From Phascolarctobacterium sp. (lineage in GTDB: Bacteria; Bacillota; Negativicutes; Acidaminococcales; Acidaminococcaceae): a stretch of 64,000 nt of DNA. The DNA is taken from positions 177 to 64,176 of the forward strand of contig JBJDXD010000026.1 in the NCBI GenBank assembly GCA_051866495.1, given 5' to 3'. Of the stretch, positions 1 to 64,000 are shown one piece after another. The notes under the pieces are model-generated. The model saw only the letters and a list, made by a program, of their open reading frames with translations, did no database searches and had not been told where the DNA came from. The position numbers and the translations under genes were made by a program. Numbering within the stretch: the first letter of the stretch is position 1; every line of letters begins with the position of its first letter.

Positions 1-1047
1 CTTAGCAAAACACGTCAAAATCTTCTCGGAGAACACACCGCATTCCCCAGCCATAATCATCCTAAAGGCCTCGCCCTTGCCATAAGCATCCTTATAGCAA
101 CGCTTGCTCACCAGCGCATCATACACATCCGCAACGGCCACAATCTGAGCTGAAATAGGAATCTCGTCCCCCACCAGCCCCTCAGGATAGCCACGCCCAT
201 CAAAGCGCTCATGGTGATAGCGAGCAATCTCGTAGCTCACCTTTTCGTACTCATTAGTACCAATGCCCTTAATATGCTCAATAATAGCACTGCCCTCCGT
301 GGTATGAGTTTTCATAATATCAAACTCTTCCTTAGTCAGGCGGCCGGGCTTGAGCAAAATAGCATCGCTGATGGCAATCTTGCCCACATCATGCAGGGCG
401 CTAGCAGCCACAATCACATTAATCTGCTTTGGAGTGAGCCCATATTCAGGATATAGCTTAGCAATTTGCTCTGCCAAAAGCTTGGTAAAGCCCTTCACCC
501 GCTTAATATGCTGGCCGCTTTCCAAATTGCGGTATTCAACCACCGTACCCAAAAGCTCAATAATGCGCTCATTGGTGCGCTTTAGGCAAGCAGTCTGCTC
601 AGCCAGACGAGCGTTTTGCTCCTTAATCTCCTCCGTTTGCTCATCCACCAGCTTTTCCAAATTATGCTGAATGGTATAAAGCTTGATTACATTCTCCACC
701 CGACGGTTAACAGCCAGCTTATCAAAGGGCTTACGAATAAAATCAATAACATTCAAATCCAGGCATTTGCGCTCTGTTTCCGCATCAACCTCGGCGCTGA
801 TAACAATAATCGGCACAGCATCCAGCAGACCATGCTCGTTAACATATTTTAAAACGTCATAGCCATCCACTTCCGGCATCACCAAATCCAAGAGCATCAG
901 CACAAAGCCATTGCCATCCTTGCCCAAGGCCTCGATGGCCTCCTTACCATTGGTAGCCAGCACCGTTTCATAATCATTGGCCAAAATACCGGCTAAAATA
1001 TCCCTGTTGATTTCTTGATCATCAACAACCAAAATCTTTTTCTTCAT
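1..1047 (-). CDS. Response regulator receiver + HD-GYP c-di-GMP phosphodiesterase (RpfG-like); 3' end runs off the window
   Basis: Not in the ORF track. Manual translation from ATG 1047 gives MKKKILVVDDQEINR...LMLLDLVMPEVDG (receiver), then ALHDVGKIAI (HD) and HHERFDGRGYPEGL (GYP). The frame stays open to base 1. Confidence 0.93.
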   Translation of the reverse strand, partial: MKKKILVVDDQEINRDILAGILANDYETVLATNGKEAIEALGKDGNGFVLMLLDLVMPEVDGYDVLKYVNEHGLLDAVPIIVISAEVDAETERKCLDLNVIDFIRKPFDKLAVNRRVENVIKLYTIQHNLEKLVDEQTEEIKEQNARLAEQTACLKRTNERIIELLGTVVEYRNLESGQHIKRVKGFTKLLAEQIAKLYPEYGLTPKQINVIVAASALHDVGKIAISDAILLKPGRLTKEEFDIMKTHTTEGSAIIEHIKGIGTNEYEKVSYEIARYHHERFDGRGYPEGLVGDEIPISAQIVAVADVYDALVSKRCYKDAYGKGEAFRMIMAGECGVFSEKILTCFAK

Positions 1048-1077
1048 TATTCATCACCAACAACTTACTCAAACCTA

Positions 1078-1434
1078 TTACTTACTGGAGCGATATTCCT
1101 CTAAAATCAGCATGGTGCGTGCATAAATATCCTTCACGCTCTCCACCAGCTCCTGACTTTGAGGCGCCTTGTTACCGCGCATTTCCTCGGTCAAGGCCAC
1201 AACACCGGGCTCCAGCTGGGTGAGGCCCAAATTCAGCACCACGCCCTTTAAGGTGTGTACAGCCATAAATCCAGCCTCGTAATCCTGACGTGCCAAGGCA
1301 TCCATCAGCTTTTCCATATTGGTGTCCTTAGTAAATTTCAACACTAAATATTCTATCAAGCCAGCATCCCCAATACGCTCGAAGATATTATTGTAGTCGG
1401 CACCCATCTTATCATAGCACTCTTTAATGGTCAT
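1078..1434 (-). CDS. Hpt (histidine phosphotransfer) domain protein
   Basis: 118 aa helical protein with the AVHTLKGVVLNLG Hpt motif, placed between hybrid kinases and a response regulator. Confidence 0.9.
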   Translation of the reverse strand: MTIKECYDKMGADYNNIFERIGDAGLIEYLVLKFTKDTNMEKLMDALARQDYEAGFMAVHTLKGVVLNLGLTQLEPGVVALTEEMRGNKAPQSQELVESVKDIYARTMLILEEYRSSK

Positions 1435-1514
1435 AACACACCGTCCTTTTACAAAAGTAGTTTCTTTATATTGATTTTAACTCATTTTCTAGCTAAAAGC
1501 AAAGCAAATTTGAT

Positions 1515-3620
1515 TTAATTCTTTTGCCATACCCTTTGCAGAGTTTTGTACAGCACATCTATATAAAGGGGCTTTGCAATATGCCCATTCATACCGTTTT
1601 GCAGCGCCCGCTCCTTGTCCTCTTCAAAGGCGTTGGCCGTCATTGCCAAAATCGGCAGCGTGGTAACATCCTTACGGGGCAAATGGCGCATGGCCTTGGT
1701 AGCCTCATAGCCATCCATAATGGGCATTTGGATATCCATCAGCACCAGGTCGTAATAATACTCCGGCCTAGCCTTAAGCATCTCCACTGCCACGGAGCCA
1801 TCGGCAGCCTCCTCCACGGTAAAGCCCGCTCTGGACAAAATCTCGTAGGCGATTTCTCGATTGAGCTCGTTGTCCTCTACTACAAGCACCCGCTTACCCT
1901 CAAAGGTAATGGGCTTTTCTTCAGCCTTCTTTTCGGGCACAATGCCACGGCAGGCTCTGGCGGTTTCCAGCAGCACATTGCGCAGGTCGGACATAAAGAG
2001 GGGCTTATTGCAGAAGCCAGTTACCCCGGCCTCCCGCGCCTCCTGCTCAATATCCGTCCAGTCATAGGCCGTCAGGATAATAATGGGCGCCTCGTTACCA
2101 ATCACCCGACGAATGCGGCGCGCTGTTTCAATGCCATCCATCTGGGGCATCATCCAGTCAATAATATAGCTGTAAAAGGAATCCCCATCGTTATGAGCCT
2201 TTTGGGCACGGAATACAGCCTCGCGGCCGGAGGTAGTCCATTCGGAGCGCATACCGATTTGCCCCAGCATCTTGGTGACGCTGTCGCAGGTTTGGAAGTC
2301 GTCGTCGACTACCAGAGCACGTAAGCCCTCCAGCTCCACCATGTCCTCTTTCTTGCGGACTACACTACTCAAGGCGAAATCAAAGCCCACGGTAAAGGTC
2401 GTACCCTTTTTGAGCTGGCTTTGTACGGCGATGGTACCGCCCATCATATCCACCGTATGCTTAGTAATGGTCATGCCCAGGCCCGTGCCCTCGATGCCGC
2501 TGACGGTAGCAGTATTTTCTCGCTCAAAGGGGTCAAAGAGATGCTTCAAAAACGCCTCGCTCATACCGATGCCGCTATCGCGAATAATGAAATCATAATG
2601 GGCATAGCCGGGCTTTTTCGAAGCCTCCTGACGGATAGTGAAGGACACTACGCCGCCAATAGGGGTAAATTTAGCTGCGTTGCTCAAAATATTGATGAGC
2701 ACCTGATCTAGACGCAGGGGATCGAAAATCAGCTCCTCGTCCTCCACGTCAATAGTATCCACATAAAACTCCAAGCGCTTGGCGCGCATCTGGGGCCGTA
2801 TCATATTCACCAGATTATGAACCCGTTCGGATAGATTGCATTCCTTTTCCTGAATGACGATCTTACCGCTTTCAATGCGGCTCATGTTCAAAATATCGTT
2901 AATGAGGCTCAGCAAATGGTTGCTGGAGCTCATGATTTTTTCTAAGCAGTCCTGCACTCTTTCCTTGTTATCTAAATGGCTGGCCGCGATACTAGTGAAG
3001 CCGATTATAGCGTTCAAGGGCGTGCGGATATCGTGGCTCATATTAGACAGGAAGGTGGTTTTGGCCTTGGAGGCATGCTCCGCCTCGGCTAGGGCATCGT
3101 GCAAAAGCTGCTGCTGCTTCATCTCGTTGAGCACATCATTATCGGCGTCCCGCACTGCGAAAACCGCCGTAAAATTGTCCTCGTCCATATGCATGCGCAG
3201 GATGCGCCATTCGCCGTAGCCATAATCAACGCTATCGGGCAGGGCCCTACGACGGGCCCGCACCACGAAGGACGGCTCCCGCCGCAAAACACGGCGAATA
3301 TTTTCGATGCTGGTATCCCGCAGCAGCCTCTCCTGATCATCGGGATGGACAAAGCGCTGGATATAGCCGCGTATAGCCTCCGTATAGTCCATTTCCAAAA
3401 GGCCATCCATGGTTATAGCAGCACGGTTATGGTCATCACGCTGCAAATAAAAGACATTTTTATTCAAGTCCACCCGCCAGAGAGCATAATAATCCTGGCT
3501 CAGAGCGTAGACAGTTTCCTGCAGGGCCTCGGACTTTTGGCGTAATTCTTCCACATTAGAGCGCAGCTGCTCTAGGGTGGTAGCCCATTCTGTTCCCTTC
3601 GGTGTATTTTCGATCATCAT
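1515..3620 (-). CDS. Hybrid sensor histidine kinase (PAS-like input, HisKA, HATPase, two receiver domains)
   Basis: H-box FLSNMSHDIRTP, N-box NILSNAAKFT, G-boxes DSGIGM and GTGLGM, receivers IIDWMMP and LMDIQMP. Start set at ATG 3620 behind a GAGGAG RBS; the ORF track starts at 3644. Confidence 0.93.
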   Translation of the reverse strand: MMIENTPKGTEWATTLEQLRSNVEELRQKSEALQETVYALSQDYYALWRVDLNKNVFYLQRDDHNRAAITMDGLLEMDYTEAIRGYIQRFVHPDDQERLLRDTSIENIRRVLRREPSFVVRARRRALPDSVDYGYGEWRILRMHMDEDNFTAVFAVRDADNDVLNEMKQQQLLHDALAEAEHASKAKTTFLSNMSHDIRTPLNAIIGFTSIAASHLDNKERVQDCLEKIMSSSNHLLSLINDILNMSRIESGKIVIQEKECNLSERVHNLVNMIRPQMRAKRLEFYVDTIDVEDEELIFDPLRLDQVLINILSNAAKFTPIGGVVSFTIRQEASKKPGYAHYDFIIRDSGIGMSEAFLKHLFDPFERENTATVSGIEGTGLGMTITKHTVDMMGGTIAVQSQLKKGTTFTVGFDFALSSVVRKKEDMVELEGLRALVVDDDFQTCDSVTKMLGQIGMRSEWTTSGREAVFRAQKAHNDGDSFYSYIIDWMMPQMDGIETARRIRRVIGNEAPIIILTAYDWTDIEQEAREAGVTGFCNKPLFMSDLRNVLLETARACRGIVPEKKAEEKPITFEGKRVLVVEDNELNREIAYEILSRAGFTVEEAADGSVAVEMLKARPEYYYDLVLMDIQMPIMDGYEATKAMRHLPRKDVTTLPILAMTANAFEEDKERALQNGMNGHIAKPLYIDVLYKTLQRVWQKN

Positions 3621-3636
3621 AAATCTCCTCTTAAGC

Positions 3637-6474
3637 TTAACCACACAGCTGGGCCAGCAGCCCCATCAGCTTATCGATATCGATGGGCTTGGCCATATGG
3701 GCATTCATGCCCACCTCTAAGCAATGCTGCATATCCTCGGCAAAGGCGTCCGCCGTCATGGCGATAATGGGCAGCTTGGCATCCTCCCTGTCCAAGGCAC
3801 GAATCGCCTTGGTTGCCTCGTAGCCATTCATCACCGGCATCCGCAAATCCATCAGCACAGCCCGGTAGTACCCCACAGCAGCTGCTTTAAATTTATCCAC
3901 ACAGATTTGGCCATTTTCAGCCGCATCCACTAAAATCCCTTTACGCTTGAGCAGAGCAACGGCAATCTCCCGATTGAGCTCGTTATCCTCTGCCAAAAGC
4001 ACCCTGAGCCCTTCTAAATGCACCTCTGGCTTGGCCACCGGGGCCTTTTTCTCGGCGCAGCGATATCCGCGCTCCACATCCAGCACAATCTTAAACTCAG
4101 TGCCCCTATTGGGCTCGCTGCACACGGTAATGCTGCCGTCCATAGCGTCAATAATATATTTTGTAATGGCCATACCTAGGCCAGTACCCTCAATCTTTTG
4201 CACGCGGCGAGTGTCCTCGCGGGCGAAGGATTCAAAGATATGCTTTACAAAATCCTCCGTCATGCCAATGCCATTATCCTTCACACCAAAGTGCAGGCGC
4301 ACCATGTTGTCGCCCTTGGGAGAAGCCTCCTCGCGCAGGGAAAACTCCACCCTGCCGCCCTCAGGGGTAAATTTAACAGCATTGCCCAAAAGGTTCAAAA
4401 GCACCTGATGCAAACGCACGCCGTCGCTATAAATGCCGGCACAATTAAGCTTGTCCACATTTAGCACCAGCTCCTGATGCTTGCCCTCAAGCTGTCCCTG
4501 CATGGTGGTCACAATATTATTCACCAATTGCTTGAGGGATACATGCTCACGATGCAGCACCAGCTTGCCTGCTTCAATCTTGGACATATCCAGCACGTTA
4601 TTGATGAGCCCCAAAAGATGCTTGCTGGAAATAACGATTTTATCCAGGCAATCCTTGAGCTCCGCCGGATTATTGATATTATTCATAGCAATGTTGGTCA
4701 TGCCCATAATGGCATTCATAGGCGTGCGAATATCGTGGCTCACATTGGACAAAAACTCGCTCTTGGCCTTGTTAGCGCGCTCCGCCTCTAAAAGGGCTGC
4801 CTCCAGGGCCTCCTTGCTGCGACGCTCCGCCTCCACGGAGGCAGTAATATCCGTGCGGGCCATGCACACCCTGCCTAAGCGCATATCGATGGCAGTTACG
4901 GTAACCACCTTCACCTTAGGCGGAAAATTTTCGTTTTTATAAACAGAATAAGTGAAGCTATAGCTATCCTTATCCTTAAGCTGCTCGGCAATATATTCGG
5001 GATTGAGCTTGCTGAGCCACAGCTCCCTATCCTCCGGCACCACATGGCGTTCTAGGGCACCCTTTAAAAAGTCCTGGTACGCCACACGGCGACCGATCAA
5101 GGTACCATGAATCTTGCCCGCATAAAGCACCGTGCGAGTGCCATGGAGCAAATCTATATCGGTAATTCTATCCGCGCCCAAGACGGACATTTTGCGAACA
5201 ATTTTACGATTGATATACTGCTCTGTGGCATCCACAATGGATAATACACCCATGATATCATCCGTATCAGGGTTTTGCATCATGGTTACTTTAAACTGGG
5301 CGTAGCGACCATATTCCTCTAAGGGACTCTTCACAAAATAGGTATGGCTAACCTCGCGTTGACCCTGAGCATATTTTTCTAATAAGGGTGCTTTTAAGGC
5401 AAAGCTCAAAAATTCCTTTTGCTCCTTAGCATCCACAATAAATTGGCTTATAAAGCGCACGAAGGTTTCCTGCTCGTCCCCCAGCTTACTGAGCAAATCC
5501 TTGTCCTGATTGTCCACAACCTCAAGCATTTTATTTTGGGAAATATTGCAGTGTCCCACCAGGAGCATATCATGTCCCAGTCCATAGTAGCTGGAGGCCA
5601 GCAGCTCACGGTATTTGTTCCTTAGCTGCTCTCGCTCTTCTAGCTCCTTAGTAATATCCCGATAAACGCAATAATTGCGGCGCAGACCATCCTCGCTGGT
5701 CATGGTGTTGATGGTGTTGCGCACCCACAGGTAGCTGCCATCAGCATGAATTAGGCGATAGACAAATTCTGCACTTTCCCTTCCACTTTCAATATACATA
5801 TTTAAATCGTGGGCTAGCTGCATGCGGTCGTCGGGATGCACGCCGGTCATAGCATCCTGCTTATACAAAAGCCACACCTGGGGCAGCTCCATGCCAAACA
5901 TAGCGGCAAAGCCCTCGGACATAAACTCCGGCGTCCACACACCCCGCTCGTCGCATTTAATAACAGCCACGCCGCCGGGGATGGTGTTTAAAATATCCTG
6001 CTTTTGCTTATTAGCCATATTTAATTTGGCATAGCCCTGCTGTGTTTCCTTCAGCTTGCCTTCAATATTTTGCTGTATTTGGACTACGTCCGTAATATCC
6101 TGGTGACAGCCGTGTACCCTAAAGCCCTGGGTATATTCCGGGTCTAGGTCGCCGCAGCAGCGAATATACATCAAACCCCGCTCCGGATGCATCCAAGCAT
6201 ATTCAATCTCCGAATGCTCGCCCTGCATCATGTTTTGCATATAGGCTGTTGCACGCTCTTTTTCATAGGAAGGAATATTATCCTCCCACAGCCTATAGCC
6301 CTCCTCCGGCGAAAGCTCCTTGGCGATACCCATCATCTCCAAAAAGGTATCGTCTGCATATAAACGCGGTGGCTTATCCTGGTCATATTCCACACACCAC
6401 AGGCCAATCTTGGCCTCCTGCAGCATGGTATGCACTTCACCAATTTTACTGAAATGCTGGTCCAATCTTCTCAC
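3637..6474 (-). CDS. Multi-PAS hybrid sensor histidine kinase with C-terminal receiver
   Basis: PAS/PAC-like segments (VHPDDR...YRLIHADGSYLWVR), H-box FLSNVSHDIRTP, NLLGNAVKFT, GTGLGM, receiver LMDLRMP. No transmembrane helix is evident. Confidence 0.92.
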   Translation of the reverse strand: MRRLDQHFSKIGEVHTMLQEAKIGLWCVEYDQDKPPRLYADDTFLEMMGIAKELSPEEGYRLWEDNIPSYEKERATAYMQNMMQGEHSEIEYAWMHPERGLMYIRCCGDLDPEYTQGFRVHGCHQDITDVVQIQQNIEGKLKETQQGYAKLNMANKQKQDILNTIPGGVAVIKCDERGVWTPEFMSEGFAAMFGMELPQVWLLYKQDAMTGVHPDDRMQLAHDLNMYIESGRESAEFVYRLIHADGSYLWVRNTINTMTSEDGLRRNYCVYRDITKELEEREQLRNKYRELLASSYYGLGHDMLLVGHCNISQNKMLEVVDNQDKDLLSKLGDEQETFVRFISQFIVDAKEQKEFLSFALKAPLLEKYAQGQREVSHTYFVKSPLEEYGRYAQFKVTMMQNPDTDDIMGVLSIVDATEQYINRKIVRKMSVLGADRITDIDLLHGTRTVLYAGKIHGTLIGRRVAYQDFLKGALERHVVPEDRELWLSKLNPEYIAEQLKDKDSYSFTYSVYKNENFPPKVKVVTVTAIDMRLGRVCMARTDITASVEAERRSKEALEAALLEAERANKAKSEFLSNVSHDIRTPMNAIMGMTNIAMNNINNPAELKDCLDKIVISSKHLLGLINNVLDMSKIEAGKLVLHREHVSLKQLVNNIVTTMQGQLEGKHQELVLNVDKLNCAGIYSDGVRLHQVLLNLLGNAVKFTPEGGRVEFSLREEASPKGDNMVRLHFGVKDNGIGMTEDFVKHIFESFAREDTRRVQKIEGTGLGMAITKYIIDAMDGSITVCSEPNRGTEFKIVLDVERGYRCAEKKAPVAKPEVHLEGLRVLLAEDNELNREIAVALLKRKGILVDAAENGQICVDKFKAAAVGYYRAVLMDLRMPVMNGYEATKAIRALDREDAKLPIIAMTADAFAEDMQHCLEVGMNAHMAKPIDIDKLMGLLAQLCG

Positions 6475-6640
6475 CCATTTTCTGCATTATCTTTACTCAC
6501 GCAATAGTGTTCAGCGACACTTCTCCTGTTTATAATATTAACAAAAAGGGAGAGAAATTGCAAGAAAAATAAAAAAGCAAGAGCAAAATCTTACCCTCGT
6601 TTTCAAAAATTATTTATATTGGCAATGTTTTTGTATAAAG

Positions 6641-6670
6641 CACAAGCCCCGCTTAATAGCAGGGCTTGTG
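6641..6670 (-). terminator. Intrinsic terminator-like hairpin downstream of the hydrogenase gene
   Basis: CACAAGCCC-C-GCT/TAAT/AGC-A-GGGCTTGTG inverted repeat about 30 nt past the stop codon. Confidence 0.7.
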
Positions 6671-6702
6671 ACTAGCTTTGTATGTAATGATGAAAATATG
6701 GA

Positions 6703-8754
6703 TTAATAGTTGGATTCGTGAATTTCAAAATAGGATTGGGGATGAGCGCAAACCGGGCAAACCTCAGGAGCCTTGGTGCCAACAACGATGTGACCGCAGT
6801 TACGGCATTCCCAAATCTTGATTTCGCTCTTAGCGAATACTTGGGCAGTTTCCACATTCTTCAAGAGTGCTCTGTAGCGTTCTTCATGATGGCGCTCGAT
6901 TTCGCCAACGGCACGGAATTTAGCAGCCAATTCGGGGAAGCCTTCAGCTTCGGCAGTCTTAGCAAAGCCCTCGTACATATCGGTCCATTCGTAGTTTTCG
7001 CCTTCAGCAGCAGCTAAAAGGTTGGCCGGAGTGTCGCCAATGCCGTTCAGCTCCTTGAACCACATTTTAGCATGCTCTTTTTCGTTTTCAGCGGTCTTTA
7101 AGAAGAGGGCTGCGATTTGCTCATAGCCTTCTTTTTTAGCTACGCTTGCAAAATAGGTGTATTTGTTGCGAGCGCCGGATTCGCCATCAAAGGCTGCATG
7201 CAGGTTCTTTTCGGTTTGGGTGCCAGCATATTTGTTAGCCGGAGCAGGAGCCTCTTCCTTTACGAATACGCTTGCGGGTTGCTTGCAAATCGGGCAGGTG
7301 AAGCCTTCAGGCAGGGTTTCGCCCTCATAAATATAACCGCAGATACCACATTTCCATTTAGTCATTTTCTTTTCCTCCTTAGTATTTACATGAAGCAGTT
7401 CGCTTCTGTCTTTATACATGGTATGAAGCATTTTTTCAGCCAGCTCGCTTAAGGGCTTGCCATAGAATTCTTCATACAATTTTTTAATAGATTCATTCTC
7501 ATGGCTCTTGCGCACCTTCATGCTGGCATCACGAGTGTACAGGCTGGCAATACGTGCTTTGCGAGCATCGTCTGCTACGGGCAGCATGGTTTTGGGTTGG
7601 CCGCCACCACCAATGCAGCCGCCGGGGCAGGTCATCACTTCGATAAAGTGATACTGCTTCTCGCCGGACTCAACGCGCTCAATCATCTTGCGCACATTGG
7701 CAGTGCCATAAACAATGGCCACGTTCACAGTGAGGCCGTCCACATCCAGGCTGGCCTCGCGAATGCCCTCATAGCCGCGCACGGGCTGCAAATCCAAGAG
7801 CGGTGCCGGTGCTTCCTTACCGGTAATAAGCTCATAAGCAGTACGCAGTGCAGCTTCCATAACGCCACCGGTATTACCAAAGATAACGCCGGCGCCACTG
7901 CCCTCGCCCATGTAATCGTCATAGGCGGAGTCCTCTAAGCTAGCAAAATCCACGCCTGCTTCGCGAGCCCATATAGCCAGCTCACGGGTTGTGATGACTG
8001 CGTCCATGTCACGCAGGCCTTCAATTTTGAGATAATCAGCTGCGTCGCTCATTTCTTCGCGACGAATTTCAAATTTTTTCGCAGTGCAGGGAGTTAAGGC
8101 TACGTTCACAATCTTGGTGGGGTCGATACCCATCTTTTTAGCAAAGAAGGTCTTAATAGTGGGGCCCTGCATGCCGATGGGGCTCTTAGCACTGGAAATA
8201 TGGGGCAGGATTTCGGGATAATACATCTCTGCAAATTTTACCCAAGCGGGGCAGCAGCTGGTGAATTGGGGCAGGGGACCACGTCCCTTAGTGATGCGCT
8301 CGATAAGCTCGCTGGCTTCCTCCACAATGGTTAAGTCCGCAGCAAAATTGGTGTCTAATACATAGTCCACACCCAGCTTGCGCAGTAAAGCTACCATTTT
8401 GCCTTCTACGAAGGCGCCTGCCGGCATACCAAATTCTTCGCCCAAGCCCACGCGCACGGACGGGGAAGTGCTTACAATAACAATTTTATCAGGATCAGCC
8501 ACTGCTTCACGAATATCTTGATACTCGTAACGCTCAGTGAGGCTGTCTACGGGGCAAACCTGGGTGCATTGACCGCAATGGATGCAGATGCCCTTGCCAC
8601 CGGTTTCCTCCAAGGTATAGGTGCCATGCACGCCAATATATTCCTCGCACACGGTTTTGCACATACCACATTTGATGCATTTGTCCTCATGACGCACGAT
8701 GGCCACATTGTCCTCATCCATGGGCACACGCACGTTAAGCGGCAGATGTTGCAT
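6703..8754 (-). CDS. hydA: [FeFe]-hydrogenase (2x[4Fe-4S] ferredoxin + H-cluster + small-subunit region) fused to rubredoxin and rubrerythrin
   Basis: [19 protein letters not shown] ferredoxin motifs. H-cluster motifs [33 protein letters not shown]. Then CGICG...CPICK (rubredoxin), the rubrerythrin di-iron bundle (GESGAR...ENEKEH...GENYE...EIERHH) and C-terminal CRNCG...CPVC. Confidence 0.95.
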
Positions 8755-8810
8755 AATTCTCCCTCCTTTAAGGTTTTGTTCATATGTTTGCTAAACAACC
8801 TTTACCTCAT

Positions 8811-8893
8811 ATTATGCTACTCATGACCAAAGCTGTCAATAATATTAGCCTAATATTTATTATTAGTATGACATGCAACCTGAATTTTGTCAA
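8811..8893 (-). promoter_or_regulatory. Tandem sigma70-type promoters with an intervening palindromic operator candidate
   Basis: TTGACA(8839-8834)-17 bp-CATAAT(8816-8811) and TTGACA(8893-8888)-17 bp-CATACT(8870-8865). Perfect palindrome AATATTAG-C-CTAATATT at 8841-8857. Confidence 0.65.
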
Positions 8894-9035
8894 TAATCAT
8901 TTTCTATTAGTAGATATTTCAGAGTATTTTAGTGGGAATTGAGGCGCATTACTTCGTCAAAACACTCCCTACTAAAAAAAGACTATGTAAATAATTTGCT
9001 TGAATCTCTAAAGCAGGGGGATAATAAAGCTTTAA

Positions 9036-9233
9036 AAAGTCGCCGCAACAAAAAAGCAGCAGCAAGCGCTTCTTGCATATGTAGAAACGCTGCTTACTGC
9101 TAAAGACGCCGACACTATATACGCTACTTACGATAAACTGGATACAGAAATAGCAAATTTATATAACCTAAGCGATACTGAATATCAAATTATTAAAAGC
9201 AATCTAGAAGGTCAAAATCTCTTTTTATGTTAG
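9036..9233 (+). pseudogene. Orphan C-terminal fragment resembling type IIG/Eco57I-like restriction-modification methyltransferase tails
   Basis: Frame with no start codon: KVAATKKQQQALLAYVETLL...LDTEIANLYNLSDTEYQIIK...*. It resembles the 'IDxLVYxLYxLTxEExxII' ending of such enzymes. The context is AT-rich and an in-frame stop lies immediately upstream. Confidence 0.4.
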
Positions 9234-9353
9234 CGACTTAAACTTACTAACTACACATAAGCACGACTAGACAAGCTCCCCATAAAAGGCAGGGTAGGCA
9301 ATTCTTTCATGCTTTTCTCCTATCAGGAACCAACCAAATTATACATTGATATT

Positions 9354-9968
9354 TTATGGCAGCTCTACATAGGTGGTTCCGGCTGCATAGCAGTCCAATT
9401 CATAGGGAGGATACATCAAGTAAACCTTGCCCTTGTTCAAAATATAATACTGACTAAGCTCAAAATCAGCTTTTTTGATGTAGCTCAAAAAGGGAGCGGA
9501 GCTTTGAGTGACCAAATCCCGACAATATACTTTAATGGTGCCTGCTTGAATGCCATCATAAAGGGCATCGGGGGTAATAGCCTTGGCAAATTTGGTATAG
9601 GGCACGCGCTTGCCACTCTTTTTGTCGTAAACAATACCAAAATCATAGTACATGCCGTGGGCACCGCCCAGATTATCCCAGCTAGTAAAGATAAGATTTA
9701 GATATTTATCATCCTCGCTGATAATTTCATAATTTGTACCCACCGCAACATAGACTGGGTCAGTGCTTTGCGCTAGCTTTTTGGTTTCATTAACCATGCG
9801 CATAATATCATCGTTAATACGCTGGGCTGCCTTGGCCTTTTCCAAAGTGACAACCGGGTAGGTAACCTTGTATTTAGCACCGGTTTCTTCCTTTTTCGTA
9901 ACATCAGCAAAGGCACTCGCGCTAATAGCTAGACATATGCCTAAGGCAAGTAAGGTTTTTTTTAGCAT
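9354..9968 (-). CDS. Secreted DUF3298/DUF4163 (PdaC/RsiV-like) protein
   Basis: Signal peptide MLKKTLLALGICLAISASAFA, VTYPVV, GGAHGMY and the C-terminal YPPYELDCYAAG pattern. Confidence 0.7.
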   Translation of the reverse strand: MLKKTLLALGICLAISASAFADVTKKEETGAKYKVTYPVVTLEKAKAAQRINDDIMRMVNETKKLAQSTDPVYVAVGTNYEIISEDDKYLNLIFTSWDNLGGAHGMYYDFGIVYDKKSGKRVPYTKFAKAITPDALYDGIQAGTIKVYCRDLVTQSSAPFLSYIKKADFELSQYYILNKGKVYLMYPPYELDCYAAGTTYVELP

Positions 9969-10088
9969 CTGGACGAACCTCCTTTTTCTTTTGCAATTTC
10001 TAGTAATATGTTATAAAATATTCTAGTAACTGTAAAGAGGCAATTTGAAAATAATTAGTAAAATTGTAGAATGGTAGGAGAGATTTAT

Positions 10089-10781
10089 ATGTTAGGTACT
10101 ATTGTAAACGTAAGCTGTATTTTGACTGGCTCCGTAATAGGTAGCTTTGTCAGCCGTGGTATAAACGAAAAGTATAAAACAGCCCTTTTTGATGGCTTAG
10201 GCTTGGCAACACTGGGCCTTGGCGCTAATGCCTTTGTCAGCAATATTCCCAAGGTGAGCTATCCCGTGCTTTTTATTGCCAGCATCGCTATTGGCACCAT
10301 CATGGGCACACGCTTGGATTTGGATGGCAAATTCCATGGGCTTTTAGAAAGGGCCAAGGGTGGCTCTAAGCTGGCAGAGGGTCTGTCCACTGCTATCCTG
10401 CTGTTTTGTATAGGCACCTTGTCCATTTTGGGGCCCATCGAGAGCCGCCTTAATGGCAACAACACCTATCTTTTTACTAATGCTACCTTGGACTTTGTTT
10501 CGTCTATAATCCTGTCCTCCGCCTATGGTATTGGCATTGCCCTAGCTGCCTTGGTGCTCTTTTGCTGGCAGGGTAGTATCTATTTATTCGCTGGCTTTAT
10601 CGCACCTTATATGACACCAGCTCTCATGGGCGAAATTTCCGTTTTAGGCGGCATCTTTTTAATGAGCTCCGGACTGGGCATTTTGCAGATTCGCGATTGC
10701 AAAACGCTAAATATGCTGCCGGCACTGCTTGTGCCACCTGTTTTTTACGCTTTGATAAATCTAATTAAAGGCATGCTGTGA
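10089..10781 (+). CDS. DUF554 (YdfK-like) membrane protein
   Basis: MLGTIVN start behind an AGGAG RBS, multiple transmembrane segments, LFCIGTLSILGPIESRL and NMLPALL motifs. Confidence 0.85.
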   Translation: MLGTIVNVSCILTGSVIGSFVSRGINEKYKTALFDGLGLATLGLGANAFVSNIPKVSYPVLFIASIAIGTIMGTRLDLDGKFHGLLERAKGGSKLAEGLSTAILLFCIGTLSILGPIESRLNGNNTYLFTNATLDFVSSIILSSAYGIGIALAALVLFCWQGSIYLFAGFIAPYMTPALMGEISVLGGIFLMSSGLGILQIRDCKTLNMLPALLVPPVFYALINLIKGML

Positions 10782-10807
10782 GTATATTCGCCAGATAATC
10801 CACAAAG

Positions 10808-10851
10808 CAAAAGGCTAGCCATGACATTTTAACGTCAAGGCTAGCTTTTTT
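10808..10851. terminator. Bidirectional intrinsic terminator between convergent genes
   Basis: AAAAGGCTAGCC...GGCTAGCTTTTT inverted repeat flanked by A and T runs. Confidence 0.75.
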
Positions 10852-10899
10852 ATTAAGTAGAAAATTTCCTGTATTAAAACGTTACATGTATGGAATTGG

Positions 10900-11652
10900 C
10901 TATAGCCTTTCTGCCCAAGCCTTTAAAAGACGTTTGCGCTCCTGCCAATCAGGCATCAGCCGCTCCAGCCAAGCGTAAAAGCGGGCGCTGTGGTTAGCCT
11001 CAAAGTAATGACAAAACTCGTGCATAATTACGTATTCGATAACGCTTTGAGGGAAAAACACAAGCCTACTATTTAAGGTCATGATATGCTTGGGCACATT
11101 CCAAGAGCCCCAGCGCGATTTCATTGCGCGCACCTTGAGCTGGGGATAGGGAACCTTATAGGTCACAAGCTGCTGCCAAATAGCGCGCACAAGCTGTGCA
11201 AAAATATACCCTATGAGCTCCTTGGTAACCAAATCCAGCAGCTTATATTGCTGGGGCTCATCGGTAATATCCGGTTGCACAATGGTGATTACGCCATTAC
11301 GAAAGGAAATGGCAGGCTTAGGCCCCTTCAAAATGCACAGGGGAATGGCAAACTCGCCCAAAAGAACCTGTTGCCCTGCAATACGCAAGGCAAAATTGCC
11401 CTCCTGTTTATGAGCCTCAAGCCTTGTCTGCTTAGCCTGCAATTTTTGCTGACTCTTGATTAGTTTTGCAGCATGAGCCAGCACCACCTCGTCCACATAT
11501 TTCCCGCTAACCCCCAAGGGCGCAGAAACATATACGCTACCGTCAGAGCGCACCCGCATGTTAATATTCTTCACCCGCTTGTGCTCCAGCACATAGGCAA
11601 GGATAGCCCCGCCCACATCTATAGCTTGCTTAGTGATTTTGTTCATAACCAT
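10900..11652 (-). CDS. M48/YgjP-like (DUF45) zinc metallohydrolase
   Basis: KRVKNINMRV, MKSRWGS, EYVIMHEFCH (HExxH) and NHSARFY motifs. Confidence 0.88.
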   Translation of the reverse strand: MVMNKITKQAIDVGGAILAYVLEHKRVKNINMRVRSDGSVYVSAPLGVSGKYVDEVVLAHAAKLIKSQQKLQAKQTRLEAHKQEGNFALRIAGQQVLLGEFAIPLCILKGPKPAISFRNGVITIVQPDITDEPQQYKLLDLVTKELIGYIFAQLVRAIWQQLVTYKVPYPQLKVRAMKSRWGSWNVPKHIMTLNSRLVFFPQSVIEYVIMHEFCHYFEANHSARFYAWLERLMPDWQERKRLLKAWAERL

Positions 11653-11871
11653 TCTACCCCATTAGCACGAAAAGAGTAAATATACTATCTTGAAGCGAAT
11701 AGAAATTTTAGCTTACGAGTGGCTGGTACAATGGTCTCAAGGGTTCGTAAACCAAGCGCCCTCTGCGAGCCAAATAGCACCCCGCAAAGGCCAATTGTAC
11801 CCCACGAAGTAAGCATTAAAAAATTTCTCTAAGCAAAGAGATAGTATATTTACTCTTGAGCTCTAGAACTA

Positions 11872-12750
11872 TTATTTATTCACGATCTTCCCATAGCACT
11901 CCGGTCTGCGGTCACGGAACAAGCCCCAGCTCAAGCGGTCCTCCGCCAGCTGGTCCAAATCATACTCTGCATAAAGAATTTCTTCCTTATCGCGGCTAGC
12001 ATCCTGAATAAGTGCACCCGTGCCGTCGGTCATAAAGCTAGAGCCATAGAACAAAAGGGAAGACTTTTGCCCAGCATTAGCCTCACAGGGCTCCACACTC
12101 TCAAGGCCAATACGGTTGGCAGCCACCACCGGCATCAGATTAGCCGCACTGTGGCCCTGCATCACGCGACGCCAATGGGGCATACTGTCCGTATCCAAAA
12201 TAGGCTCCGAGCCAATGGCCGTGGGATAAAGCAAAATTTCTGCTCCGTTTAAGGCTAAGCAGCGAGCTGTTTCGCTAAACCATTGATCCCAGCAAATGCC
12301 GATGCCAATTTTTCCAAAGCGGGTGTCGAATACCTTGAAGCCCGTATCACCGGGTTTAAAATAGAATTTTTCCTGATAAAAATGGTCGTCAGGAATATGA
12401 GTCTTGCGATACACGCCCAGATTAGTGCCATCCGCATCAATGCAGGCAATGGAATTATACAGCTGGTTCACATCACGCTCAAAAAAGCTGATGGGCAGCA
12501 CAATTCCCAGCTCCTTCGCCAGTCGCTGACCCATTTGCACAGCCGCATTCTCTGCGGTGGGCTCGGCGTAAGCGTAATACTCATAGCGACGCTCCTGACA
12601 GAAGTAGGGTCGCTCCCACAGCTCCGGCAGCAGCACCAGCTGCGCTCCCTTGCTCGCTGCCTCGCGCACCAGCGCCTCTGCGTGGCGCAAATTATCCTCA
12701 CGGCTCGCAGCGCAGCGCAGCTGCACTGCGGCCACCTTAAGCTTTCTCAT
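11872..12750 (-). CDS. aguB: N-carbamoylputrescine amidase
   Basis: Nitrilase fold: LLPELW, YRKTHIPDD, GICWDQWFSE. Start at ATG 12750 overlaps the aguA stop (ATGA), with GGAGG upstream. Confidence 0.93.
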   Translation of the reverse strand: MRKLKVAAVQLRCAASREDNLRHAEALVREAASKGAQLVLLPELWERPYFCQERRYEYYAYAEPTAENAAVQMGQRLAKELGIVLPISFFERDVNQLYNSIACIDADGTNLGVYRKTHIPDDHFYQEKFYFKPGDTGFKVFDTRFGKIGIGICWDQWFSETARCLALNGAEILLYPTAIGSEPILDTDSMPHWRRVMQGHSAANLMPVVAANRIGLESVEPCEANAGQKSSLLFYGSSFMTDGTGALIQDASRDKEEILYAEYDLDQLAEDRLSWGLFRDRRPECYGKIVNK

Positions 12751-13946
12751 AAGCATCCTCCCTTCGGGATTTGCTGGGTAATGCAGTGAATATTGCCGCC
12801 CCCCGTCAAGATAGCTCTTGCCGGTATTTGCACCACCTTGCGCTCCGGGCAAAGCGCGGCCAGAAGGGCCGCCGCGCGCCCGTCGCTGGCTGCATTTGCA
12901 CCGCCGAAGGCGGGCAGCACCACACTGTCATTACTAAAATAAAAATTCACATAGCTTGCTGCCAGCCTTTCGCCGGCCTCACGCATATCCTCGCCTTCCA
13001 CAAAGTCGAAGCCTGCCACCTCCTCTTCCGTGATGCACACTGGCACATCCGGAATGGGCAGCTTATGGACGACGATTTTGCGTCCCTTGGCATCGGTGAC
13101 CTGCTCCAAATAATCAAGACTGGCCTTGCTCAAAGCGTACTGAGGGTCATCCTCCTTATCGGTCCAAGCCAAAACCACCTCGCCGGGACGAATAAAGGCG
13201 CACACATTATCAACGTGCTCATTGGTCTCGTCGTTGTAAATGCCACGAGGTAACCACAGCACCTTTTCCACATTGAGATATTCCTTGAGCTTTGCTTCAA
13301 TCTGGGCTTGGGTCAAATTGGGATTGCGGCCGGCGCTGAGCAAGCAGGACGCAGTCACCATGGCCGTGCCCTCGCCGTCCACATGAATGGAGCCGCCCTC
13401 TAAAACAAAGGGTGCTGCCTCGTACAAAGCATAGCCCTTTTGCGCTGCAAAAGCGGCGGCAAAGGCATCATCCTGCTCATAGTCAGGATAAAGGCCATCT
13501 ACCTCGCCACCCCAAGCGTTAAAGCGCCAGTTCACGCCCCGCACTTCTCGCCGGGCTCCCCTAGCGCAGCTGCCTACGGCAGCATCAGCTTGAGCTTCAG
13601 AGCCTTCCTCACAGGGCACATCCTTCACGACAAAGGTAGGCCCTATATCCCTAGCCCAGCTGTCGTCCGTAGCAATATCCAAAAGCTCCACATTGGCAAG
13701 GCCCGCTAGCATTTGCTCAGCCCGCTCCCAATGCTTGCTCCTTTTATCGCAAGCCACATACACCCTTTCGCTGGCGCTGATGGCCTTAATCACGGCCGTA
13801 AAGGCCGCGCAGGCGGCCTCCGCCCCAAAGCTCCAGGAGCCGGGGCGCTGGGGCCACACAATGATGCAGCCCTCGTGCTGTTCGTACTCCGCCGGCATGC
13901 GAAAGCCGTCCATTTTTGGTGTTGACTGTGTCAGCATCTTCATCAT
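12747..13946 (-). CDS. aguA: Agmatine deiminase
   Basis: FRMPAEYE, DDSWARDIGP, FNAWGG, LEGGSIHVDG, NEHVDN, GGNIHCITQQ. Confidence 0.94.
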   Translation of the reverse strand: MMKMLTQSTPKMDGFRMPAEYEQHEGCIIVWPQRPGSWSFGAEAACAAFTAVIKAISASERVYVACDKRSKHWERAEQMLAGLANVELLDIATDDSWARDIGPTFVVKDVPCEEGSEAQADAAVGSCARGARREVRGVNWRFNAWGGEVDGLYPDYEQDDAFAAAFAAQKGYALYEAAPFVLEGGSIHVDGEGTAMVTASCLLSAGRNPNLTQAQIEAKLKEYLNVEKVLWLPRGIYNDETNEHVDNVCAFIRPGEVVLAWTDKEDDPQYALSKASLDYLEQVTDAKGRKIVVHKLPIPDVPVCITEEEVAGFDFVEGEDMREAGERLAASYVNFYFSNDSVVLPAFGGANAASDGRAAALLAALCPERKVVQIPARAILTGGGNIHCITQQIPKGGCL

Positions 13947-15184
13947 GAAAGTCGTCCTTTGAAATCCTCATAACCAAAACGGCGCACCAGCTCCGTGCTG
14001 CCATCCTTTTTTAGCAGCACAATATCCGGCAGGGGCATGCCGTTAAAGGTATTATTTTTAACCATGGAATAAATGGCCATGTCTTCAAAAATTAGCTTGT
14101 CGCCCACCTTTATTTCCCGCTCAAAGCTGTAATCCCCAATCACATCACCAGCAAGGCAGGTCATGGAGGACAAGCGATAGGTGTGAGCCTTTTCCTTAGC
14201 CTCAAAGCCATCCCGCAGGGGCGGGCGATAGGGCATTTCCAGCACGTCCGGCATATGGCAGGCCGCGGATGCGTCCAAAATTAGAATATCTAGGCCATTA
14301 TGCACAATGTCCAGCACCTCGCTCACAAGATAGCCTGCATTGAGCGCCACGGCTTCGCCGGGCTCCAAATAAACCTCAACGCCATAGGTGCTGCGAATAT
14401 ATTTCACTAAATTAATCAGCGCCTCTACGTCGTAGTCAGCGCGAGTAATATGATGTCCACCACCCAAATTGAGCCATTTTAATTGGCCAAAAAATTTGCC
14501 AAATTTGGTTTCAAAGGCTTTGAAGGTAGTGATTAAATCATCGGAGTTTTGCTCGCAGAGGGTGTGGAAATGCAGTCCCTCCACGCCCTCAGGCAGCTGC
14601 TCAGGGAAATTGGCCAAGGTTACGCCTAGGCGGGAGCCCACGGCACAGGGGTCGTAAATAGCGTGCTCCGCCTCTTGAGTAGAGCATTCAGGATTGATAC
14701 GAATGCCCACGCTGGCCTTGGAGCTTTGCCAAATGCTCCTGTGCTTTTCGAGCTGGGCAATAGAGTTAAAAACGATGTGGTCGCAAATCTGCACCAGCTC
14801 CTGCATGTCCTCGGTGCGAAAGGCAGGGGCGAAAACATGATTTTCCTTGCCCATTTCCTCGTGGCCAAGGCGTGCTTCAAAAATGCCGCTAGCCGTGGTG
14901 CCCGCCAAATACTCGCCCATAAGGGGATAAAGGCGGAACATGGAGAAGCATTTTTGGGCCAGCAGAATATGACAGTCCGCCTCACGCTGCACCCTTTGCA
15001 GCAGCTCCAAATTTTTAATGAGCCTAGCCTCATCCACCACATAACTAGGAGTAGGCAGTGCCTTTAGCACTGCCTCCTGTTTTTCTTTCAATGTTCTTGC
15101 TTGTAAAGCCTGCAGCTTAGCGTCCGCCTTGGCGGCGTCCACCACATAAGCAGGCATATTTTTTGCGTTACTCATGTTGCTCAC
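13943..15184 (-). CDS. nspC: Carboxy(nor)spermidine decarboxylase
   Basis: LLAQKCFS (PLP lysine), GLHFHTLCEQ, NLGGGHHIT, YLEPGEAV, CHMPDVLEMPYRP, TCLAGDVIGDY. Confidence 0.94.
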   Translation of the reverse strand: MSNMSNAKNMPAYVVDAAKADAKLQALQARTLKEKQEAVLKALPTPSYVVDEARLIKNLELLQRVQREADCHILLAQKCFSMFRLYPLMGEYLAGTTASGIFEARLGHEEMGKENHVFAPAFRTEDMQELVQICDHIVFNSIAQLEKHRSIWQSSKASVGIRINPECSTQEAEHAIYDPCAVGSRLGVTLANFPEQLPEGVEGLHFHTLCEQNSDDLITTFKAFETKFGKFFGQLKWLNLGGGHHITRADYDVEALINLVKYIRSTYGVEVYLEPGEAVALNAGYLVSEVLDIVHNGLDILILDASAACHMPDVLEMPYRPPLRDGFEAKEKAHTYRLSSMTCLAGDVIGDYSFEREIKVGDKLIFEDMAIYSMVKNNTFNGMPLPDIVLLKKDGSTELVRRFGYEDFKGRLS

Positions 15185-16449
15185 TCAACGGTAACAGGGT
15201 TTTCGTCCACAACCCAGGGCAGGCCGAACTTGTTCAGCATATCCATGTACGGATCGGGGTCAAACTCCTCTACGTTAAAGACGCCCTTGCCCTGCCATTG
15301 TTTAGTAATAACCAGTGCGGTACCAATCATAGCAGGCACGCCAGTGGTGTAGCTGATGGCTTGGGAGCCAACCTCCTTGTAGCACTCTTGATGGTCGCAA
15401 ACATTATAGATAAAGATGGTCTTCTTTTCGCCGTTCTTGGTGCCGGTGAAAATACAACCGATATTTGTTTTACCAACGGTGCGAGGTCCCAAGGAAGCAG
15501 GATCCGGCAGCAGAGCCTTCAGGAATTGGATGGGCACGATTTCGTGACCCTCGTACATCATGGGCTTGGTGGACAGCATGCCCACATTTTCCAAGCACTT
15601 CATGTGGGTCAGATAGCTTTGGCCAAAGGTCATGAAGAAGCGAATGCGCTTTACGCCGGGGATATTTTTAGCTAGGGATTCAATTTCCTCATGGTGCAAA
15701 AGGTACATATCCTTCATGCCAACTTGAGGGAAATCATATTCGCGTTTAATGGACATAGCGGGAATTTCAATCCACTTGCCGTTTTCCCAATAGGAGCCAG
15801 GGGCAGAAACCTCGCGCAGGTTAATTTCAGGATTGAAATTGGTAGCAAAGGGATAGCCATGGTCGCCACCGTTGCAGTCCAAAATGTCGATGGTATCGAT
15901 TTGGTCAAAATAATGCTTTAGAGCATAAGCAGAGAAAACGCTGGTTACGCCGGGGTCGAAGCCGGTGCCCAAAAGGGCCATAATGCCAGCCTTTTCAAAT
16001 TTTTCCTTATAAGCCCATTGCCAGGAATAGTCGAAGTAGGCAGAGAAGCCCTCCTCCTTGCAGCGCTTGTCATAAACCTCGCGCCAAGCGGGGTCATCAA
16101 TATTTTCGGGCTCATAGTTGGCAGTGTCGATATAGTCAACCTTGCACTCCAGGCAGGCATCCATAATGGTCAAATCCTGATAGGGCAAAGCCACATTCAA
16201 AACAGCATCCGGCTGATAGGCTTTAATTAAAGCAACCAGCTCGTCCTTATTATCTGCGTCCACCTTGGCAGTGGTGATTTTGGTAGTGGTAGTGGGCTGC
16301 AGCTTTGCAGCCACAGCGTCGCATTTGGATTTAGTGCGGCTAGCAATGCACAGCTCGGTAAAAACCTCACTATTTTGGCAGCATTTGGCGATAGCTACGC
16401 CGGCAACACCGCCGCAGCCGATTACTAATAATTTACTCATACTCTTCAT
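15181..16449 (-). CDS. Carboxy(nor)spermidine dehydrogenase (saccharopine dehydrogenase family)
   Basis: VIGCGGVAG Rossmann motif, NVALPYQDLTIMDAC, GFDPGVTS, FATNFNPEINLRE; directly upstream of nspC. Confidence 0.92.
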   Translation of the reverse strand: MKSMSKLLVIGCGGVAGVAIAKCCQNSEVFTELCIASRTKSKCDAVAAKLQPTTTTKITTAKVDADNKDELVALIKAYQPDAVLNVALPYQDLTIMDACLECKVDYIDTANYEPENIDDPAWREVYDKRCKEEGFSAYFDYSWQWAYKEKFEKAGIMALLGTGFDPGVTSVFSAYALKHYFDQIDTIDILDCNGGDHGYPFATNFNPEINLREVSAPGSYWENGKWIEIPAMSIKREYDFPQVGMKDMYLLHHEEIESLAKNIPGVKRIRFFMTFGQSYLTHMKCLENVGMLSTKPMMYEGHEIVPIQFLKALLPDPASLGPRTVGKTNIGCIFTGTKNGEKKTIFIYNVCDHQECYKEVGSQAISYTTGVPAMIGTALVITKQWQGKGVFNVEEFDPDPYMDMLNKFGLPWVVDENPVTVE

Positions 16450-16474
16450 CTCCTATCGAATTATACATTATCCT

Positions 16475-16577
16475 TAAAACAGCTAGAAGGGGTCAGATAC
16501 GCGAAAGGGCGACGACGGCGTACTAGAGGTACGTCTAGGAGCCCTGACAAAGTAGATGGCCCCTTATAGCTGTTTTA
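16475..16577. repeat. Structured intergenic repeat, copy 1 (long multi-stem hairpin)
   Basis: Nested inverted repeats AAAACAGCTA/TAGCTGTTTT, GGGGTCA/TGGCCCC, TAC/GTA, GGGC/GCCC, CGTAC/GTACG; homologous to 17469-17569. Confidence 0.8.
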
Positions 16578-17429
16578 CTTTTCTTCTTCTTCTAGCATAT
16601 CCTCAACATACTTGGGTAGCATAAAGGCTCCCTTATGCAGATTGGCGGAATAATACCAGGTCTTGATGCCCCTTGCCTTCCACTTCACGGGCTCGAAATC
16701 CTTCAAAGGATGGTATTTTTTCGAGGCAAAGCCAAAGAGCCAGTAGCCGGAGGGGCAGGTGGGAATGGCTGCCTGATACACGCGGCTAATGGGAAAGCTG
16801 TGGCTAGCCTTGCGGTGCATGGCACGACAGGTTTCCTCATCCTCATCATAGAAGGGACTGCCATGCTGGTACACCATGATGCCGTCCTCCTTGAGGGCGC
16901 GGAAGCAGTTACCATAAAACTCCTTGGTAAAAAGTCCTGCTGCATGGCCCAAGGGGTCGATGGCATCGTTAATAATCAAATCATATTCATTCACCTTGGA
17001 GCGCAAAAAACGCAAGCCGTTAGCGTTAAAAATCGTTACGCGGGCATCGTCAAGGCCAACGGCGTTGTCGGGGAAAAAGTCACGGCACACATCGATGAAC
17101 ACATGGTCCGTCTCCACAACGTCGATTTCTTCAATCTCAGGATAGCGGGACAGCTCGCGGGCTACACCGCCATCGCCACCGCCGATAACCAGCACCTTTT
17201 TCACATGGGGATGCACGGCCATGGGCACATGCACAATCATCTCGTCATAAATAAATTCGTCCTTTTGGGAAAAGACGATGGTGCCATCGCAGGCGATAAA
17301 GCGACCAAATTCCTTAGAGTCGAAAACGTCAATCCGTTGAAAATCCGTGTCCTCCCCAAATAATTGCTTTTCAATTTTTATATCCAGCTTCACATCATCC
17401 GTGTGGTAATCGGAAAACCAAAGCTCCAT
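16575..17429 (-). CDS. speE: Polyamine aminopropyltransferase (spermidine synthase family)
   Basis: MELWFSD, FIYDEMIVHVPM, VLVIGGGDGG, IINDAIDP. Confidence 0.92.
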   Translation of the reverse strand: MELWFSDYHTDDVKLDIKIEKQLFGEDTDFQRIDVFDSKEFGRFIACDGTIVFSQKDEFIYDEMIVHVPMAVHPHVKKVLVIGGGDGGVARELSRYPEIEEIDVVETDHVFIDVCRDFFPDNAVGLDDARVTIFNANGLRFLRSKVNEYDLIINDAIDPLGHAAGLFTKEFYGNCFRALKEDGIMVYQHGSPFYDEDEETCRAMHRKASHSFPISRVYQAAIPTCPSGYWLFGFASKKYHPLKDFEPVKWKARGIKTWYYSANLHKGAFMLPKYVEDMLEEEEK

Positions 17430-17468
17430 TCCATCACAACCTTACAAACTCTTTTAATCAGCTCAACA

Positions 17469-17569
17469 AGATGTGTCAGAAAGTACCAGATGCGCGAAAC
17501 AGCGACGAAGGCGTACTAGAAGTACGTCTAGGAGCTGTGCCAAAGCAGATGGTGCTTTATCACGCATCT
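17469..17569. repeat. Structured intergenic repeat, copy 2
   Basis: AGATGTG/CGCATCT, AGTACCA/TGGTGCT, TGC/GCA, CAGC/GCTG, CGTAC/GTACG; same loop sequences as copy 1. Confidence 0.8.
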
Positions 17570-19016
17570 ACACAAGTACATTAATATTATTAACCTCAGG
17601 ATCTTCGGGCCCCTGCATAGAGCACCCCTTCTCCTTAGCGTAGATTATGTACTCAATAATCTCCTTAGTAATAACCTCGCCGGGTGCCAAAATAGGAATG
17701 CCCGGAGGATAGCACATTACGAACTCGGAGCAAATTCTGCCCGCCGTCTCCCGAATGGGCAGGGGCTCATCCTTGGCATAAAAGGCCTCCTGGGGCGATA
17801 CAACCACCTGGGGCGCAATATATTCCGTATTCAGCATCTTGGACGGGTCGCGGGAGTATAAGCGTTTAATATCCGCCAATGCACCCACCAAGCGCTCAAT
17901 ATCCTGAATCCTGTCGCCGATGGAGACATAGGCTAGGATATTAGCAATATCGCCAAACTCAATTTGAATATCGTATTCGTCACGAAGCAAATCGTAAACC
18001 TCGATACCGGCCAGACCAATATCGCGAGTATAAACGGAGAGCTTGGTCACGTCAAAATCATAAATGCTGCTACCGTTCTTCAGCTCCTGACCATAGGCAT
18101 AATAGCCGCCGATGGAATTGATTTCCTCGCGAGCGTACTCCGCCATCTCGGCCACCTTGGCAAAGGAGGTTTCTCCCCGCATGTACAGATTACGGCGGGA
18201 AATATCAAGGCTGGAAAGCAACAAATAGGAAGCACTGGTAGTCTGGGTGAGGTTAATAATCTGGCTCACATATTCCCAGTTCACATTGGGACCAGTTAAA
18301 AGCAAGGAGCTCTGGGTGAGACTACCACCGGATTTGTGCATGGAAACGGAGGCCATATCCGCTCCGGCCGCCATAGCATTCACCGGCATATTAGGGCCAA
18401 AGTAAAAATGGGTACCGTGGGCCTCGTCCACCAAGCACAGCATGTTATGAGCATGGGCCAGCTTCACAATGGAGCGCAAATCGGAGCAGATGCCATAATA
18501 GGTAGGATTATTCACCAAAACCGCCTTGGCATCTGGATTGGCCTTGATAGCCTTTTCCACCTCGCTCAGCTCCATACCTAGGGAAATACCCAGCTTGCTA
18601 TCCACCTCAGGGTTAATATATACAGGTATCGCGCCGTTTAAAACCAGCGCGTTAATCACGCTCTTATGCACGTTGCGCGGCAAAATAATCTTATCCCCGG
18701 CCTTGGTGGAAGACAGCACCATGCTTTGCACGGAGGAGGTAGTCCCTCCCACCATAAAAAAGGCATGGGCAGCCCCAAAGGCTTCTGCCGCCAGCTGCTC
18801 CGCATCCCGAATAACCGAAACAGGATGGCATAAATTATCCAAGGGCTTCATGGAATTGACGTCCAAATTGACACATTTTTCTCCAAGAAGCTCCCGCAGC
18901 TCCGGATTGCCACGGCCACGCTTGTGCCCGGGCACATCAAAGGGTACCACGCGCTTTTTACGAAAGGCCTCCAGGGCCTCGTAAATAGGCGCTGATAGTT
19001 GCGAAAGTTTCTCCAT
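17568..19016 (-). CDS. speA: Arginine decarboxylase (Orn/Lys/Arg decarboxylase, fold type I)
   Basis: FDVPGHKRGRG, VGGTTSSVQ, LVDEAHG, VSMHKSGGSLTQSS, YPPGIPILAPGE. Arginine specificity is inferred from the aguA/aguB context. Confidence 0.88.
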   Translation of the reverse strand: MEKLSQLSAPIYEALEAFRKKRVVPFDVPGHKRGRGNPELRELLGEKCVNLDVNSMKPLDNLCHPVSVIRDAEQLAAEAFGAAHAFFMVGGTTSSVQSMVLSSTKAGDKIILPRNVHKSVINALVLNGAIPVYINPEVDSKLGISLGMELSEVEKAIKANPDAKAVLVNNPTYYGICSDLRSIVKLAHAHNMLCLVDEAHGTHFYFGPNMPVNAMAAGADMASVSMHKSGGSLTQSSLLLTGPNVNWEYVSQIINLTQTTSASYLLLSSLDISRRNLYMRGETSFAKVAEMAEYAREEINSIGGYYAYGQELKNGSSIYDFDVTKLSVYTRDIGLAGIEVYDLLRDEYDIQIEFGDIANILAYVSIGDRIQDIERLVGALADIKRLYSRDPSKMLNTEYIAPQVVVSPQEAFYAKDEPLPIRETAGRICSEFVMCYPPGIPILAPGEVITKEIIEYIIYAKEKGCSMQGPEDPEVNNINVLV

Positions 19017-19030
19017 AATCCGTTCTCCCC

Positions 19031-19303
19031 AACAAATAAATAAAAGACAGGTGCGCTAAACATCACCTGTCTTTGATAATTCCCCTACACGTTTTTTTGA
19101 TAGACTACGATTCTTAGGGCGCATCTTACTTTCAGAGTTTGTAAGCAAATACCTTCACTACTCTTATTGACCGTTTCACAAGTGATACTGATTTTGATTG
19201 CTAGCAATCACCTTATAAAATTTGAGCGTGAGCTCAATCAATAATGTGGCCCGAGGCCACTCCGGCAGCAGTCCCGCCTGTCCGTATGGGCTTAACTATT
19301 ATA
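19031..19303 (-). promoter_or_regulatory. Structured 5' leader with terminator/attenuator upstream of the polyamine operon
   Basis: TATAAT at 19303-19298; hairpins at 19246-19260 and 19222-19237; perfect 16-bp palindrome at 19195-19210; 11-bp terminator stem 19043-19053/19064-19074 with a U-rich tail ending about 15 nt before the speA start. Confidence 0.65.
19056..19124 (-). CDS. Putative Arg/Lys-rich leader peptide (MRPKNRSLSKKRVGELSKTGDV)
   Basis: 22-codon ORF whose TAG lies in the loop of the terminator hairpin. The RBS is weak. Confidence 0.35.
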   Translation of the reverse strand: MRPKNRSLSKKRVGELSKTGDV

Positions 19304-19420
19304 AAAATAGTGGACTAATATTTGCATGAAAGCAAGCTGCATTCATGTAATTTTATTGTAGCATTTTTATACTGTTTCAGCAAGGGCTTTAACAAAATAA
19401 AAGGTATTAACCATTCCGTA

Positions 19421-20839
19421 TTAACGACGATTACGCCTATCACGACCACTCTGGCTGTAGAAACGGCGTTTATCCTCATACATGAGCATTTCCGCAGTTT
19501 TAATAAGCTCTTCCATGGAACGTTCCCCGCAGCTGTGGCTGTGACCCACCGAGACGAAATAGCCTGCTGCATTAATACGCTCCACCAATGTTTTCAGGCC
19601 TGTAGTAACCTGAACATACTCCATATCCTGAGCCAAAACCACAAACTCGTCGCCGCCAATGCGGTACACATGCCTATCCCCAAATTGGGTGCGCATCAAG
19701 GAGGCCACTGTTTGCAGCATTTTATCGCCAGCAGCATGGCCTTGGGTATTATTCAATTCGTGCAGACCATTCACATCAACGTAAATACAGCAAATGTCAT
19801 TATTGGGGGACACAGGCTCTAAAATCTTTTTTTCAAAGCAGTTGCGATTTAAGCAGCCTGTAAGAGCATCACGTTCTGCCAGGCGCTGCTGCTGAGCCAG
19901 CTCCTTGCGGGAGGTGCGCTCCAGCCAAATAAAATAGCTGGACAAAAGCAAAAGCTGCCCCGCCAAGAAAATGAGCAGTAAAATACTAATTTTATTGGCG
20001 CGAGCAAAGGCTATTTCTTCGGGCACGAAAACCGCAATGCGCCAATTATTGATGGAAGCTGGTCGATAATAGAAGCAGCCATATTCACCTGTTACAGAGG
20101 ACTTTAAAATACTCTGTCCCGCTTCACCGGCAAGCAGCTTTTGACGAATTTCCTCGTTACTGTCACCGGATTTAATATCCCTAGCAGATACATCCCAAAA
20201 ATTGCCTAGCTGTTTGCGATGAGTATTAAGGATAAACTCACCGGTTTTACCATCTATAATAAAGAATTTTGCCTGTCCTTGATAAATATTTTCGTTCATG
20301 AAAGCAGGCAATGTGTTTAAATTAATGACACCATACAGCATACCCACGGTTTTTTTGTCCTTCACCACGGGCACAAAATTACGCAGAACATAGATACTCG
20401 GATCAAAAATGGCCCGCACCCTGTCAGTTATGTGAGCCCCCTTAGCTGCCTCTTCGTCAAAAAACAGCTTGCCATGAACATCTAAAACGCCTTTATTGGG
20501 CCACACCAGCCTGTCATCGGGCAATAAAAGACCTATGTTCTTCATTAAGGTATCGGCCTTAAACTCAGTGATAATTTCCCGTGCCACAGGCCCATCAAGC
20601 TGCTCCTGCTTGCTGATAATATTCCCTAGGGTTAACAAAATTTCTCTATCAATATCCACCCTACGGGTCAATTCTTCGTCAACCCGATTGGCGGAGCGCT
20701 TTAAAGAACCCCAAGCAGCCTCCTCCTGCATCACACCAATTTGATAAGATACAAATACGGACAATACAAAAAGGGTCAGAATAACGACGCAGGTAATGTG
20801 TATTTTTCGGGTATAATTTAAGTTAAGGGTCTTTTTCAT
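19421..20839 (-). CDS. Membrane-bound diguanylate cyclase (Cache-like sensor + GGDEF)
   Basis: Two transmembrane helices flanking an extracytoplasmic domain, DALTGCLNR, DVNGLHELNNTQGHAAGD, RIGGDEF. Confidence 0.9.
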   Translation of the reverse strand: MKKTLNLNYTRKIHITCVVILTLFVLSVFVSYQIGVMQEEAAWGSLKRSANRVDEELTRRVDIDREILLTLGNIISKQEQLDGPVAREIITEFKADTLMKNIGLLLPDDRLVWPNKGVLDVHGKLFFDEEAAKGAHITDRVRAIFDPSIYVLRNFVPVVKDKKTVGMLYGVINLNTLPAFMNENIYQGQAKFFIIDGKTGEFILNTHRKQLGNFWDVSARDIKSGDSNEEIRQKLLAGEAGQSILKSSVTGEYGCFYYRPASINNWRIAVFVPEEIAFARANKISILLLIFLAGQLLLLSSYFIWLERTSRKELAQQQRLAERDALTGCLNRNCFEKKILEPVSPNNDICCIYVDVNGLHELNNTQGHAAGDKMLQTVASLMRTQFGDRHVYRIGGDEFVVLAQDMEYVQVTTGLKTLVERINAAGYFVSVGHSHSCGERSMEELIKTAEMLMYEDKRRFYSQSGRDRRNRR

Positions 20840-20976
20840 AAGTATGCCTCACATAGGAATATGCTATAATTTTAGCACATTTCTATATGAATTTACAAGC
20901 TTGTTTTTATAAGTACACCATAGAAAAGTAATAACGTTACACAAGTTATGCTTATGTTTTAATAAGGGTAGCAAAA

Positions 20977-21004
20977 GAGAGCTGCAGCCTAAGCCACAGC
21001 TCTC
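20977..21004 (-). terminator. Intrinsic terminator after ilvB
   Basis: GAGAGCTG/CAGCTCTC stem followed by a T run on the minus strand. Confidence 0.7.
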
Positions 21005-21017
21005 ATATTGGTGATAC

Positions 21018-22676
21018 TTATTTGCTTTTTGCTTCAAATTTAACGTAATCGTTAATGCCAAGACCCGGTGCAACCATGGGCTGTACCATATTCTTGGGGT
21101 TGATGGCCACTTCAATTAGATAGGGCTCCTGAACCGCCATAGCCTTGTCCAAGGCAGCGGATAGCTCTTCAGGTGTTGCCACATGCTCGCCCTTGACCCC
21201 AAAGGCCTCCGCATATTTGACAAAATCCACATAGCCCGGCATCTCGCAGGCAGTGAAGCGCTTGTTAAACTGCACTGTTTGCAGCTGGCGAATCATACCC
21301 AAGCCGCTATTATTAAAGACGATGGCAATAACGGGAATATTATTGCTAGCAATGGTAAAGAGCTCGGAGCCGGTCATTTTAAAGCCGCCGTCACCGCTTA
21401 GGCTGATGGCACGGCTTTCGGGCCTTGCTAGCTGGGCACCCATGGCAGCAGGCAGGCCAAAGCCCATGGTACCCAAGCCACCGCTGGTAATCAGCTGGCG
21501 GGCAAATTCGATTTTCAAATGCTGGGCCGCCCACATCTGATGCTGGCCCACGTCGGTGGTAATAATATAATCCTTGCCCTTAATAACAGGATTCAAGGCT
21601 TTAAAAAAGCTAGGTGCCTCTTCGTCTCCAAAATCGTCGTCCATGCCGGGCCAGCTGGCAATTTTTTCCCACCAACCACTCAAATCGTGGGGCACACTGC
21701 CCTTTTCTAAAAGGTTCAGCGTCATATTCATATTGCCCGTAATACCAATGCTGGAATCGATATTTTTATCCAGCTCCGCCGGGTCGATATCCAGATGGAT
21801 AATAGTTTTGTTAGCACTGTAGCTGGAGCGCTCGCCCGTTACGCGGTCGTTAAAGCGACTGCCCACAGCCAAAATCAAATCCGCTTCTTTGACAGCGTTG
21901 TTGGCTCTTTCGTGACCATGCAGGCCCGTCATACCCAAGAACAGGCTGCGATAAGCACTGATGGCACCCAAGCCCATCAAGGTGCTTACAACAGGGATAT
22001 GCAGCTTTTCGCATAAATGCATAGCATCGTATTCCGCATCCGCATTAATAACGCCGCCACCCACCAGCATGACAGGGCGTTGAGCCTTATTAATGGCGGC
22101 TACAGCGGCTGCCACTCTATCCTTGTCCGGCAGCACCGGCGGTAAATCCCGCAGCCTATCAGGAGTGTATTCGATGATAGCTGTTTGCACGTCGCGGGGC
22201 ACGTCCACCAGCACAGGCCCGGGACGCCCCTCCTTAGCCAGCTGAAAGGCTAAGCGCAGGGTCTGAGCCAAATTTTCGGGCTGCTTTACTAAAAAATTAT
22301 GCTTGGTGATGGGCATGGTGATGCCGGTAATATCCACCTCTTGGAAAGCGTCGTGGCCAATCAAGGCACGCTGCACCTGCCCAGTAATAGCCACCACGGG
22401 AGTGGAATCTAAAAAGGCCGTGGCAAGGCCGGTTACCAAATTGGTAGCGCCGGGGCCGGAGGTTGCGATGCACACACCCACCTTGCCGCTAGCTCTAGCA
22501 AAGCCATCCGCCGCATGAGCAGCGCCCTGCTCATGGGCCGTTAATATATGCTGAATTTTACTGTCCCTTAGCGCATCATAAAAGGGGAGAATTGCGCCAC
22601 CGGGATAGCCAAAAACTGTTGTTACACCCTCTTCGGCCAAAACCTTGACCATTATTTCCGCACCAGTCAATTGCAT
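21018..22676 (-). CDS. ilvB: Acetolactate synthase large subunit
   Basis: VFGYPGGAI, HEQGAAHAADG, TSGPGATN, DVGQHQMW, GLGTMGFGLP, GDGGFKM...NN TPP-binding motif. Confidence 0.95.
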   Translation of the reverse strand: MQLTGAEIMVKVLAEEGVTTVFGYPGGAILPFYDALRDSKIQHILTAHEQGAAHAADGFARASGKVGVCIATSGPGATNLVTGLATAFLDSTPVVAITGQVQRALIGHDAFQEVDITGITMPITKHNFLVKQPENLAQTLRLAFQLAKEGRPGPVLVDVPRDVQTAIIEYTPDRLRDLPPVLPDKDRVAAAVAAINKAQRPVMLVGGGVINADAEYDAMHLCEKLHIPVVSTLMGLGAISAYRSLFLGMTGLHGHERANNAVKEADLILAVGSRFNDRVTGERSSYSANKTIIHLDIDPAELDKNIDSSIGITGNMNMTLNLLEKGSVPHDLSGWWEKIASWPGMDDDFGDEEAPSFFKALNPVIKGKDYIITTDVGQHQMWAAQHLKIEFARQLITSGGLGTMGFGLPAAMGAQLARPESRAISLSGDGGFKMTGSELFTIASNNIPVIAIVFNNSGLGMIRQLQTVQFNKRFTACEMPGYVDFVKYAEAFGVKGEHVATPEELSAALDKAMAVQEPYLIEVAINPKNMVQPMVAPGLGINDYVKFEAKSK

Positions 22677-22703
22677 GGGCTCACATCCTTCCTCATCACT
22701 TTT

Positions 22704-23240
22704 CTATATGGTTCTCGCTTTATCCGCATTGGGCCATTCAAAGCGCGATTCCTCCACTGCCAAGGCAGTGTCGCCACGCTCTAGGGCAACCAAGCCTGTT
22801 TGCACCATTTCGGTAATACCATAGGGGCGCATAATATCCACAAAGGCCTTGAGCTTACCCTCGTCACCTGTGGACACAAAAATCAAGGATTCACCGGTAA
22901 CATCCACAGCGTGAGCCCTGAACACCTCTGCCAGCTGTAAAAGCTCCATACGCTTTGCACCTGCATGCACCTTGACTAAAACCATGCTGCGCGTAGCGCT
23001 GGAGCGGGGCGGCAGCACCTTTACCTTTTCCACTTCCACCAATTTGGCAAGCTGCTTGCACACCTGCACCACGGTGGGTTCATCCGCATCCATAGTAACA
23101 GTCATACGTGAAAATTCCGGATTTTGGGTTGTGCCTACAGCCAAGCTATCAATATTATAACCTCTACGGGAAAACATGCCGGCTACACGCATCAAAACGC
23201 CGGGCTGGTTACGTACAACAATTGATAAAATTTGCTCCAT
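22704..23240 (-). CDS. ilvN: Acetolactate synthase small (regulatory, ACT) subunit
   Basis: LSIVVRNQPGVLMRVAGMFSRRGYNIDSLAVG. Start at ATG 23240 behind a GAGGAGG RBS. Confidence 0.93.
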   Translation of the reverse strand: MEQILSIVVRNQPGVLMRVAGMFSRRGYNIDSLAVGTTQNPEFSRMTVTMDADEPTVVQVCKQLAKLVEVEKVKVLPPRSSATRSMVLVKVHAGAKRMELLQLAEVFRAHAVDVTGESLIFVSTGDEGKLKAFVDIMRPYGITEMVQTGLVALERGDTALAVEESRFEWPNADKARTI

Positions 23241-23307
23241 ACCTTTTCCTCCTCTATAAAAATGCCCCCGTCTGCAAAAGCAGAAAGGAGCGAACTTGTT
23301 GGAATAA

Positions 23308-23336
23308 ATTATGACAATTGACGCTTTTTTTGTCAA
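23308..23336 (-). promoter_or_regulatory. sigma70-type promoter of ilvN-ilvB
   Basis: TTGACA(23336-23331)-17 bp-CATAAT(23313-23308). Confidence 0.7.
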
Positions 23337-23470
23337 GAATTTTGTAACATTTCTCATTATACAGACGAGGGCGTAAATCTTTTTGTAAACATTATAACAA
23401 AAAGTACCATTTTAGGTCCATCCATCCCCGACCTAAAATGGTACTTTAAAAAATTACAAAGAAAGAAAAA

Positions 23471-23767
23471 TTATGCTTTTTTCAGCAAAATCAAAGCCTG
23501 AGTCAAATCCTCCAAGGAAAATACATCCTTGCCGTCCTTGGGCTCTTCTTTACCATCGATATCTACAAAGAAGCTGCTCATGGGACACTCTAAAATCTCA
23601 TGCAGCTTGTAAAGATTATCCACGGTAACATTGTTGCGGCCACTCTCAATATTGCTCATATGGGTTTGGCTAATACCCATGCGCTTTGCAAGCTCTGTTT
23701 GTTGCATATGCTTTGCGAATCTGAGCATCTTGATTCTGGTTCCAATGATTTTAGCAATATTCTTCAT
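23471..23767 (-). CDS. XRE-family helix-turn-helix transcriptional regulator
   Basis: IKMLRFAKHMQQTELAKRMGISQTHMSNIESGRNNVTVDNL. Confidence 0.9.
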   Translation of the reverse strand: MKNIAKIIGTRIKMLRFAKHMQQTELAKRMGISQTHMSNIESGRNNVTVDNLYKLHEILECPMSSFFVDIDGKEEPKDGKDVFSLEDLTQALILLKKA

Positions 23768-23965
23768 AATATGGCACGCCTTTCCTAATTATAAAATTTT
23801 CTTTACCTTAGTAAGCAATACTAAAAATAACCCCACTATTTTAGTAAGTATCAGTTGCTAATGTAAAGTTTTCTTTAATTATATCACATGAGTTTCCGCT
23901 ACGCAACACTTCTTCAGAAATAATGGATAAATTTTTAAACATTTTATATTATCTAAAGCATAAAA

Positions 23966-23994
23966 AAACCATACCCCACTATGAGGTATGGTTT
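23966..23994 (-). terminator. Intrinsic terminator after tRNA-Leu
   Basis: AAACCATACC/GGTATGGTTT stem with a T run downstream on the minus strand. Confidence 0.75.
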
Positions 23995-24002
23995 AGCCTT
24001 CT

Positions 24003-24087
24003 TGGTGCGAGTGACAGGAATCGAACCTGCACGCCGAAAGGCGCTAGATCCTAAGTCTAGTGCGTCTGCCAGTTCCGCCACACTCGC
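24003..24087 (-). tRNA. tRNA-Leu (anticodon TAG)
   Basis: GCGAGTG acceptor stem, TGGCGGAACTGGCAGACGC D-arm, CTAGA-CT-TAG-GA-TCTAG anticodon arm, long variable arm, GGTTCGATTCC T-loop, encoded CCA. Confidence 0.97.
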
Positions 24088-24144
24088 ATTTTTAAGTTTT
24101 CAAAACGCAGCTTGGATTAAAGCCACAGCATGCGTCCGAGATAT

Positions 24145-24173
24145 ATTATACTGAAGAGTATGAGTCGTGTCAA
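24145..24173 (-). promoter_or_regulatory. Consensus sigma70 promoter of tRNA-Leu
   Basis: TTGACA-17 bp-TATAAT, a perfect consensus. Confidence 0.85.
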
Positions 24174-24221
24174 GGAAAGTTTAAGCTAAAGCTAGCAACT
24201 GTATAACAGCGCCCTGCCAGC

Positions 24222-25211
24222 TTAGCCATTATAGCCATGGGGATGACCCTTGTGCCATTTCCAGGCAGTTGCAATAACCTCGTCCACGCTGCTATGCTGG
24301 GGCACCCAGCCCAATTCGCTGCGGATTTTTTCGGAAGAAGCAATGAGCACCGCCGGGTCGCCAGCACGGCGAGCCTCCTCCACAACAGTAAAGTCAACCG
24401 CTGTAATTTTCTTCGCAGAGTCAATCATTTGGCGCACGCTAAAGCCATTTTCGCTGCCCAAATTATACACGCGGCTGGCACCACCCTTTAAAAGATGCTC
24501 CAAGGCTAGTACATGGGCCTTAGCCAAATCGCAGACGTGAATGTAGTCGCGAATGCAGGTGCCATCCTCGGTGGGATAGTCCGTGCCAAAAATTGCTACC
24601 TGCTTGCGCACGCCCTGGGCCGTTTTCAAAATCAAGGGAATCAAATGGCTTTCAGGGCTATGGTCCTCCCCAATATCACGGGTGGGGGACGCACCGGCAG
24701 CGTTAAAATAGCGCAAGGCTACATAACGCATGTCATAGGCCATATCATAATCGGCCAGCATCCTTTCAATCATCAGCTTGCTGCGACCATAAACATTGGT
24801 GGGCTCAAGCTTGCTATCCTCAGTAATAGGCACCTTTTCGGGCTCGCCGTACACTGCTGCCGTTGACGAAAATACAATTCTATCCACGCCGGCACCGCGC
24901 ATAGCTTCCAATAAGTGCAGACTGCCCTCCACATTATTAAAATAATATTTACTGGGATTGGTCATGGATTCGCCAACTAAGCTGGAGGCAGCAAAATGAA
25001 TTACCGCATCAATTTTAAACTGCTCCATAATGTGCTTGGCAAAGCGCACATCATGAATATCGCCCTCGATGAGCTGTACATCCTCGGGCACAGCCTCCTC
25101 GTGGCCAGTGGAAAAATTATCATATACAATGGGAGTATAGCCGCTCCTTTGCAGCTCCTCCACCACATGGGAGCCGATATAACCGGCGCCACCTGTAACA
25201 AGAATATTCAT
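24222..25211 (-). CDS. galE: UDP-glucose 4-epimerase
   Basis: MNILVTGGAGYIGSH, FSSTAAVYG, YGRSK, LRYFNAAGA, CIRDYIHV. Confidence 0.95.
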   Translation of the reverse strand: MNILVTGGAGYIGSHVVEELQRSGYTPIVYDNFSTGHEEAVPEDVQLIEGDIHDVRFAKHIMEQFKIDAVIHFAASSLVGESMTNPSKYYFNNVEGSLHLLEAMRGAGVDRIVFSSTAAVYGEPEKVPITEDSKLEPTNVYGRSKLMIERMLADYDMAYDMRYVALRYFNAAGASPTRDIGEDHSPESHLIPLILKTAQGVRKQVAIFGTDYPTEDGTCIRDYIHVCDLAKAHVLALEHLLKGGASRVYNLGSENGFSVRQMIDSAKKITAVDFTVVEEARRAGDPAVLIASSEKIRSELGWVPQHSSVDEVIATAWKWHKGHPHGYNG

Positions 25212-25274
25212 CTTTATACCTCGATCAAACTTGCTAGGGCGGTCACAAGGAACCACCGCCCTTTTATTAAAGGC

Positions 25275-26645
25275 TTACGCTTCTTCGCCGCCGATAATAG
25301 CCAAAAGCTCCTCGGTTTTCGCTTGCAGAAGCGCCTTGTCGCCCTTAGTTTCCACATTCAAGCGCATTACAGGCTCGGTATTAGAGACGCGCACATTAAA
25401 GCGCCAGGTGTCATAAGCAACGCTCAGGCCGTCCAAATGGTCCTGCTCGCCGTCTGCATAACGCTTGCCCAGCTCTGCCAAAACTGCGGCAGAATCTGCC
25501 ACCTTGCGGTTGATTTCGCCGCTGCAGGGATACATTTCCACCCGCTCGCCCACCAATTGGGACAGGGTCTTGCCACTGCGGCAAATGAGCTCGGTTACCA
25601 AAAGCCAAGGAATCATGCCACTGTCGCAGCAGGAGAAGTCGCGGAAATAATGGTGAGCACTCATCTCGCCGCCATAGAGCACATTATTATTGCGCATGCA
25701 TTCCTTCATAAAGGCATGGCCGCTCTTGCAGCGCACGGGCACGCCACCATCACGAGTCAAAATATCCTCGGTATTCCAAGTTAGGCGCGGGTCAAACATA
25801 ATCTTGGCGCCGGGCTCCTTGAGGAGGAATACCTCAGCCAAAAGGCCCACGATATAATAGCCTTCGATAAAATCTGCCTTCTCGTCAAAGAGGAAGCAAC
25901 GGTCAAAATCCCCATCCCAGGCGATACCCAAATCGGCACCACTCTCGCGCACTACCTTGGCAGTGGCTTCGCGATTGGGCATTAAAAGCGGGTTGGGCAC
26001 ACCATTGGGGAAGGTGCCATCGGGCGTATCATTTAAAGTGATAAATTCAAAGGGCAAATGCTTGGCCAGCTCCTTTAAAACAGGTCCGGCGCCGCCATTA
26101 CCGGGGTTAGCCACAATCTTCATGGGCTTTAAGGCTTTAAGGTCCACATAGCTCAAAAGATGCTGGATATAAGCGGGCATGATGTCCACCTTTTCAACCT
26201 CGCCCATGGTTTTGCCCGGCACCAGCTGATGGGGCATATCGCTAGAGGCTGCCACCATTTCGCCAATTTCCTTCAGGCCCGTGTCCGCGCTAATAGGACG
26301 GGCATCGCGACGCACCAGCTTCATACCATTATATTCCTTAGGATTATGACTGGCAGTAACCATAATACCGCCGTCAGCCTTTAAATGAGCAGTAGCAAAA
26401 TAAATCATCTCGGTGCCACATTGGCCAATATCAATAACCTTGGTGCCCCCATGACGCAAGCCCTCAGTGAGGGCAGCCACAATGGCAGGACCGCTCAGGC
26501 GAATATCATGACCTACTACCACGGTTTCTGCAGCAAACATAGCAGAAAAAATTCTACCCACACGATAAGCCATTTCTTCATTCACTTCTGTGGGATATAC
26601 ACCGCGCACATCATAAGCTTTAAAAGCTTTGTTAGTAACTTCCAT
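25275..26645 (-). CDS. manB: Phosphomannomutase/phosphoglucomutase
   Basis: FKAYDVRG, VTASHNP (phosphoserine), DGDFDR metal loop, GGEMSAHHYF, SNTEPVMRLNVE. Confidence 0.92.
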   Translation of the reverse strand: MEVTNKAFKAYDVRGVYPTEVNEEMAYRVGRIFSAMFAAETVVVGHDIRLSGPAIVAALTEGLRHGGTKVIDIGQCGTEMIYFATAHLKADGGIMVTASHNPKEYNGMKLVRRDARPISADTGLKEIGEMVAASSDMPHQLVPGKTMGEVEKVDIMPAYIQHLLSYVDLKALKPMKIVANPGNGGAGPVLKELAKHLPFEFITLNDTPDGTFPNGVPNPLLMPNREATAKVVRESGADLGIAWDGDFDRCFLFDEKADFIEGYYIVGLLAEVFLLKEPGAKIMFDPRLTWNTEDILTRDGGVPVRCKSGHAFMKECMRNNNVLYGGEMSAHHYFRDFSCCDSGMIPWLLVTELICRSGKTLSQLVGERVEMYPCSGEINRKVADSAAVLAELGKRYADGEQDHLDGLSVAYDTWRFNVRVSNTEPVMRLNVETKGDKALLQAKTEELLAIIGGEEA

Positions 26646-26761
26646 CGTTCCATTCTCCTTTATGTGTTTTTTATGCTACTTTCGCTATTGACATAGTAAT
26701 CAATATATATCATTCTGCAAAAAAAAAGAAAATCCTGCCTCGCGCAGGACTTTCTCAAGCA

Positions 26762-27988
26762 TCACCAAGTAAAATATGAATAAACGGAAAAAACGGTCAA
26801 AATAATGACCTCACACAAAAGCACCGGCTGCAGAGTTTTGAAGAAATTGGATTTAAAATAATCCACTGTGACCACTAGACACATATGGGTGGGCGTGAGC
26901 ATCTGCCCCGCCACGCCAAAGGCCATGGCCACACCAGCCAGATTCAAATTGCCCGTTGCCATGGCTGCCACAATGGGCATAACGATGGCCACATGCCCCT
27001 GGCTCATGCCCGTCAGCACGCCGATAATGAAGCTGACGCAGGCGATAATCACCGGCACAGGCAGGGGCGAGCTTTGGAAGGCTACAACAATTTCCTGCAG
27101 CACGTTGGTAACGGTGAGGATTTGGATAAAGTATAAAATGCAAATTACATTAAAAAACATTTTCCAATCCAAGGCACCAAAAACAACCTCTTTGAGGCTC
27201 ACAAAGCGCTTCGTAAACTGCAATACGAAAAACAGGCCCACGGTGACCACCGCCATACCCATAGAAGCATTCATATTGCAAAAAACCACCAGCACAAAGG
27301 TCAAAACCACGGGAGAAAGACTGAGCCACAAATCCTGGGTATTTTGGTCCAGCAGCTCCTTGTCCTCTTGGAAATTGGTCACAGCGTCCGTTTTAATAGG
27401 CGTAATCAAAACCAGCCAGCCTGCCACAAAGGCCAGCACGGTGAGCCAGCACAGATGCATAATAAAGTCGCTGTAGGAAACTCCGGCGATATTGCAGGCC
27501 ATGATCATGCCAGGAATAATGGGACTGGAGAACTCGAAAATATGGCGAAACCAAAAATTGATGGCTGCCCGATGCTCCTGGGAAATAGTCAGCTCCTTGC
27601 TGGCCTCCTCCACAATGGGCGCGCTAAAGCGAGCACCGCCCAAGGAGGGCAGCAGCCCTAAAAAGGCAGGCATCACGGCCAAGGTTACCTTGGTGCTGGA
27701 AAAAATGCGCTGCAGGGCGTGCACCATGCCGGCCAAGGCACCGCTGGTGCGCAGCTCTATTTCTAAGCACATAACAAAATAGAGAGCCAAAAGAATATCG
27801 TAGGTGCGGGACATGGTTAAGGTTTCGGTCAAGGCCTGCCAAAGATAAGCAAGGCTGGGGGTTTTCATAAGCCAAATAAAAAGCCCGCCCACCAGCATGC
27901 AGGGACCAATGGGCACATGCTTACGCAGTAAAATAATAATCAAGGCCATGGCAATGGCTAGTAATAAAAATATATTCATAAACACCAT
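26762..27988 (-). CDS. DUF401-family integral membrane protein (putative transporter)
   Basis: More than 10 transmembrane segments, GLLPSLGGARFSAP, NFWFRHIFEF, PTHMCL. Confidence 0.75.
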   Translation of the reverse strand: MVFMNIFLLLAIAMALIIILLRKHVPIGPCMLVGGLFIWLMKTPSLAYLWQALTETLTMSRTYDILLALYFVMCLEIELRTSGALAGMVHALQRIFSSTKVTLAVMPAFLGLLPSLGGARFSAPIVEEASKELTISQEHRAAINFWFRHIFEFSSPIIPGMIMACNIAGVSYSDFIMHLCWLTVLAFVAGWLVLITPIKTDAVTNFQEDKELLDQNTQDLWLSLSPVVLTFVLVVFCNMNASMGMAVVTVGLFFVLQFTKRFVSLKEVVFGALDWKMFFNVICILYFIQILTVTNVLQEIVVAFQSSPLPVPVIIACVSFIIGVLTGMSQGHVAIVMPIVAAMATGNLNLAGVAMAFGVAGQMLTPTHMCLVVTVDYFKSNFFKTLQPVLLCEVIILTVFSVYSYFTW

Positions 27989-28144
27989 CCTTAGTTAAAG
28001 CTTGCTTACTTCCCAAAAATCAGGGTAGCTTGCTTATTATAACACCAATCCCCCAATTTTGCCTATTTTTGTCGCAAAAAAGCTTATCCTATTATTGATT
28101 TAGGGGTATAATGTTAATATAGATACAAAAGTGGAGGCGAGAAG

Positions 28145-29458
28145 ATGCAGATAGATAAATTAACGCTGAAAAATTTTCGTTGCTACGATGAACTAGAGAT
28201 TGATTTTGAGCCCAAGCTGACGGTTATCGTGGGTGAAAACGGCAAGGGCAAAACAGCCATTTTTGATGCGCTGGCCATTGCCCTAGAGCCCTATTTGCGC
28301 TGCTTTAATGTAGCCGGAAGGCATATTTCCGCCAAGGATGTGCGCCGCGTGCCTGTGTATAAAAAGGATGGCAAGCATATTGCCAACATGCTGAGCCTCT
28401 ATCCCGTAAAAATCACCTTAAACGGACATGTGCACGGGGACGAGGTTAGCTGCAGCAAAACAGTAACCGACAATAATTTGACAGAGGAGCTGGCGGAGGA
28501 TTTGCTTTCCAGAGGCAAAAAGCTTTGCCAAGGGCTGTGTGAAGATAAAGCTACGATTTTGCCGGCCTTTGCTTATTATGGCACTGCCCGCATGTGGGCG
28601 GATAGCAGCTTGATGGACGCCAGCACACAGGAATTGGACGAGCGCACCATTGGCTACAAGGAATGCCTAGAGCCCTCCAGCTCCTACAACACCTTTGGTC
28701 GCTGGTTCAAACAGCTTAGTGAAGCTGCTGCGCAGGAGCTACCCCCAGAGCTTAGCCACGATGCCCTGCTCATCAAAAAGGCGGTGCAGCAGGCCATTGA
28801 TGCCTGCCTTGAAAGCACCGGCTTTCATGATTTGTATTATAATTTCGATTTAGGCTGCTTTGTGATCAATCATCCCGATGTGGGCGAAATGATTGTAGAT
28901 GATTTAAGCGACGGCTTTAGAAGCATTTTGAGCATGGTGGCTGATTTGGCCTATCGTATGGTAAGGCTTAATCCCCAGCTTGGGGAGCAGGCGGTGGTCG
29001 CCACTCCTGGCGTAGTCCTCATCGACGAAATCGATATGCATCTGCACCCCCTATGGCAGCAAACTGTGCTCTTAGATATGCAGCGGGCCTTTCCCAAGGT
29101 GCAGTTTATTGTGACAACCCACAGCCCCCAGGTGCTGAGCAGCGTGCCCGCTGCCAGCGTGCGGGTGCTGGTGTGGGGGCGCAGCTTTGAGGGCGTGCGT
29201 CGCGTGAGCTTTGCCATGGGCGCTTCCAGCGCCCAGATTTTGCAGGATATCCAAAACGTTACCCTACGCTCGGAAAGACTGCCCATCGTGCAGGATTTAA
29301 AGCGCTACTTGGAGCTTGTGAGCCAGGATAAATGGGATTCGGAGGAGGCACTGGCGCTGCGTAAGCAATTGGACGCTTGGTCCAACGGCAACGAGCCCGC
29401 CCTGCTCAGGGCGGACATGGACATCCGCATGCGCAAATTCCGGAGGAAGCGCTCATGA
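28145..29458 (+). CDS. ptuA: PtuA-like ABC-type AAA ATPase (Septu anti-phage system)
   Basis: Walker A GENGKGKT, YYGTAR, signature LSDGFRS, Walker B LIDEIDMHLHPLWQ, FIVTTHSPQV. Translationally coupled (ATGA) to an HNH gene. Confidence 0.8.
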   Translation: MQIDKLTLKNFRCYDELEIDFEPKLTVIVGENGKGKTAIFDALAIALEPYLRCFNVAGRHISAKDVRRVPVYKKDGKHIANMLSLYPVKITLNGHVHGDEVSCSKTVTDNNLTEELAEDLLSRGKKLCQGLCEDKATILPAFAYYGTARMWADSSLMDASTQELDERTIGYKECLEPSSSYNTFGRWFKQLSEAAAQELPPELSHDALLIKKAVQQAIDACLESTGFHDLYYNFDLGCFVINHPDVGEMIVDDLSDGFRSILSMVADLAYRMVRLNPQLGEQAVVATPGVVLIDEIDMHLHPLWQQTVLLDMQRAFPKVQFIVTTHSPQVLSSVPAASVRVLVWGRSFEGVRRVSFAMGASSAQILQDIQNVTLRSERLPIVQDLKRYLELVSQDKWDSEEALALRKQLDAWSNGNEPALLRADMDIRMRKFRRKRS

Positions 29459-30234
29459 AACGTGTATATAAAAGCAAGCAAGAGCCCAAAGGGCTCGCGC
29501 GCTATCGCAATCGTTTTCCCTGGGAAAACTGGGAGCATTTTCGCCGCCGCGCTCGCCACGGCTACCAAGAGGTGAAGGAGCAGATTCTGCGGGACCAGCA
29601 CGGCCTTTGTGCCTACTGCGAAATCAGCATCAAGCTGGCGGAGGAAGAAAGCGAAGTGGACGATTTTCGGGTGGAGCACTTTTATCCTAAAAGTGCCACC
29701 ACGGAGCACGGCCACAACTACCACCTGGATTGGCGCAACCTGTTAGGTGTGTGCCACGGTGGCAGCCAGCCCTATGTGCCCGACGCCCAGTGGCGCTATT
29801 CCAAGCAAAAAAACGACCGCAGCTGCGACGTTCCCAAGGGTGGCAAGCCCATCACCGCCATGATTCTCAACCCCTTAAAAATCCCCGGCAGGGTGCGCCT
29901 TTTTGCCTACGTTGAACACTCCGGCAAAATGCTGGTGGACAAAACCAGCTGCCCACCCAAGCTGTGGCGCAAGGCTGAGCGCACCATCAAGGAGCTAAAC
30001 CTGAACGCACCACGCCTGATGCGCATGCGGCTCGCCGTCATTCAAAAGCTGGAGGATGATATCGCCGCGGAGCTGGAGCAGGGCGAACAGCTGGAGGACG
30101 TACTCACCATGCTGGCTGAAACCTGCCTCGTGCCCGATTACGATGGCATGTCCCTGCCCTTCTTTTCCGTTTTGCGTTGGTATTTGGGCGAGGCCGCCGA
30201 AAAAGTGATTGCCGCCAGCGGCGACAAGCTCTAG
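29455..30234 (+). CDS. ptuB: PtuB-like HNH endonuclease
   Basis: EQILRDQHGLCAYCE, VEHFYPKS, LDWRNLLGVC, SCDVPKG, LNLNAPRL. Start at ATG 29455. Confidence 0.8.
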   Translation: MKRVYKSKQEPKGLARYRNRFPWENWEHFRRRARHGYQEVKEQILRDQHGLCAYCEISIKLAEEESEVDDFRVEHFYPKSATTEHGHNYHLDWRNLLGVCHGGSQPYVPDAQWRYSKQKNDRSCDVPKGGKPITAMILNPLKIPGRVRLFAYVEHSGKMLVDKTSCPPKLWRKAERTIKELNLNAPRLMRMRLAVIQKLEDDIAAELEQGEQLEDVLTMLAETCLVPDYDGMSLPFFSVLRWYLGEAAEKVIAASGDKL

Positions 30235-30269
30235 CCAAGCCCACTAAAACAAGCTTAAACCGCATATAA

Positions 30270-30299
30270 AAAGCAGACGCCATTTTCAGCGTCTGCTTT
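30270..30299. terminator. Bidirectional intrinsic terminator
   Basis: AAAGCAGACGC/GCGTCTGCTTT stem between convergent genes. Confidence 0.8.
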
Positions 30300-30337
30300 A
30301 TTTTTTTATCTTGTGCACTTGCTTTTATGCTGCGCTC

Positions 30338-31714
30338 CTACTTAAGCTCGTCAAAAAACTTCAGCCCATTGCGACCGGCTTCCTTCACAGCATAAAGGGC
30401 TGCATCTGCCTGATTAAAGAGCTCGTCACTATAGCCCTTTTTGGAAAAAGCCACGCCCACGCTCAGGGTTACCAGTGGCAAGCCATCGGAGATATCCTGC
30501 AGCTCCTTGTTAATCAAGCCCAGCTTATGACTGATAATTTTGCGATTGATTTCGTTAAAATCATCCAAAATAACGATGAACTCATCACCGCCGATGCGGG
30601 CCGGATAATCCTCGGAGCGGAAGAAGCTGTTGAGCAAATGCCCCACCTTCTTGAGCACCTTGTCGCCCATCTCGTGGCCATAGGTATCGTTAACGCCCTT
30701 AAACCTATCCACGTCCAGCAAAATCAACGCCATGGGCTTATTGCTCTGCTTGAGAAAATCCTTCAGGCTTTCAAAGGCACTGCGATTCATAATGCCCGTC
30801 AGTGGGTCATGGGTAGCCTTGTGCATCAGCATGGCCTGATTAGCAGCATTTAACTCGTAAATGTCATTATAGGTCATGGCGAAGTATTTAAACTCATAGG
30901 CGCCAGTGGTTTCTAAACGCATTTTATCACGAATGCACTTCATATATACGCTCAGGGGCTTCACAATCAACATGGTAATTACCACAAAGGTAATAATATT
31001 CATGACAAAAAGCAAGCTAATGAGAATCCTTTGGTTAAACAGGGATTTATCCAAGGCCCCCATACTGCTTTGCTGCAGCTGTGCAGTGCGGCGCATGAGG
31101 CTGTTCACAAAATGGTCGCTGTGGGATTTTATCAAGGCCTTTGCATCCATATAGCCACGGTCATAAACCATTGCCCTAGCTCTAGCAATTTTTCCTTGAC
31201 TGGTCAAATCCTTATCGATGCCCAAAAGCTGCACCTTGGCAACCTGGGGCGGAACCAAGGCTTCGTCATAACCATTGGCAACAACAATCAGCTTCATAGC
31301 GTACATTTCTCGCTCCATCAAATCCATGGAGCTGGCCTTGGCGGCCTCCAAAGCCTGTAGCTCGTCATCAGTGGGCTGGTATTTTTTCAAATTGGCAACA
31401 GCCCTTTCACGACGCTTGGTTTCGTTGGCCTCCTTAAAATAGTTTTGCATATGCTTCATATCCATATTTTGGGTAAAAAGCCGCACCTGGTCCGTTAAAT
31501 AATCAGAGGCAGCATTCATATTTACTGCCGACTCGTGACAAGCAATATATTCATCATTATAGCGAACAAAATCATTATACCTAGTTGTCATTTGCGCAGT
31601 GGCATAGAGCAGCATCCCGTAAAGCACACATGCCACAACAATCATACAGGTATTAAAATTGCGAATCTTGATACCCTTAATAGTCTGTCCTTTTTCGTTT
31701 TCCACAAACATCAC
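30338..31714 (-). CDS. Membrane-bound diguanylate cyclase (helical extracytoplasmic sensor + GGDEF with I-site)
   Basis: Two transmembrane helices, HDPLTGIMNR, DVDRFKGVNDTYGHEMGD, RSED (RxxD I-site) followed by RIGGDEF. Confidence 0.9.
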   Translation of the reverse strand: MMFVENEKGQTIKGIKIRNFNTCMIVVACVLYGMLLYATAQMTTRYNDFVRYNDEYIACHESAVNMNAASDYLTDQVRLFTQNMDMKHMQNYFKEANETKRRERAVANLKKYQPTDDELQALEAAKASSMDLMEREMYAMKLIVVANGYDEALVPPQVAKVQLLGIDKDLTSQGKIARARAMVYDRGYMDAKALIKSHSDHFVNSLMRRTAQLQQSSMGALDKSLFNQRILISLLFVMNIITFVVITMLIVKPLSVYMKCIRDKMRLETTGAYEFKYFAMTYNDIYELNAANQAMLMHKATHDPLTGIMNRSAFESLKDFLKQSNKPMALILLDVDRFKGVNDTYGHEMGDKVLKKVGHLLNSFFRSEDYPARIGGDEFIVILDDFNEINRKIISHKLGLINKELQDISDGLPLVTLSVGVAFSKKGYSDELFNQADAALYAVKEAGRNGLKFFDELK

Positions 31715-31941
31715 GCTCTTTCTTCTTACAGCTAAAACACTACTTCACTTGTTATATTATACACTAGCACAGCTGCCAACACAACAATTCGCAACAGAAA
31801 AATCTTATCCATAAATATTAAATGCAATTTACTTTATATTGAATATTGATTATTTTTCAAAGCATCCTCATTATTCACAATCTTTTTCATATATAAAACT
31901 TCTACTGATGTACCATTTTTACTGTTGCTGCAGTGTTTTTC

Positions 31942-32070
31942 TTGACAGATATGAGCAAATCCTCTATACTGAAAGCATAACTAAACAGCATTGTGAGAGT
32001 GAGTGCAATTTGAGCTCATGAAGGGGTACGCCACCGCGGGTGTAGCTGCTTCATGAGCTTTTTTGTTTTG
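31942..32070 (+). promoter_or_regulatory. sigma70 promoter plus leader terminator upstream of thiS
   Basis: TTGACA(31942)-17 bp-TATACT(31965); stem AGCTCATGAAG(32013-32023)/CTTCATGAGCT(32049-32059) followed by TTTTTGTTTTG. Confidence 0.7.
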
Positions 32071-32117
32071 TCGAGTGCTACAATTTCGCTTCTCACAGCT
32101 TGCCAAAGGAGGATTAC

Positions 32118-32312
32118 ATGCTTATCAACGGCAAAGAATATGCTTTACAAGCCCCCGTGACCTTGGAGCAGCTGCTACTTGAGCTTGGCTATCGCACCAA
32201 GCTGGTGGCAGTGGAGCGCAATAATTCCATCGTTAAACGCGCCGCCTATGCCAGCACTGTGCTAAGCGACGCCGATTAATTAGAAATCGTTAGCTTTGTG
32301 GGAGGTGGCTAA
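32118..32312 (+). pseudogene. thiS: Sulfur carrier ThiS with a premature stop
   Basis: MLINGKE...VAVERNNSIV...DAD*LEIVSFVGGG*. The TAA at 32277-32279 (codon 54) removes the C-terminal Gly-Gly. Confidence 0.85.
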
Positions 32313-32313
32313 G

Positions 32314-32502
32314 ATGTATTTTTATACTGAGGATGTCACGCGACAGGCACTGCATAAGGGGCTCACCCCCGCCCAAAGCCAGCTGCTCAAGGAGGCCAGG
32401 GTGGCTATTTTTGGCTTGGAAGGCCTAGCAGGGTGGCGTCCTTGCTTTAGCAAAAATAGCAAAAAAAGGACTGCCTTCAGCCGTAGCCTCCAGCAGCCAT
32501 AA
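32314..32502 (+). pseudogene. thiF: Truncated ThiF (ThiS adenylyltransferase) 5' fragment
   Basis: LLKEARVAIFGLEGLAG, a degenerate GxGGLG nucleotide-binding loop, then loss of homology and a stop after 62 aa. Confidence 0.65.
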
Positions 32503-32522
32503 AATAAGGGAAAGCGTAATAA

Positions 32523-33641
32523 TCAGTTGCCACGCACATATTCGCGGGGCACCCTTGGGCTAACATTGCAGATAATTTCATAGCAAATAGTGTTGGCCCA
32601 CTGGGCCACCAGCTCCATGGGAAGCTCGTGCCCACCAAAAACTGTGACCTCCGTCCCCAAATGTACATCGGGAATATCCGTCACATCCAACATTACCTGG
32701 TCCATGCACACCTTGCCCACAATGGGGGCATGCTGACCATTAATTATCATATAGCCCTTATTGGAAAGCAAACGACTCACGCCATCCGCATAACCAATGG
32801 GAACGGTGGCAATAACGCTGGGCTTGGTGGTCGTAAAGCTGCGACCATAGCCAATGCTATCCCCGGCAGGCAGGGTTTTCACAAAGGAAACCTGGGTTTT
32901 CACCGTCATGACCGGCTCAAAATCCTTGTAGCAATCAATCATATGGGCAGGATGCAGTCCATACAGGGTTATACCCTGACGCACCATGTCCAGCTGATAT
33001 CCCTGCAGCTCCGTCAGAGCCGCGCTATTGGCAATATGCCTGATGGGGATGTGCACGCCCTCGGCCTCGATAAGGCGCAGGGCCTCCTGAAAGCGTGCAA
33101 ACTGATAGGCAGCGTACTGCTTATCGTCCGCATCCGCCGTAGCAAAATGGGAGAACACGCCCTCGATATAAATGCCGGGCAGGGACGCTGCCAGCTTGGC
33201 AAATTTGCCTGCGTCACGCACATGCACGCCAATGCGGTGCATGCCCGTGTCCACCTTAATATGTATTTTTGCCTTGGTGTGCTGGCGCAAAGCCGCCTCA
33301 TTCAAGGCATATAATCTTTCTTCATCAAAAACTGCGTGGCTTATATCATAGCGCACGCAAATATCGGCCACCTCCGGCAGGAGGGAGCCCAAAACCAAAA
33401 TAGGTTGGTCAATGCCCGCATCCCGCAAGCGCACTGCCTCCTGCAGCAGTGCCACTGCAAAAAAGTCCGCACCATTGCGAGCTGCCTCCTGGGCCACCCG
33501 CACAGCACCATGACCGTATGCATCGGCCTTGACTACGGCACACAGCTTCGTAGTCGGCTTTAAATTGGCCTTAGCCATTTGCACGTTATGAGCCACCGCA
33601 TCAAGATTGATTTCGGCCCACGCACCACGTTGAATATGCAC
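32523..33641 (-). CDS. alr: Alanine racemase
   Basis: AVVKADAYGHG, HIKVDTGMHRIG, FSHFATAD, HIANSAA, IGYG, IGYADG, TICYEI. Confidence 0.95.
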   Translation of the reverse strand: MHIQRGAWAEINLDAVAHNVQMAKANLKPTTKLCAVVKADAYGHGAVRVAQEAARNGADFFAVALLQEAVRLRDAGIDQPILVLGSLLPEVADICVRYDISHAVFDEERLYALNEAALRQHTKAKIHIKVDTGMHRIGVHVRDAGKFAKLAASLPGIYIEGVFSHFATADADDKQYAAYQFARFQEALRLIEAEGVHIPIRHIANSAALTELQGYQLDMVRQGITLYGLHPAHMIDCYKDFEPVMTVKTQVSFVKTLPAGDSIGYGRSFTTTKPSVIATVPIGYADGVSRLLSNKGYMIINGQHAPIVGKVCMDQVMLDVTDIPDVHLGTEVTVFGGHELPMELVAQWANTICYEIICNVSPRVPREYVRGN

Positions 33642-33997
33642 CCTCTAGACCTCCCTGCTTTACGCAAAGCATTTATTTCTTACCACAAGCCTTGGCGTGG
33701 GGACAGCCCTTACAGCCACAGGAGCAGCCACCGCCAAATTTTCTGCCAAAATAGCTACGAGCTGCCAAAATAAAGAGCAGCAAGAGCAGGCCGCCTAAAA
33801 TATAATCAGCCATCTGCTCGCCTCATTTCGCAAAACCAAGCTTTCACTAATGCTATAGAATAACACTATAATGTTATCAGATTATTTCTAGAAAATCAAC
33901 TGATAATACCCACTTCACAAAAACTTCTTATGCCAAAGCTAAACCCCCGCCTGCCAAGCCAGCCTGTGGCTAACCCGGCACCGGGGGTAAAACTATT

Positions 33998-36961
33998 TTA
34001 AGCTTCCTTTTCGCCCTCGCCCTTGTCCTGCTCGCGCCTTTGGTCCATTTCGTGCTCAAAATTATTATTCTTCATTTCAATGTGCAGACCATTTTCATCC
34101 TGCTTCAGCTCAGCACCGCCACTTTCAGCAGTGGGCGCAATACCCCCAGTGGGGCGATTGGGAGCTTCGATGATATCATAACGCTCAAAGCAGCCCGAAA
34201 TATCACCATAATGCTCATTATAGCTATCCTGAGGAGTATAATCCACCATCTTGGCACTCATCTGGGCCAAATTCTCTACGGAATTGCTAATTTGGGTGCT
34301 ATTGGTAACTGAATAGCTGCCATTGCTAATGGTCAAGCCCATCCAAGTAGTGCTGCCGTTTCCCAAATCCCGGAACAGGGCATCACTTTGGTCATTGGAG
34401 GGAGTGGTGCTTCCGCCATAAACGCCAACCACCGTGTTATTGCTGGTGAAATGGGCGAGGTCGGCCACATGGAGCTTGTTGATTTGTAAGTCCCCACTGA
34501 CAGTAATATCGGCAGTATTTACATTCAGCTTGTCAAAGAGCAGGTTATCGTTAATATTCAGGTTCAAGGAATTTATAGCACTATCAGTTCCCCCAACACC
34601 GTTAGCAACCACCTGCAGAGACCCGCTTGAGTTATCGCTACGCTGAACACCGGAAACAGTCATATTATTACCCTGCAGCGTCAGAGAGCCTTCCAATTTA
34701 ACTTTTGTTTTAGGATCAAGGGTTAAATTACCACCTATTAGCGCATGCTTGTTGTTTATGCTGCCAGCGATCAATGTAACATTAGTGCCGGATATTGTTG
34801 AAGCATTTCCGCTAACAAGATTACCATTTTCTACCTTGGGTATATAATATTTTCTAGCATCATCTGTAGCGGTAGTCGTAGGATCGTCAAAACTGTCGCT
34901 CACAGTCTCAAAGCCGATGGTTATATTCTGGGCAGCCTTGAGGATTACATCGCCTGCTTTAGCCACTATATCATCACTAGGATTTGTTTTGGGTTTTGTT
35001 TTGATAGTTCCCCCATTTATATAAATGTCACCAAGATGGGCTGTGATTTTGATATTACCTTCTTTAGTTTGATTATTAATATCATCATCAGAAGTTGCTT
35101 CGACGCTACCTTCAATAATTATAGGAGTAAATTTCCGATATAATTCCTTTCTCGTGCCGTCGGTGTCACCTGTGATCTGTAAATTCTCTTGACCTGAAGA
35201 CAGAGCGATATTGCCACCTGTTGCTATAATTTTTCCACTAGCATGATTGTAAACATAACCCATAATGGACTTAATATCCAAATACGTTACTCCCTGAATG
35301 AGGCCATAGTTATGCAGAAAATCCCTGGCATTGAGAGTAATCTGGCGATTAGCTATCATCTGACCAGTAGCCGTATTTTCTATATTATAATTGGAAGTCA
35401 GCCAAATATTGCCGCTACCACTACTAACAATATTGCCCTCTGCGTCATAGGTAGGATCAACATCACCCTTAGCCCAGATAAGGCCACTATTGGAAATGCC
35501 AAAAGTTCCGGCATGGTTTGCTGGCCTATCTAAGGGATAATCTACTTGTACGTTACCACCTGCTGTAATGATACCACCTGTAAATTTTGAAGTGTCTGAG
35601 GGATCGTTACGCGCACCAAAGTTATTGAAATCTCTTCCTATGTGTGCTTGGACATTGCTACCTGTGGATTGTATTGTGCCCCGATTGGTTAAGGTATCAC
35701 TGACTGTAAATTTAATTTGACTAGAAGCTTTAATCAGGCCAGTGTTGGTAACACTATCGTGTGCCGTAATACTTATGGTACCAACTGTTGATTGGCTTGT
35801 ATCTGTATTTGTTTGTTCAATAATACCAGTGTTCTCTATGTTAGCAAATTTAGCACTATTAGAATTTCCCGCAGTCACGTTAAGATTATTCTTTGCCCTA
35901 ATGGTGCCATCATTTTTGATGTTACCCTTTTCAGTATGCATGTTAATAGCATCGTTCTGGGAGGTAATGCTAGAATAACTATCTATATCTATAGTATTGC
36001 CAACTTCAATTTTTAAATGCCCTGCTGCAGTGACACTACTTCCTTGCATATCTAATATGCCAGCACCATCTCCTATTGCATCTAATTCAATATGACCATT
36101 AGAAGACTCAATCTGAGCATTAATAAATTCCATTTCGTTAACAGCTTTAATTTCTATATTACCACTTGCATTAATAACAGCTTTTAGAACAGTTGCTTCG
36201 CTCCCCTCGTTCCCTGTAAGGTTTACAACTTCATTAATCAAATTAGCCCCCGTCACAGTAGTGCTAGAGTTTGTATTATTAGTGTTGGTAGTGCTAGAAT
36301 TGTCGGAAGCAGGCCTTGTAATACTTACATAGGCAGCTCGTAAATCAACCTTACCACTAGCACGAATTTCTCCGTTTACAGTAATATTACCGGAATCACT
36401 CATAGTAAAAGTGCTATTAGGATTAAAAATATTAATATTCAAGGCACTAAAACTATCTTGGTCAAGTGCCATAACCGTCAAAGAGCCTGCATTAATTACA
36501 CCTGTAGAACCTACAACCATACCCCCAGGAGAAAAGAAATAAAGATTACCACCCACCGTTCCGTCTTTTTTTAAAGCTTTTACTAGACCATTAATATTTA
36601 TTTGGTTAGTAACAGTGTTCACTAAGGTATCTACAGTAGCATCAGTGTCTTTTTTCCAAAAATGTAAGTTAGCAGTCTTACCAGCATCTACATTAAAGTG
36701 AGTAAAGCTATTCCAACCTAGATTCCCGTTGACTTGTTGAGCATAAATATCTACAGTCCCATTAGTTTGATAACTTAACTTGGTTCCATTAGCAAGGACA
36801 ATACCTGGAGTATCCGCATACGCCTCGCCCCCCAGCCACGGCGCCAGCACAAAGCCCACCGCCAGCACATAGCGCAGCACCTTCATCGAAAGCATACTGC
36901 TCCCTGCCTTGCCTTCCAAATACTTTTTAATATTTTTTAAACTCTTTTGCGTGCCAAGCAT
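33998..36961 (-). CDS. Filamentous haemagglutinin/LktA-family TpsA exoprotein, short paralog (987 aa)
   Basis: Extended signal peptide (EAYA|D), TPS domain (NSFTHFNV...GGNLYFFSPGGMVVGSTGVINAGSL), beta-helix repeats, and a C-terminal domain shared with the 6837-aa protein. Confidence 0.85.
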   Translation of the reverse strand: MLGTQKSLKNIKKYLEGKAGSSMLSMKVLRYVLAVGFVLAPWLGGEAYADTPGIVLANGTKLSYQTNGTVDIYAQQVNGNLGWNSFTHFNVDAGKTANLHFWKKDTDATVDTLVNTVTNQININGLVKALKKDGTVGGNLYFFSPGGMVVGSTGVINAGSLTVMALDQDSFSALNINIFNPNSTFTMSDSGNITVNGEIRASGKVDLRAAYVSITRPASDNSSTTNTNNTNSSTTVTGANLINEVVNLTGNEGSEATVLKAVINASGNIEIKAVNEMEFINAQIESSNGHIELDAIGDGAGILDMQGSSVTAAGHLKIEVGNTIDIDSYSSITSQNDAINMHTEKGNIKNDGTIRAKNNLNVTAGNSNSAKFANIENTGIIEQTNTDTSQSTVGTISITAHDSVTNTGLIKASSQIKFTVSDTLTNRGTIQSTGSNVQAHIGRDFNNFGARNDPSDTSKFTGGIITAGGNVQVDYPLDRPANHAGTFGISNSGLIWAKGDVDPTYDAEGNIVSSGSGNIWLTSNYNIENTATGQMIANRQITLNARDFLHNYGLIQGVTYLDIKSIMGYVYNHASGKIIATGGNIALSSGQENLQITGDTDGTRKELYRKFTPIIIEGSVEATSDDDINNQTKEGNIKITAHLGDIYINGGTIKTKPKTNPSDDIVAKAGDVILKAAQNITIGFETVSDSFDDPTTTATDDARKYYIPKVENGNLVSGNASTISGTNVTLIAGSINNKHALIGGNLTLDPKTKVKLEGSLTLQGNNMTVSGVQRSDNSSGSLQVVANGVGGTDSAINSLNLNINDNLLFDKLNVNTADITVSGDLQINKLHVADLAHFTSNNTVVGVYGGSTTPSNDQSDALFRDLGNGSTTWMGLTISNGSYSVTNSTQISNSVENLAQMSAKMVDYTPQDSYNEHYGDISGCFERYDIIEAPNRPTGGIAPTAESGGAELKQDENGLHIEMKNNNFEHEMDQRREQDKGEGEKEA

Positions 36962-37191
36962 GGAAACTCCCTCCTCAAGCTAAACAGAAGCTATCCTTCT
37001 CCAAGTATAAGAACTTCACAATTGAATATTTACATATGCATATAAGTTTAGAAGCTTTTACATTATAGTATATTGTATATCAATTTCTGCTACTTTACAA
37101 TAGCCCCAGCCCATTTTAGTGCATAAAAATACAGATAGCCAACAATATTTGCCAGCTATCTGTCTGATTATATTCATCTTAGAATTATTGG

Positions 37192-38034
37192 TCACAATAA
37201 GGGTAACAGCTTCTGCTGTTCTTCTGGTGTTATTTTCAAAAGCCCCATAGCTTCTTGAGCGCTAACCTTAAGGCTTTCCATTAGCGCCTTAATATTTTCT
37301 AATTTTTCCTCTTTTCTTCCTTGCTTCATTCCCTGTTTCATTCCCTGCTCTCTTCCTTTTTCGGTAAAATATCTTTCAAATTCACCCATAACTTGTCGAC
37401 CTCCTTCAGGGGACTTAATGTAATTCACATACTCCGACAATCCGCCTTGGCTGGTATCTCCTGCCTTGGCAGTCTTCAAATATTGCATGAGCTTGGCAAT
37501 GTTGGAGCCATCGTCAATCTCTGCATTGACATAAATAGTGTGCAAGCCGTTGTCATAAGGGATTATCCTTCTCCCGCAGTTTAGTACCTGCTGCACCTCA
37601 TAGACGGTTTGACCTCCATGCCAAATATCATCCTCTGATATGTAGAACAGATAAACCTCCGGCAGCTTATCATAAGTTGCGCCCTTGCGCAAAAGCTCAC
37701 TGTCCATCACGGATGCATAATAACGTACTCGCCGAGCGGGAGCAGGCTCTTCCAAACGTTGGATTTCAATCTCATAAATCGTGCCCTTATCATCCTCCGC
37801 CGTGATATCCAGCCTAGGGCTTTTACTAATCAGCATCGGTATATCATCCTGTGTACGAAAAGCAATAATGTTAAGCGTTGGATTTTGCATGAGCTGGCGC
37901 ACTAAATGCAAGCAAGCCCCCTCGTCCCTAAAGACAACAGATGTAAAAATATCGTTAAATAGATTCATAGCCTGTATTTGCTTGAGGAGCTCTTCAACCC
38001 CTGCGATACGGCCATCAGGAATGGAATCTGTCAT
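37192..38034 (-). CDS. Rpn-family PD-(D/E)XK recombination-promoting nuclease / putative transposase
   Basis: NDIFTSVVF, RLDITAED...YEIEIQ, RRVRYY, and C-terminal EKGREQGMKQGMKQGRKE repeats. Confidence 0.88.
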   Translation of the reverse strand: MTDSIPDGRIAGVEELLKQIQAMNLFNDIFTSVVFRDEGACLHLVRQLMQNPTLNIIAFRTQDDIPMLISKSPRLDITAEDDKGTIYEIEIQRLEEPAPARRVRYYASVMDSELLRKGATYDKLPEVYLFYISEDDIWHGGQTVYEVQQVLNCGRRIIPYDNGLHTIYVNAEIDDGSNIAKLMQYLKTAKAGDTSQGGLSEYVNYIKSPEGGRQVMGEFERYFTEKGREQGMKQGMKQGRKEEKLENIKALMESLKVSAQEAMGLLKITPEEQQKLLPLL

Positions 38035-38291
38035 GTCTCCCTCCTGTTTTAATTATAAACTTGTAAAATACAAAAATCAATAAAATTAACACATGGCGTC
38101 ACTTGCAAGTTTTATCGCCAAATATAGTATAATACCTTTTCGTAGGAATTTCAACACAATTTTCTGATTTTTATCTATATTACTTCTATTCTTTTTATTA
38201 TGACTTTTTGTCTATTCTAAAGATACAATTATACTAAAAATAACTCCTACTCCCAAACGCGGTAGGAAACTTATGTTTGCTTTAGTATGAT

Positions 38292-38325
38292 AAAAAAATT
38301 CCCCTCGGAAAATCCGAGGGGGGAA
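38292..38325 (-). terminator. Intrinsic terminator after the giant tpsA
   Basis: CCCCTCGGA/TCCGAGGGG stem followed by a T7 run on the minus strand. Confidence 0.8.
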
Positions 38326-38360
38326 CAGTCGTCTGTTCTATTATACTTTACAGCATGCTT

Positions 38361-41300
38361 TTAAGCTTCTTTTTTCTTCTCTTCTTGCTCATTCTCCTGC
38401 TGAGTCTCGATGCGCAGGCCCTGATTATCCTTATGCAGCGCCACCTTATTGCTATTGGCAGAATGCAAGATTTCCGCTACAGGTCGTTCAGTGGCTTCTA
38501 GCAAATCATATCTGCCAAAAATGCCCACAGCATCACCATAATGCTCCTCGTAGCTTTGCACCGGCTTATAGTCATTGAGCTTGGCGCTCAAATCCTCGGC
38601 GGACCAGCGCTGGTTTGCACTGCGATAGCCAGTATCAATATGGAGCAAAAGGCCGTTGGAGCTTTGGTACTTGGCGTTCTCCACATAAAGGTTCATCCAG
38701 CCGCCATTGCCACCGGTGCTGCCCACAAAGCCAGCAGCTCCCTTAGTATCCTGCAGGCTTTGCCGCAGCTGACGCATGGTGTTCAAGGCACGCACCTCTT
38801 CGGGCTCGCCCTCCTTAATGGCTCGGAACTCATCTGCAGTAGCCCGCAGCTTGTAGCCGCTGGAGCCCTCGCCCAAATCATAATACAGAGCGTTGCTAGA
38901 GTCATGCTCCGGTGCCACGCCACCGCCGTAAACGCCGGTCACATAGCCCTGGTTGTAGAAATGAGCCTCGCCGCTCACATGGAGCTTGTCAATCTCCATC
39001 TTGCCGCCAATATTGACCTCCGCATTGGTCACATTCAAGGTGGTGAAGAGCACATCCCCAGCGATAGTCAGGTTCAAATCGCTTTGCATAGCTGCGCCGC
39101 TGCCATCTGCGCTCACACCGGTCACATCCACGATCAAGGTGCCCTTGTTATCGCTGCGGTCAATGGTAGGAATAGCAAAGTTATTGCCCTGAAGTAGCAA
39201 ATGCTCGTCCACCTTCAGACCTTCGCTAACCGTGATTTGGGAGCTGGCGTTTTCGGTGTAAAGCACTACATCCTTGCCATCCACCTTGCCCAAAACTACG
39301 TTGCCATTTTGGCTGCCTGCTGCCGCCATATCACCGGCCACCAGCTCCTTCACATTCACGTTGCCATAGATGGACACGGCGCTAATAGAGCCATTAAGAG
39401 CCTTGAGATGGTCGGCACTTTGCTGACTATCCACGCCCTTATAGCCATCTAGAATGATGCTGCCATTGTTGGAAACGACGGTGCCGTCATTAATTACATT
39501 GGCACCGGTGGAGCGAACTACCACATTGCCATCTGCAATTACAGCGGACACGTTGGTGCCAATGGTCAAGGTCTTGCCACTGGTCAGGTTAACATCCTTA
39601 TGGCTAACAATATTCATATTGTTATACAAATAGCCCTCATCAGCGATCAAATTCATGTCGCTGTCGCTCAGCAAAATGTTCAAACTGTCATAATAATAGG
39701 GAGTATCAGCATTAAAGTGAACCTGAATACTTTCGGTGCTTCCGCCGACAGTAATGGTTTTACCCGTTTGTCCACGATAATCATAAGTATTTTGATTATT
39801 ATACAGCTTGAAATTATCATAGTTGGTAGTATTGCCCATAGCGGAATGCAGCGTTACAGCGCCCTTATCCTCCTCGGCACTGCCCTGAGCTATGATATCG
39901 CCACGGTTGACTACATCACCAGTGCGATAGGCTTCTAGCAAGCCTGTGGTTCTAGTACCCTCGATAGTGGTAACGGGCTTCTCCGCATTCCTTTCGCTAG
40001 CATCCAAATAGAAAATTTCTGTTTTAAAGGCAGTAGCTGCATCAGGAATGACTACTTCCATGTCATTGGCCTTGACGATTTCTACCCACGCCCTATCGGT
40101 GTCCTTGTAATACTGCTTGGTAATCAAAATATTGTCGCCAGCCGCCTGAATCCTGCTAACATCAGCGGGAGCTAATTCAGCCAATTCTTTGCTATTACCT
40201 ATAGAATCTACGACCCTAATGGTGTTAGAGGCACCTGCTCCGGCTTCAAGGGTTACATTGCCATTTTTAGCAATCAAATCGCCGCCAACCAAGTTCACAA
40301 CTGTACCCTTTTCAGCCTTCAGGGTAATGTCTCCCTCCACAGAAAGCATTTCTGCCTTGTTGAACAAATCTCCCTTTGTAGCGTTGAGGGTAATATTCTT
40401 GCCTGCATAAATTACTTGGCCAAAGCTGCCCAAGCCAGTCTTGGCCTCCAAGGTTACATCACCCAAGGCAACCAGATAATCCTTGGAGTTATAAACATTG
40501 CCATTTACAGCCGAAATAGTTAGGTTATTATTGGCAATATTATAGCTAGCGGATGTGCTATCAATACTGGTATGCAGGTCAGCATCATAATATTTCATAT
40601 AAACGCCGTTATTGTCATAGGTATTGAAGTCATCAAAATTATGTACATTGCCATGCTCAGACTTCAAAAGTATGGAGCCAGTATTTTCCTTATCCACTGC
40701 ATTGGTATTGGTGGCAATGATATCACCATAGTTGGTTACGTTGAACCCAACGCCATTATTATCTTTTCCCTGCGCCAACAAGGTTACATTACCGCCGTAG
40801 GTAATAATATCGCCCTTGCCTGCAGTGAAATCATTTTGCACACCGTTGATAATATTACCCTGCATTGCTTGTAATGTTACATTGCCTGCGTAGGATTCCA
40901 AGGTTGCGCTATTCACCACATCACCACTGGTCGCCTTAAGGGTTATGTTCTTGCCAGCATAAATATTATAGGCAAAGTTGGATAAGCCCTCGGCTGCGAT
41001 TAAGGTAATATTTTCGCCGGACTCCAAATTTTTGTTGTTATACAGGGTGCCATTTTTTGCAAGGATTTCCACATTGCCGGTTGCAATGGCAATGCCACTG
41101 GTACTGCTTGAAGGTGTATAAATCCTAGATGCCTCAGAGCTACCGGTGCTTACCAAGGTATTAAAATCATCGTAGTTGGTCACATCACCATGGGCGGAGC
41201 TCATAGTAATGGTGCCGTCAATAGCCATGGCATCACCAGCATTGAAGACGGAGCCGTTTTTCAAAACAGTGCGATTCACACCATCAATTACAGCAGTATA

Positions 41301-44300
41301 TGTTCCATCGCGAGCTGGGGCAGGAGTTATACCAGCGGGTACCTTGTTAAGATTTCCTTCAGCGTCAAAGTAGTAGTAATAACCATCATTGCTTTGCGCC
41401 TGCAAGCTAACATTGCCCTTGCCGCTGAGCAAATCTGCGCCGTCCTTATTAAAGACAACCCCATCCACAGAAATGATGCTAATATTGCCACTTTCGGTTT
41501 CCATAACGCCAGTGTTCAGCACATCCTCGTTGGACTCTATGGTAATACTGCCACTCTTAGTATAGTAATTGCCATAGTTAATAATATCGCCGCCGGTGGT
41601 TACTTGTTCGCTGCTAACGGTGGTGGTCACACCCGTTGCAGTTACAGCAATGTTGCCGGCCCCATTAATGCGATAATTACCGCTATTAGTAACCAAATCT
41701 CCAGCCTTAACAATAATATCGCCGGTGCCAGTTACCACAAAATCGCCCTTATTATCAATGCTTGTAGCTGCGTTCAGGGTGATACCCTTATTAGCTGTGA
41801 TATCCGCATTGCTAGTAGCATTATCGGTGTCGGTATTCTTCAATTGGCCAACAATTATAGGATTAACTTGGTCAGGAAGATACTGCTCACTCTGCAAGGC
41901 CTCCATCAGCACGGAGCCAGCATAGGATGTAATGATATTTTTATTTTCGATATTACCATTATAGGTGCGAATCAATACATCCTTTTGAGCTAAAATGCTA
42001 CCAGTATTGAGAATATTATTTACTAAACCAGTGTCGTCATTGTCACTCAGAGTGTAAACAAAACCATTTTCCAAAACAACTTGGCCTGCGGTGGACTGGA
42101 TATTGTCATAGTTGGTTACATTTCCCTTCCAAGAGGTCAGATAAATATTTCCACCAGCCTGAATTTGACCAGTTACAGCATTCTCCGCACCATTGATAAC
42201 CTCTTCAGTAGCGTCAAGGTCAATATAGCCATTAGCTTGAATATTGCCAGTGTTAATCAAGTCATCCCTGGAATTAATAATCGCATTCTCGCCCGCAGAG
42301 ATGCTAGCACTATTATAAATACCAAAGGATGCTGAAGTTGAATCGCTCTTATGGATAGTAGTTATTTTTACAGTTCCGTTGGCAGAAATAGCGCCACTTT
42401 GTGTGCTTTGGCCTAGAGACATTCCATCAGGTATATCAACTGTATTCACAACCCTATCCGTTGCTTGGATTACCACATCTGTATCGGAGTGAATTCTGGC
42501 CGTGTTCCAAACCAAGCCTTCATCAGCGCCATGAGTTGCAGAGCCCGCCACAATGCTCACTGTATCAGTAGCAGTGATGCAATCGGCTACAGCATCGCCA
42601 ATATTATAAACATTCTTCGCTGCATAAATATCCACACCGCCATTGGTAGCAGTGATGCCGGCAAAATTATATACGTCACCAGCAAAAGCATTCAAGGCAA
42701 CGTCGGAGCCGGACAGAGCAATGCCGCTGTTAATAATATCACCATTATCGTTAATAATTGTTATTTTTTCAGTAGCCTTCAGGGAATTGCTAATCTTAAC
42801 ATCATTAGCTGTGCCATTATCATAATTGTGAATTTTAATGCTACCGTTTACAGTATCCACCCCTTGAATCGTCTGCACAGAAACCTCTAGGTCTTCAGAG
42901 CCACTATTGCCTAAAACCACATTGCCATTCTCAGAGTTCATTTCAACCTTTTGTAATTGGTTGAATTTGCTGCCCAAATCAATGCCATAATCCTGGCCAT
43001 CGGCGGTGTATTTTCCGCCCGTCATAACCTGCAAGGTATCGCTTACACTGAGCTCATAACCATTGACAGTAGCCTTGCTGTTATCATAGGTTTGGTCCAC
43101 ATAGCCAAGGGCCACCATATCCACATCGGGCGCAGTCATGCTGCCGCCCTTGAGCAGAATATTGCCATCGGCCTCCAAAACAGCCCTTGTGGTAGCTGCA
43201 ATTGTGCCGCTCTGCAGGGAAATATCCTTGCCCGCAGCCAATTCAATATTATTGCCAGTCAAAGAGCCCTGATTCATAAGTAGGTCATTGCCGGCTTTCA
43301 AGGTAAGCTTATTAGTTCCCTCCACGCCGAAAGCAACGTTGATGGTCAAATCCTTGGCGCTGCCCACAAAGGTATCCAAGGATTTAACAGTGATATCATT
43401 ATTCAGCGCCAGATTATCCGTTACATAAACGCTGGCTGTGGCGCTAGTATCGATAGCATTATAAAGATTCAGCTGGCCATCCACATAAATGCCCACATTT
43501 TGCAATTGCACAGGCTGATTGTTGCTATCCACATTATTAGAAGCAATGCTCAGGTTCAGCCAGCCTGCCGGGCCCTGGCCCACTGCAGTCTTGCCAGTTT
43601 CGCTGGCAATGCCCGTTACATAAACATTATCCTGAGCCAGCAGGGTAACATTGGTAACCTTGGGGTCAGTAGCAGAAGCGCTCTTGGCCGCAGCATTCAA
43701 AATACGCACGCCGTTGTTAGATTCACGACTAATGGTTTGGCTATCAGCCTCATAGGCAGCCTCGCCAATGCTGCCGCCGCGAGCTTCCAAGGTAATATCC
43801 CCATTGTTTTCCGCACGAATGTAGCTATCCGCATCCGCACCATTAACAACACCCATCAGGATACTCTTGTCGGAGCCCAAGAAAATGTCGCCACCGCTGG
43901 AAGCATTGCGCACAATAAGGTCACTAGCACCCTTTTGGTCCACATAAATGCCACCAGCTGCAATAGCACTCAGGCCATCCACAGCCTTGTCGGCACCAAA
44001 TAAATTGATGGTGATATGAGCATCCTTAGTACCAATGGAGCCGCCAGCTGCGGTCATAACCAAATTCTGGCCGATTATGGTGGGCACAGCTGCATTAGCT
44101 GCATTATAAATGCCGCCCAAGCTGGTCAAGGTCACTGCGCCCATATTGGTCAAAATATTATTAATATAAAGGTCCTTGTTTTGGGTAATGGCCGCTGTGC
44201 CATTGGCATCCAGCTTCTGCTCCCGTCCCTGCAGGAAAATGTCGCCGTTTAAGCTGCTCGTTCCAGAGGAAGGATTAGCCGCCGATTGCACAGTCAGCTT

Positions 44301-47300
44301 GCCGTTGACCACAGTCGTCCCTTGCTCCGTCACAAGGGTCTTGGTGGTCTGTTGGATGCCGATGGGAATGGTTTCGGTATAAACAGCATATTTGTGGGTA
44401 TCTTCGCCCACGCCATCTTCCCAATCAACCTTGGTAGAAGCATCCAGCCTGCTCAGGGCCTTTAAATCATCAAGATGTGTATAATTTTTATTCTCGTCCT
44501 TGTCTAATAAAGTGGTAAGGTCGATGCGCTTTTCCACACCGCTATTGATGCCCACGCTATCGGCCACGTTAATAGTGATATTATGACCAATTACATTGGG
44601 GTCCTTATCAGAGGTGGTGGGCAAAGAGGTGCCCTCCGGGTTGACGATGCTATCCTGAATTGCATATAGCAGGGCATAGGCATCCCAAGCCTCATAAGTA
44701 TTCTGGGTCACCTGCTGAGAGGTTGCGTTTTGGTGAGCCTTAGCAGCCAGCATAGCGCTATTTTCATCATCACCATCGCTGGCAATAATGCCCAAGCGCT
44801 TCCATCTAGCCAGCATATCATCGGCGTCACCCCGGTCGCTGGATACATAGGGCAGGGCGTCCTCCACGCTGCCATGAGCAACAGTTAAAGTCACATCACC
44901 CTCGGTAGAATAAATTCTACCAATGCGCATCTTGCCATCAACCTGCGCAAGCTTGATGTCGCCCTTGGCAGCAGCATTGACGGATGCATCCATGGTATCC
45001 AAGCCCAGGGGCTGCTGGCCCGCATAAAGCTGCAGGGCAGTGTAGCTTACATTGTTATTTGCATCCTCGCTCTTTTGTCCATAAATAGAGCCATTATTAG
45101 AAGTCAAATCAATGCGATCAGAGACAATCAAGCTACCTGCTTTTTGGGAAATATTGCCTTCAGGCCCAGTGGTAGTAATTTCTACCAAGCCTGTTACACC
45201 TGTGGTCTTAACGCCACTGGCGTTCACAGGCACGGAATTTACATTATCATGCGTAACCACGGAGCCAATATTGCCCAAAACTACGTTGCCCTTCGCTAAA
45301 TATGCACCCTTAACAGTAACATCAATGCTATTTTGGGCAATAGCATCTTGATTGCTCATGCTGTTGACAGCACTTAAATTTACAGTATCCCCTGCAATAA
45401 CGGTAATATCCGTCATATCCTTAGCAGCGGACAGATTAATATTGGCACCATAAAGAGCACCGCCGCTTTGGATTAAAGAGCCATTTTGAGAAGTGATGTT
45501 GACCGTACCCTTTTCATTACGTCCTGTTACCACATCATTAGTAATAGCCTCGTAAAGTGCCGTATTGCCCACCGTGCCCGTCAATTCAATATCCTTGAGG
45601 GAGGTAACATTGATATTGGCCCTAGCCGCAGCGGTGCCAATAAATTTAATATTAATGGGATTATCCGCCTTGATGCTGGCATCGTAGGCTTCTAGGCTGC
45701 CACTCTTCTTGGTCCAGGTTATTACATGATGCTTGTTGATGCCCCAAAGGCCGGAAGCATATTTGCGCTCGCTTTCTTTAACGATAGTACCATTATTTAA
45801 TGGCGTTTTAGTCACTTTAACATAGCTAGTATCATTATTTTCAACTCTGATGGTCTCTCCCGCAGTGCGGTCACCATTCTTTTCAAGGCCTGTTTCCTTG
45901 GGTTCAAAGGTAAGCTGTTTCTCATTTATCCAGTTTTGTAGCTGCTCAGTGGTGGTGCCATTGGACCACAGACCCCAGCCACCATCCTTGAAATCTTCTT
46001 CGTAACGTTCATAGGTGGTAACTTCTTTACCAGTAGTCCAGGTATAATGTAAGCCAGTCAACGGCTTATAACCATTTGCCAGAATATCCTCCTCCGGCCG
46101 TGTACCAGTTTGAGCAATCTTACCGTTCTCATCAATAGCTTTTTCGATAGCGCCACTGCTGGTAATTTCGGTCAGCTTTCTTTGAGCCGTATCGGTAATG
46201 CTTACCAAGCCCTGAACCTCATGGGTAATTAAATCCCCCAGCTGCAGGGTGTAATTAGTGCCATTATTAACATTAATATTGCTTACCCCATCCAAGCAAA
46301 TAATCTTCCCATTACCCGTGCTGGAAATGCGACCTGTGAGATAAACCTTACCACCGCTGGCATCCACATTTTGCACCAAAATCTTTTGGGTGGAGGGATT
46401 ATAGTACACGTTCAGCTTGTACTTATAACAACCTGTCTGGGCATCCCAATAGGCGCCACCATCAATAATTTTATACTGCTCGCCAGTGGTAACAACGCTA
46501 TCACTAATGGCCTTGCCATTATAGGCATTATTAATTTGGTTAATGCGAGCTTGGACAGCAGCATCCGAAATATTCGCATAGTAATCCCCAAAGCCACTTT
46601 GGATAACGCCATTAATATTGATATCGGAGGCATTGATAAACACACTACCGCCTGCAATATAGCTGCCGGTGGCCTTGCTGCCATCCTCGATATCAGTAAC
46701 AATTTGGGAAATAGTATGTTCGCCCACTCCCTCGCCAATAGCAGCTCTATACGCCTCATCGTATTGCTGGCGCACATCCCCACCAATGCTTACAATGCCA
46801 TCGGTATAGCCCTGGGTGATGCTGCCATTATTGGCAGTGATATTCACAGTGCTACCACTCACGGACACAGCATCCTTGGCAGTTTTGCCCTGAATCTCAA
46901 TGCTGTCGTGAGCACTGGTGATGGTTACAGAGCCCTCCTTGGAATAAATATTTCCCTGGACGAGAATATTGGCCATGGGTCTATAGCTACCAGCACGGGG
47001 CGTTCCTTCTTCATCCTTAAAGCTATAATTGATGGAGCCGCCACCATAGTTACCTTGGATATTGACCCTACCAGATTGGCCATCAGCCGCATTGACTACC
47101 GCAAAATTAGCACCGGCATTCTTCTTATTGATGGCGCTAATATTTTTATTAAATTCAGCTTTGTTGGCACCATTTACATTAGTACCATTGAAAATAAGCT
47201 TGCCACCGGGGTCGCCCACAGTTATGGAATTAACCTTGGTCAATAAATTAGTATTATTGATGATGTTAATTTCCGGGGAGCCCTGTGCTTTAATAGTGCC

Positions 47301-50300
47301 GCTGCCAGCGCTGCTCTTTAAAACATCGGTGTCCACCACAATATTACCACCGGAGCCCACTAAATCAGAGATTTCCACATAATCCACTAGCATGGAAGAC
47401 TTGGGCACAATGACATAAATTGTACCTCTCGTTTCATCTTCAACACTAATCTTATCAGCAAGGCCCAGGCTTACCATCTCATTTAAAATGCGTTCACCCT
47501 CCGCCCTGTAGCCCAAATAGGCACTCGTGCCGTCCTTTTCGTATTCGGTCATCAAATCAAGGACAGCATTATAGCGTTCATAGAGGGTGTTGGCATAGTT
47601 TTCGCTACCAAAGGTCAGTGAATTTTTAGTCAAGCCAGTGCTTGCGTTGGCATCAACAGTGATAGTGATTTGGCTTGCATCCTTAGCTCCGTACACAGAA
47701 TCGCGCATCTTCTTATCAAGAATTACGATATCACCATCAGAGCCAATAGTGATATCGATTTTATTGGCAATACCGGCAATTACCTTGCCATTGATGTTAA
47801 CATAGTTATTGGCGTCCTTACCATTAATGGTTTCGCCCTTATCAGTGGTAACAAAATTGGAATCACGACTGCTGCCATAAATCCCCACATAACGACCGCT
47901 GGAGGTGCGAGCCATTTCGCGACCAGTGGAAGCATAAAGGTTAGTATGGCGCACACTGGTGCTGGCACTGCTTGCGTCCACCGTAATTTGGTTATTTTGT
48001 TTGATGGCATTCGTTACGGAGGGCTTAAGCGTAATGGGGATAACAGAGCCCACAAAATCCGAAGCCTCGGCATCCAAGTCCAGGGTAGCAACGCTGCCAT
48101 CGGCATTCTTGCCAGCGTAGAGATTGATGTCCTGTAAGCTATATAAATCACTACCAGAAAGAAGATTGATTTTATTGTTGCGTGTGAGATTGTTCTTTAC
48201 AATAGCATCGGCACCGCCCCAGGCACCAGTAGAAAACTCAGAATAAGCATAGGTAAAGAGCTTCAAATCATCCGCTGCGGACAGAGTAATATCCTTGTAG
48301 ACCTTGGTGGTTTTTAGTTTAGAGTTCTGTACCTTGACCTCTTCATCATTGTTAATATTATTGGTTACTCTAGATTCCACGCCACCCATAGCAGAGGCAG
48401 TATAAACATAACCATTCACCTGCAGCTGCTGCTCGGTGTGAGCAATGGCCTTGAGATTGCCACCGCTATAAATATTACTATTGAGCAGATTTACATGGGC
48501 CGTAGAATTAATCGTGTTTTTGATACCGGAGGTATTGACGCCAAAGACCGCATAGCCCTGACCCTTGACCATTTGGGCATAGCCTTCTTCACGATTCATT
48601 TCCACAGTGTTTTCTGCTTCTAAAATCGTGTCGTCCCCACTATTGATGGTCGCACCGGTAACATTCACATTGGTATTAGCCGTGATGGTGGTATCCACTC
48701 TAGCGTCACCGCCGCCGGCAGCTGTTATGCTCAAAGCGTCCGCAGAAAAGTTTGCTATATCCTTGCGCAGAGCCTGGGCCTTAAAGGTGCTGGCAGCTTC
48801 AAGCTTACCAGTAAGGTTAACTGTAGTGGTAGTATCAACAGTATTTTCCACTCTAGCAGCATAGGGAGAAATGTCCATCAGGCCGGCGTTGGAGCCGTTG
48901 GCCTTAGCAAGAATATCATCGCTATTGGAAGCGAAAATATCAAAGCTAGTGGCGCTGATACCACCTGTTCCCGCGTTTACCGTCGTAATAGCCTTACTCT
49001 CAGCATGACTTTGGGCAAAATTACTGCCACTGGCTGCGCCCATACCAACAGCTACGGAGTGAATATAAGCATTAGAGGAGGTAGCATTGGTTGCACCAAT
49101 CTTTAGGTCAGCAAGGGTGATTTTATTTTCTCCCACCTGGTCTAAAATTTTAATGGCATCAACAGTAGTGGTAGCCTGCATATTATTATAGGTGCGTGCT
49201 TTATCAACACTAATAGTCACAGCGCTTACGCCCACAGCACGATTGATGGCTTCCGTAGTATATTGAGGATTGGTATCACCAGTTTTGGTGCCACCGGTTA
49301 AGGATTCTAAATCTACCTTTTGGGCTGCAAAAGCATTCCTGCTGCTTACATCAAGGGTAGCCTTACCTGTTGCTTTTGAAGTGACAAGGCTACCGCCAGC
49401 AGCCACAAGACCCCCAGAAACATCTGCTGGAATTTCATTCTTAACCACAGCGGCATTTTCTGCCATAACACCAATATCGGTATAAACTTCTTTATTATCC
49501 ACAAGTTTGGTAGCACTAAAAATATTCTCTTGAGCAACCTTGCTGTCCTTGCCCAATTCTATTTTTACTTCCGTGCTATCCTCGCCCTCTAAAACAAGGC
49601 GACCAGCTACTGCAAGACCAACATTAACTCCCAAGGCACTATTATCAATCTTGGTTTGATTAACGGCATGGATATAGAAGGGATTAATAGCAGTGCTAGC
49701 TGCCTTTACCACGTTGAGAGTAGAGCCATCTATAGAAATTTTATTAGTGCCGTGATGCTTTAAATAGGCAGTGGTATCCACATAGGACGCGCCCGTGAAG
49801 CCACCCTGGCCTGTGTAGCTCTTAATTTCACCATCGGTGATGGACGTAACCTCCAAGGACTTGCCCTGTAAATAAGCATTGTCTATATCCACAGTTAGCT
49901 TGTCTTCAACATCAGTTCTATTGGCAGGCACGCCAATATTCACAATGGCAACGCTGGCCTGTTTAATATCAATATCCGTATTAGTGGTTGCCTTGGCCCG
50001 CACCTTTAGGTCATCACTAGCCTTCAAGACGCTGTTAGAAATAGTATTTCTAATGCCGCCCTGATCGGCTCTACCGGTATTGATGGAGCTGCTGCCACGA
50101 GTAATGCTGGTATCGCCGGTCTTGGCTCTAGCAGCATTAACCTGACTATTCATGCGCGCTAAGGCACCATTAACCATGGCTTGGAATTCACTAGTATCAT
50201 AGCTCTTGGAGCCATCGTCATAGCTGTACTTGCTCTTTAAATTGGTGCCAATATTGGTATACATAACGTTGACGCCAATATTTAAGGCCCCCACACCAAC

Positions 50301-53300
50301 GCCAACCATATCCGTATCAATGGTGCGTTTTTCCAAGGCATTAACATTAATATCCTTAGCAAAGGCACTGCTATTCAACACCTCGGCGGCAGTGCCCGTA
50401 TTGATATTCACAGCACCCTTGCCCACAGCAATACTTGAGATAGAGCTACCGGATATTGAAACATTTTGATAGCGATTATAGGTATTATTGTTGGCCTCAA
50501 CAGTAAATTCAGCAAACTCCTTATCCTCACTACCGATTACAGCATTATCCACCTTGGCGCCAACCTGTGCTTCAGTATTGATATTGCCCACAGCAGTTCC
50601 CGCTGCAGCACCAATAGAAATAGCCAAAGCATTGCCGGATAATTCCGTAGCCAACTGGGTATGATTATTTGCCAAAACCTTTACATTGCCAACTTGGTTA
50701 GCAGCAGCTGCTAGCTTCACCTTGGAAAGCTCCGCATTGGTATGGCTGCTGTCTTCTAAATCAGTAACACCAATGCTAAAGGAGCCGCTAAAAATACCGC
50801 CGGATAGAGCAATGGCATTATTATAGGCTGCCACATTGGCCAAGCGATTCGCATTAACATTAAGGTTGTTCACGGTGCCATGCACTTGGGAAACAAGAGC
50901 AGTGGTATTGCTGGTAAAACGATCCACAGAAACGGAGCCCGTAGCGCTTGCACCTGCCATGGCGCTGGCGCCTGCGGCTACACCGGACTCGCTAATATAT
51001 ACGCTGGTATACCCCAAGGCATCCACATTCACATTATGTGCATTGAGCACAGTGCTTTTATCATTCTTGCCCAAGATCTGGGTCGTTGTGGTTCTATCCA
51101 CAGTATTGCGGTCACCGGCACCAGCAACGCCAACGCCTGCACCCTCGCCCGCACCCACACCAACGCTTAAAACAGCAATATGGGAGCTAATGTCTGCACG
51201 ATCATAAGCATCCACGGTTACATCCGCAGTGCTCAATTGCTCAGCAGTATCATTGATGCTAGTATTATTTACTTCCGCAGTGGTCTTGCCACTGATCTTG
51301 TTGATGACCACCGTGGCATCCACGGCCACGCCAGCCTCGCCACCGACGGCCACACCACCGGTAACGGATACATCACGCAAGAAATGCTCTGCCTCTGCAT
51401 TAACAACCAAGCCTTTTTTAGCTTCTGCAGAGGTAGCTGCTGTTTCTTTTAATTCATATTTAGGAGGGTCACTTTCCTTTTCACCAAAGGAATGCTCGCT
51501 CAGCTTAACGCCATCGCCCTCGCCCAAGGCCACGATGGAGCTATCCTTGATGATGGACTGGGTATCGCCCTCAATAGTATTGGTCACTATGGTAGCACCC
51601 AAAGCAACGCCTGCTTCAGAGGAAACGCCCACGCTCAGGCCACCGCCATAATTGCGCAGCCGCTCATAGCTATCACTCAAAGCAGCCACAGTGCCGGTAG
51701 CATAAATATCATCATTTGCAAAGGTTACAGTGGTATCGTTATCAATTTTATTGGTGGCCACATTGCCAACCAGGCCCACGCTGGCGGAACCGCCGCCCAC
51801 GGCAGCACTCAAGCCAATGGCCACATCTAAAATCTCGTTAGTAGAGTTAGCCTTGGCTATAACATCCTTAGCTTTAATAACGCTATTTTTAATTTCCGTA
51901 GTGGTATCAGCATCAGAGCGCACCTTAGAAACAGCGCCGTTGCCGGAGATTTTAATGCCGTCACCAACGCTCACAGCCAACGCATCCGCACTGCTGTTAA
52001 TGTCGCTGGTGCTGGTAGCCTCCACTGTAATTGTAGAATTATTGTTATCAGTGGTGCTGCCTTCTATATTAACTTTGTCCATGCCTGCCACGGTATTCAT
52101 ATAATCCGTGGTCACAGCAACGCTGCCCTCGGCAGAAACGCCAAATTTTCCGTCACCGGCGCGCACGGCACCGCCCAAAGCCAGCCCTAAGAAATCAGCT
52201 TCGTTGGTGGCTTTGGTTTGGATGGTGGCACCGCTCAAGGTGGTGATGTTAGCATTATTCAGCTGGGCCTTAACGGTCTGCTTATCCTTAGCGTCGGCAC
52301 CATTGCCAATATTATTATAAACAACCGCGCCGCCGATGGAGGCCATGGCATTGTCCCCTGCAGTCACAGCCACGGAGCCAGCAATGCCCTTTTCTACAGA
52401 GGTATCCTTGGCAGTTAAAGAAATAGTCTTGGCATTGGTAATGGTATTATTGATTCTTCCGGTTTCCTTGCCCTCTGAGTTCTTGACTATGTATTGGTCC
52501 ACAATGGCTTCCGTATTATTCTTGCCACTGTTTTCTGCATAAGCTCCCTCTAACGCCCCATTGCCCAAAGCAACACTAGCGCCCACGGCCACAGCCCAGG
52601 TCTTAGCCTTGTTTTCAGCGGTCTTCGCCTTATTTTCAGCTGCAAGAGCAAGATTGGTCTCAGCTCCGTTAATTCCATTCAGAGTTATGCCCTGTGCATA
52701 AGCGCCAGTGGTATTGTTCATATTATTTTCAGCCCAGGTTAGACCAGCAGCAACTCCCTTTTGACTTGTCTCCACGCTCACCTGACCGGCCACGCTCACA
52801 AGGCTGGATTCGGTTGTACCCTTGATAGCCAGATTATCAGTAGAAATAGAACTGTTTTCCACGCTGGCCTTAGTTGTGTTGGTAATGCTTTGGAAGGCAC
52901 CGGAGCCAGCCAAAGCAAGGCTCATGCCCTTACCCTTGGCATTGGCAGCTGCACCCGCAGCCACGCTCACCATGCGGGTATCGCTGGCTGCTTCCACCCG
53001 CAGGGCAGCCTCAGTCAGCTTGTTATCATTATCATAGGTGCTTCCAGCAGTGCCAATGGTGGCATTTTTCACAGCAGCAGTAAAATTATTAGTGATGGTA
53101 TTCACGCTGGCTGCCGCTGCAGCAGCACCGCTAACGCCGGTTTCTTGCCCGGCAACCACGCCCAGGCCCAGGGCCACGCCCACAATGGTATTGCCCTGAT
53201 TGGAGAGAGTAATTTTAGAGCTGTTATAGGTAGCCTTATCTGCATTGTCGTTAACAATTACACTTAAATCAGCACCCTTGGTGTTAGTGGGGTCAGCACT

Positions 53301-56300
53301 TGCTCCATTGGCTTGATTCAAAGCATCATTGCCGGTGAAGTCATAGAAATTCTTGTTTGTAGTTTTCAGCTCATTGGGGTTATTAATTTCCTTTCCCGAC
53401 CCATCCTTATAGGTAATGTCATAGATGTCTACAATATTGCCATGTGTATCAGTATAAACAACATTAACAACATCAACTTCCTGACCATTTGCATTATAAT
53501 ATCTAACGTCCTCCACATCCACGATTTTACCAGCTGCATCGTAGTAGAGGCCATCATCTTTAAGTACTATTTCCTCGTCATTGATATCGTAATACTTGCC
53601 ATCTTCCTTCTTGGTAATGGATGGAGCAAGGCGTGTGTCACCTTGGTAATAGCCCCCTTTTTTATAAACTCTATTACCAGCCTCAACTATTTGTCCCGAA
53701 GAATTTGTATATGTTACATCTACTATATTTCCACTGCTGTCACGATATTGGCCATCTTCTACATTAAAGAATACTTCGATATCACCCACATAATACTTTC
53801 CATCAGCAGTTTCAGTAACGGACGGTATAAGCATAGCGCCATCCTTATACCAGCCTGTATCTATTATTTCTACTGACGGAGTCAACACTTCACCATCCTT
53901 GTAGAAATTACCATCTGTACCCACGGTAATATCCTTAGAAAGCGTTTGCGGTTGCTCTCCTTCGCCTGTGACAAAATTTCCATTAGCATCAACAGTAACA
54001 GCAAAGCTACTGGTTTGGTTCAGCTCGGTTAAGTATTTATTGTCGGTAGTGTTAGCAGTTAGCTTGCCATCCTTGGCTTCGTTGGAGACTTTATTGGCAT
54101 AAATTGCGCCGCCGTCAATGGTAGCATCCACCGTGTTATCCACGCTGTTTTTAGCCACAGCCACATTCAGTGCTGCATAGGATTTGCCCGTGGCCACGCC
54201 CACGGAAATGGCCGTGCCCACCTGGGTCAGCTTGCTAGCAGCAATATTATGCACCTCGGCAGCACGCAAAACATTCCCACCATTGTTCGAGCCAATCTGG
54301 TTGCCCTTCATTGCAGCCTTAATATCATTTTTAACATCGTTCACGGTCACGGCTGCGCCCGCGCTGGCTGTAGCCTGGGTCACCTGCGTGGTCACGCCGC
54401 CTGCAACCTGCACATCCTGGTCATAGGCCACATTATTGACCACAGTGTTGCCGCCAACAATTGTATTATCGAGCATATCCCCATGCACAGTACTATCAAT
54501 ATAGTTGGCAGAGCCGCTGGCTGCCAAATTAATATCTATGCCGCCCTGACGCTTGCCCACTTCCAAGCCCAAGGACAGGCCTGTTGCCACCTGAGCACCG
54601 CTATTATGGGCGTAGTTTAACACATCCACTCCCATAACAGTAGCGGACTTATCGATTACAGTATTTTGCAGTGTCGCAGTGGTGGTTTTCTTTAAATCAT
54701 TGACGCCAACTGCACCTGCCAAGGTGCCCCGGAATTTGCTATTATCACCATTACCAAGCTTGTTCAAGGCCATGGCACCGCTATAGGCACCAATGTAGGA
54801 AGCATCCTCTGCTTCAACCCTTACAGAGCCTGTTACATCAGTATCAACCACACCTTCTCCTTTTTCGGGAGGAGTCAGGGTTATCTTAACATTATCTAAA
54901 GTGGCCTTGGTTTCGTCGACCACATAGTTCCAGGAAACGCTGCCCACAGCATTAAGCTTAATGGTGGCCTCCTGTCCACCGGCGTTGCCACCGTTGACTT
55001 GGGCGTTTTGCACTCCCCCCGCTCCGGCACCACCGCCTGCAGCAGCATTGACGCCGCCAGCCTGCTGATTAGCATTGTCGCTACTGTTTTTTACACCGGC
55101 CACAGTTAAGTTATTGATAATGCCATCGGTAAGAGCATTCACCTTCACGCTATTGGCACTGATGCTACCCTTAATAGCTGCATCAGCTTCCGCAGAGGTA
55201 CCGTCAGCCTTCAGCTCCTGATTAGTCAGCTCGGCAATGCTGTGAATGTCATAGGAAATAACACCCACACTCGCACCCACGGAGCTGGTCTCGGAGCTGT
55301 TCCAATCGCCCACCAAATTTATAATATTGGTATCATTAGTCGAAGAAATGTTCACCGCACCAGTGGAGGTTACTTCATCCTTATCTTCTGTAGTGCCATC
55401 ATCCTTTTCCTTGGTTACCTTTTCCACCTTTTTGCGCGCAGTAAAGTTAACATCGTCATCCACAAGGGTTTCGGCGTGAGATTCGCCGCCCATGTAGGAC
55501 ACCATGCCCGTCAAGCCCAGCTTGCTGGTCTGGGAGCCAGCAATGCCGATGCCGATATTCAAAACATCATTTTTGGTAGCAATATCTATAGAACCAGCGT
55601 CAATGGTCACGCCGTTCATAACCTGCACTCTGCTATTATTGTAGGCATTTTGCACGCCCACAGTGCCGCCAAGGCCATTTTTAGCATTAGCTAAAGGAGT
55701 TGGGTCAATAATAAAATAGGGGAAGGCACTCAATTTGCCCACTGCCATAACATTGGTTTCCACCACGTTGGCCGCAATATTGGCTGCATTTTGCCTACCA
55801 GCGGTTAGGAGAGTATTCGCACCTATCTTGACATTGGCCGTGTTATGCAAATTCTGCACGCCCACCGTGCCCGCAAGCACGCCGGTGACATCCTTTTGCT
55901 TGTCCGCATCATTATTTTTACCACCGGCAGACACATACATATTCACATAATTGGCGGGATCGAAAAAGGCCAGCAGTGCCTCCCGCAGCTCGTTTGTACC
56001 AGTCAAGGAGCCAAGCAAGTCAATGGCAGCACTAGCCTTCTTGCCAAATTTTTTGCTATCCTTGTAGGATGTGGTTTTTTCCTTCTCACGAATCCACAGG
56101 ATATCTACAATGATACTCTCCAGCTTATTGATTTTATCTTTTACCCCAGCCTTGCTCCAATCGGTATAATGCTTTTTGAATTTATCCCAAGCATCCAGCA
56201 CATCTTCACACATGGAGTTCACGCGATTATAACGCTGCTCCACACTGGAGTTAATGGAAACATCCCCATCAGCAATAAGCTTTGCATTGGAGCTTTCTTG

Positions 56301-58874
56301 ACTATTAGAGGTCTTTTGATTAATATTGACCTCTGCTGTGTTATGCATATTTTCCACAGCCACAGCAGCAGCCACAGTAACATAGGTGGTATCATTACTG
56401 TTAATGAGTAAATTGGTGGTTGCAAAAGCTGTATCACCAATTTCCACACCAGCGCTAATATTTAAATTCCCATCGGTTGCTTGCGTAGAGGACGCTTGCG
56501 TATAGGACGCTTGCGTATAGGACGTTGGATACAAATTAATCGTAGCATCATTAGTCACGTCGGCAACGGATACAGAAGCGCCCAAATCAAAGTATTGGTT
56601 CCAACTAGGAACACCAGCTCCGCCTGCGGCTGCACCGCCTCCACCGCCGCCACCACCTGCGCCGGGATCATCCGGCATTTGGTTGCCTAGCCAGATGGCC
56701 TTCAGGAGGGGCTTCAAAGAATCCGCCTTCTCAGCCACAGCATCAGTATTGATAACCCAGCTGAGGCCTGTAAACTCGCCCACATATTCATCACAGGTGG
56801 AAATGCTAAAGCTATCTAAATTATGTTGGGCCTCCATATTTACGGAGCCGCCCCGCACTGCCACATAATCATTAATGGTAGCAGTACCCTTGGTATTCAC
56901 AAGATTAACAGCCGTGCTCACTGCAGTATCATCGGTTTCCTTGCCAGCAGTGATATCGGTGCCCGTCTCCACATTGCACTCCATATCGTTGGTGCTTTCT
57001 GCCTTAACATCCAGCTTACCCTTAGCCTTAAGCAGCGGATTCTCCTCTGTACCCTTATTAGCAAGGTTGGCAGTACCCAAATTAACGGTGGCCTCCGTAT
57101 CCTGATAGCTCAGGCCGACGCCCACCATGAACATGGACGCATATTTATCACCATGTTCGCCCTGGTCGTAATATTTAGGAGTCGTAACGCCCATGCTGCC
57201 ACTATTATTGTTTTTGGCCACGGCAGCTATTTCCATATTCTGTTCTGCATCAAGCTTGCCATTGACATTGACCTTGGCATTGCTTGTGCTATTTTGATAA
57301 ATAAAGCCACCAGTGAAGTATTTAGAAAGGTCTGCCGTACCCTCTTTAATATGGGGCTGGATGGCCACCTTCATCTTATTTTTGGCCGTACTAGTAGCGT
57401 CCACATGGATATTGCCACCAACAGTAAAAGTTTTCTGGTCTTTTGTATATGTAAATGGATTACCCTGACTATCCCTAGGCATCTTGGCTGTAATCTGGGC
57501 CGGAGCGCCAATATTAACAGTGGCCTTGGCATCGGTAATAGCAAAGGGCATGTACAGCTGGTTGAAGATATTATTGGTAATCATGCCGGGCTGGCCCCAA
57601 TGAGGATTGGACTCAATAAAGCCTAAAAGGTAATTGCTCAGCTTGCTTTTTAGCTCAAGAACTCCTGTTTCCTGGCCAGCATCATTGAGAATGTCAAAAA
57701 CATTGGCATAATTGCCACCGCTATATTCGGAGCTGGCCTTAGCAGAAATATTTACATCCGCACCGGAAACAGCGCCATTGATGGTTGCTTCCGCCTTGGT
57801 AAAGGCCACCATGTCCCAGAACTGAGTAATTTTAGTTCTTTGCAAACGCTTGGCTTCGGCAGTAATGTCCACATTGCCCACAGCATCAACAGTGGCGCCC
57901 TCGCCCACTTCTACCTTGGCCTCTACAGTGTTGTCGATAGAGGTTACGCCTAAAAACTTCGTATTAGTATTCTTGGTATCGGAAAAGGCGGTCAGCTTGA
58001 TGCTGCCGTCACCCTTGAGCTCAGCATTCTCACTGTCATGGGGGTCGCTGATAACGATATTGCCCTTGCCATCATGGGAAGCGGTGAGACGACCTGTAGC
58101 TACTAAATCTTTATAATTATCGGATGACACATTAACTAAACTCTTGAACTTTACGCCTGTTTTCAAAGAGGGCGCAGGAGTATTGGCATCTGCGCTAGTT
58201 TGCTTCACCACATTGATATAGGCAGCACGCAAATCGATACCGGTAGCAGCATTAATTTGGCCGTGGATGTCAATTTTAGCAGACTTATCCAAGCTACCCC
58301 AATTATTATCACTAATGGCTTGGGCCGCAGCTTCCGCACTACTAAAGGTTTTGCCAGAGGTCATCACCGTCAAGGACCCAGCATTAATCACGCCGCTGGA
58401 GCCCACTACCATACCCCTAGGAGAGAGGAAATACAGGTTGCCACCAATTTCACTATTGCGAATAGCATTCACAGTGCCGCTGATGCTGATTTGCTCTTGG
58501 ACGGTATTCACCAAGGTATTGAGAACAGTATCAGAATTATATTGCTTGAAATAGAGATTTGCAATGTGATTAGCACCAACCTCAAATGTTTTAAACCTAT
58601 TCAGGCCCACAGTACCATTGGCCTGCTCGGCATAAATATCCGCAACAGTATCAGTAGTGCTTTGTAGATAGGTTTTGCTCAAGTCACTAGGAATGCCATC
58701 AACACGCTCAATGCCCGCAGCATAGGCGTCCCGTCCCAGCCAAGGCGTCAGGGCAAAGCCCACCCCCACCGCCAAAACCGAGCGCAGCACCTTCATGCGC
58801 AGGGTGGCACTAGCTTCTCGCTGGTAGTCCAAATGCTTTTGCTTATATCTTAATGCTTTTCTTTTGTTACTCAT
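38361..58874 (-). CDS. Giant (6837 aa) LktA-like filamentous adhesin/exoprotein, TpsA of a two-partner secretion system
   Basis: Extended signal peptide (DAYA|A), TPS domain (GLNRFKTFEV...IGGNLYFLSPRGMVVGSSGVINAGSL), long Gly/Ala/Val/Asn/Thr-rich beta-helix runs; downstream of tpsB in the same operon. Confidence 0.92.
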   Translation of the reverse strand: MSNKRKALRYKQKHLDYQREASATLRMKVLRSVLAVGVGFALTPWLGRDAYAAGIERVDGIPSDLSKTYLQSTTDTVADIYAEQANGTVGLNRFKTFEVGANHIANLYFKQYNSDTVLNTLVNTVQEQISISGTVNAIRNSEIGGNLYFLSPRGMVVGSSGVINAGSLTVMTSGKTFSSAEAAAQAISDNNWGSLDKSAKIDIHGQINAATGIDLRAAYINVVKQTSADANTPAPSLKTGVKFKSLVNVSSDNYKDLVATGRLTASHDGKGNIVISDPHDSENAELKGDGSIKLTAFSDTKNTNTKFLGVTSIDNTVEAKVEVGEGATVDAVGNVDITAEAKRLQRTKITQFWDMVAFTKAEATINGAVSGADVNISAKASSEYSGGNYANVFDILNDAGQETGVLELKSKLSNYLLGFIESNPHWGQPGMITNNIFNQLYMPFAITDAKATVNIGAPAQITAKMPRDSQGNPFTYTKDQKTFTVGGNIHVDATSTAKNKMKVAIQPHIKEGTADLSKYFTGGFIYQNSTSNAKVNVNGKLDAEQNMEIAAVAKNNNSGSMGVTTPKYYDQGEHGDKYASMFMVGVGLSYQDTEATVNLGTANLANKGTEENPLLKAKGKLDVKAESTNDMECNVETGTDITAGKETDDTAVSTAVNLVNTKGTATINDYVAVRGGSVNMEAQHNLDSFSISTCDEYVGEFTGLSWVINTDAVAEKADSLKPLLKAIWLGNQMPDDPGAGGGGGGGGAAAGGAGVPSWNQYFDLGASVSVADVTNDATINLYPTSYTQASYTQASSTQATDGNLNISAGVEIGDTAFATTNLLINSNDTTYVTVAAAVAVENMHNTAEVNINQKTSNSQESSNAKLIADGDVSINSSVEQRYNRVNSMCEDVLDAWDKFKKHYTDWSKAGVKDKINKLESIIVDILWIREKEKTTSYKDSKKFGKKASAAIDLLGSLTGTNELREALLAFFDPANYVNMYVSAGGKNNDADKQKDVTGVLAGTVGVQNLHNTANVKIGANTLLTAGRQNAANIAANVVETNVMAVGKLSAFPYFIIDPTPLANAKNGLGGTVGVQNAYNNSRVQVMNGVTIDAGSIDIATKNDVLNIGIGIAGSQTSKLGLTGMVSYMGGESHAETLVDDDVNFTARKKVEKVTKEKDDGTTEDKDEVTSTGAVNISSTNDTNIINLVGDWNSSETSSVGASVGVISYDIHSIAELTNQELKADGTSAEADAAIKGSISANSVKVNALTDGIINNLTVAGVKNSSDNANQQAGGVNAAAGGGAGAGGVQNAQVNGGNAGGQEATIKLNAVGSVSWNYVVDETKATLDNVKITLTPPEKGEGVVDTDVTGSVRVEAEDASYIGAYSGAMALNKLGNGDNSKFRGTLAGAVGVNDLKKTTTATLQNTVIDKSATVMGVDVLNYAHNSGAQVATGLSLGLEVGKRQGGIDINLAASGSANYIDSTVHGDMLDNTIVGGNTVVNNVAYDQDVQVAGGVTTQVTQATASAGAAVTVNDVKNDIKAAMKGNQIGSNNGGNVLRAAEVHNIAASKLTQVGTAISVGVATGKSYAALNVAVAKNSVDNTVDATIDGGAIYANKVSNEAKDGKLTANTTDNKYLTELNQTSSFAVTVDANGNFVTGEGEQPQTLSKDITVGTDGNFYKDGEVLTPSVEIIDTGWYKDGAMLIPSVTETADGKYYVGDIEVFFNVEDGQYRDSSGNIVDVTYTNSSGQIVEAGNRVYKKGGYYQGDTRLAPSITKKEDGKYYDINDEEIVLKDDGLYYDAAGKIVDVEDVRYYNANGQEVDVVNVVYTDTHGNIVDIYDITYKDGSGKEINNPNELKTTNKNFYDFTGNDALNQANGASADPTNTKGADLSVIVNDNADKATYNSSKITLSNQGNTIVGVALGLGVVAGQETGVSGAAAAAASVNTITNNFTAAVKNATIGTAGSTYDNDNKLTEAALRVEAASDTRMVSVAAGAAANAKGKGMSLALAGSGAFQSITNTTKASVENSSISTDNLAIKGTTESSLVSVAGQVSVETSQKGVAAGLTWAENNMNNTTGAYAQGITLNGINGAETNLALAAENKAKTAENKAKTWAVAVGASVALGNGALEGAYAENSGKNNTEAIVDQYIVKNSEGKETGRINNTITNAKTISLTAKDTSVEKGIAGSVAVTAGDNAMASIGGAVVYNNIGNGADAKDKQTVKAQLNNANITTLSGATIQTKATNEADFLGLALGGAVRAGDGKFGVSAEGSVAVTTDYMNTVAGMDKVNIEGSTTDNNNSTITVEATSTSDINSSADALAVSVGDGIKISGNGAVSKVRSDADTTTEIKNSVIKAKDVIAKANSTNEILDVAIGLSAAVGGGSASVGLVGNVATNKIDNDTTVTFANDDIYATGTVAALSDSYERLRNYGGGLSVGVSSEAGVALGATIVTNTIEGDTQSIIKDSSIVALGEGDGVKLSEHSFGEKESDPPKYELKETAATSAEAKKGLVVNAEAEHFLRDVSVTGGVAVGGEAGVAVDATVVINKISGKTTAEVNNTSINDTAEQLSTADVTVDAYDRADISSHIAVLSVGVGAGEGAGVGVAGAGDRNTVDRTTTTQILGKNDKSTVLNAHNVNVDALGYTSVYISESGVAAGASAMAGASATGSVSVDRFTSNTTALVSQVHGTVNNLNVNANRLANVAAYNNAIALSGGIFSGSFSIGVTDLEDSSHTNAELSKVKLAAAANQVGNVKVLANNHTQLATELSGNALAISIGAAAGTAVGNINTEAQVGAKVDNAVIGSEDKEFAEFTVEANNNTYNRYQNVSISGSSISSIAVGKGAVNINTGTAAEVLNSSAFAKDINVNALEKRTIDTDMVGVGVGALNIGVNVMYTNIGTNLKSKYSYDDGSKSYDTSEFQAMVNGALARMNSQVNAARAKTGDTSITRGSSSINTGRADQGGIRNTISNSVLKASDDLKVRAKATTNTDIDIKQASVAIVNIGVPANRTDVEDKLTVDIDNAYLQGKSLEVTSITDGEIKSYTGQGGFTGASYVDTTAYLKHHGTNKISIDGSTLNVVKAASTAINPFYIHAVNQTKIDNSALGVNVGLAVAGRLVLEGEDSTEVKIELGKDSKVAQENIFSATKLVDNKEVYTDIGVMAENAAVVKNEIPADVSGGLVAAGGSLVTSKATGKATLDVSSRNAFAAQKVDLESLTGGTKTGDTNPQYTTEAINRAVGVSAVTISVDKARTYNNMQATTTVDAIKILDQVGENKITLADLKIGATNATSSNAYIHSVAVGMGAASGSNFAQSHAESKAITTVNAGTGGISATSFDIFASNSDDILAKANGSNAGLMDISPYAARVENTVDTTTTVNLTGKLEAASTFKAQALRKDIANFSADALSITAAGGGDARVDTTITANTNVNVTGATINSGDDTILEAENTVEMNREEGYAQMVKGQGYAVFGVNTSGIKNTINSTAHVNLLNSNIYSGGNLKAIAHTEQQLQVNGYVYTASAMGGVESRVTNNINNDEEVKVQNSKLKTTKVYKDITLSAADDLKLFTYAYSEFSTGAWGGADAIVKNNLTRNNKINLLSGSDLYSLQDINLYAGKNADGSVATLDLDAEASDFVGSVIPITLKPSVTNAIKQNNQITVDASSASTSVRHTNLYASTGREMARTSSGRYVGIYGSSRDSNFVTTDKGETINGKDANNYVNINGKVIAGIANKIDITIGSDGDIVILDKKMRDSVYGAKDASQITITVDANASTGLTKNSLTFGSENYANTLYERYNAVLDLMTEYEKDGTSAYLGYRAEGERILNEMVSLGLADKISVEDETRGTIYVIVPKSSMLVDYVEISDLVGSGGNIVVDTDVLKSSAGSGTIKAQGSPEINIINNTNLLTKVNSITVGDPGGKLIFNGTNVNGANKAEFNKNISAINKKNAGANFAVVNAADGQSGRVNIQGNYGGGSINYSFKDEEGTPRAGSYRPMANILVQGNIYSKEGSVTITSAHDSIEIQGKTAKDAVSVSGSTVNITANNGSITQGYTDGIVSIGGDVRQQYDEAYRAAIGEGVGEHTISQIVTDIEDGSKATGSYIAGGSVFINASDININGVIQSGFGDYYANISDAAVQARINQINNAYNGKAISDSVVTTGEQYKIIDGGAYWDAQTGCYKYKLNVYYNPSTQKILVQNVDASGGKVYLTGRISSTGNGKIICLDGVSNINVNNGTNYTLQLGDLITHEVQGLVSITDTAQRKLTEITSSGAIEKAIDENGKIAQTGTRPEEDILANGYKPLTGLHYTWTTGKEVTTYERYEEDFKDGGWGLWSNGTTTEQLQNWINEKQLTFEPKETGLEKNGDRTAGETIRVENNDTSYVKVTKTPLNNGTIVKESERKYASGLWGINKHHVITWTKKSGSLEAYDASIKADNPINIKFIGTAAARANINVTSLKDIELTGTVGNTALYEAITNDVVTGRNEKGTVNITSQNGSLIQSGGALYGANINLSAAKDMTDITVIAGDTVNLSAVNSMSNQDAIAQNSIDVTVKGAYLAKGNVVLGNIGSVVTHDNVNSVPVNASGVKTTGVTGLVEITTTGPEGNISQKAGSLIVSDRIDLTSNNGSIYGQKSEDANNNVSYTALQLYAGQQPLGLDTMDASVNAAAKGDIKLAQVDGKMRIGRIYSTEGDVTLTVAHGSVEDALPYVSSDRGDADDMLARWKRLGIIASDGDDENSAMLAAKAHQNATSQQVTQNTYEAWDAYALLYAIQDSIVNPEGTSLPTTSDKDPNVIGHNITINVADSVGINSGVEKRIDLTTLLDKDENKNYTHLDDLKALSRLDASTKVDWEDGVGEDTHKYAVYTETIPIGIQQTTKTLVTEQGTTVVNGKLTVQSAANPSSGTSSLNGDIFLQGREQKLDANGTAAITQNKDLYINNILTNMGAVTLTSLGGIYNAANAAVPTIIGQNLVMTAAGGSIGTKDAHITINLFGADKAVDGLSAIAAGGIYVDQKGASDLIVRNASSGGDIFLGSDKSILMGVVNGADADSYIRAENNGDITLEARGGSIGEAAYEADSQTISRESNNGVRILNAAAKSASATDPKVTNVTLLAQDNVYVTGIASETGKTAVGQGPAGWLNLSIASNNVDSNNQPVQLQNVGIYVDGQLNLYNAIDTSATASVYVTDNLALNNDITVKSLDTFVGSAKDLTINVAFGVEGTNKLTLKAGNDLLMNQGSLTGNNIELAAGKDISLQSGTIAATTRAVLEADGNILLKGGSMTAPDVDMVALGYVDQTYDNSKATVNGYELSVSDTLQVMTGGKYTADGQDYGIDLGSKFNQLQKVEMNSENGNVVLGNSGSEDLEVSVQTIQGVDTVNGSIKIHNYDNGTANDVKISNSLKATEKITIINDNGDIINSGIALSGSDVALNAFAGDVYNFAGITATNGGVDIYAAKNVYNIGDAVADCITATDTVSIVAGSATHGADEGLVWNTARIHSDTDVVIQATDRVVNTVDIPDGMSLGQSTQSGAISANGTVKITTIHKSDSTSASFGIYNSASISAGENAIINSRDDLINTGNIQANGYIDLDATEEVINGAENAVTGQIQAGGNIYLTSWKGNVTNYDNIQSTAGQVVLENGFVYTLSDNDDTGLVNNILNTGSILAQKDVLIRTYNGNIENKNIITSYAGSVLMEALQSEQYLPDQVNPIIVGQLKNTDTDNATSNADITANKGITLNAATSIDNKGDFVVTGTGDIIVKAGDLVTNSGNYRINGAGNIAVTATGVTTTVSSEQVTTGGDIINYGNYYTKSGSITIESNEDVLNTGVMETESGNISIISVDGVVFNKDGADLLSGKGNVSLQAQSNDGYYYYFDAEGNLNKVPAGITPAPARDGTYTAVIDGVNRTVLKNGSVFNAGDAMAIDGTITMSSAHGDVTNYDDFNTLVSTGSSEASRIYTPSSSTSGIAIATGNVEILAKNGTLYNNKNLESGENITLIAAEGLSNFAYNIYAGKNITLKATSGDVVNSATLESYAGNVTLQAMQGNIINGVQNDFTAGKGDIITYGGNVTLLAQGKDNNGVGFNVTNYGDIIATNTNAVDKENTGSILLKSEHGNVHNFDDFNTYDNNGVYMKYYDADLHTSIDSTSASYNIANNNLTISAVNGNVYNSKDYLVALGDVTLEAKTGLGSFGQVIYAGKNITLNATKGDLFNKAEMLSVEGDITLKAEKGTVVNLVGGDLIAKNGNVTLEAGAGASNTIRVVDSIGNSKELAELAPADVSRIQAAGDNILITKQYYKDTDRAWVEIVKANDMEVVIPDAATAFKTEIFYLDASERNAEKPVTTIEGTRTTGLLEAYRTGDVVNRGDIIAQGSAEEDKGAVTLHSAMGNTTNYDNFKLYNNQNTYDYRGQTGKTITVGGSTESIQVHFNADTPYYYDSLNILLSDSDMNLIADEGYLYNNMNIVSHKDVNLTSGKTLTIGTNVSAVIADGNVVVRSTGANVINDGTVVSNNGSIILDGYKGVDSQQSADHLKALNGSISAVSIYGNVNVKELVAGDMAAAGSQNGNVVLGKVDGKDVVLYTENASSQITVSEGLKVDEHLLLQGNNFAIPTIDRSDNKGTLIVDVTGVSADGSGAAMQSDLNLTIAGDVLFTTLNVTNAEVNIGGKMEIDKLHVSGEAHFYNQGYVTGVYGGGVAPEHDSSNALYYDLGEGSSGYKLRATADEFRAIKEGEPEEVRALNTMRQLRQSLQDTKGAAGFVGSTGGNGGWMNLYVENAKYQSSNGLLLHIDTGYRSANQRWSAEDLSAKLNDYKPVQSYEEHYGDAVGIFGRYDLLEATERPVAEILHSANSNKVALHKDNQGLRIETQQENEQEEKKKEA
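52599..52640 (-). repeat. 21-bp tandem duplication (AENKAKT x2) in tpsA
   Basis: GGTCTTAGCCTTGTTTTCAGC / GGTCTTCGCCTTATTTTCAGC, 2 mismatches. Confidence 0.85.
56479..56523 (-). repeat. 15-bp tandem repeat x3 (SYTQA) in tpsA
   Basis: GCTTGCGTA(G/T)AGGAC x3, encoding the ...SYTQASYTQASSTQA... stretch. Confidence 0.9.
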
Positions 58875-59970
58875 GCTGGCTTCCCTCCTCCCTTATTACG
58901 GTGCGTTTAACATATCCCAAGGCCTCGTTCAAGCAGCTTTGCCGCTGCACCGGACGCAGCTGTACATAAGCCTTGGCCGGCAGGGCCTCGCCCCGCTGCC
59001 AACGCAGCTTAAAATGGGATATGCGGGAATATATATATGTATCAGCATCCATGGACGCTGCAAAAATCGTCTTTTTTAAGCCATCTATCCGTGCATCAGC
59101 CACGTTATATTGCTGCAAAAGCTCCATCAAAGCGGCAAACTTTTCCGTTTGCACCAGCCTTTGCTGCACCGCCGGATAAATGGCATCCTGAGGAATAAGC
59201 TCCACGCCAAGGGTATCACCCATTTGGTCGTCAAGCACATCCACATCAAGCATATATTTAAAAATGCCCAAGGCATCTATTTTTTGCAAAAGCTCCCAGC
59301 CCGCTTGGGGAATTTGGGGAGCATTAATTTTGGTCAAGGCCTGCTCCAAATTATGGAGGCCCTGCTTCAAGAACAAAACTAAGCGCAGGGGCGCAGCCGC
59401 TCTGGATTCCATAAAGCCAAAATGCCAGGGCTCGCACCACTCCTTGAGCTTCTCTAAAAGCTCCTGTAATTCTCCTGCTTGACGCAGGCGACCTCTGTAG
59501 CCCAGCACCGCCAAAAGCAGCTCGTCCACAAAATCACCGGATAAATTGATAAAGGTGGCCACATTTTTGCCCTCAGCCTGCTCATGGCTAGAGGCAGCGT
59601 CATCAATATCCGCCTCCAAATATAAATTACAATGGTTGAGCAGCATGGGTTTAAGCTTAGCCAACTCCTTGGCATAGTAATGAAAAAAAGCTCCCTCCTG
59701 GCTCAAGGGGCCATCCTGCAGGGGATTGCCCTCTGCAAAGGCTTCAGCAAAATATTGGGCAGACACATCCACTTGAGGCTTGCCCAGCAGCGGCACCTCC
59801 ACATAAAAATCAACTCTTTGTCCACCTAAAGCATAAAGAGGTGCCTGATTCATGAGCTTAGCCTCAGTAGTAGCCTCAAGACCCCACAGCTCCTGCCCGC
59901 CAGGGGCAGCAAGAAGCTGACGTCGCCAAAAAGCAAAGGCTTCCAGCTGCTGCACTAGACTGATACTCAT
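58867..59970 (-). CDS. Uncharacterised 367-aa cytoplasmic protein with a predicted ABBA/PT-barrel (aromatic prenyltransferase-like) pattern
   Basis: AAGGAGG RBS before ATG 59970; 8-nt overlap with the tpsA start; five predicted beta-hairpins separated by helices, ending SHFKL...KAYV. The fold call is inference. Confidence 0.5.
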   Translation of the reverse strand: MSISLVQQLEAFAFWRRQLLAAPGGQELWGLEATTEAKLMNQAPLYALGGQRVDFYVEVPLLGKPQVDVSAQYFAEAFAEGNPLQDGPLSQEGAFFHYYAKELAKLKPMLLNHCNLYLEADIDDAASSHEQAEGKNVATFINLSGDFVDELLLAVLGYRGRLRQAGELQELLEKLKEWCEPWHFGFMESRAAAPLRLVLFLKQGLHNLEQALTKINAPQIPQAGWELLQKIDALGIFKYMLDVDVLDDQMGDTLGVELIPQDAIYPAVQQRLVQTEKFAALMELLQQYNVADARIDGLKKTIFAASMDADTYIYSRISHFKLRWQRGEALPAKAYVQLRPVQRQSCLNEALGYVKRTVIREEGSQHE

Positions 59971-60016
59971 AAATAGCACCTCCTTCCGTTATGTTTATTA
60001 AGTTTTAGAAAATAGC

Positions 60017-60451
60017 TTAAGCCCAAATGAGCTTCATAATATTTTTATATTCTGCCAACAAATGCTTTACAATCACATCCAGTACGGTGTAAACCATGTC
60101 CCCATCCAGCTCTTCGGGCCGCTCCAGGATATAGGAATCAAGAATCAGGGCCCCATCCTCGGCAAAATAATATTTAAAAATCTTGTATTGGGCGTTAATC
60201 TTATTGATGGCCTTTACCAGCTCCACTTCGTTGCTTTCCTTTAAGGCAGCATTGGCAACGCGCACGCGAATCATGGTATAAATGCTGCTATCGGTAATGA
60301 CGATGGTGGGCAGCTGTTGCCCCTCCACATCAATAGAGGAACGAAAAACAACGGTATTCAGCGCATCATCGGGCACCTCCTGCACTTGAAAGCAGGTAAT
60401 TTTTCTTTCCTCTAGGTATTCTTGAAAAAGCTGTGCTTTTTTGTTCATCAT
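60017..60451 (-). CDS. YbjN-family / CesT-like chaperone-fold protein
   Basis: 144 aa, acidic; alpha-beta3-alpha-beta2-alpha pattern with LVKAINKINAQYKIFKYYFAEDGALIL. Confidence 0.7.
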   Translation of the reverse strand: MMNKKAQLFQEYLEERKITCFQVQEVPDDALNTVVFRSSIDVEGQQLPTIVITDSSIYTMIRVRVANAALKESNEVELVKAINKINAQYKIFKYYFAEDGALILDSYILERPEELDGDMVYTVLDVIVKHLLAEYKNIMKLIWA

Positions 60452-60491
60452 GGGAATCGTCCTTTCTCATGCTTATGCTAAATAAATTTTA

Positions 60492-62177
60492 TTAAAATTG
60501 ACCGCTCACAATGAAATGCAGCCTGGTCTTGCTAACCTCATCGGCTACAAAGGAGCGCTGCAGGGGCACGCCCAGAGTCAAGGATGCAGAGCAGTATTGG
60601 TTAATGGTGCTGCGAATGCCCAAGCCCAAGCTTGCCAAAATGCTGTGCTGGTCGTCACTTTGACCATTGCCATAGACATGACCATAATCAAAGAAGGTGA
60701 AGGCGTTGGTGTTTCTATTAATCACAGGTATTGAATATTCAGCACTGAAGGTGAAGCCGCTGTCGCCACCCAGGAAGTTTTCCTTGTAGCCACGGACGCT
60801 ATACATGCCGCCCATGTAGAATTGACGGGAGCTAACCATGCCCTCGCTGCCGCTCCATTGAGCGTCAGCACGCAAATTAATCATTTGCCCACCAGCATAA
60901 AGCTTTTGGTACAGGCCATTGAATTTATAGAAGCCAAAGTTTTGGCTATCCTCCAGCATGCTGCTAGGAGTGCGCTCGCTGTAGCCACGCACATAGCTGT
61001 GCTTTTGGTAAAGCACATGGCTGGCACCATAATTGGTCATGGCAAAGCCAAGCGTAAAGTCCTGCACGGAATCATCCACGATGTTGAAGCGATTTCCCAA
61101 AACCATAAAGTCCGTCTTGGAATTTTGGCGATTGTAATCAAGGCTCAGCTCAGTACGAGTGGTTTCGTTCACTACAAGGGGCTGGGTAAAGCCAATGGCA
61201 TAGGAATTAGCATGGCCCTTGATCATATCCTTGTAATCGCCCTTGGTAACCTTAACGGCGTTGGTGCTGTAGAGCAAATTCATCTTGGTGCCACTGCGGC
61301 CAAGGCTGCGGGTATACATGGCATTGGCTGCACGAGTACCCTCGCTGAACACAGTGCCCACGCTAAAGGGGTCGCAAGTGCCGGACAGGCTTTTGGTATT
61401 AAAGAAAAGGCCTGTGCGGTATTCACCACTGGTATCGCTGCCAGCGTTATCTTCAAAAATGGTCCAGGTGTCACGCTTGGGCTCATAGGCAGTGATTTCG
61501 TAATCGGTGGTGCCGGGCTTTTGTCCGGCCTTCATCACAATGCGCAGCTGGGTGGAATTGGTTGCATTAAAGAGCAGCAAATCCTTATTCACCTGCTTAA
61601 TATTAGCAATTTCATTTTCTTTCAAATGTAGCCTTTTGGTAATGAAGGAAGTTTTGGTATAGTTATTGCCGCTAACAGTGGTATTGCCCGTGCGGCCCTC
61701 CACCAAAAGCAGCTTTACCTTGCCATCGGTGATGGTTTGGGGAGGCAAAAAGGCGCGACAGGTTACATAACCCTTAGATGCGTACAGGACATTGATTTTC
61801 TCCACAATGGCATAAATATCATTGAGCTGCACCATCTTGCCCTCATAGGGCTGGGTGATTGCAGCAAGCTCTGCCTCAGTTAATACGGCAGAAGAATCCA
61901 TAACAATTTTCTTCAGCTCGAAGGTAATAGCCTCGCCCTGCTGGGAAGCTGCCTTATCAGCGCCCTCCACTTTATTTTTGCTAGCAGCTCTATCCTCTGC
62001 AATTTGGCGTTTAACTCGTTCACGCTCCATATAATTGCGCATGCGGTTCATTTGGATACCAGCATCACCCTTGACTTGGTCAGGAACGGCATCAATAGGA
62101 GCTGCCAAGGCAGCACTTGCGGAGGTCATACAAGCTAGCACGGCTAGAGCTGCAAGGTATTTTTTTTGCATATTCAT
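60492..62177 (-). CDS. ShlB/FhaC/HecB-family TpsB outer-membrane transporter
   Basis: Signal peptide (ALA|A), POTRA segments (YASKGYVTCRAFLPPQTI), VRGYKE lid-lock motif, C-terminal LHFIVSGQF. Confidence 0.93.
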   Translation of the reverse strand: MNMQKKYLAALAVLACMTSASAALAAPIDAVPDQVKGDAGIQMNRMRNYMERERVKRQIAEDRAASKNKVEGADKAASQQGEAITFELKKIVMDSSAVLTEAELAAITQPYEGKMVQLNDIYAIVEKINVLYASKGYVTCRAFLPPQTITDGKVKLLLVEGRTGNTTVSGNNYTKTSFITKRLHLKENEIANIKQVNKDLLLFNATNSTQLRIVMKAGQKPGTTDYEITAYEPKRDTWTIFEDNAGSDTSGEYRTGLFFNTKSLSGTCDPFSVGTVFSEGTRAANAMYTRSLGRSGTKMNLLYSTNAVKVTKGDYKDMIKGHANSYAIGFTQPLVVNETTRTELSLDYNRQNSKTDFMVLGNRFNIVDDSVQDFTLGFAMTNYGASHVLYQKHSYVRGYSERTPSSMLEDSQNFGFYKFNGLYQKLYAGGQMINLRADAQWSGSEGMVSSRQFYMGGMYSVRGYKENFLGGDSGFTFSAEYSIPVINRNTNAFTFFDYGHVYGNGQSDDQHSILASLGLGIRSTINQYCSASLTLGVPLQRSFVADEVSKTRLHFIVSGQF

Positions 62178-62377
62178 AAGGCACCTCTGATGTTAAAATT
62201 TCTTTGTATTATAACTCTTCACATAACTATATAATAGTCCACATATAATTATATAACCTTCTTCGTCAATTTACAATCAGTTTTCTTCAAAAATATCCAT
62301 TGAATATTTACTTTCTACAATTAAACTATGGCTTACTCCATCATATTCAATACTGGTATATTTTACCAAAGCAATTT

Positions 62378-62605
62378 TCATAAAAGTATCACACAAAACA
62401 TAAAGCCAGCGATTTCTCGCTGGCTTTATGCCTTGTGGGGTGCACAATATTCTATTAAACACACCTGACAGAAGAAGGGTGTGCCAATAGCCCTTTGCCA
62501 GCCTGGGCTGGCAAGCTTGGCTAGCAAGCCGGGTTCGGATTAAAAGCTTTGCTAACCACGCTGTTAAGTTTAACACCTTAAGTATCATAAAAGTGTCACA
62601 CAAAA
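62378..62605. repeat. 21-bp direct repeat pair upstream of tpsB
   Basis: TCATAAAAGTATCACACAAAA (62378-62398) and TCATAAAAGTGTCACACAAAA (62585-62605). Confidence 0.75.
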
Positions 62606-62648
62606 AACAGGAAAACCGCTTGTGATTCTCCTGCCATACAAAGTATAT

Positions 62649-63449
62649 TTATGCATTTCTGTGCAGCTTTTGCTGCTCCGCAAAAATCCTTGCATTGGTG
62701 AACTCAGCCCAGCTATATTGGGACATATACTCCCCATGATAGCGATTGATGGCGCGCACATCACCCTCATTCCACGCAAAATAATCACAGGCAACCGTTT
62801 CGTGCACAATGCGCAGCTTGTTCCAGCCCGTTTCCACCACTTGCTCGCAGCCCTTCTCCCGCAATGTATCCAGCAAATCCTTTTTCAGATTGCCCAGATA
62901 GCTGGACCGACGCTCGTCCTCCCACAGTACGCCCATAATCTCGCCATTACTGCAAAAGGCACCCTGTCTATCCACCAAATAGGCCAGCATTTCCTTAGTT
63001 TTTTCGTATTTAAATACCAAGGGCTTTTTATCCACATACACCTCAAAATTGCCAAAGGTGTAAATCTCCACCCGTTTGCCAAGGACAGGTGCCACAGGAT
63101 TGCGCAAATCGTCCAGCTCCGCTCGCACCTTTTTGGTAGTGATGGGCTTAATCAAATAGCCGCTGGCATGCATGGCAAAGGCCGCACCCATATAATCGCT
63201 ATAGCCCGTAGCAAAAATTATATTGACCTTGGGCTGAAGCAGCTTCATTTCTTTAGCTAAGGTCACCCCATTAACGCTACGCATTTGAATATCCAAAAAG
63301 ACGATATCACAGGGCTTCTGCTTGAAAAACTCCATAGCCTCGCCAGCTTTTTTAAAGCCGTACACCTCCGCTGTGGGCTCCGCCTCGCGGATTGATTTTA
63401 CAAGACCCTCTAATGCTATTTTTTCATCATCTAATGCAAGAATAATCAT
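62649..63449 (-). CDS. Response regulator (receiver + winged-helix/BTAD-like output)
   Basis: LALDDE, VFLDIQM, FATGY, YLIKP, then IYTFGNFEVYVD...EMLAYLVDRQG and EYMSQYSWAE. Confidence 0.88.
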   Translation of the reverse strand: MIILALDDEKIALEGLVKSIREAEPTAEVYGFKKAGEAMEFFKQKPCDIVFLDIQMRSVNGVTLAKEMKLLQPKVNIIFATGYSDYMGAAFAMHASGYLIKPITTKKVRAELDDLRNPVAPVLGKRVEIYTFGNFEVYVDKKPLVFKYEKTKEMLAYLVDRQGAFCSNGEIMGVLWEDERRSSYLGNLKKDLLDTLREKGCEQVVETGWNKLRIVHETVACDYFAWNEGDVRAINRYHGEYMSQYSWAEFTNARIFAEQQKLHRNA

Positions 63450-64000
63450 CTTTCCTTCTCCTTAGGCAAACTAATTATGGCCGTGGTGCCTACGCCTAGT
63501 GCACTGGTAATGGTCAGGCTGCCGCCAACCATGGCCTCAAGCCTTTGCTTGACGTTTTGCACTCCCAAATGACTACCACCATCATCCTTTAGCTTGTTCT
63601 TTGCAAAGCCCACGCCATCGTCCTGCACGATTATTTCAAAGCAATCCTCTTTTTCCCTAGTAGCCAATAACAGCGTGCCGCCCTCCTCCTTGGCGCACAG
63701 CCCATGCTTAACTGCATTTTCCACCAAGGGCTGCACCGATAAGGCGGGCACAAAAAAATTAGTTGCCCTAATATCATACACAATTTTTACATCATCAAAG
63801 CGTAGCTTTTCCAATTCCAAATAGGCCTGCACATTTTTTAGCTCCTGCTCAAACATAATGGGCGTGGTACGTTTTAAGGAGCCCAAAACATGCTGCAGAT
63901 ATTCCGAAAAATTACCAATAGCCTCCTGCGCCAGCTTGGCATCCATATCGCACAGGTGGTAAATGGAGTTTAAGGAATTATACAGAAAGTGAGGTTGAAT
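63446..64000 (-). CDS. LytS/YehU-type histidine kinase, C-terminal part (5' end outside the window)
   Basis: The frame is open from the window edge: IQPHFLYNSLNSI (H-box), QPLVENAVKHG, DDGVGF, HLGVQNVKQRL. It overlaps the response regulator start (ATGA). Confidence 0.92.
   Translation of the reverse strand: MQPHFLYNSLNSIYHLCDMDAKLAQEAIGNFSEYLQHVLGSLKRTTPIMFEQELKNVQAYLELEKLRFDDVKIVYDIRATNFFVPALSVQPLVENAVKHGLCAKEEGGTLLLATREKEDCFEIIVQDDGVGFAKNKLKDDGGSHLGVQNVKQRLEAMVGGSLTITSALGVGTTAIISLPKEKER

Follow-up and report, generated by a model that had tools for sequence, protein, structure and literature searches.

The hydR gene and its surroundings

The window, that is, the whole stretch of 64,000 nucleotides of Phascolarctobacterium sp. 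DNA analysed here, contains at 6703..8754 on the minus strand a complete open reading frame, hydR, which starts with ATG, ends in a stop codon and encodes 683 amino acids; in the window sequence, stop codons lie in frame upstream of the ATG. The initial annotation of this DNA did not mention the strand. A Shine-Dalgarno sequence, AAAGGAGGG, can be read directly at 8761..8769, 7 nt 5' of the start codon. It lies on the minus strand, as do all the domains, promoters and the terminator described below.

The N-terminal part of the protein is a ferredoxin-like F-cluster domain for two [4Fe-4S] clusters (aa 19-72; 8539..8700), recognized by a Pfam Fer4-type dicluster match and by the positions of its cysteine ligands (Cys 26/29/32/36 and 57/60/63/67). 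It is followed by the H-cluster catalytic domain (aa 90-384; 7603..8487), which is identified by Pfam Fe_hyd_lg_C (PF02906, E 2e-92), by TIGR02512 and by its motifs. The motifs were defined as TSCCPxW (L1), [M/T]PCxxKxxE (L2) and ExMxCxxGCxxGGGQP (L3), and all three are found: L1 reads TSCCPAW (aa 165-171; 8242-8262) and includes the proton-relay residue Cys167, L2 reads TPCTAKKFE (aa 221-229; 8068-8094), and L3 (aa 372-387; 7594-7641) extends three residues past the Pfam domain boundary. The intact H-cluster domain with its TSCCP cysteine and the TPC form of the P2 motif, both pointed out in the initial annotation, are thus present as described.

The hydrogenase part ends in a small-subunit-like C-terminal wrap (aa 395-450; 7405..7572; Fe_hyd_SSU, PF02256, E 5e-23). 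Next comes a first rubredoxin, Rd1 (aa 466-497; 7264..7359), with Cys 469/472/487/490 in CxxC pairs; Pfam RUBY_RBDX matches two stretches of the protein, the second of which covers Rd1. The rubrerythrin (Rbr) di-iron four-helix domain, of the short-loop type (aa 510-634; 6853..7227), is recognized by Pfam PF02915 (aa 516-631, E 2e-22) and NF045767, and contains the di-iron ligands E525, E558, H561, E586, E589, E620 and H623, with ExxH motifs at aa 558-561 and 620-623. A second rubredoxin, Rd2, which is the C-terminal rubredoxin of the rubrerythrin (aa 646-683; 6706..6819; Cys 650/653/666/669; PF21349 at 648-677), completes the chain. A single 683-aa frame therefore joins the hydrogenase to a rubredoxin and a complete rubrerythrin with all metal ligands present, as originally proposed. 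An AF2 monomer model agrees with the domain folds and with flexible linkers, those beside Rd1 (aa 458-463 and 501-505) having pLDDT below 50; its confidence is also low at 586-589. The N-terminus contains neither a Tat nor a Sec signal, whereas the relatives P0125 and P0130 carry Tat signals.

Two sigma-70-like promoters precede the gene. The distal one (8865..8893), TTGACA-17-CATACT, is a TG-extended consensus match and is kept, together with an AT-rich element just upstream, in a second Phascolarctobacterium species. The proximal one (8811..8839), TTGACA-17-CATAAT, is putative; it matches the consensus at 11 of 12 positions and is not conserved in L003. Transcription start sites are predicted near 8804 and 8858. 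A palindrome, AATATTA-GGC-TAATATT, which precedes the proximal promoter, is not kept in the sister species, and neither are two weak PerR-box-like matches in the AT-rich spacer at 8851-8871, each with 3 mismatches to the B. subtilis consensus. At this level of mismatch the whole window contains 14 such matches against 5.9 expected, a number that is reached in 2 of 100 shuffles. With matches this weak, in AT-rich DNA and absent from the sister species, both a PerR operator upstream of hydR and peroxide-responsive regulation of the Phascolarctobacterium gene are unproven. Downstream, a terminator-like hairpin with a T-run lies at 6578..6599, about 100 nt past the stop codon, which suggests that hydR is a monocistronic, stand-alone transcription unit.

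The surrounding genes encode two hybrid histidine kinases, a PdaC/DUF3298 lipoprotein, DUF554 and YgjP proteins and a polyamine cluster, and none of these window neighbours is conserved beside hydR in other taxa. Pfam scans of the 20 neighbouring ORFs reveal no hydEFG, PerR or other redox partner genes, tblastn with a PerR-like query finds no PerR/Fur gene in the window, and there are no radical-SAM/BATS or HydF-type genes among its ORFs of at least 150 aa. The absence of hydEFG maturases from the window had already been noted from the sequence. A literature search for Phascolarctobacterium hydrogenases or maturases returned nothing specific.

Integrity, classification and conservation of the fusion

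An assembly artefact, which the initial annotation named as an outcome that would overturn its proposal, is ruled out by independent assemblies and by junction-spanning DNA and RNA contigs. Many independent assemblies from ENA, Logan and NCBI contain proteins of 94-100% identity, nearly all of 683 aa, and the fusion is present on hundreds of independent contigs. The junction (about 7230-7410) is spanned by independent pig-gut metagenome contigs that show no indel or joint. Metatranscriptome contigs also cover hydR, including the junction, without indels; these are assembled contigs in which DNA carry-over is possible, and the metatranscriptome depth over the rubrerythrin part is inflated by rubrerythrins from other taxa.

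Among the NCBIfam models, HydR exceeds the cutoffs of TIGR02512, '[FeFe] hydrogenase, group A' (481.8 against 405.95), and of the rubrerythrin model NF045767 (265 against 200), whereas its score of 464.8 for NF040762, 'ferredoxin hydrogenase', is well under the cutoff of 900. Assignment to the bifurcating, NADH-dependent [FeFe] hydrogenases (groups A3/A6) was considered and rejected: the score for NF040763 is 565.8, below the cutoff of 765, and the alignment begins at position 133 of this model, so that the N-terminal [2Fe-2S]/His-ligated domains are absent. No NuoE/NuoF-like genes that could encode HydB/HydC-type partners neighbour hydR in the window. Matches to solved [FeFe] hydrogenases are at the level of 57-64% identity, with E values of 1e-126 to 8a6t HydA1, 1e-123 to the DdH fusion and 1e-113 to CpI.

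Comparison with 43 diverse HydR homologs shows no variation in the H-cluster motifs or in any of the Fe ligands, including all 8 F-cluster cysteines, the rubredoxin cysteines and the seven di-iron ligands. The same holds for T221 and A225 of L2 and for the proton-transfer residues C167, E146, S191, E149 and R153, which, judging from the CpI sequence motifs, would be equivalent to C299, E279, S319, E282 and R286 of CpI. A comparison of two Phascolarctobacterium species gives dN/dS values of 0.038 (hydrogenase half) and 0.027 (rubrerythrin half), so that by this measure both halves are under strong purifying selection. In a rough neighbor-joining tree of the HydA part, calculated without bootstrap, the fusions cluster apart from unfused outgroups and the Phascolarctobacterium sequences nest among Clostridia, which suggests that the gene was acquired horizontally.

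Relation to the Clostridium perfringens enzyme

The HydR protein of C. perfringens (CperHydR, CPF_1076) has been shown to reduce H2O2 at the expense of H2 and to be extremely biased toward H2 uptake (Taylor et al. 2025, JACS 147:9764, PMC11926857). [quoted passage not shown] Its H2 evolution is at most 3 against an uptake of 41 umol H2/min/mg, and at none of the pH values is a reductive (H2-evolution) current seen, even when the rubrerythrin domain is not folded (PMC11926857). The initial annotation knew of no biochemical demonstration of such an enzyme and, because this one had already been published, overrated the novelty of the fusion. H2-driven H2O2 reduction by a HydR fusion is already known, and the Phascolarctobacterium protein is a further member of the family; with the enzymology established, the value of the present analysis lies in the context.

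Using a CperHydR sequence taken from protein clusters, we find that the two proteins are collinear (2-683 against 3-696), with 63% identity and 76% similarity, and that they share the order 2x[4Fe-4S], H-cluster, SSU-like tail, Rd, di-iron Rbr, Rd. L2 is identical in both (TPCTAKKFE), both rubrerythrin domains have the short loop resulting from a 13-residue deletion, and both genes stand alone, the C. perfringens gene also being unlinked to hydEFG. The linker between Rd1 and Rbr is about 15 residues shorter in the Phascolarctobacterium protein. The hosts also differ, one being a Clostridium and the other a Gram-negative-type Firmicute (Negativicutes) that lives as a gut commensal, and the source of H2 may differ as well, being perhaps external H2 from the community rather than the product of a fermentative HydA of its own.

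On the strength of this likeness, we consider it very probable that the window gene encodes a cytoplasmic H2:H2O2 oxidoreductase of the HydR family, the activity being transferred from the 63%-identical CperHydR. In such an enzyme, H2 would be split at the H-cluster, where the uptake-type L2 has Thr221 and Ala225 in place of Met and Ser, and the two electrons would be relayed by the pair of N-terminal [4Fe-4S] clusters to the tethered rubredoxins and from rubredoxin to the rubrerythrin di-iron site, where H2O2 would be reduced to two H2O, with one H2 consumed per H2O2. This is essentially the electron-transfer chain proposed in the initial annotation, and the same function has been demonstrated for the collinear CperHydR. 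The suggestion made there, that TPC is associated with uptake-biased clostridial enzymes, is borne out by the published description, in which C. pasteurianum hydrogenase II (CpII; TPCTAKKYE) and CperHydR (TPCTAKKFE) are cited as uptake-biased (PMC11926857). CpII and HydR have in common the M2-type core (2x[4Fe-4S] and H-domain) and Thr/Ala in L2, a pair associated with a bias toward H2 oxidation; however, CpII, which we compared through its quoted motif, lacks the Rd and Rbr extensions and still evolves H2 to a measurable extent. Maturation of the Phascolarctobacterium enzyme would depend on HydEFG encoded elsewhere in the genome.

The description of the protein as 'single-chain' needs to be qualified. 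One polypeptide does carry all the domains, but its short-loop rubrerythrin implies a di-iron site made from two chains. Compared with D. vulgaris Rbr (1RYT/1B71), the HydR domain has 13 residues fewer between helices B and C, while it matches the 178-aa rubrerythrin 9FJ2 without gaps (E 1e-65). A single chain needs this 13-residue loop to close its four-helix bundle, so that in HydR the bundle is most likely completed only by domain swapping between the two chains of a homodimer, which would then be the working enzyme; a domain-swapped homodimer has also been proposed for CperHydR (PMC11926857). HydR shares its di-iron ligands and C-terminal rubredoxin with the stand-alone rubrerythrins (D. 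vulgaris 1RYT/1B71, P. furiosus 1NNQ/2HR5 and 9FJ2), and the P. furiosus protein is also of the short-loop type. In contrast, stand-alone rubrerythrins are supplied with electrons by free rubredoxin and NAD(P)H-dependent reductases, whereas in HydR the hydrogenase and an extra rubredoxin are covalently attached.

Relatives, alternative readings and biological meaning

Intact HydR orthologs are found in gut Negativicutes, Oscillospiraceae, Lachnospiraceae, Spirochaetales MAGs and Fusobacteriota. With members outside Clostridia (Negativicutes, Spirochaetales MAGs and Fusobacteriota), the family is, judging from these sequences, more than a clostridial curiosity. Note that the fusion-bearing species obtained from the genome-contig scan are a lower bound (at least that many), as plain rubrerythrins dominate the matches listed. 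At six Clostridia loci hydR is immediately preceded by a Fur/PerR-like gene, and at many other loci such a gene holds the equivalent position before plain rbr genes. Fournierella, Owariibacterium and Allofournierella are among the genera with the perR-hydR arrangement. This linkage is independent genomic support, at the level of gene order, for the role in peroxide stress that the biochemical paper only proposed.

Other relatives show the parts in different arrangements. Unfused hydA and rbr genes are adjacent at L020 and L021, the latter encoding an Rd-HydA protein with a separate rbr gene, and HydA-Rd and HydA-Rd-Rd proteins without Rbr also occur (P0127 and P0129). In the L006 relative, an in-frame stop is found at the codon equivalent to W467. 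Furthermore, the Rd-Rbr-Rd cassette of other fusions, of the flavin-reductase type (P0164) and the Fer4 type (P0161), is 72-81% identical to the C-terminal 225 aa of HydR. In those proteins electrons enter through a flavin reductase or ferredoxin-like module, presumably from NAD(P)H or ferredoxin, whereas HydR uses a hydrogenase. Since the same cassette is fused to these modules too, the N-terminal module is an exchangeable electron donor, and, together with the unfused hydA-rbr pairs, this gives a clear picture of the origin of the fusion.

The alternative that survives best, although we regard it as improbable, is that the same enzyme delivers its electrons not to H2O2 but to O2, some other oxidant or a separate rubredoxin-dependent partner, and so acts as an H2-driven oxidase or as an H2:rubredoxin reductase that feeds other detoxifying enzymes. 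Rubrerythrin-type proteins are reported to have both oxidase and peroxidase activity, as in C. acetobutylicum revRbr, which counts in its favor, and the Rbr-less P0127 and P0129 and the Rd-HydA of L021 imply that transfer from hydrogenase to rubredoxin is a functional unit in itself. A different hydrogenase provides a precedent: the [NiFe]-type FrhAGB of Thermococcus onnurineus reduces rubredoxin with H2 (PMC13333549). It resembles HydR in using H2 as reductant for a rubredoxin-dependent oxidative-stress chain, but belongs to an unrelated hydrogenase class and works through separate proteins with no fusion (PMC13333549). Against a different acceptor stand the invariance of all seven di-iron ligands and of the full Rbr fold in the fusion family, the direct measurement of H2O2 turnover by CperHydR (PMC11926857) and the PerR-like linkage, which points to peroxide. 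This alternative extends the reading of HydR as an H2:H2O2 oxidoreductase more than it replaces it.

Very unlikely, in our judgment, is a fermentative, H2-evolving hydrogenase that takes electrons from reduced ferredoxin and whose fused Rbr only shields the H-cluster from reactive oxygen species. The labels '[FeFe] hydrogenase, group A' or 'ferredoxin hydrogenase' in NCBIfam and the sources would fit such an enzyme, as would the N-terminal 2x[4Fe-4S] domain, which is the usual ferredoxin-facing module, and a marsupial-gut survey that places Phascolarctobacterium_A among the carriers of 'hydrogen-producing fermentative hydrogenases'. However, L2 is of the CpII/CperHydR uptake type with its Thr and Ala invariant in the family, the NF040762 score is little more than half its cutoff, and CperHydR has the scant H2 evolution and lacks the reductive current, as described above (PMC11926857). 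Least likely of all is a non-functional relic (e.g., a horizontal gain without HydEFG maturases) or an assembly chimera: the lack of hydEFG in the 64-kb window, the nesting among Clostridia in the rough tree and the L006 stop would agree with it, but the low dN/dS on both halves, the intact ORF in very many independent assemblies with indel-free DNA and RNA contigs across the junction, the strong ribosome binding site and promoter-like sites, and C. perfringens hydR, which is likewise unlinked to hydEFG while its enzyme is known to be expressed, all argue against it.

As an H2:H2O2 oxidoreductase, HydR would allow the strictly anaerobic Phascolarctobacterium to defend itself against peroxide with H2, of which the gut has plenty, while sparing NAD(P)H. 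CperHydR is itself O2-sensitive (PMC11926857), which may limit what even this enzyme contributes in vivo under oxidative stress.

At the community level, it is conceivable, if somewhat speculative, that the Phascolarctobacterium enzyme runs on H2 from neighbouring gut microbes and not on H2 of its own, so that community H2 would be an 'antioxidant currency' governing how much oxygen and peroxide commensal anaerobes tolerate. Phascolarctobacterium is a succinate-consuming commensal and, to our knowledge, not a major H2 producer. HydR-type proteins are labelled in databases as 'rubrerythrin' or as '[FeFe] hydrogenase group A / ferredoxin hydrogenase', so that surveys of gut H2 metabolism may list a consumer of H2 among the producers. 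If the present reading is true, the spread of the fusion over at least four phyla and its PerR-like linkage would represent an H2-powered defence against peroxide, widespread and shared horizontally, which surveys now mislabel as a 'fermentative H2-producing hydrogenase' or simply as 'rubrerythrin'.

Architecture and integrity of the fusion

The hydR gene is one ORF (6703..8754, minus strand) that encodes 683 residues from an ATG start, with a Shine-Dalgarno sequence, AAAGGAGGG, 7 nt 5' of the ATG and in-frame stops further upstream. As the initial annotation proposed, hydrogenase, rubredoxin and rubrerythrin are continuous in this frame, and Pfam and NCBIfam domains agree. Pfam identifies a two-[4Fe-4S] ferredoxin-type domain (residues 19-72), Fe_hyd_lg_C (90-384, E 2e-92), Fe_hyd_SSU (395-450, E 5e-23), two stretches of rubredoxin-like RUBY_RBDX, and Rubrerythrin (516-631, E 2e-22). 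NCBIfam assigns the N-terminal two-thirds to '[FeFe] hydrogenase, group A' (TIGR02512, 481.8 bits against a cutoff of 405.95) and the C-terminal third to rubrerythrin (NF045767, 265 against a cutoff of 200); the protein falls below the cutoffs of the bifurcating/NADH-dependent (NF040763), clostridial ferredoxin-hydrogenase (NF040762) and group B models. The closest solved structures are group A enzymes for the hydrogenase part (8a6t, E 1e-126; the D. desulfuricans fusion, E 6e-123; CpI, E 1e-113) and the 178-aa rubrerythrin 9fj2 for the C-terminal part (E 2e-64). The window protein has no signal peptide and differs in this from the Tat-bearing relatives P0125 and P0130.

All motifs named in the initial annotation are found, including TSCCP and TPC: L1 is TSCCPAW (165-171), L2 is TPCTAKKFE (221-229) and L3 lies at 372-387. 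Eight Cys serve the two F-clusters, the CxxC...CxxC patterns of the first and second rubredoxins (Rd1 and Rd2) span 469-490 and 650-669, and the ExxH pair of the rubrerythrin (Rbr) lies at 558-561 and 620-623. In an alignment of 43 diverse full-length members, which are 63-95% identical to the window protein, the metal ligands are all invariant, as are T221 and A225 of L2 and C167, E146, E149, R153 and S191, which we take to correspond to the CpI proton pathway. An AF2 model based on this alignment (mean pLDDT 80.5) has a confident hydrogenase core and low confidence at the tethers (458-463, 501-505, 632-643) and at di-iron ligands 586-589, a predicted pattern that is as expected for beads on flexible linkers plus a site that no monomer can complete.

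An assembly artefact, which had been named as a possible refutation, is ruled out by independent proteins of the same length and by junction-crossing contigs of both DNA and RNA. Near-identical proteins (94-100%), almost all of 683 aa, occur on many independent ENA, Logan and NCBI contigs, with Phascolarctobacterium sp. as one named source. Contigs of four independent pig-gut metagenomes match the region without indel or joint, single metagenome contigs cross the HydA/Rd/Rbr junction (~7230-7410), and pig-gut metatranscriptome contigs span the gene body and the junction. Note that the very high RNA depth and apparent joints at 6905-7106 come from rubrerythrin transcripts of other taxa. Against L003, the locus of a second Phascolarctobacterium species (92% amino acid identity), dN/dS comes to 0.038 over residues 1-455 and to 0.027 over residues 506-683; these ratios are approximate because dS is high, and such low values indicate strong purifying selection on both halves.

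Probable direction of catalysis and electron route

The initial annotation read the gene as coupling H2 to peroxide reduction and knew of no biochemical demonstration. This coupling was in fact shown in 2025, when Taylor et al. (J Am Chem Soc 147:9764; PMC11926857), building on genomic surveys by Meyer and Calusinska et al., expressed the C. perfringens chimera and named it CperHydR. The enzyme oxidizes H2 at 26-41 umol/min/mg, evolves it at <=3, and gives no proton-reduction current at any pH; under H2 it reduces H2O2 catalytically at ~442 per min, and under CO it does not (PMC11926857). The uptake bias is partly ascribed to L2, which reads MPCTSKKFE in CpI and TPCTAKKYE in CpII (PMC11926857), so that the link between TPC and uptake mentioned in the annotation is borne out. 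The central idea is thus not new, and the architecture, as the annotation supposed, had been catalogued in hydrogenase surveys long before.

The C. perfringens protein belongs to cluster P0305, whose members include ABG85712.1 of strain SM101. It is collinear with the window protein over residues 2-683 (63% identity, 76% similarity), the L2 motifs are letter-identical, and the sole notable gap is an Rd1-Rbr linker that is ~15 residues shorter in the window protein. Compared with D. vulgaris rubrerythrin, the window Rbr domain lacks exactly 13 residues between helices 2 and 3, and the short rubrerythrin 9fj2 aligns with it gaplessly. The same feature is the argument of Taylor et al. that the di-iron bundle forms solely in a domain-swapped homodimer (PMC11926857).

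In the best-supported mechanism, a cytoplasmic homodimer would pass electrons from H2 through the H-cluster, the two [4Fe-4S] clusters and the Rd centres to the di-iron site, where H2O2 would be reduced to water. The downhill potential difference between H2 and the Rd and di-iron centres is large and, together with the Thr/Ala L2 motif, would make the operation one-way. For the window ortholog itself, we infer activity, dimerisation, maturation and H2 source. Three rivals are each much less likely in view of the conserved ligands, the results for CperHydR, the uptake-type L2 motif and purifying selection: an enzyme that serves another terminal acceptor (O2 or external partners, for example), an H2-evolving enzyme whose Rbr domain is purely protective, and a non-functional relic.

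Surroundings of hydR and other loci in the window

Upstream of hydR are two sigma-70-like sites on the minus strand: a distal one (8893-8865), conserved in L003 together with the AT-rich element preceding it, and a proximal one (8839-8811), which with its palindrome is not conserved there. A terminator-like hairpin (6599-6578, minus strand) lies 3' of the gene. The neighbours are functionally unrelated: a PdaC/DUF3298 lipoprotein gene lies on the upstream side, and on the downstream side come two hybrid histidine kinases, then DUF554, YgjP and a polyamine cluster. In agreement with the annotation as regards the maturases, hydE, hydF and hydG were not found within the 64-kb window; nor was a Fur/PerR gene or a second hydrogenase. 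The C. perfringens and Cetobacterium hydR genes also stand alone.

In a pig-gut contig of the same species (L001, 5904-8810), the PdaC-like gene and hydR are separated by a gene for a 723-aa type IIG restriction-modification protein (N6_Mtase/Eco57I/TaqI_C) plus a 247-aa ORF. The matching stretch of the window (8755-9353) is without them, and the spacer 5' of hydR is therefore a variable insertion site. The tandem kinases directly downstream (1515-6474, minus strand; PAS-HisKA-HATPase-REC, 945 and 709 aa) are followed in L001 (11392-17909) by an Hpt protein and a REC-HD-GYP response regulator, and together they are likely to form a phosphorelay tied to c-di-GMP. GGDEF proteins are encoded at 19421-20839 and 30338-31714. 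The polyamine biosynthesis cluster (11872-19016, minus strand) comprises a CN_hydrolase (N-carbamoylputrescine amidase-like), an agmatine deiminase (PAD_porph), an Orn/DAP/Arg decarboxylase, a saccharopine-dehydrogenase-like protein (carboxyspermidine dehydrogenase type), a spermidine synthase and an Orn/Lys/Arg decarboxylase.

Elsewhere, a single 6837-aa ORF (38361-58874, minus strand) has a signal-peptide-like N-terminus and an 'NRFKTFEVGAN' stretch recalling the TPS secretion domain. Its first and last 1500 aa have no Pfam family match at E<=1e-4, and DNA tandem repeats are absent. Upstream on the minus strand are a 370-aa ORF without Pfam match (58867-59979) and a ShlB/FhaC-type POTRA/Omp85 transporter (60492-62177). 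The three genes resemble a two-partner secretion locus for a giant exoprotein, here in a diderm Firmicute. Possible defence or mobile-element genes are a 987-aa ORF without Pfam match (33998-36961, minus strand) adjoining a PD-(D/E)XK transposase-like gene (37192-38034), and an AAA_15/AAA_21 (AbiEii/OLD-like) ATPase (28145-29458, plus strand) alongside an uncharacterized 285-aa ORF.

Family spread and modularity

In a library clustered at 50% identity, the sole end-to-end match is P0122 from Paraclostridium bifermentans (64% identity), which indicates a compact family. The family is nonetheless widely distributed, with named full-length representatives in Paraclostridium, several Clostridium species, [Clostridium] symbiosum, Hespellia, Lachnospiraceae and Cetobacterium (Fusobacteriota). 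The matches listed in a species-genome scan include at least Phascolarctobacterium, Fournierella, Allofournierella, Owariibacterium, Lawsonibacter, Butyrivibrio, Spirochaetales MAGs and one MAG labelled Sutterella. A rough NJ tree built from the hydrogenase part separates the fusions, as one group, from unfused M2 enzymes and places Phascolarctobacterium inside Clostridia, which suggests that the fusion arose once and then spread horizontally. Two very long predicted proteins, P0121 (4122 aa) and P0123 (1957 aa), have 7-8 separate stretches matching the query and are probably concatenated or eukaryotic-style gene models holding several hydrogenase or rubrerythrin units.

Six loci (L004, L005, L007, L008, L009 and L011) have a 120-aa Fur-family gene on the strand of hydR that stops 3-50 nt short of it; this gene scores best against PerR models, at values below equivalog cutoffs, and many other loci carry it ahead of plain Rbr or Rd-Rbr genes. 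Unfused arrangements also occur: a Lachnospiraceae locus (L020, 7872-9970) has an unfused M2 hydA with rbr behind it as a separate gene in another frame, and a Bacilli MAG (L021, 3658-5733) has an N-terminal rubredoxin fused to hydA and then a separate rbr. The ortholog in a Lawsonibacter sp. isolate genome (L006, 8001-10043) has a single in-frame stop at the W467-equivalent codon, just before the first Rd1 Cys, which would divide it into HydA and Rd-Rbr-Rd pieces; possible causes are nonsense mutation, sequencing error and genuine fission. In addition, Rd-Rbr-Rd cassettes 72-81% identical to that of the window stand behind a flavin-reductase domain (P0164) and a ferredoxin-like domain (P0161), and P0127 is a HydA-Rd protein without Rbr. 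The Fur/PerR-like linkage, unfused pairs and cassette fusions show a modular system, a rubredoxin-rubrerythrin peroxidase supplied by swappable electron-donor modules and in many cases under a PerR-like regulator. All three sets of observations extend the published picture.

The remaining interest lies in the PerR-like gene linkage of hydR, in the risk that metagenomic H2 surveys mislabel genes of this type, and in a host that is a gut Negativicute and may depend on H2 from its community.

Follow-up and report, generated by a model that had tools for sequence, protein, structure and literature searches.

Several groups of described sequences come close to the elements reported here. REP, BIME and REPIN repeats, which are mobilised by RAYT (TnpA_REP) HUH enzymes, are numerous intergenic imperfect palindromes that often follow stop codons and occur in clusters; their recognition is believed to involve folded single-stranded DNA (ssDNA), their structure is kept while their sequence drifts, and they are carried passively in mRNAs. 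The Correia/NEMIS, ERIC, RUP, BOX and bcr1 repeats are insertion-polymorphic intergenic sequences of 100-150 nt whose transcripts fold into long hairpins; they share transcripts with operons, in some cases duplicate a TA, and have conserved terminal inverted repeats. To our knowledge, neither a strand-specific excess of wobble pairs nor a replication polarity has been described for such MITE-like repeats of bacteria. The attC sites of integrons are imperfect hairpins of 60-140 nt that are set by structure and unpaired features rather than by sequence, and they act through a single folded DNA strand, which runs antisense to the ORF before it and begins at the stop codon of that ORF. The leading-strand template carries this active strand in sedentary integron arrays (25/30; PMC5371416). 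The ends of IS200/IS605 elements and PATEs also depend on ssDNA hairpins and have an orientation tied to replication, with two short subterminal hairpins, a fixed tetra- or pentanucleotide target and a TnpA gene; the active strand of the IS200/IS605 ssDNA transposons is on the lagging-strand template (PMC6006769). Finally, there are K-turn RNAs (rRNA Kt-7, box C/D, SAM-I and T-box leaders) and intrinsic terminators, the latter consisting of a short G+C-rich hairpin and a U-tract.

We analysed a 64-kb stretch of Phascolarctobacterium DNA (64,000 nt in total, hereafter the window) that contains two copies of a previously undescribed family of ~100-nt intergenic hairpin repeats present in this gut genus of the Negativicutes. 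Unlike REP and REPIN sequences, which are 20-40-nt palindromes or inverted pairs of these, the elements are 101-nt five-helix hairpins with invariant non-complementary loops and without a terminal GTAG/CGTC tag. Their arrays are direct tandems rather than alternating or inverted ones, no RAYT gene is seen nearby, and their orientation has a 94% replication polarity. They differ from attC sites in lacking RYYYAAC/GTTRRRY core sites and in their conserved loops, with no integrase seen, no cassette array, and syntenic housekeeping genes as flanks. Whereas Correia-type repeats conserve their termini, here it is the interior loops that are conserved while the ends vary, and in contrast to IS200/IS605 the foldable strand is on the opposite template with no TnpA gene nearby. 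One internal loop, (G)GC-GAC-GA-C / G-GA-GC(C), resembles that of K-turn RNAs, although similarity to any Rfam family is absent and most copies are known from DNA sequence. Unlike intrinsic terminators, the elements have a consistent U-tract on neither strand. This combination of fixed interior loops, variable ends, folding on one strand and 94% polarity was not found described.

Results

Two hairpin elements adjoin stop codons in a polyamine operon

Copy A (16476..16576, plus strand) is a 101-nt irregular hairpin composed of an outer stem, P2, P3, P4, P5 and an apical loop, with covariance model (CM) scores of 112.7 (R1) and 103.1 (R2) bits and a minimum free energy of -52.9 kcal/mol (z -6.2). 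Copy B (17469..17569, plus strand) is a 101-nt hairpin of the same family that scores 108.1 (R1) and 98.4 (R2) bits with a minimum free energy of -44.9 kcal/mol (z -5.0). When the minus strand is folded as RNA these values weaken to -37.8 and -36.0 kcal/mol (z -2.1 and -0.5, respectively), in agreement with the plus-strand preference claimed by the original prediction, which had reported both elements and whose boundaries are refined here. The two copies are 81% identical over 83-101 nt, and a 32-nt core pattern has two matches in the window versus 0.00 expected from shuffles. The stem changes that had been listed are all present, with GGGGTCA/TGGCCCC versus AGTACCA/TGGTGCT, TAC/GTA versus TGC/GCA and GGGC/GCCC versus CAGC/GCTG, as are the identical CGTAC/GTACG stem and outermost stems of unrelated sequence that pair in both copies. 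Weak CM matches at 62393-62436 and 23401-23447 are ordinary terminators.

Genes in the window are on the minus strand, and GC skew is negative throughout. The ORF at 16575..17429 (minus strand) is speE (Spermine_synth match, 2.2e-56) and the ORF at 17568..19016 (minus strand) is a speA-like Orn/Lys/Arg decarboxylase (OKR_DC_1, PF01276 match, 1.7e-68). Contact with the stop codons was also as predicted, since the last 2 nt of each hairpin overlap one of them. Specifically, the speE TAA (16575..16577, minus strand) overlaps the final 2 nt of the copy A outer stem, and in the decarboxylase TAG (17568..17570, minus strand) the AG is supplied by the final 2 nt of copy B. Comparison with the closest relative, L001, shows that the ancestral TAA of the decarboxylase is still present 123 nt downstream on the mRNA strand. 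The 24 nt immediately 5' of copy B (17445..17468, plus strand) are missing in the empty allele and are probably the 3'-end remnant of an older, mostly deleted copy, judging from the resemblance of CTTTTAATCAGC to the family's GCTTTATCAGC; at many other sites a decayed copy precedes an intact one on its 5' side.

A scan of the whole window against Rfam 15 at gathering thresholds returned only the SpF59/ldcC RNA, which is the polyamine operon's own leader, and one tRNA, both located elsewhere. No family matched the elements even at E<=10, where the region 16400-17650 gave only the hsp17 thermometer at E=3.1, with 18 bits versus a gathering score of 45.

The elements belong to a family spread across housekeeping loci

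A CM search recovered about 140 copies among the matches listed, in Phascolarctobacterium contigs at roughly 55-60 distinct sites. A metagenome pattern search gave at least 120 matches, ~115 of which were confirmed by the CM at 55-108 bits. In all there are at least 120 unique sequences at about 55-60 sites. Isolate assemblies contain at least 6-9 copies that are at least 80% like one query copy, and weaker relatives are present in higher-G+C gut bacterial (Firmicutes-like) contigs. Neighbours are unrelated housekeeping genes that include glmU, glmS, metK/coaBC, prs, obg, proB, fabH and many others, and the flanking housekeeping operons (speA-speE, ispE-glmU-prs, coaBC-metK) are syntenic. The copies fill short intergenic gaps, and at 29/42 sites no more than 5 nt separate a stop codon from the folding strand's 3' end. 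Copies at different sites have a median identity of 69% and do not exceed about 86%, which gives no sign of recent bursts.

No description of the family was found by literature search, and in the part of the supplement to a human-microbiome structured-RNA survey that was available to us the sole Phascolarctobacterium entry found is near tRNA-synthetase genes. Blastn searches gave no match in plasmids and a single phage match that proved to be a mislabelled bacterial contig. Among viral contigs there is one core-only copy (L207), while the matches in L201-L204 are chance pattern matches.

Stems covary around near-invariant loops on one strand

The original prediction had proposed from two copies that the structure is under selection. 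This is borne out by ~110 further copies that covary strongly, with approximately five G-U pairs for each A-C on the plus strand. Across 109 distinct copies 92.0% of pair cells are standard pairs, compared with 75.8% for shuffles and no more than 39% for slid partners, and 28 of the 36 pairs show changes on both sides. The covariation score of 0.488 (versus 0.182) was reached by 0/500 shuffles. An alignment of one copy per site that was not fitted to the model (MAFFT and RNAalifold) gave the same helices, with compensatory changes in 24/33 pairs. Overall the family is a five-helix hairpin formed on one strand in which G.A-rich internal loops are near-invariant while the stems and ends are free to change but compensate.

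In regards to the loops, loop 3 has GACGA on its 5' side (16511..16515 in copy A and 17504..17508 in copy B, plus strand), which faces AGGA (16537-16540 and 17530-17533). Conservation of these positions in the 109 copies is G36 95%, A37 98%, C38 100%, G39 95% and A40 97% on one side, and A62 100%, G63 98%, G64 96% and A65 99% on the other, with a closing pair that is C-G or U-A. Loop 3 fits the K-turn consensus, with a predicted 3-nt bulge and tandem G.A/A.G pairs beside a helix closed by C-G. It is comparable with Kt-7, and as a candidate K-turn it is assigned purely by consensus. This motif is missing from a longer variant in L002/L004. A symmetric tandem G.A loop (GA facing GA) is present at 16496..16497 and 16555-16556 in copy A and at 17489-17490 and 17548-17549 in copy B (plus strand), set within CAGAUR / YAGAUG; its conservation (G21 100%, A22 99%, G80 99%, A81 100%) is inflated, since the pattern used to search the metagenomes already asked for these positions in part. 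Variability is greatest at the ends, where positions 1-9 and 93-101, which read AGRC...GYCT, are conserved at 30-79%. A small ORF from a conserved ATG (positions 81-83) was rejected, as it gives peptides that are unrelated between copies.

The structure is markedly asymmetric between strands. There are 370 G-U versus 76 A-C pairs on the element strand in the 109 distinct copies, and the excess is still 2.6-3.5:1 once columns that are G-U family-wide are removed. Conserved wobble positions include a U-G in 74/109 copies at one pair and a G-U in 56/109 at another. The G-U/A-C ratio is alike in copies that are antisense (5.0) and sense (6.8) relative to their neighbours, and viewed on the mRNA strand the antisense copies have 161 C.A mismatches versus 32 G-U pairs. 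Mutation bias was rejected as a source, as C-to-T change on the G-rich strand would reverse the asymmetry. The element strand is the more stable one in 108/111 copies with RNA parameters and in 106/111 with DNA parameters. It is ahead by 15 kcal/mol as RNA, the complementary strand averaging about -33 kcal/mol, and with DNA parameters the stability asymmetry is a third of this size.

Orientation follows DNA replication

The orientation of the copies follows the direction of DNA replication and not that of the neighbouring genes. At 49/52 sites (94%, binomial p 1e-11) the strand that folds is the C-rich one (the lagging strand, which serves as template for the leading strand). Separated by gene orientation, this polarity holds at 29/30 antisense and 6/7 sense sites (Fisher p 2e-5). 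A gene-wise GC-skew regression put the effect of coding at 0.03 and that of replication at 0.09, and because only 74% of coding bases are on the leading strand, gene direction alone cannot yield 94%. Where copies share a locus, pairs pointing the same way outnumber opposed ones 8:1. The description of the elements as antisense to the operon holds true at this locus but is a by-product of a replication-tied orientation rule.

Insertion polymorphism and transcription signals

Close relatives differ in which copies they have, and copies are tandemly duplicated (direct arrays with a 129-nt period) and decaying, with decayed copies flanking intact ones. The copy A site is empty in L001, which is 99% identical, and the empty allele of copy B is found in L001 as well as in a pig-gut run contig that skips from 17444 to 17578. 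Empty sites also occur in L006 and L008-L011 and remnants in L003, while some relatives carry copies at both window sites. The idea that the outer stem is copied from the target was rejected, as the empty L001 sites are without similar sequence. No conserved flanking tetranucleotide was found in the site flanks. Nucleotide diversity in the hairpins (pi 0.006-0.10) is often no higher than in adjacent coding DNA (0.02-0.13), and in-place hairpin diversity is below that of flanking non-coding DNA. The 40 nt upstream of the element are weakly conserved among orthologous sites.

A terminator scan found none at either window element. The 3' flanks are just 40-50% T and the mRNA-strand flanks are purine-rich, whereas the genuine terminators of the window combine a short hairpin with a T run after it; with a consistent U-tract on neither strand, these are not plain terminators, as had been proposed. 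No promoter upstream of the folding strand was found in the window, and 47 upstream flanks have a weak, inconsistent -10-like composition. The repeat core is present in contigs from RNA runs, which are unstranded, break off at the core and may contain DNA. At approximately nine sites the element is in sense orientation just upstream of a ribosome-binding site, including those of glmU, glmS and serC-like genes, while at about three-quarters of sites the sole evident transcript carries the complement.

Discussion

We tentatively favour, with somewhat less than even confidence, a REP/attC-like DNA repeat in which the foldable strand is recognised as folded ssDNA and survives on the leading-strand template. 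Among the options that had been raised at the outset, a REP-like ssDNA repeat fits best and an mRNA processing or stability signal fits worst, the latter because most copies put the poorly folding complement in the mRNA. The folded strand would be recognised by a structure-specific enzyme, for example of the HUH or tyrosine recombinase type, or alternatively by hairpin-processing nucleases. Copies would then persist wherever replication uses the foldable strand as leading-strand template, so that it is rarely single-stranded, while oppositely oriented copies would be lost by excision or deletion. For operons on the leading strand, speA-speE among them, the mRNA would merely carry the weaker complementary hairpin between cistrons. 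As IS200/IS605 polarity is opposite (PMC6006769), this DNA reading needs the survival-bias step. No IS200 or RAYT gene, to which linkage had been suggested, is near any copy examined; protein clustering revealed no recombinase, RAYT or transposase within 5-10 kb of copies, nor any recurrent non-housekeeping protein cluster at this distance. There are also observations that count against a DNA element. Loop 3 fits the sequence consensus of K-turns, which are RNA motifs that depend on 2'-OH contacts. In addition, and unlike a transposon, the element varies most at its ends, there is no sign of recent bursts, and the stability asymmetry is larger as RNA. The low in-place hairpin diversity hints at a constraint that is not predicted for a purely selfish repeat.

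The main rival is a structured RNA family, free-standing or cis-acting, in which the folding strand would be transcribed and its K-turn and G.A motifs bound by a common protein (e.g. of the L7Ae family), acting as an antisense RNA at gene ends and, where sense, as a 5'-UTR or intercistronic element. We consider this possible, though on the unlikely side. The G-U-rich covariation with its conserved wobble positions, purine-rich invariant loops, a loop 3 that fits the K-turn consensus, the 15 kcal/mol lead of the folding strand over its complement as RNA, the reduced in-place diversity relative to flanking non-coding DNA, the sense sites just upstream of ribosome-binding sites and the repeat core in RNA-run contigs (with the reservation given above) are all in its favour. 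However, the complement is the sole evident transcript at most sites, replication-linked orientation would have ~94% of the RNA genes read head-on to the fork, no promoter-like site is upstream in the window, the 40 nt upstream are only weakly conserved among orthologous sites, and the site flanks lack a consistent terminator. The elements could instead constitute a new replication-polar signal, either a DNA hairpin with its own structure-specific enzyme or a head-on K-turn RNA family, which strikes us as less probable and rather unlikely. The substrate of such an enzyme would be the leading-strand template or else the nascent lagging strand, and the hairpin would be mobile or recombinogenic; the K-turn RNA option would imply a host function at dozens of gene boundaries.

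Explanations at the level of mRNA or double-stranded DNA have lower probability. An intercistronic mRNA hairpin of the REP/ERIC type that blocks 3' exonucleases, is cut by RNase III or stalls ribosomes at termination, and so tunes the relative expression of neighbours irrespective of orientation, would suit a location between co-transcribed genes close to stop codons and a complementary strand that still folds appreciably, and REPs near stop codons reportedly affect expression of the upstream gene. We judge it improbable, in that the C.A mismatches of antisense copies are the reverse of what selection on the mRNA would give, orientation is far from random, and a simple barrier hairpin needs no invariant internal loops. 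A conventional MITE that relies on a transposase gene elsewhere and moves as double-stranded DNA, duplicating a TA target, is slightly less probable again. Presence/absence polymorphism, the 8-9-nt perfect terminal inverted repeats of copy A and the compatibility of both window sites, compared with their empty alleles, with TA duplication at the stop codon agree with it, but T precedes the first A at only 6/47 sites, so TA duplication is not general (the 3' TA being confounded with the stop codon). Moreover, the outer stem pairs but differs in sequence at nearly every site, and with terminal stems this variable there are no conserved terminal inverted repeats; near-identical copies at different sites are absent and a double-strand mechanism leaves the strand-specific G-T excess unexplained. 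Finally, the elements are not regulators of the polyamine operon. A polyamine-specific riboswitch or attenuator, or plain intrinsic terminators of speA and speE, would account for two copies in one polyamine operon and for the relatives that share both sites, yet we hold this to be very improbable given ~55 other sites beside unrelated genes, the lack of any element in the L001 version of the operon or at 66 polyamine loci of Lachnospiraceae and Oscillospiraceae, a leader RNA that the operon already has, and a folding strand that is antisense to the operon and without a U-tract.

Whichever reading applies, a well-supported structured repeat family is added to a common, little-studied gut genus. 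Intercistronic gaps grow with the copies, that of speA-speE from 12 to 138 nt. As the copies overlap stop codons and vary between strains they are relevant to annotation, operon expression and strain typing. If the polarity reflects an enzyme or an RNA, there is a partner to find. If, under the ssDNA repeat reading that we prefer, it reflects avoidance of hairpins on the lagging-strand template, the family would provide a natural, genome-wide example of an effect that has so far been shown mainly with engineered palindromes and integron arrays.

A structured hairpin in the polyamine operon

The polyamine operon in the window lies on the minus strand and contains genes for an Orn/Lys/Arg decarboxylase (speA-like, 17568-19016), the spermidine synthase SpeE (16575-17429), a saccharopine-dehydrogenase-type protein (15181-16449), a carboxynorspermidine-decarboxylase-type protein (13943-15184), agmatine deiminase (12747-13946) and a CN-hydrolase (11872-12852). 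Two of its intergenic gaps contain 101-nt elements, copy A (16476-16576, by speE) and copy B (17469-17569, by the decarboxylase gene), which are 81% identical and whose core pattern gave 0.00 matches in shuffles, indicating that it is not a product of chance. The original prediction had described two elements that keep their loops while three stems covary, and both the listed loops and the covariation are borne out in the sequence. Also as described, the outer stems show no sequence kinship yet are paired in both copies, the innermost stem is identical, and each hairpin touches a stop codon, its final two bases overlapping that of speE or of the decarboxylase gene. The strand preference holds as well: as RNA the plus strand folds better (copy A, -52.9 kcal/mol, z -6.2; copy B, -44.9 kcal/mol, z -5.0) than the minus strand (-37.8 and -36.0 kcal/mol, z -2.1 and -0.5). 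The proposed Rfam check gave no match in Rfam 15 at either copy, even at E<=10.

The window holds other repeats as well. A single ORF of 6837 aa (38361-58874, minus strand) with many internal DNA repeats (families D1, D4, D8, D14 and D17) probably encodes a giant repeat-rich surface protein. Two large neighbouring ORFs of 709 and 945 aa (1515-6474, minus strand) have in common DNA segments that are 70-84% identical and spaced 1702-2113 nt apart (families D2, D3, D5, D9 and D18), and are probably tandem paralogues.

Covariation and strand preference across the family

The covariation extends to further copies. Specifically, in an alignment of 109 distinct copies fitted to a covariance model, 28 of 36 pairs changed on both sides, standard pairs made up 92.0% of pair cells (75.8% in shuffles and at most 39% with slid partners), and the covariation score was 0.488 versus 0.182, a value reached by 0 of 500 shuffles. 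An independent MAFFT and RNAalifold analysis with one copy per site recovered the same helices, with 24 of 33 pairs compensated. From base to tip the hairpin consists of a variable outer stem, a single G.A mismatch (AGA/UAU), P2, a symmetric GA/GA loop within CAGAUR/YAGAUG, P3, loop 2, P4, an asymmetric loop (GACGAC versus UAGGA), the sequence-conserved helix P5 (GCGUAC/GUACGY) and a variable apical loop. Across the copies, loop positions show 95-100% conservation, although the invariance of AGATRC, AC, C.A.GA, A.GYAGATG and TAT is partly by construction since the metagenome search pattern demanded these letters; G36, G39, A40, G63, A10-A12 and the P5 letters are equally conserved though absent from the pattern requirements. 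By its sequence the asymmetric loop matches the K-turn consensus (C-G closed helix, 3-nt bulge, tandem G.A/A.G), and it is a candidate K-turn resembling Kt-7. A longer variant of about 120 nt occupies the speE-downstream site of two other loci (L002 and L004, both 4855-4976 on the locus minus strand). It retains the start (AGAAG...CCAGAT) and the inner stem (GGCGTAC...GTACGTC), has one additional helix and is without the GACGA/AGGA loop; family models score it at 22-30 bits in L004 and match the inner stem only in L002 (15.7 bits).

Folding is a property of one strand, that corresponding to the window plus strand. In this sense the family copies contain 370 G-U pairs against 76 A-C mismatches. 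Folded as RNA, 108 of 111 copies are more stable on this strand than on its complement (-47.8 versus -32.7 kcal/mol), and with DNA parameters 106 of 111 are (-20.7 versus -15.9). The G-U to A-C ratio is alike for copies antisense (5.0) and sense (6.8) to their neighbours, and the excess persists without the family-wide G-U columns (2.6 and 3.5). Mutation bias was rejected as its source, since an excess of C-to-T changes on the G-rich strand would have led to the opposite asymmetry. One-strand folding is under selection, either at birth or in place.

Distribution, gain and decay of copies

The window organism is a pig-gut Phascolarctobacterium whose SpeE shares 99% identity with the SpeE of MAG SUG3079 (locus L001), where sites A and B are both empty. 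Among 80 speE loci from other species the element occurs in Phascolarctobacterium only, and patchily: both sites are empty in L006 and L008-L011 as well, L003 retains a short remnant, L014 has copy A, L004 and L007 have a single copy each, and L002 and L005 carry the element at both sites. A loop-based pattern search of metagenomes, a sample biased toward copies with canonical loops, returned at least 120 loci, mostly from human gut, of which about 115 were confirmed by the covariance model (55-108 bits); the matches listed represent at least 120 unique sequences at about 55-60 distinct sites. Their neighbours are unrelated housekeeping genes (glmU, glmS, metK, coaBC, gmk, prs, obg, proB, fabH, miaA and others), and no recurrent transposase-like cluster was found among the neighbours listed. 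Two isolate assemblies have at least 6-9 copies with a similarity of 80% or more to one query.

Beyond the genus, weaker members of the family occur. One of about 50 bits abuts the hpt stop codon in antisense, as in Phascolarctobacterium, on L205 (GenBank MT837857.1, 'UNVERIFIED: Bacteriophage sp.'), a contig of about 60% G+C that encodes hpt, tilS, dnaB, rplI, a DHH-family protein and RNase J and looks like a bacterial chromosome fragment, not phage. Another runs past the 3' end of its locus (L207), and in a third (L167) the innermost stem is fully covaried. On this last, G+C-richer contig the hairpin sits within a 275-nt composite palindrome (858-1132) immediately upstream of a divergent ABC-2 permease gene, where 22-nt inverted repeats flank the element and a second long hairpin (-134 kcal/mol, z -10.5).

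Copies are gained, lost, duplicated and decayed. Comparison of filled and empty alleles indicates that site A gained the hairpin alone and site B the hairpin together with 24 nt 5' of it, which look like the 3' end of an older copy; at site B the element supplies a new stop TAG, and the old TAA persists downstream. A contig from the pig-gut metatranscriptome run X29 joins 17444 to 17578 via TACCAAA, the empty allele of site B, so pig guts harbour both strains that carry copy B and strains that lack it. Many sites show an intact copy preceded on its 5' side by decayed or internally deleted ones, and at L185 scores climb toward the stop codon from 29.9 to 56.6 to 76.9 bits. At L170 a 55-nt derivative (4425-4479) directly 5' of an intact copy lacks the segment between the hairpin's two AGATG repeats, suggesting slippage deletion between the element's own direct repeats. 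Identity between different sites reaches at most about 86% (median 69%), indicating no recent burst. Among copies at orthologous sites, variation in the hairpin often does not exceed that of adjacent coding DNA and is lower than in the 5' flank (hairpin pi 0.006-0.10 in 9 of 10 groups), which suggests some constraint in place, in a comparison blurred by recombination and alignment gaps.

Orientation follows replication

Among the metagenome copies listed, 42 of 57 sites have a 3' neighbour encoded on the opposite strand, and the distance from the 3' end of the hairpin to that neighbour's stop codon is at most 5 nt at 29 of these 42 and at most 15 nt at 35. About nine sites instead have the element in the same sense as the following gene, immediately 5' of the ribosome-binding site, as at glmU (where it forms tandem arrays of 1-3 copies), at glmS and at a serC-like gene. 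As judged by the GC skew of 5-15-kb contigs, from which leading and lagging strands are inferred, 49 of 52 independent sites have the folding strand on the C-rich strand (binomial p 1e-11), here the lagging strand in sequence terms, or the template of leading-strand synthesis. With genes taken from crude longest-ORF calls, this holds at 29/30 antisense, 6/7 sense and 14/15 other sites (Fisher p 2e-5). Genes adjoining sense copies are themselves on the lagging strand, for example the ispE-glmU-prs cluster. In these loci the leading strand accounts for only 74% of coding bases, so an 'antisense to gene' rule cannot yield 94%. In a gene-wise regression of GC skew over 48 loci having genes on both strands, the replication effect was 0.09 and the coding-strand effect 0.03. 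Copies more than 300 nt apart at one locus are co-oriented 8:1. The window has negative GC skew throughout and nearly all its genes on the minus strand, and copies A and B both obey the rule. The element's orientation tracks replication and not transcription, giving it a polarity relative to replication.

Discussion

The favoured folding molecule, tentatively and at somewhat less than even probability, is single-stranded DNA, because orientation goes with replication and not with transcription, a promoter and a terminator are both lacking, and the elements behave as repeats. In attC sites one DNA strand folds, antisense to the preceding ORF, and in 25 of 30 sedentary integrons the leading-strand template carries the foldable strand, a placement that limits folding and excision (PMC5371416). 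These sites are a precedent for such a reading. Copies whose foldable strand is the lagging-strand template might be excised by a dedicated enzyme or, alternatively, lost via slippage or hairpin nucleases. A removal effect of the latter sort is reportedly known for asymmetric palindromes from Trinh and Sinden in 1991, and is said to be known from work on SbcCD too. The 'safe' orientation alone would then persist. Against single-stranded DNA, no partner enzyme emerged from the neighbours of the copies, element ends are variable, copies are old, one loop is K-turn-like and the polarity of IS200/IS605 is opposite (PMC6006769).

The loops and the wobble pairs are best accounted for by the main rival, a structured RNA family binding a common protein, which we consider somewhat less likely; it needs unseen antisense transcription at three quarters of sites and demands a systematic head-on arrangement. 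The RNA evidence consists entirely of unstranded contigs. That the hairpin is a barrier in mRNA is improbable, since the G-U excess on the folding strand leaves most host-operon mRNAs with the poorly pairing complement, which argues against a function in those mRNAs. A conventional TA-duplicating MITE seems slightly less probable still; the filled and empty alleles of sites A and B are compatible with duplication of the stop-codon TA, but a T precedes the first A at only 6 of 47 sites, so such duplication is not general. There is very little chance that the hairpin is a polyamine-specific regulator or terminator, as the family has no tie to polyamine biology and, in keeping with the claim that it is not a plain terminator, a terminator scan made no call at either copy. 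Ordinary intrinsic terminators at 62393-62436 and 23401-23447, in both of which a short perfect hairpin precedes a T-run on the gene strand, illustrate the genuine form in this genome; their weak matches to the family model are spurious. The decarboxylase leader contains an ldcC/SpF59 RNA motif (RF02440; 19262-19316, minus strand; 58.2 bits versus a gathering score of 37.2), unrelated to the hairpin repeats, and the operon thus already owns a recognised candidate cis-regulatory RNA.

The family is absent from Rfam 15, and a limited literature search found no description of it. Closest in working are REP/REPIN repeats and attC sites, but the hairpins lack the GTAG/CGTC tag and inverted pairing of the former and the R'/R'' core sites, integrase and cassette array of the latter; terminal repeats are not conserved, and the polarity is wrong for IS200/IS605. 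With the defining features of named families lacking, these hairpins constitute a structured intergenic repeat belonging to none of them, and their family in Phascolarctobacterium and beyond is large and old.

Follow-up and report, generated by a model that had tools for sequence, protein, structure and literature searches.

The leader of a polyamine operon

What controls polyamine synthesis at this locus? In the window (the whole stretch of DNA that we analyzed, 64,000 nucleotides from a gut bacterium of the genus Phascolarctobacterium), Pfam and NCBIfam matches identify six genes at 11872..19030 on the minus strand: a speA-type decarboxylase of the OKR_DC_1 family (19016-17568), speE (17429-16575), a carboxy(nor)spermidine dehydrogenase-like gene (16449-15181), nspC (15184-13943), agmatine deiminase (aguA, 13946-12747), and an N-carbamoylputrescine amidase-like gene (aguB, 12852-11872). 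Their orientation and spacing suggest that they form a single transcript. (All of the features described below are also on the minus strand.) The operon is preceded by a leader of about 330 nt (~19348-19017). A preliminary description of this DNA proposed that premature termination in this long leader controls the operon, either through translation of a short ORF that is rich in Arg and Lys or, as a fallback, through upstream hairpins that form a polyamine-sensing RNA. Our analysis supports the general idea and also the fallback, as the hairpins lie in an RNA that comprises the ldcC motif (Rfam RF02440) and a conserved 3′ domain.

From our reading of the sequence, the promoter is probably at 19355..19383, with a −35 box (TTGCTG, 19383-19378), a 14-nt gap, and an extended −10 box (TGCTACAAT, 19363-19355), and transcription would start near 19348. 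This layout is kept in relatives: a TGnTAnAnT box lies 7-8 nt 5′ of a conserved UACAUGAAUG in loci L001, L003, L004, and L005. The leader is covered by assembled contigs from gut RNA libraries, from which termination cannot be read and which may include carried-over DNA. (One metatranscriptome contig ends at 19353, near the predicted start, but we give this no weight.)

An ldcC motif near the start of the leader

The Rfam model for ldcC/SpF59 (RF02440) matches positions 19316-19262 over its full length (model positions 1-54) and scores 58.2 bits (E = 9e-10), where the gathering score is 37.2. The matching arm (19262..19316) consists of helices P1a, P1b, and P1c, all of which contain compensatory changes, and an invariant loop, CAUACGGACA. 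P1a and P1b form the ldcC hairpin, with its internal bulge UAAGCCCAUACGGACAGGC, and within the bulge the G(G/C)C:G(C/G)C pairs covary (24 CG vs. 23 GC). In our model, the invariant CUGCCG 3′ of the hairpin pairs with GUAGU from the 3′ domain (P2, 5 bp, with some covariation). A CGG:CCG pseudoknot with the bulge is possible too, but it is beyond the reach of covariation.

The ldcC motif was described by Weinberg et al. (2017; PMC5737381), who found it with genes for decarboxylases (including SAM decarboxylase) and PotA and suggested a role in polyamine homeostasis. Both the published model and the Rfam model are a 54-nt hairpin with a possible pseudoknot of invariant nucleotides (PMC5737381). 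The window copy resembles the motif in its score above the gathering threshold, its bulged hairpin, and the invariant CCAUACGGACAG. It also lies in the 5′ UTR of an arginine/ornithine/lysine decarboxylase gene in a Firmicute (its nearest relatives are Phascolarctobacterium records), upstream of speE, nspC, aguA, and aguB as well. Across the family, the genes that we find (decarboxylases, including SAM decarboxylase, and PotA) are those reported for the motif (PMC5737381). The window leader is a new member of a known orphan RNA family. In the papers that we searched, we found no ligand for ldcC and no account of an extension at the 3′ end of the 54-nt model.

Among all of the other Rfam families considered at E ≤ 10, including T-box and SAM-I, we found no real match; the hits to SAM-II (E = 7.3) and sR40 (E = 9.1) are noise. 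We also discarded as spurious two pattern matches to the ldcC core (L032:1451 and L058:1674) and two matches in the metagenome set (L102 and L164). Finally, the preliminary description placed its element at 19016-19303. The features that it listed there are real, but it missed the promoter-proximal 45 nt at the element's 5′ end.

The motif is one arm of a larger RNA

The 54 nt of the motif make up a single arm of a longer, conserved RNA. This RNA has about 225 nt (19340-19121) and at least 10 helices, and it is about four times as long as the Rfam model. Conservation continues for about 150 nt 3′ of the motif in Phascolarctobacterium, Roseburia, Coprococcus, Blautia, Faecalibacterium, Acidaminococcus, and other genera. 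We built a covariance model, R1, from 21 sequences, none of them from Phascolarctobacterium and with the window excluded. In the 64 kb, R1 has a single match, at this leader, over model positions 1-169 (114 bits, E = 3.3e-23). It also matches 64 of 80 speA loci, in every case upstream of the gene and on the gene's own strand.

In the window, the core of the extended RNA (R1) spans 19156..19317, and we checked its listed pairs base by base. Besides the ldcC arm, it includes P2 (19269-19265 with 19161-19157), P3 (19260-19255 with 19251-19246), P4 (19244-19237 with 19171-19164), P5 (19236-19232 with 19227-19223), P6 (19220-19212 with 19182-19174), and P7. P4 (UUAUUGAU:GUCAAUAA) and P6 (UUUUAUAAG:CUUGUGAAA) are invariant in sequence. 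Helix P8 of R1 is missing from the window copy.

Covariation supports this structure in two separate sets of sequences, so that a structured aptamer domain is found in both. In the genome set, 93.4% of cells are paired and compensatory changes occur in 36 of 54 pairs; none of 500 shuffles was as good, and slid alignments had only 30-52% of cells paired. In the metagenome set, 94.3% of cells are paired and 27 of 54 pairs have compensatory changes, with slid controls at 26-45%. These counts favor the model because they were made on alignments that were fitted to it. (MAFFT did not place the variable hairpin P3 in one register, so we used covariance-model alignments, which are fitted to the structure.) Also, covariation backs P4 and P6 weakly, with one or two compensatory cases each in the metagenome set, because both helices are nearly invariant.

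The RNA is closed by two further helices, whose 5′ strands are at 19318..19340 (P-1 at 19340-19327, and P0, GCAAAUAU, at 19325-19318) and whose 3′ strands are at 19121..19153 (P0 at 19153-19145 and P-1 at 19134-19121). The closing duplex in the window has a folding energy of −21.3 kcal/mol (z = −5.1, 0 of 500 shuffles). Most of 45 relatives also have significant complementarity between the 5′ and 3′ ends (p ≤ 0.05), and compensating variants occur, for instance GCAAUA:UAUUGC and CAAG:CUUG. Lineages have one of two layouts for these helices, CUUUCA..GCAAAUAU or AGAGUCU..GCAAU, which do not share a common model. The fold is ambiguous at two places. First, a helix between AGAGU (19164-19160) and ACUCU (19138-19134) competes with P2; in L024 and L066, a T-to-C change is matched by an A-to-G change, which is consistent with this helix. 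Second, a 5′-terminal hairpin, CAUGAA/UUCAUG (19347-19342 with 19330-19325), overlaps the 5′ strands of P-1 and P0 and is a rival to P-1.

Of 107 metagenome matches, 95 have the extended RNA, that is, the ldcC arm with the closing helices, the 3′ core, and the platform of terminator and antiterminator. Some loci (L035, L036, L063, L065, L076, L028, and L058) have the 3′ core without the catalogued arm, and strains such as L002 do not have the leader at all.

A terminator and a possible competing pairing

The leader ends in an intrinsic terminator (19031..19074). As noticed in the preliminary description, its stem has 11 bp and lies close to the start of speA. AAAGACAGGUG (19074-19064) pairs with CACCUGUCUUU (19053-19043) around a 10-nt loop, followed by a U-rich tail (UAUUUAUUUGUU), and the stem ends 26 nt before the ATG (19016-19014), with the ribosome binding site (GGGGAG, 19030-19025) as the sole element between them. 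The terminator's fold (−17.1 kcal/mol, z = −3.65) is more stable than that of any of 200 shuffles. (A consensus scanner missed it because its loop is longer than 8 nt.) Of 58 related leaders, 57 have a terminator at the corresponding position.

The segment UAUCACUUGU (19178..19187), which overlaps the 3′ strand of P6, can form 10 bp with ACAGGUGAUG (19070-19061), at −12.1 kcal/mol, and none of the 327 segments compared along the leader is a better match for the 5′ arm of the terminator. In 26 of 52 leaders, the one studied here included, this arm has the CUUGUG segment as its top partner, and in 37 of the 52 at most one site is better, as against about 5% expected by chance. Matching changes in the CUUGUG segment and the terminator arm occur in L035, L037, and L072. 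Judging from this complementarity and its conservation, the leader has a putative expression platform in which a terminator and an antiterminator would exclude each other.

When the whole leader is folded with nearest-neighbor energies, the antiterminator state comes out about 15 kcal/mol less stable than the terminator state, and the antiterminator crosses P4, P2, and P0. So, read-through would require kinetic control or an unfolded core. We propose that a folded, locked core would keep the 3′ strand of P6 sequestered, so that the terminator would form and transcription would stop before speA (OFF). If the core is unlocked, then this strand could pair with the 5′ arm of the terminator, and RNA polymerase would read through (ON). 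Overall, the leader belongs to the ldcC family, an orphan riboswitch candidate, in the form of a ~225-nt RNA that probably turns off the polyamine operon by means of a terminator.

A candidate sensor of polyamines

Which signal would lock the core? At 80 metagenome loci, the downstream gene is speA (51 loci), speD (~14), potA (~8), or a carboxyspermidine dehydrogenase-like gene (3), and the speD and potA copies also have terminators. The lineages with the extended RNA include Negativicutes, Lachnospiraceae, Oscillospiraceae, and Christensenellaceae, and the RNA precedes different operons in them. As the RNA is found upstream of speA, speD, potA, and carboxyspermidine dehydrogenase genes, the signal is likely to be a polyamine. 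Presumably, the effector that locks the fold is an end product of the pathway (such as spermidine or putrescine) and is bound by the RNA directly.

Polyamines are obvious candidates for riboswitch ligands, and the sole validated natural class is a rare variant of SAM-I (PMC10853860). This spermidine riboswitch (Salvail et al., 2023) has 13 known representatives. It turns off ldcC/speE/speB-type genes of Firmicutes via an intrinsic terminator and an antiterminator, and it responds to spermidine and close analogues (PMC10853860). The mechanism that we propose for the window RNA is the same: an OFF switch in the leader, with a terminator that competes with an antiterminator. In contrast, the fold is unrelated, and the conserved sequences and helices differ. 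SAM-I (RF00162) has no match at E ≤ 10 in 18800-19600, and the leader does not have the four-helix junction of that family. Also, the window RNA occurs widely among gut Clostridia and Negativicutes, whereas the spermidine riboswitch is rare.

We therefore put forward, as a tentative proposal that may well be wrong, that the whole ~225-nt RNA is the aptamer of a second natural class of polyamine (spermidine/putrescine) riboswitch, structurally unrelated to the SAM-I-derived class and far more widespread. Across gut Clostridia and Negativicutes, it would turn off uptake (potA) as well as synthesis (speA, speD, and the carboxyspermidine pathway), and the ldcC arm, which is missing in some loci, would be an accessory. 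The ldcC motif has been a candidate without a ligand, linked to polyamine genes, since 2017. The window RNA differs from the catalogued 54-nt model in having closing helices, a 3′ core, and a terminator/antiterminator, and if the functional unit is ~225 nt, then binding tests on the 54-nt hairpin would use an incomplete aptamer. A full-length construct with its terminator would make the question directly testable by termination assays.

Alternative explanations

One alternative is that the conserved RNA is not a direct sensor of a metabolite but rather the site for a polyamine-responsive RNA-binding protein that acts as an antiterminator or terminator. The long invariant stretches (CCAUACGGACAG, UUAUUGAUUGAG, AAAUUUUAUAAG, and ACUUGUGAAACGGUCAAUAAGAGUAGU) are typical of recognition by a protein, or of a ligand pocket, and the papers that we searched report no ligand for a motif known since 2017 (PMC5737381). 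We consider this explanation unlikely because there is no candidate gene for an RNA-binding regulator alongside (the neighbors are for biosynthesis or transport alone) and because a self-contained sensor fits more easily with the RNA's presence in distant lineages and before different operons.

A second alternative follows from Rfam's classification of the family, which is also named after the Streptococcus sRNA SpF59, as "Gene; sRNA": the 5′ part could be a trans-acting small RNA that ends at 19260-19246 or 19237-19222, with the rest of the leader unrelated to it. A terminator scanner does report two weak terminator-like hairpins with U-poor tails directly after the motif. However, these hairpins correspond to P3 and P5 in the conserved structure, where long-range helices enclose them; conservation and covariation extend for another 150 nt; and the element is upstream of polyamine genes, on the same strand, at all 64 of the matched loci. 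A prematurely terminated leader would itself look like a small RNA in transcript surveys. We view an independent sRNA as very unlikely.

Third, a leader peptide could control termination, which was the main proposal of the preliminary description: a ribosome on the upstream ORF, depending on Arg/Lys or polyamine status, would cover the 5′ arm of the terminator and so let RNA polymerase read through. Leader peptides that sense polyamines or ornithine are known elsewhere. For example, the leader of E. coli speF encodes SpeFL, an arrest peptide that is conserved and translated, senses ornithine while on the ribosome, and exerts its effect via Rho. Like the window leader, it is a cis-acting element that precedes a decarboxylase operon of the polyamine pathway and works by premature termination. 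The ORF itself is as described: 22 codons at 19124-19056 that encode MRPKNRSLSKKRVGELSKTGDV*, with 3 Arg and 4 Lys, passing through the terminator's 5′ arm to a TAG (19058-19056) in its loop. The hairpin described just before its ATG is also there (CUUAC, 19145-19141, with GUAAG, 19129-19125).

Nevertheless, no part of the leader is less conserved than this ORF. Within the genus, its segment is 28-36% identical to the window, as against 70-89% for the aptamer part and 77-82% for the speA DNA. In L001, whose SpeA is 95% identical, the ORF and its start codon have given way to TTG CGT CGA TAA, and L004 lacks an ORF of this kind. An ORF of at least 8 amino acids that runs into the terminator is found in just 16 of 58 related leaders (9 with ATG), and the peptides have no sequence in common. 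There is no Shine-Dalgarno sequence ahead of the AUG (GAAAGUAAG-AUG), and the U and G of the AUG are paired in the 3′ strand of the closing helix P-1. The basic residues arise because the spacer is A-rich (AAA, AAG, AGA, and CGU codons). Relatives have nothing equivalent to this ORF, and a lack of conservation was one of the findings that the preliminary description named as speaking against a leader peptide. The leader does not seem to offer a conserved ORF with a ribosome binding site and sensing codons or an arrest motif and, unlike in the SpeFL system, the terminator is intrinsic. We judge that 19056..19124 is probably a chance ORF in a variable, A-rich spacer and that control by a leader peptide is hardly credible. 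For annotation, the operon would be under a structured RNA attenuator rather than a leader peptide, and the hairpins and the palindrome discussed next would belong to that RNA.

Finally, the preliminary description pointed to a perfect 16-bp palindrome, TGATTGCTAGCAATCA, which we locate at 19195..19210 and which is unique in the window, but chance alone would give about one in a sequence of 64 kb. It aligns to helix P7 of the model (GAUUG-CUAG-CAAUC). Its one point of interest is that a covarying hairpin occupies this position in relatives (GGUUACUUUAUAACC, GAUUACUUAUCAUC, or GAUUAGCCAUUAAUC). At the second pair of this helix, 35 sequences have GC and 19 have AU. By this comparison, the palindrome is the variable RNA hairpin P7, of which the hairpin is kept and the DNA symmetry is not. 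We give practically no credence to the idea that it is the operator of a dimeric repressor, which its perfect and unrepeated dyad symmetry might suggest, because the promoter is about 140 nt upstream of it and because both its sequence and its symmetry differ in relatives (TGATTAGCCATTAATCA in L003 and GGTTACTTTATAACC in others), while compensatory changes keep the hairpin.

A large RNA upstream of speA

The 404-nt intergenic region upstream of speA holds a promoter and a structured RNA. The product of speA (19016-17568, minus strand) is an OKR_DC_1 decarboxylase of 482 aa, SpeA-type as in B. subtilis; its nearest relatives are Phascolarctobacterium records (90-95% identity). Downstream on the same strand lie speE, a carboxy(nor)spermidine dehydrogenase-like gene, nspC, agmatine deiminase and a CN-hydrolase (N-carbamoylputrescine amidase-like). 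The predicted promoter has a -35 element TTGCTG (19383-19378, minus strand), a 14-nt gap and an extended -10 element TGCTACAAT (19363-19355), which would place the transcription start near 19348. Upstream of the leader, also on the minus strand, is a dCache-GGDEF diguanylate cyclase gene (19421-20839), and in the window we saw no clear terminator from its stop codon to the leader promoter.

The leader matches the ldcC/SpF59 motif of Rfam (RF02440) at 19316-19262 (58.2 bits; gathering score 37.2) and is a previously unrecorded member of this known family. Weinberg et al. (2017, PMC5737381) described the ldcC motif as a bulged hairpin that may also form a pseudoknot, widespread among Firmicutes upstream of arginine, ornithine and SAM decarboxylase and potA genes, and suggested a role in polyamine homeostasis. 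Our literature search gave no ligand for the motif and no work on it after that report. The validated spermidine riboswitch (PMC10853860) is a different RNA, a variant of SAM-I.

When we compared the leaders of 80 speA loci, conservation reached about 150 nt past the Rfam motif. The motif is followed by a variable hairpin, UUAUUGAUUGAG-loop-CUCAAAUUUUAUAAG, one or two variable hairpins, ACUUGUGAAACGGUCAAUAAGAGUAGU, and finally strands whose partners lie at the 5' end. RNAalifold found the long-range helices UUAUUGAU:GUCAAUAA and UUUUAUAAG:CUUGUGAAA. From 21 sequences, chosen to leave out the window and its genus, we built a covariance model of the extended core (R1; 169 positions, 54 pairs). 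It matches the window once, over its full length (19317-19156, 114 bits, E 3.3e-23), and matches 64 of the 80 speA loci, always upstream of speA and on the same strand.

In the genome-set alignment, 93.4% of cells were standard pairs, with compensatory changes in 36 of 54 pairs (no shuffle of 500 reached the real value, and slid controls gave 30-52%), and in a second set, gathered by scanning metagenomes for the ldcC core, 94.3% were paired, with compensatory changes in 27 of 54 pairs (slid controls, 26-45%); both alignments were fitted to R1, which biases these values in favour of the model. Helices P4 and P6 are near-invariant, with only one or two compensatory cases apiece. The closing helices P-1 and P0, which join the 5' end (19340-19318) to 19153-19121, are stable in the window (-21.3 kcal/mol, z = -5.1) and significant in most relatives, including compensating variants. 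All four blocks of the 3' domain are present in 95 of 107 metagenome matches to the ldcC core. These comparisons show that RF02440 covers just one quarter or so of the RNA, the full unit being some four times larger.

Seven leaders (L035, L036, L063, L065, L076, L028 and L058) carry the 3' core but give no RF02440 match. All seven match R1 and retain the terminator, and the element of L058 precedes speD-speA. Because these leaders lack an RF02440-scoring arm, the catalogued hairpin is dispensable in some lineages.

Leader peptide or structured RNA

The preliminary description proposed that a translated leader peptide attenuates the operon. The 22-codon ORF is present (MRPKNRSLSKKRVGELSKTGDV and a stop, 19124-19056) and does stop within the terminator loop. 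By the refuting condition set in that description, as far as conservation goes, the leader-peptide mechanism is refuted: the ORF occupies a variable spacer between the structured RNA and the terminator, where identity to the window within the genus is 28-36% (structured part, 70-89%; speA DNA, 77-82%). Locus L001 of a relative has TTG CGT CGA TAA at this position, so the start is lost. An ORF of at least 8 aa that enters the terminator occurs in only 16 of 58 leaders, and the encoded peptides are unrelated. No Shine-Dalgarno sequence precedes the AUG in the window leader, and the U and G of this codon are predicted to pair in P-1.

The fallback reading, a polyamine-sensing RNA, fared better: the RF02440 match, the conserved covarying structure and the polyamine-gene contexts support a structured and probably polyamine-related RNA. 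The individual hairpins noted earlier exist. The 16-bp palindrome (19195-19210; chance expectation, one per 64 kb) is hairpin P7 of this RNA, at which relatives have other sequences with GC-to-AU exchanges, and the further hairpins are P3 and P5. The CUUAC/GUAAG hairpin, which L001 does not retain, is a local fold that could form in place of the conserved long-range pairing. Helix P8 is absent from the window in the R1 alignment.

Two other local pairings are ambiguous. A 5'-terminal hairpin, CAUGAA/UUCAUG (19347-19325, minus strand), keeps its sequence across the Phascolarctobacterium/Roseburia group and competes with P-1 and P0; it might stabilise the 5' end or take part in switching. A helix AGAGU:ACUCU (19164-19160 with 19138-19134, minus strand) would exclude P2 together with part of P-1. 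Two relatives (L024 and L066) show paired T-to-C and A-to-G changes consistent with it, and in the other lineage the partner of a 5' AGAGUCU is AGACUCU instead. Either one arrangement is the true one or the RNA can alternate between both.

Terminator and antiterminator

The proposed terminator is also present (stem 19074-19064 with 19053-19043, ending 26 nt from the speA ATG, plus a U-rich tail; -17.1 kcal/mol, z = -3.65). Intrinsic terminators lie 50-200 nt past the core in 57 of 58 leaders. Their 5' arms have RCARGU(G) in common, which is complementary to the invariant ACUUGUG. Among about 300 sequence windows, the CUUGUG segment ranks first as partner of the 5' arm in 26 of 52 leaders, that of the window among them, and is outranked by at most one site in 37 of 52. 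Where the flank differs (as in L035, L037 and L072), the terminator arm matches accordingly.

This complementarity argues for OFF-switch logic. The folded core would hide the antiterminator strand, the terminator would form, and expression would be off. In the window, UAUCACUUGU (19187-19178) can pair with ACAGGUGAUG (19070-19061) over 10 bp (-12.1 kcal/mol; terminator stem alone, -15.7 kcal/mol), a pairing that crosses P4, P2 and P0. For the whole leader, the terminator state is favoured over the antiterminator state by about 15 kcal/mol, and read-through would require either kinetic control or a core that is not locked.

Regulated genes and expression

In 80 metagenome loci carrying the RNA, the downstream gene was speA in 51, a SAM decarboxylase (TIGR03331, 395 bits) in about 14, PotA (NF043075, 569 bits) in about 8 and a carboxyspermidine dehydrogenase-like gene in 3. 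Copies before speD and potA carry terminators too. A single OFF-type element over both synthesis and uptake points to a polyamine end-product as the effector, although the sensor could be a protein partner rather than the RNA itself binding the ligand.

The leader is covered by contigs from pig-gut and other RNA libraries, which are uninformative on transcript ends. Summed contig depth jumps to 16-70 at 19144-19183 in three pig-gut metatranscriptome assemblies. The flanks of these contigs differ from the window, and the spike is other species' copies of the invariant core ACUUGUGAAACGGUCAAUAAGAGUAGU, so the ldcC family is abundant in gut RNA libraries.

One relative, a Phascolarctobacterium MAG (L002:3900-4003; SpeA 94% identical), keeps the homologous promoter and lacks the entire leader RNA, about 270 nt. 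Directly after its promoter come a GGGACAGA..UCUGUCC hairpin with a U-run and then speA; neither R1 nor RF02440 matches this leader region. An acetolactate synthase gene directly adjoins its speA promoter; in the window, the dCache-GGDEF gene lies between the acetolactate synthase genes and the leader. L002 seems to have lost the regulatory RNA by natural deletion, and its speA may be expressed constitutively.

Follow-up and report, generated by a model that had tools for sequence, protein, structure and literature searches.

A predicted ABBA-fold protein in two-partner secretion operons of Negativicutes as a candidate TpsA-modifying transferase

Most descriptions of two-partner secretion (TPS) systems name just two proteins, and to our knowledge glycosylation by HMW1C and acylation by CdiC are the only well-documented modifications by a third partner. 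An operon from a Phascolarctobacterium-like Negativicute of the pig gut raises the question of what two further genes contribute between tpsB and a giant tpsA, and especially what is done by a 367-aa protein that has no match in Pfam or NCBIfam. The window analyzed here is a DNA stretch of 64,000 nucleotides, in which the ORF listing and the sequence place these four co-directional genes in one minus-strand unit, bounded and connected as follows:

62437-62392: strong 20-bp terminator that closes the upstream unit and is followed by the tpsB promoter candidate
62248..62276, minus strand: candidate sigma-70-like promoter upstream of tpsB, TTGTAA-17-TATAAT, a consensus match only
60492..62177, minus strand: tpsB, encoding an Omp85-family outer-membrane transporter of 561 aa with a signal peptide, POTRA domains and a ShlB-type barrel
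60017..60451, minus strand: gene for a 144-aa cytoplasmic protein resembling YbjN and type III secretion chaperones (Pfam, AF2 and Foldseek)
58867..59970, minus strand: gene for the 367-aa cytoplasmic protein of predicted ABBA (PT-barrel) fold, a candidate TpsA-modifying transferase (AF2 and Foldseek)
58867..58874, minus strand: ATGAGTAA, the stop/start overlap of the 367-aa gene and tpsA, an identical 8-nt overlap being present in locus L002
38361..58874, minus strand: tpsA, encoding an LktA-family filamentous exoprotein of 6837 aa (ORF listing)
38301..38321, minus strand: intrinsic terminator 3' of tpsA, with a 9-bp stem (7 GC) and a T-run

The original prediction of a tight minus-strand operon, in which the stop codon of the 367-aa gene overlaps the tpsA start, was confirmed by the ATGAGTAA junction at 58867-58874. 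Spacers of 40 nt and 46 nt separate tpsB from the 144-aa gene and the 144-aa gene from the 367-aa gene, respectively; between the genes, the minus strand offers one terminator-like match, a weak 6-pair hairpin (60034-60019) at the stop of the 144-aa gene. To judge by spacing, promoter and terminator, tpsB and tpsA appear to belong to a single transcription unit, while the overlap suggests translational coupling of the 367-aa gene to tpsA. Pig-gut metatranscriptome contigs cover both the tpsB/144-aa and the 144-aa/367-aa junctions; they are weak evidence of co-transcription because DNA carry-over into the metatranscriptome is possible. The 367-aa gene starts at an ATG located 9 nt after GGAGG. 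A longer GTG ORF, at 59979, was rejected as its start because the homologues begin with MSIS.

The outer genes of the operon show the characteristics of a two-partner (type Vb) system, namely an Omp85 TpsB with POTRA domains and a ShlB barrel and a TpsA with a signal peptide and a TPS domain. TpsB matches the Pfam families POTRA_2 (E 3.5e-20), ShlB (E 1.3e-24) and Omp85 (E 2.8e-12), as well as POTRA, and its identity across related loci is 65-81%. TpsA has no match in Pfam; its residues 1-52 read as an extended signal peptide, and its body is repetitive and rich in Ala, Gly, Asn and Thr. Its two conserved domains and a paralogue encoded in the same window are:

58200..58640, minus strand: TPS secretion domain of TpsA (residues 79-225) of the FxxPxG / LktA type (NCBIfam NF012204, E 1.4e-39)
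38409..39377, minus strand: conserved C-terminal domain of TpsA (residues ~6500-6822) with the motif GGWMNLY...SSNG.LLH...ANQR...AEDL
33998..36961, minus strand: gene for a short LktA-type exoprotein of 987 aa (NF012204, E 1e-36)

The NPxG-type model TIGR01901 reaches only E 9e-6 on TpsA, which is below its cutoff. The C-terminal domain has no family match in Pfam or NCBIfam, is also present in the 987-aa paralogue, and recurs at L031 and L028/L029 in the terminal part of the TpsA gene lying before the PT-like gene (blastp E 2e-48 and 2e-43). Blastp aligns the paralogue with TpsA over residues 1-298 (E 1e-45) and over residues 715-961, which correspond to TpsA 6511-6822 (E 2e-30), and this protein is a possible second substrate of the tpsB/tpsA system.

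The AF2 model of the 367-aa protein (pLDDT 72, pTM 0.76) contains ten DSSP strands in five hairpins split by helix pairs (53-60/68-74, 115-120/137-142, 179-186/195-201, 237-246/249-260 and 311-325/333-342). All five beta-hairpins that had been proposed from the sequence coincide with these strands. The (alpha-alpha-beta-beta)5 layout of ABBA enzymes, proposed along with them, likewise stood up to the AlphaFold and Foldseek check, in which the best 50 PDB matches were ABBA prenyltransferases without exception (50/50; best E 7e-6; TM 0.25-0.53; probability 1.00 for the best 24 and 0.66-1.00 across the best 50). Among these are CymD, DMATS1, MpnD, NphB and PatF, together with the peptide prenyltransferases PagF, PirF and KgpF. 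The protein is therefore predicted, from a model of moderate confidence with a TM of only about 0.5, to be a PT-barrel of the ABBA superfamily. It is not a member by sequence of the recognized families (Trp_DMAT, PTase_Orf2 and the cyanobactin LynF/TruF/PatF models), a PDB sequence search with the family profile gave no match, and a Pfam scan of 62 family sequences yielded 28 weak matches, each in 1/62 and none to a prenyltransferase family. Altogether, no sequence-level kinship to any characterized prenyltransferase family was found in Pfam, NCBIfam or the PDB, and the protein appears to belong to a family that has no name and comprises about 79 clusters when grouped at 50% identity. No isoprenoid gene was found near the operon and no precursor peptide near the 367-aa gene.

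A neighborhood survey bore out the expected linkage of homologues to TPS loci. From 99% down to about 27% identity, all relatives with readable neighbors adjoin tpsB or tpsA, the one relative of this range not found in such a place being a fragment at a contig end (L020), and at 20% identity TPS linkage recurs in one relative (L036). Among loci collected by unbiased DNA-pattern scans of genomes and metagenomes, 10/13 and 8/8 true tblastn matches lie beside a TpsA N-terminus or tpsB. The TPS-linked relatives include two TPS-domain types and four gene orders:

tpsB, 144-aa gene, PT-like gene, tpsA: L001-L005
tpsB directly 5' of the PT-like gene: L032, L040
PT-like gene directly 3' of the end of a giant tpsA: L031, L028/29
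PT-like gene, then tpsB, then an NPxG-type tpsA: L036 (20% identity)

The remaining relatives, at about 20-26% identity, belong to RiPP clusters, in which Nif11-like precursors and radical SAM/SPASM maturases are their neighbors. Such neighborhoods are those of L015, L030, L033, L035 and L049, the Nif11-like precursors matching TIGR03798 at E about 1e-6, just below the cutoff. GNAT acyltransferases are located beside the relatives in L015 and L049, the L024 relative lies in a precursor-NTase-RtcB cluster with two nucleotidyltransferases, and P0155 is a family member fused to a peptide arginase (NF052474, E 1.4e-48), an enzyme type known as a RiPP maturase (PMC12703449). Most of the cores predicted to follow the GG site (for L049, the short candidate peptide) contain Trp, and the predicted core of L024 is Tyr-rich; for comparison, the ABBA enzyme MppC has been established experimentally to geranylate Trp on a precursor with a Nif11 leader (PMC12715784). 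In every non-TPS context there are ribosomal precursor peptides or enzymes of peptide maturation, and none of these contexts is a small-molecule pathway. Because these distant relatives sit in RiPP clusters, the family is likely to work on peptides. The arrangement typical of RiPP tailoring, with a precursor and maturases alongside, is seen in the gene neighborhoods of the distant members only. The RiPP context of the distant relatives is a line of support that the original prediction had not foreseen.

Eleven charged or aromatic residues are near-invariant in the family (E58, D68, D121, R190, R196, D244, D292, R294, K321, K333 and Y335) and are shared by TPS-linked and RiPP-linked members, whose overall identity is about 20%. 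On the barrel strands, conserved positions follow an i, i+2 register (E58, D68, E119/D121, R190, R196, D244, E257, H319/K321 and K333/Y335), a spacing that suggests that they face the barrel interior. The K-x-Y motif, which the original prediction likened to the pyrophosphate-binding motif of ABBA enzymes, is represented by K333 in 61/62 and Y335 in 58/62 sequences. ABBA enzymes bind the isoprenyl diphosphate through basic and Tyr residues on barrel strands; conserved residues of these types are R190, R196, K321, K333 and Y335, plus H319 and R323, which the alternating register would turn inward and which may be counterparts of that site. Seven strand positions are acidic (E58, D68, E119, D121, D242/D244 and E257). 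Such a pattern looks active-site-like, being what one typically finds at a ligand or catalytic site and not on a peptide-binding surface.

For the 144-aa protein, the proposed YbjN/CesT-like fold held. Its AF2 model (pLDDT 66) retrieved DR_1245, SycH, VecA, SycN/YscB, SpcU, ExsC, CesT, YbjN, Spa15 and SicP in Foldseek, with moderate similarity to these chaperones (E about 1e-3, TM about 0.5). Since the Pfam YbjN match (PF10722; E 5e-4, 20.6 vs 22 bits) falls below the cutoff, the protein is placed in the YbjN / type III chaperone group, with its alpha-beta-beta-beta-alpha-beta-beta-alpha fold, at fold level only. It is 76-99% identical among relatives, and a signal peptide was found neither in it nor in the 367-aa protein. 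As an operon partner the YbjN-like gene is confirmed here but it is not a constant one, being missing from the TPS loci L032, L036, L037 and L040, which have a 367-aa-type gene.

Because its distant relatives sit in peptide natural-product clusters, the 367-aa protein is probably a TpsA-modifying enzyme of a new kind. The reading that we tentatively favor, giving it somewhat less than an even chance, is that TpsA is modified in the cytoplasm, with prenylation as the probable reaction, by a peptide-tailoring ABBA-fold transferase recruited to this role. The enzyme would bind newly made, unfolded TpsA and, ahead of Sec export and secretion through TpsB, attach a group to one or a few of its side chains, aromatic or nucleophilic ones; an isoprenyl from DMAPP, GPP or FPP is the most plausible group. 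The 144-aa chaperone-fold protein of this lineage could hold TpsA or the enzyme-substrate complex in an export-competent state. The operon structure, the predicted folds, the gene contexts and the conservation of charged strand residues come from the analysis itself, and from them we infer that the protein is catalytic, that its donor is a prenyl diphosphate, that TpsA is the acceptor and that modification precedes export. Against this reading stand the lack of sequence kinship to characterized prenyltransferases, the moderate confidence of the model, the unusually acidic inferred interior, the existence of inactive ABBA proteins, the absence of an isoprenoid gene nearby and the description of lktBAC, an operon of the same TpsA family, with no enzyme of this kind. 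The more specific proposal that Negativicute TPS operons captured a RiPP-maturase ABBA family, which prenylates a giant secreted filament of about 7000 residues in the cytoplasm, is possible and on balance doubtful.

The barrel protein may instead be a real enzyme acting on TpsA and RiPP precursors by a chemistry other than prenylation: its donor could be a different one activated by phosphate or diphosphate, or the barrel could host a reaction in which nothing is transferred. Seven conserved acidic strand positions are more than typical ABBA enzymes have, and an unusually acidic interior could go with a different donor or chemistry; the lack of sequence similarity to known prenyltransferases, the two nucleotidyltransferases and RtcB near the L024 relative and the GNAT acyltransferases of L015 and L049 point the same way. 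However, acidic residues also work with diphosphate in NphB, PagF and other Mg-dependent ABBA enzymes, the significant structural neighbors are all prenyltransferases, and the Trp- and Tyr-containing cores fit aromatic prenylation, so that we consider another chemistry unlikely.

We assign a similarly low probability to a non-catalytic, PatF-like protein that serves as a cytoplasmic adaptor or chaperone, binding TpsA or RiPP leaders and, with the YbjN-like protein, passing them on to the export or maturation machinery. It is hard to reconcile with eleven near-invariant residues kept in alternating register at about 20% identity and across unrelated substrates, or with a YbjN-like partner that is dispensable in several lineages, even though inactive ABBA proteins exist (PatF, itself among the Foldseek matches, is an example), the 367-aa gene adjoins a chaperone-fold gene, and the arginase fusion could represent a substrate-recruiting domain. 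Finally, the enzyme might make or modify a small molecule (for instance a lipid or a prenylated aromatic metabolite), and its location in TPS loci would then reflect co-regulation and not action on TpsA. Most characterized ABBA enzymes do use small aromatics, and they dominate the Foldseek list; yet adjacency to tpsA or tpsB is kept through four gene orders and two TPS-domain types, the gene appears translationally coupled to tpsA, and precursor peptides or peptide maturases occur in all non-TPS contexts, which makes this reading very unlikely.

If cytoplasmic prenylation of TpsA is true, TpsA would be the first TPS exoprotein to carry a prenyl group, and the barrel protein would be the first RiPP-type tailoring enzyme acting on a full-size secreted protein; the role of the lipid could be to fix the filament in the outer membrane or a target membrane, or to set its orientation there. 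With a prenyltransferase-fold partner, the chemistries of TPS third partners would number three. Diderm Firmicutes such as Phascolarctobacterium, Megasphaera and Dialister are abundant in human and animal guts, and their surface biology is barely studied. For natural-product research, a gap is filled by an unnamed ABBA-fold family that is tied to radical SAM/SPASM RiPP clusters and a peptide arginase and that sequence-based annotation misses. The short RiPP systems offer an easy experimental entry to its chemistry, transferable to the giant adhesin, and the family would exemplify the recruitment of an enzyme from peptide natural-product pathways to protein secretion.

In agreement with the original prediction, which knew of no TPS system with such an enzyme, the searched literature contains no paper linking an aromatic prenyltransferase to two-partner secretion. 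The original interpretation is supported in part, in that each of its points open to computation held. A lipidating third partner in a TPS system is already known: in class IV CDI loci, the lysine acyltransferase CdiC, a TPS accessory gene product, lipidates a TpsA-type effector in the cytoplasm (PMC8510554). By analogy, CdiC is the closest functional counterpart of the role proposed here, but it is a proteobacterial, acyl-ACP-dependent member of the HlyC/TAAT family with an unrelated fold and chemistry. In the Haemophilus HMW1 system, too, a third partner, HMW1C, acts on TpsA in the cytoplasm and modifies it ahead of export (PMC3983070); in contrast to the 367-aa protein, to which it has no sequence or fold relation, it is a GT41 N-glycosyltransferase adding sugars, not lipids.

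The lktBAC operon of Fusobacterium necrophorum shares with our locus the TpsA family (NF012204, LktA-type FxxPxG), tpsB (lktB) and a small accessory gene. Its published description lists three genes, none of them for a PT-barrel protein (PMC11350119), and therefore the 367-aa enzyme is unneeded for LktA-type secretion in general. The same paper assigns LktC a 'sensory transduction regulator' domain (PMC11350119), and Pfam uses this term to describe YbjN. Going by that wording, the 144-aa protein is probably the counterpart of LktC, which makes this part less new than had been implied; the gene order differs from tpsB-144-367-tpsA, and the likeness to LktC is one of description. With type III class I chaperones and the YbjN family (CesT, SycH, SicP and DR_1245) the 144-aa protein shares its fold, and like type III chaperones it is small, acidic and cytoplasmic, with its gene beside the presumed client. 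Unlike them, it occurs without a type III system, and its client would be a Sec/TPS substrate or a modifying enzyme.

The 367-aa protein has its predicted PT-barrel in common with the cyanobactin F enzymes PagF, PirF and KgpF, which are direct Foldseek matches, and its distant relatives, like the lanthipeptide enzyme MppC (PMC12715784), adjoin Nif11-like precursors with Trp/Tyr cores. All of these enzymes and the 367-aa protein are alike soluble and cytoplasmic, whereas the 367-aa family has no detectable sequence similarity to them. Its partners are radical SAM/SPASM proteins and a peptide arginase instead of cyanobactin proteases or lanthionine synthetases, and its hosts are anaerobic gut Negativicutes instead of cyanobacteria. 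In contrast to the RiPP prenyltransferases and their short peptides, the crown clade of the family is attached to a giant secreted TpsA.

The 367-aa protein with a predicted ABBA (PT-barrel) fold is encoded in a two-partner secretion (TPS) operon of four genes, all on the minus strand and in the same direction. Both the ORF table and the sequence bear out these four genes of the original prediction.

Features of the TPS operon and its surroundings (operon genes from the ORF table and sequence)
62437-62392, minus strand: strong terminator hairpin upstream of the operon
62276-62248, minus strand: promoter-like site, downstream of the strong terminator
60492-62177, minus strand: tpsB, outer-membrane transporter, 561 aa
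60017-60451, minus strand: 144-aa gene
58867-59970, minus strand: 367-aa gene
38361-58874, minus strand: tpsA, exoprotein, 6837 aa
38321-38301, minus strand: GC-rich terminator after tpsA
33998-36961, minus strand: 987-aa "mini" LktA-type exoprotein (TpsA paralogue) with TPS domain and C-terminal domain

The gaps between genes in the sequence are 40 and 46 nt, and the stop of the 367-aa gene overlaps the tpsA start as ATGAGTAA, the arrangement that had been claimed. A GTG start at 59979, given in the ORF list for the 367-aa gene, was rejected; since a GGAGG lies 9 nt ahead of the ATG at 59970 and every homologue starts with MSIS, 367 aa is the right length. The sole terminator-like minus-strand match between the operon genes is a weak 6-pair hairpin (60034-60019), located at the 144-aa gene's stop. 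Pig-gut metatranscriptome contigs span the tpsB/144-aa and 144-aa/367-aa junctions, which counts as weak evidence, given that DNA may be present in libraries of this type.

A 108-aa ORF at 62277-62603 (minus strand) was rejected as a fifth gene, as it matches no family and contains the terminator hairpin at 62437-62392. With a second terminator hairpin (62635-62606) at its upstream edge and the promoter-like site abutting its downstream end, this stretch, which separates the two-component genes from tpsB, is probably intergenic DNA with a regulatory role. The two-component genes, directly upstream of the TPS operon (62649-63946, minus strand), encode a response regulator with a receiver domain (best NCBIfam matches BtsR/LytR) alongside the C-terminal portion of a histidine kinase of the LytS type. 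At the unrelated RiPP locus L024, too, the cluster that holds the gene of a relative (such genes are called PT-like below) adjoins a LytTR regulator and a GHKL kinase.

The 367-aa protein gave no useful match by Pfam, NCBIfam, phmmer against the PDB or hmmsearch of the PDB with a family profile, and when 62 members of the family were scanned with Pfam, no model recognised them. An AlphaFold2 model built from 28 homologues (pLDDT 72, pTM 0.76) contains ten strands that pair into five hairpins with helix pairs between them, and these strands coincide exactly with the five beta-hairpins quoted in the original prediction. The PT-barrel proposed there was borne out by Foldseek against the PDB: 25 matches had E <= 1e-3, and the best 50 were all ABBA prenyltransferases, including CymD (E 7e-6), DMATS1 and MpnD (TM 0.53), AnaPT, NotF, CdpNPT, NphB/Orf2, EpzP, AmbP1, AmbP3 and FamD1, the peptide prenyltransferases PagF, PirF and KgpF, and the inactive PatF. 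An ABBA fold is thus supported as far as a predicted structure permits.

The family is small, with only 79 clusters at E <= 1e-3 when HMMER was run exhaustively against 1.84 billion representative proteins. Nearly all full-length members have 306-375 aa, and one of 647 aa is a fusion. In an alignment of 62 sequences (mean column identity 25%, pairwise identity to the 367-aa protein down to about 19%), residues E58, L61, G63, D68, D121, G185, R190, R196, D244, D292, R294, K321, K333 and Y335 are near-invariant and are kept in TPS- and RiPP-linked members alike. The K-x-Y motif noticed earlier is real and conserved across the family, and is a candidate counterpart of the pyrophosphate site. Conserved strand residues occupy alternate positions with hydrophobics between them (Y56/E58, D68/S70/Q72, Y117/E119/D121, F140/N142, R196, D242/D244, G255/E257, H319/K321/R323 and K333/Y335/Q337), as would be seen if they faced the inside of the barrel, a reading based on strand periodicity.

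The gene order tpsB, 144-aa gene, PT-like gene and tpsA is kept in relatives at 66-73% identity (L001-L005). A neighbourhood survey relied on a degenerate DNA pattern, made by hand, for S-H-[FILV]-K-L-x-W-x6-P-x-K-x-Y, and covered one genome per species and, separately, JGI metagenomes. The genome scan gave true matches in Phascolarctobacterium, Megasphaera, Dialister, Acidaminococcaceae and Schwartzia, and in three further MAGs labelled Lachnospiraceae, Paludibacteraceae and 'bacterium'. The predicted co-occurrence with tpsA/tpsB was found, with a TpsA N-terminus directly after the PT-like gene in 10/13 genome matches and TPS linkage in 8/8 metagenome matches, fractions that are biased upward because the pattern favours the crown clade. 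Upstream of the PT-like gene in those ten loci there are usually tpsB and the 144-aa gene. Nine loci were discarded as chance matches in which tblastn found no PT-like homologue: L006 (Brachyspira), L014 (Calditrichaceae), L016 and L018 (Oceanobacillus) and L017 (Alphaproteobacteria) from the genome scan, and L038, L042, L044 and L045 from the metagenome scan.

Look-ups of representative relatives indicate that TPS linkage reaches low identity and other gene orders. A tpsB ends 3 nt upstream of the gene for P0146 (30% identity), and the genes for P0123 (38%) and P0153 (27%) lie directly downstream of the 3' end of a giant tpsA carrying the same C-terminal domain as TpsA. The gene for P0181 (20%) overlaps the beginning of a tpsB, and a classical NPxG-type tpsA comes after this tpsB.

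Other relatives are found in RiPP clusters. At L015 (Acidaminococcaceae; 23% identity), the genes flanking the PT-like gene are those of two radical SAM/SPASM RiPP maturases, a GNAT and four Nif11-like precursors, which lie on the strand opposite to the enzymes and have cores past the GG site of SSCAGDIEEKCK, GCDGPCNERCTADW, CGNDGGCPGRCFPNWG and ECWPCEDCPDLVQFGCNTDW; these cores are Cys-rich, and 3/4 end in Trp. This locus (positions 1-8000, MAG JAZLLX010000142.1), in which the maturases are paralogous and of 452 aa, is apparently an undescribed RiPP cluster. At L035 three genes stand in a row: that of a Nif11-like precursor of 61 aa (core WEIHGCSG), then one for a radical SAM/SPASM enzyme, then the PT-like gene. 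Radical SAM/SPASM genes are neighbours at L030 and L033, and at L049 the PT-like gene is accompanied by a 43-aa peptide, a radical SAM enzyme and a GNAT. L024 (2328-6332) holds a 95-aa precursor-like peptide (GG site, Tyr-rich core YGNEGRPFRIEYYNYMQYRIIYLD), an RtcB-family ligase, the PT-like gene and two MntA-like nucleotidyltransferases, an unusual cluster in which RtcB stands in a RiPP-like setting.

In P0155 (L027, 963-2906), a PT-like domain is fused to an intact FlmR/OhkR-type peptide arginase (NF052474, E 1.4e-48) that keeps the motifs DxHxD, EEHxEAF and LDxDLDYF, with a flavodoxin-like gene and a radical SAM gene downstream. Peptide arginases are established RiPP maturases (PMC12703449). 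L022 (820-1000) is a decayed remnant, where a Nif11-like precursor gene, truncated by a stop after 29 codons, abuts the last ~25 codons of a PT-like gene; a 452-aa ORF neighbours it on the opposite strand. A rough NJ tree, star-like and poorly resolved, places the RiPP-linked lineages deep, most TPS-linked members in a crown clade and P0181 nested among RiPP-linked branches; it was used solely for the broad statement that the RiPP-linked lineages are the deeper ones.

The secretion partners themselves are of recognisable types. TpsB has POTRA_2, ShlB and Omp85 domains. TpsA has zero Pfam matches; it starts with an extended signal peptide, carries an LktA-family FxxPxG TPS domain at residues 79-225 (NCBIfam NF012204, E 1.4e-39), continues as a repetitive body rich in Ala/Gly/Asn/Thr and ends in a conserved domain of ~320 residues with the motif GGWMNLY...SSNG.LLH...ANQR...AEDL. 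As this last domain recurs at TpsA gene ends in distant loci and in the 987-aa paralogue, a polymorphic-toxin (CdiA-CT) reading of the C-terminus was rejected. The paralogue shares the N-terminal TPS domain and C-terminal domain with TpsA and has no long repetitive body. The same TpsB and modifier might handle it as a second cargo, or it might be a recombination cassette. An Rpn/PDDEXK_2 transposase-like gene lies between it and tpsA (37192-38034, minus strand). TpsA also has a run of ~10 glycines (PGAGGGGGGGGAAAGGAG), short tandem YTQAS repeats and a Tyr/Asp/Gly-rich 'DGKYY / DG.YYD' block unlike the remaining filament, at residues ~790-830 and ~1700-1950 (about 56400-56500 and 53000-53800, minus strand).

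The remaining window genes are for housekeeping and signalling, with none for isoprenoids. They include a 683-aa ORF (6703-8754, minus strand) in which [FeFe]-hydrogenase large and small subunits are fused to rubrerythrin and a rubredoxin-like domain, and a polyamine-type set (12747-19016, minus strand) of agmatine deiminase-like PAD_porph, a saccharopine-dehydrogenase-like enzyme of the carboxynorspermidine dehydrogenase type and an Orn/Lys/Arg decarboxylase. An AAA_15/AAA_21 ATPase of a type known from OLD/AbiEii-like defence proteins (28145-29458, plus strand) is on the strand opposite to most window genes.

The 144-aa protein has a Pfam YbjN match just under threshold. Its AF2 model, of moderate quality (pLDDT 66), matches DR_1245, SycH, VecA, SycN/YscB, SpcU, ExsC, CesT, E. 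coli YbjN, Spa15 and SicP, so that the YbjN/CesT-like assignment made earlier stands at the level of the predicted fold, and the modelled fold is that of type III class I chaperones and YbjN. A homologue search returned only unnamed sequences 84-99% identical. The gene, an optional accessory, is absent from L032, L036, L037 and L040. The protein is probably a counterpart of F. necrophorum LktC, a reading based on domain wording, because LktC is described with a 'sensory transduction regulator' domain, which is Pfam's description of YbjN. The wording for LktC is that of PMC11350119.

Since neither the 367-aa nor the 144-aa protein carries a signal peptide, both are presumably cytoplasmic. The persistent adjacency to tpsA/tpsB and the pedigree of peptide maturases are consistent with the 367-aa protein being an active transferase that would modify TpsA before Sec export, by analogy with HMW1C and CdiC, which modify TpsA pre-export in other TPS systems (PMC3983070, PMC8510554). 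Prenylation would be the most economical guess, because the structural neighbours are prenyltransferases without exception, Trp or Tyr is present in most of the cores predicted for the RiPP relatives, and the ABBA enzyme MppC has been experimentally established to geranylate Trp on a Nif11-leader peptide (PMC12715784). The conserved Trp of the C-terminal GGWMNLY motif of TpsA might, speculatively, be the acceptor. No Nif11-like leader was found in the window, and TpsA is not obviously recognised via one.

Several points argue against prenylation, however: the 367-aa protein has no sequence link to known prenyltransferases, its model is of moderate quality, its barrel interior appears unusually acidic, inactive ABBA proteins exist, and the lktBAC operon of F. 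necrophorum, unlike that of the window, does without a gene of the 367-aa type. The prediction on this putative enzyme is specific and easy to test.

When compared with known systems, neither the TPS core nor the YbjN-like accessory is of a new kind, and a lipidating third partner in TPS is a concept already known from CdiC. As far as Pfam 2025, NCBIfam June 2026, the PDB and the searched full-text literature show, three things are new: the ABBA-fold family itself, which is unnamed; its association with a peptide arginase and with RiPP clusters of the radical SAM/SPASM kind; and its recruitment into TPS operons of Negativicutes.
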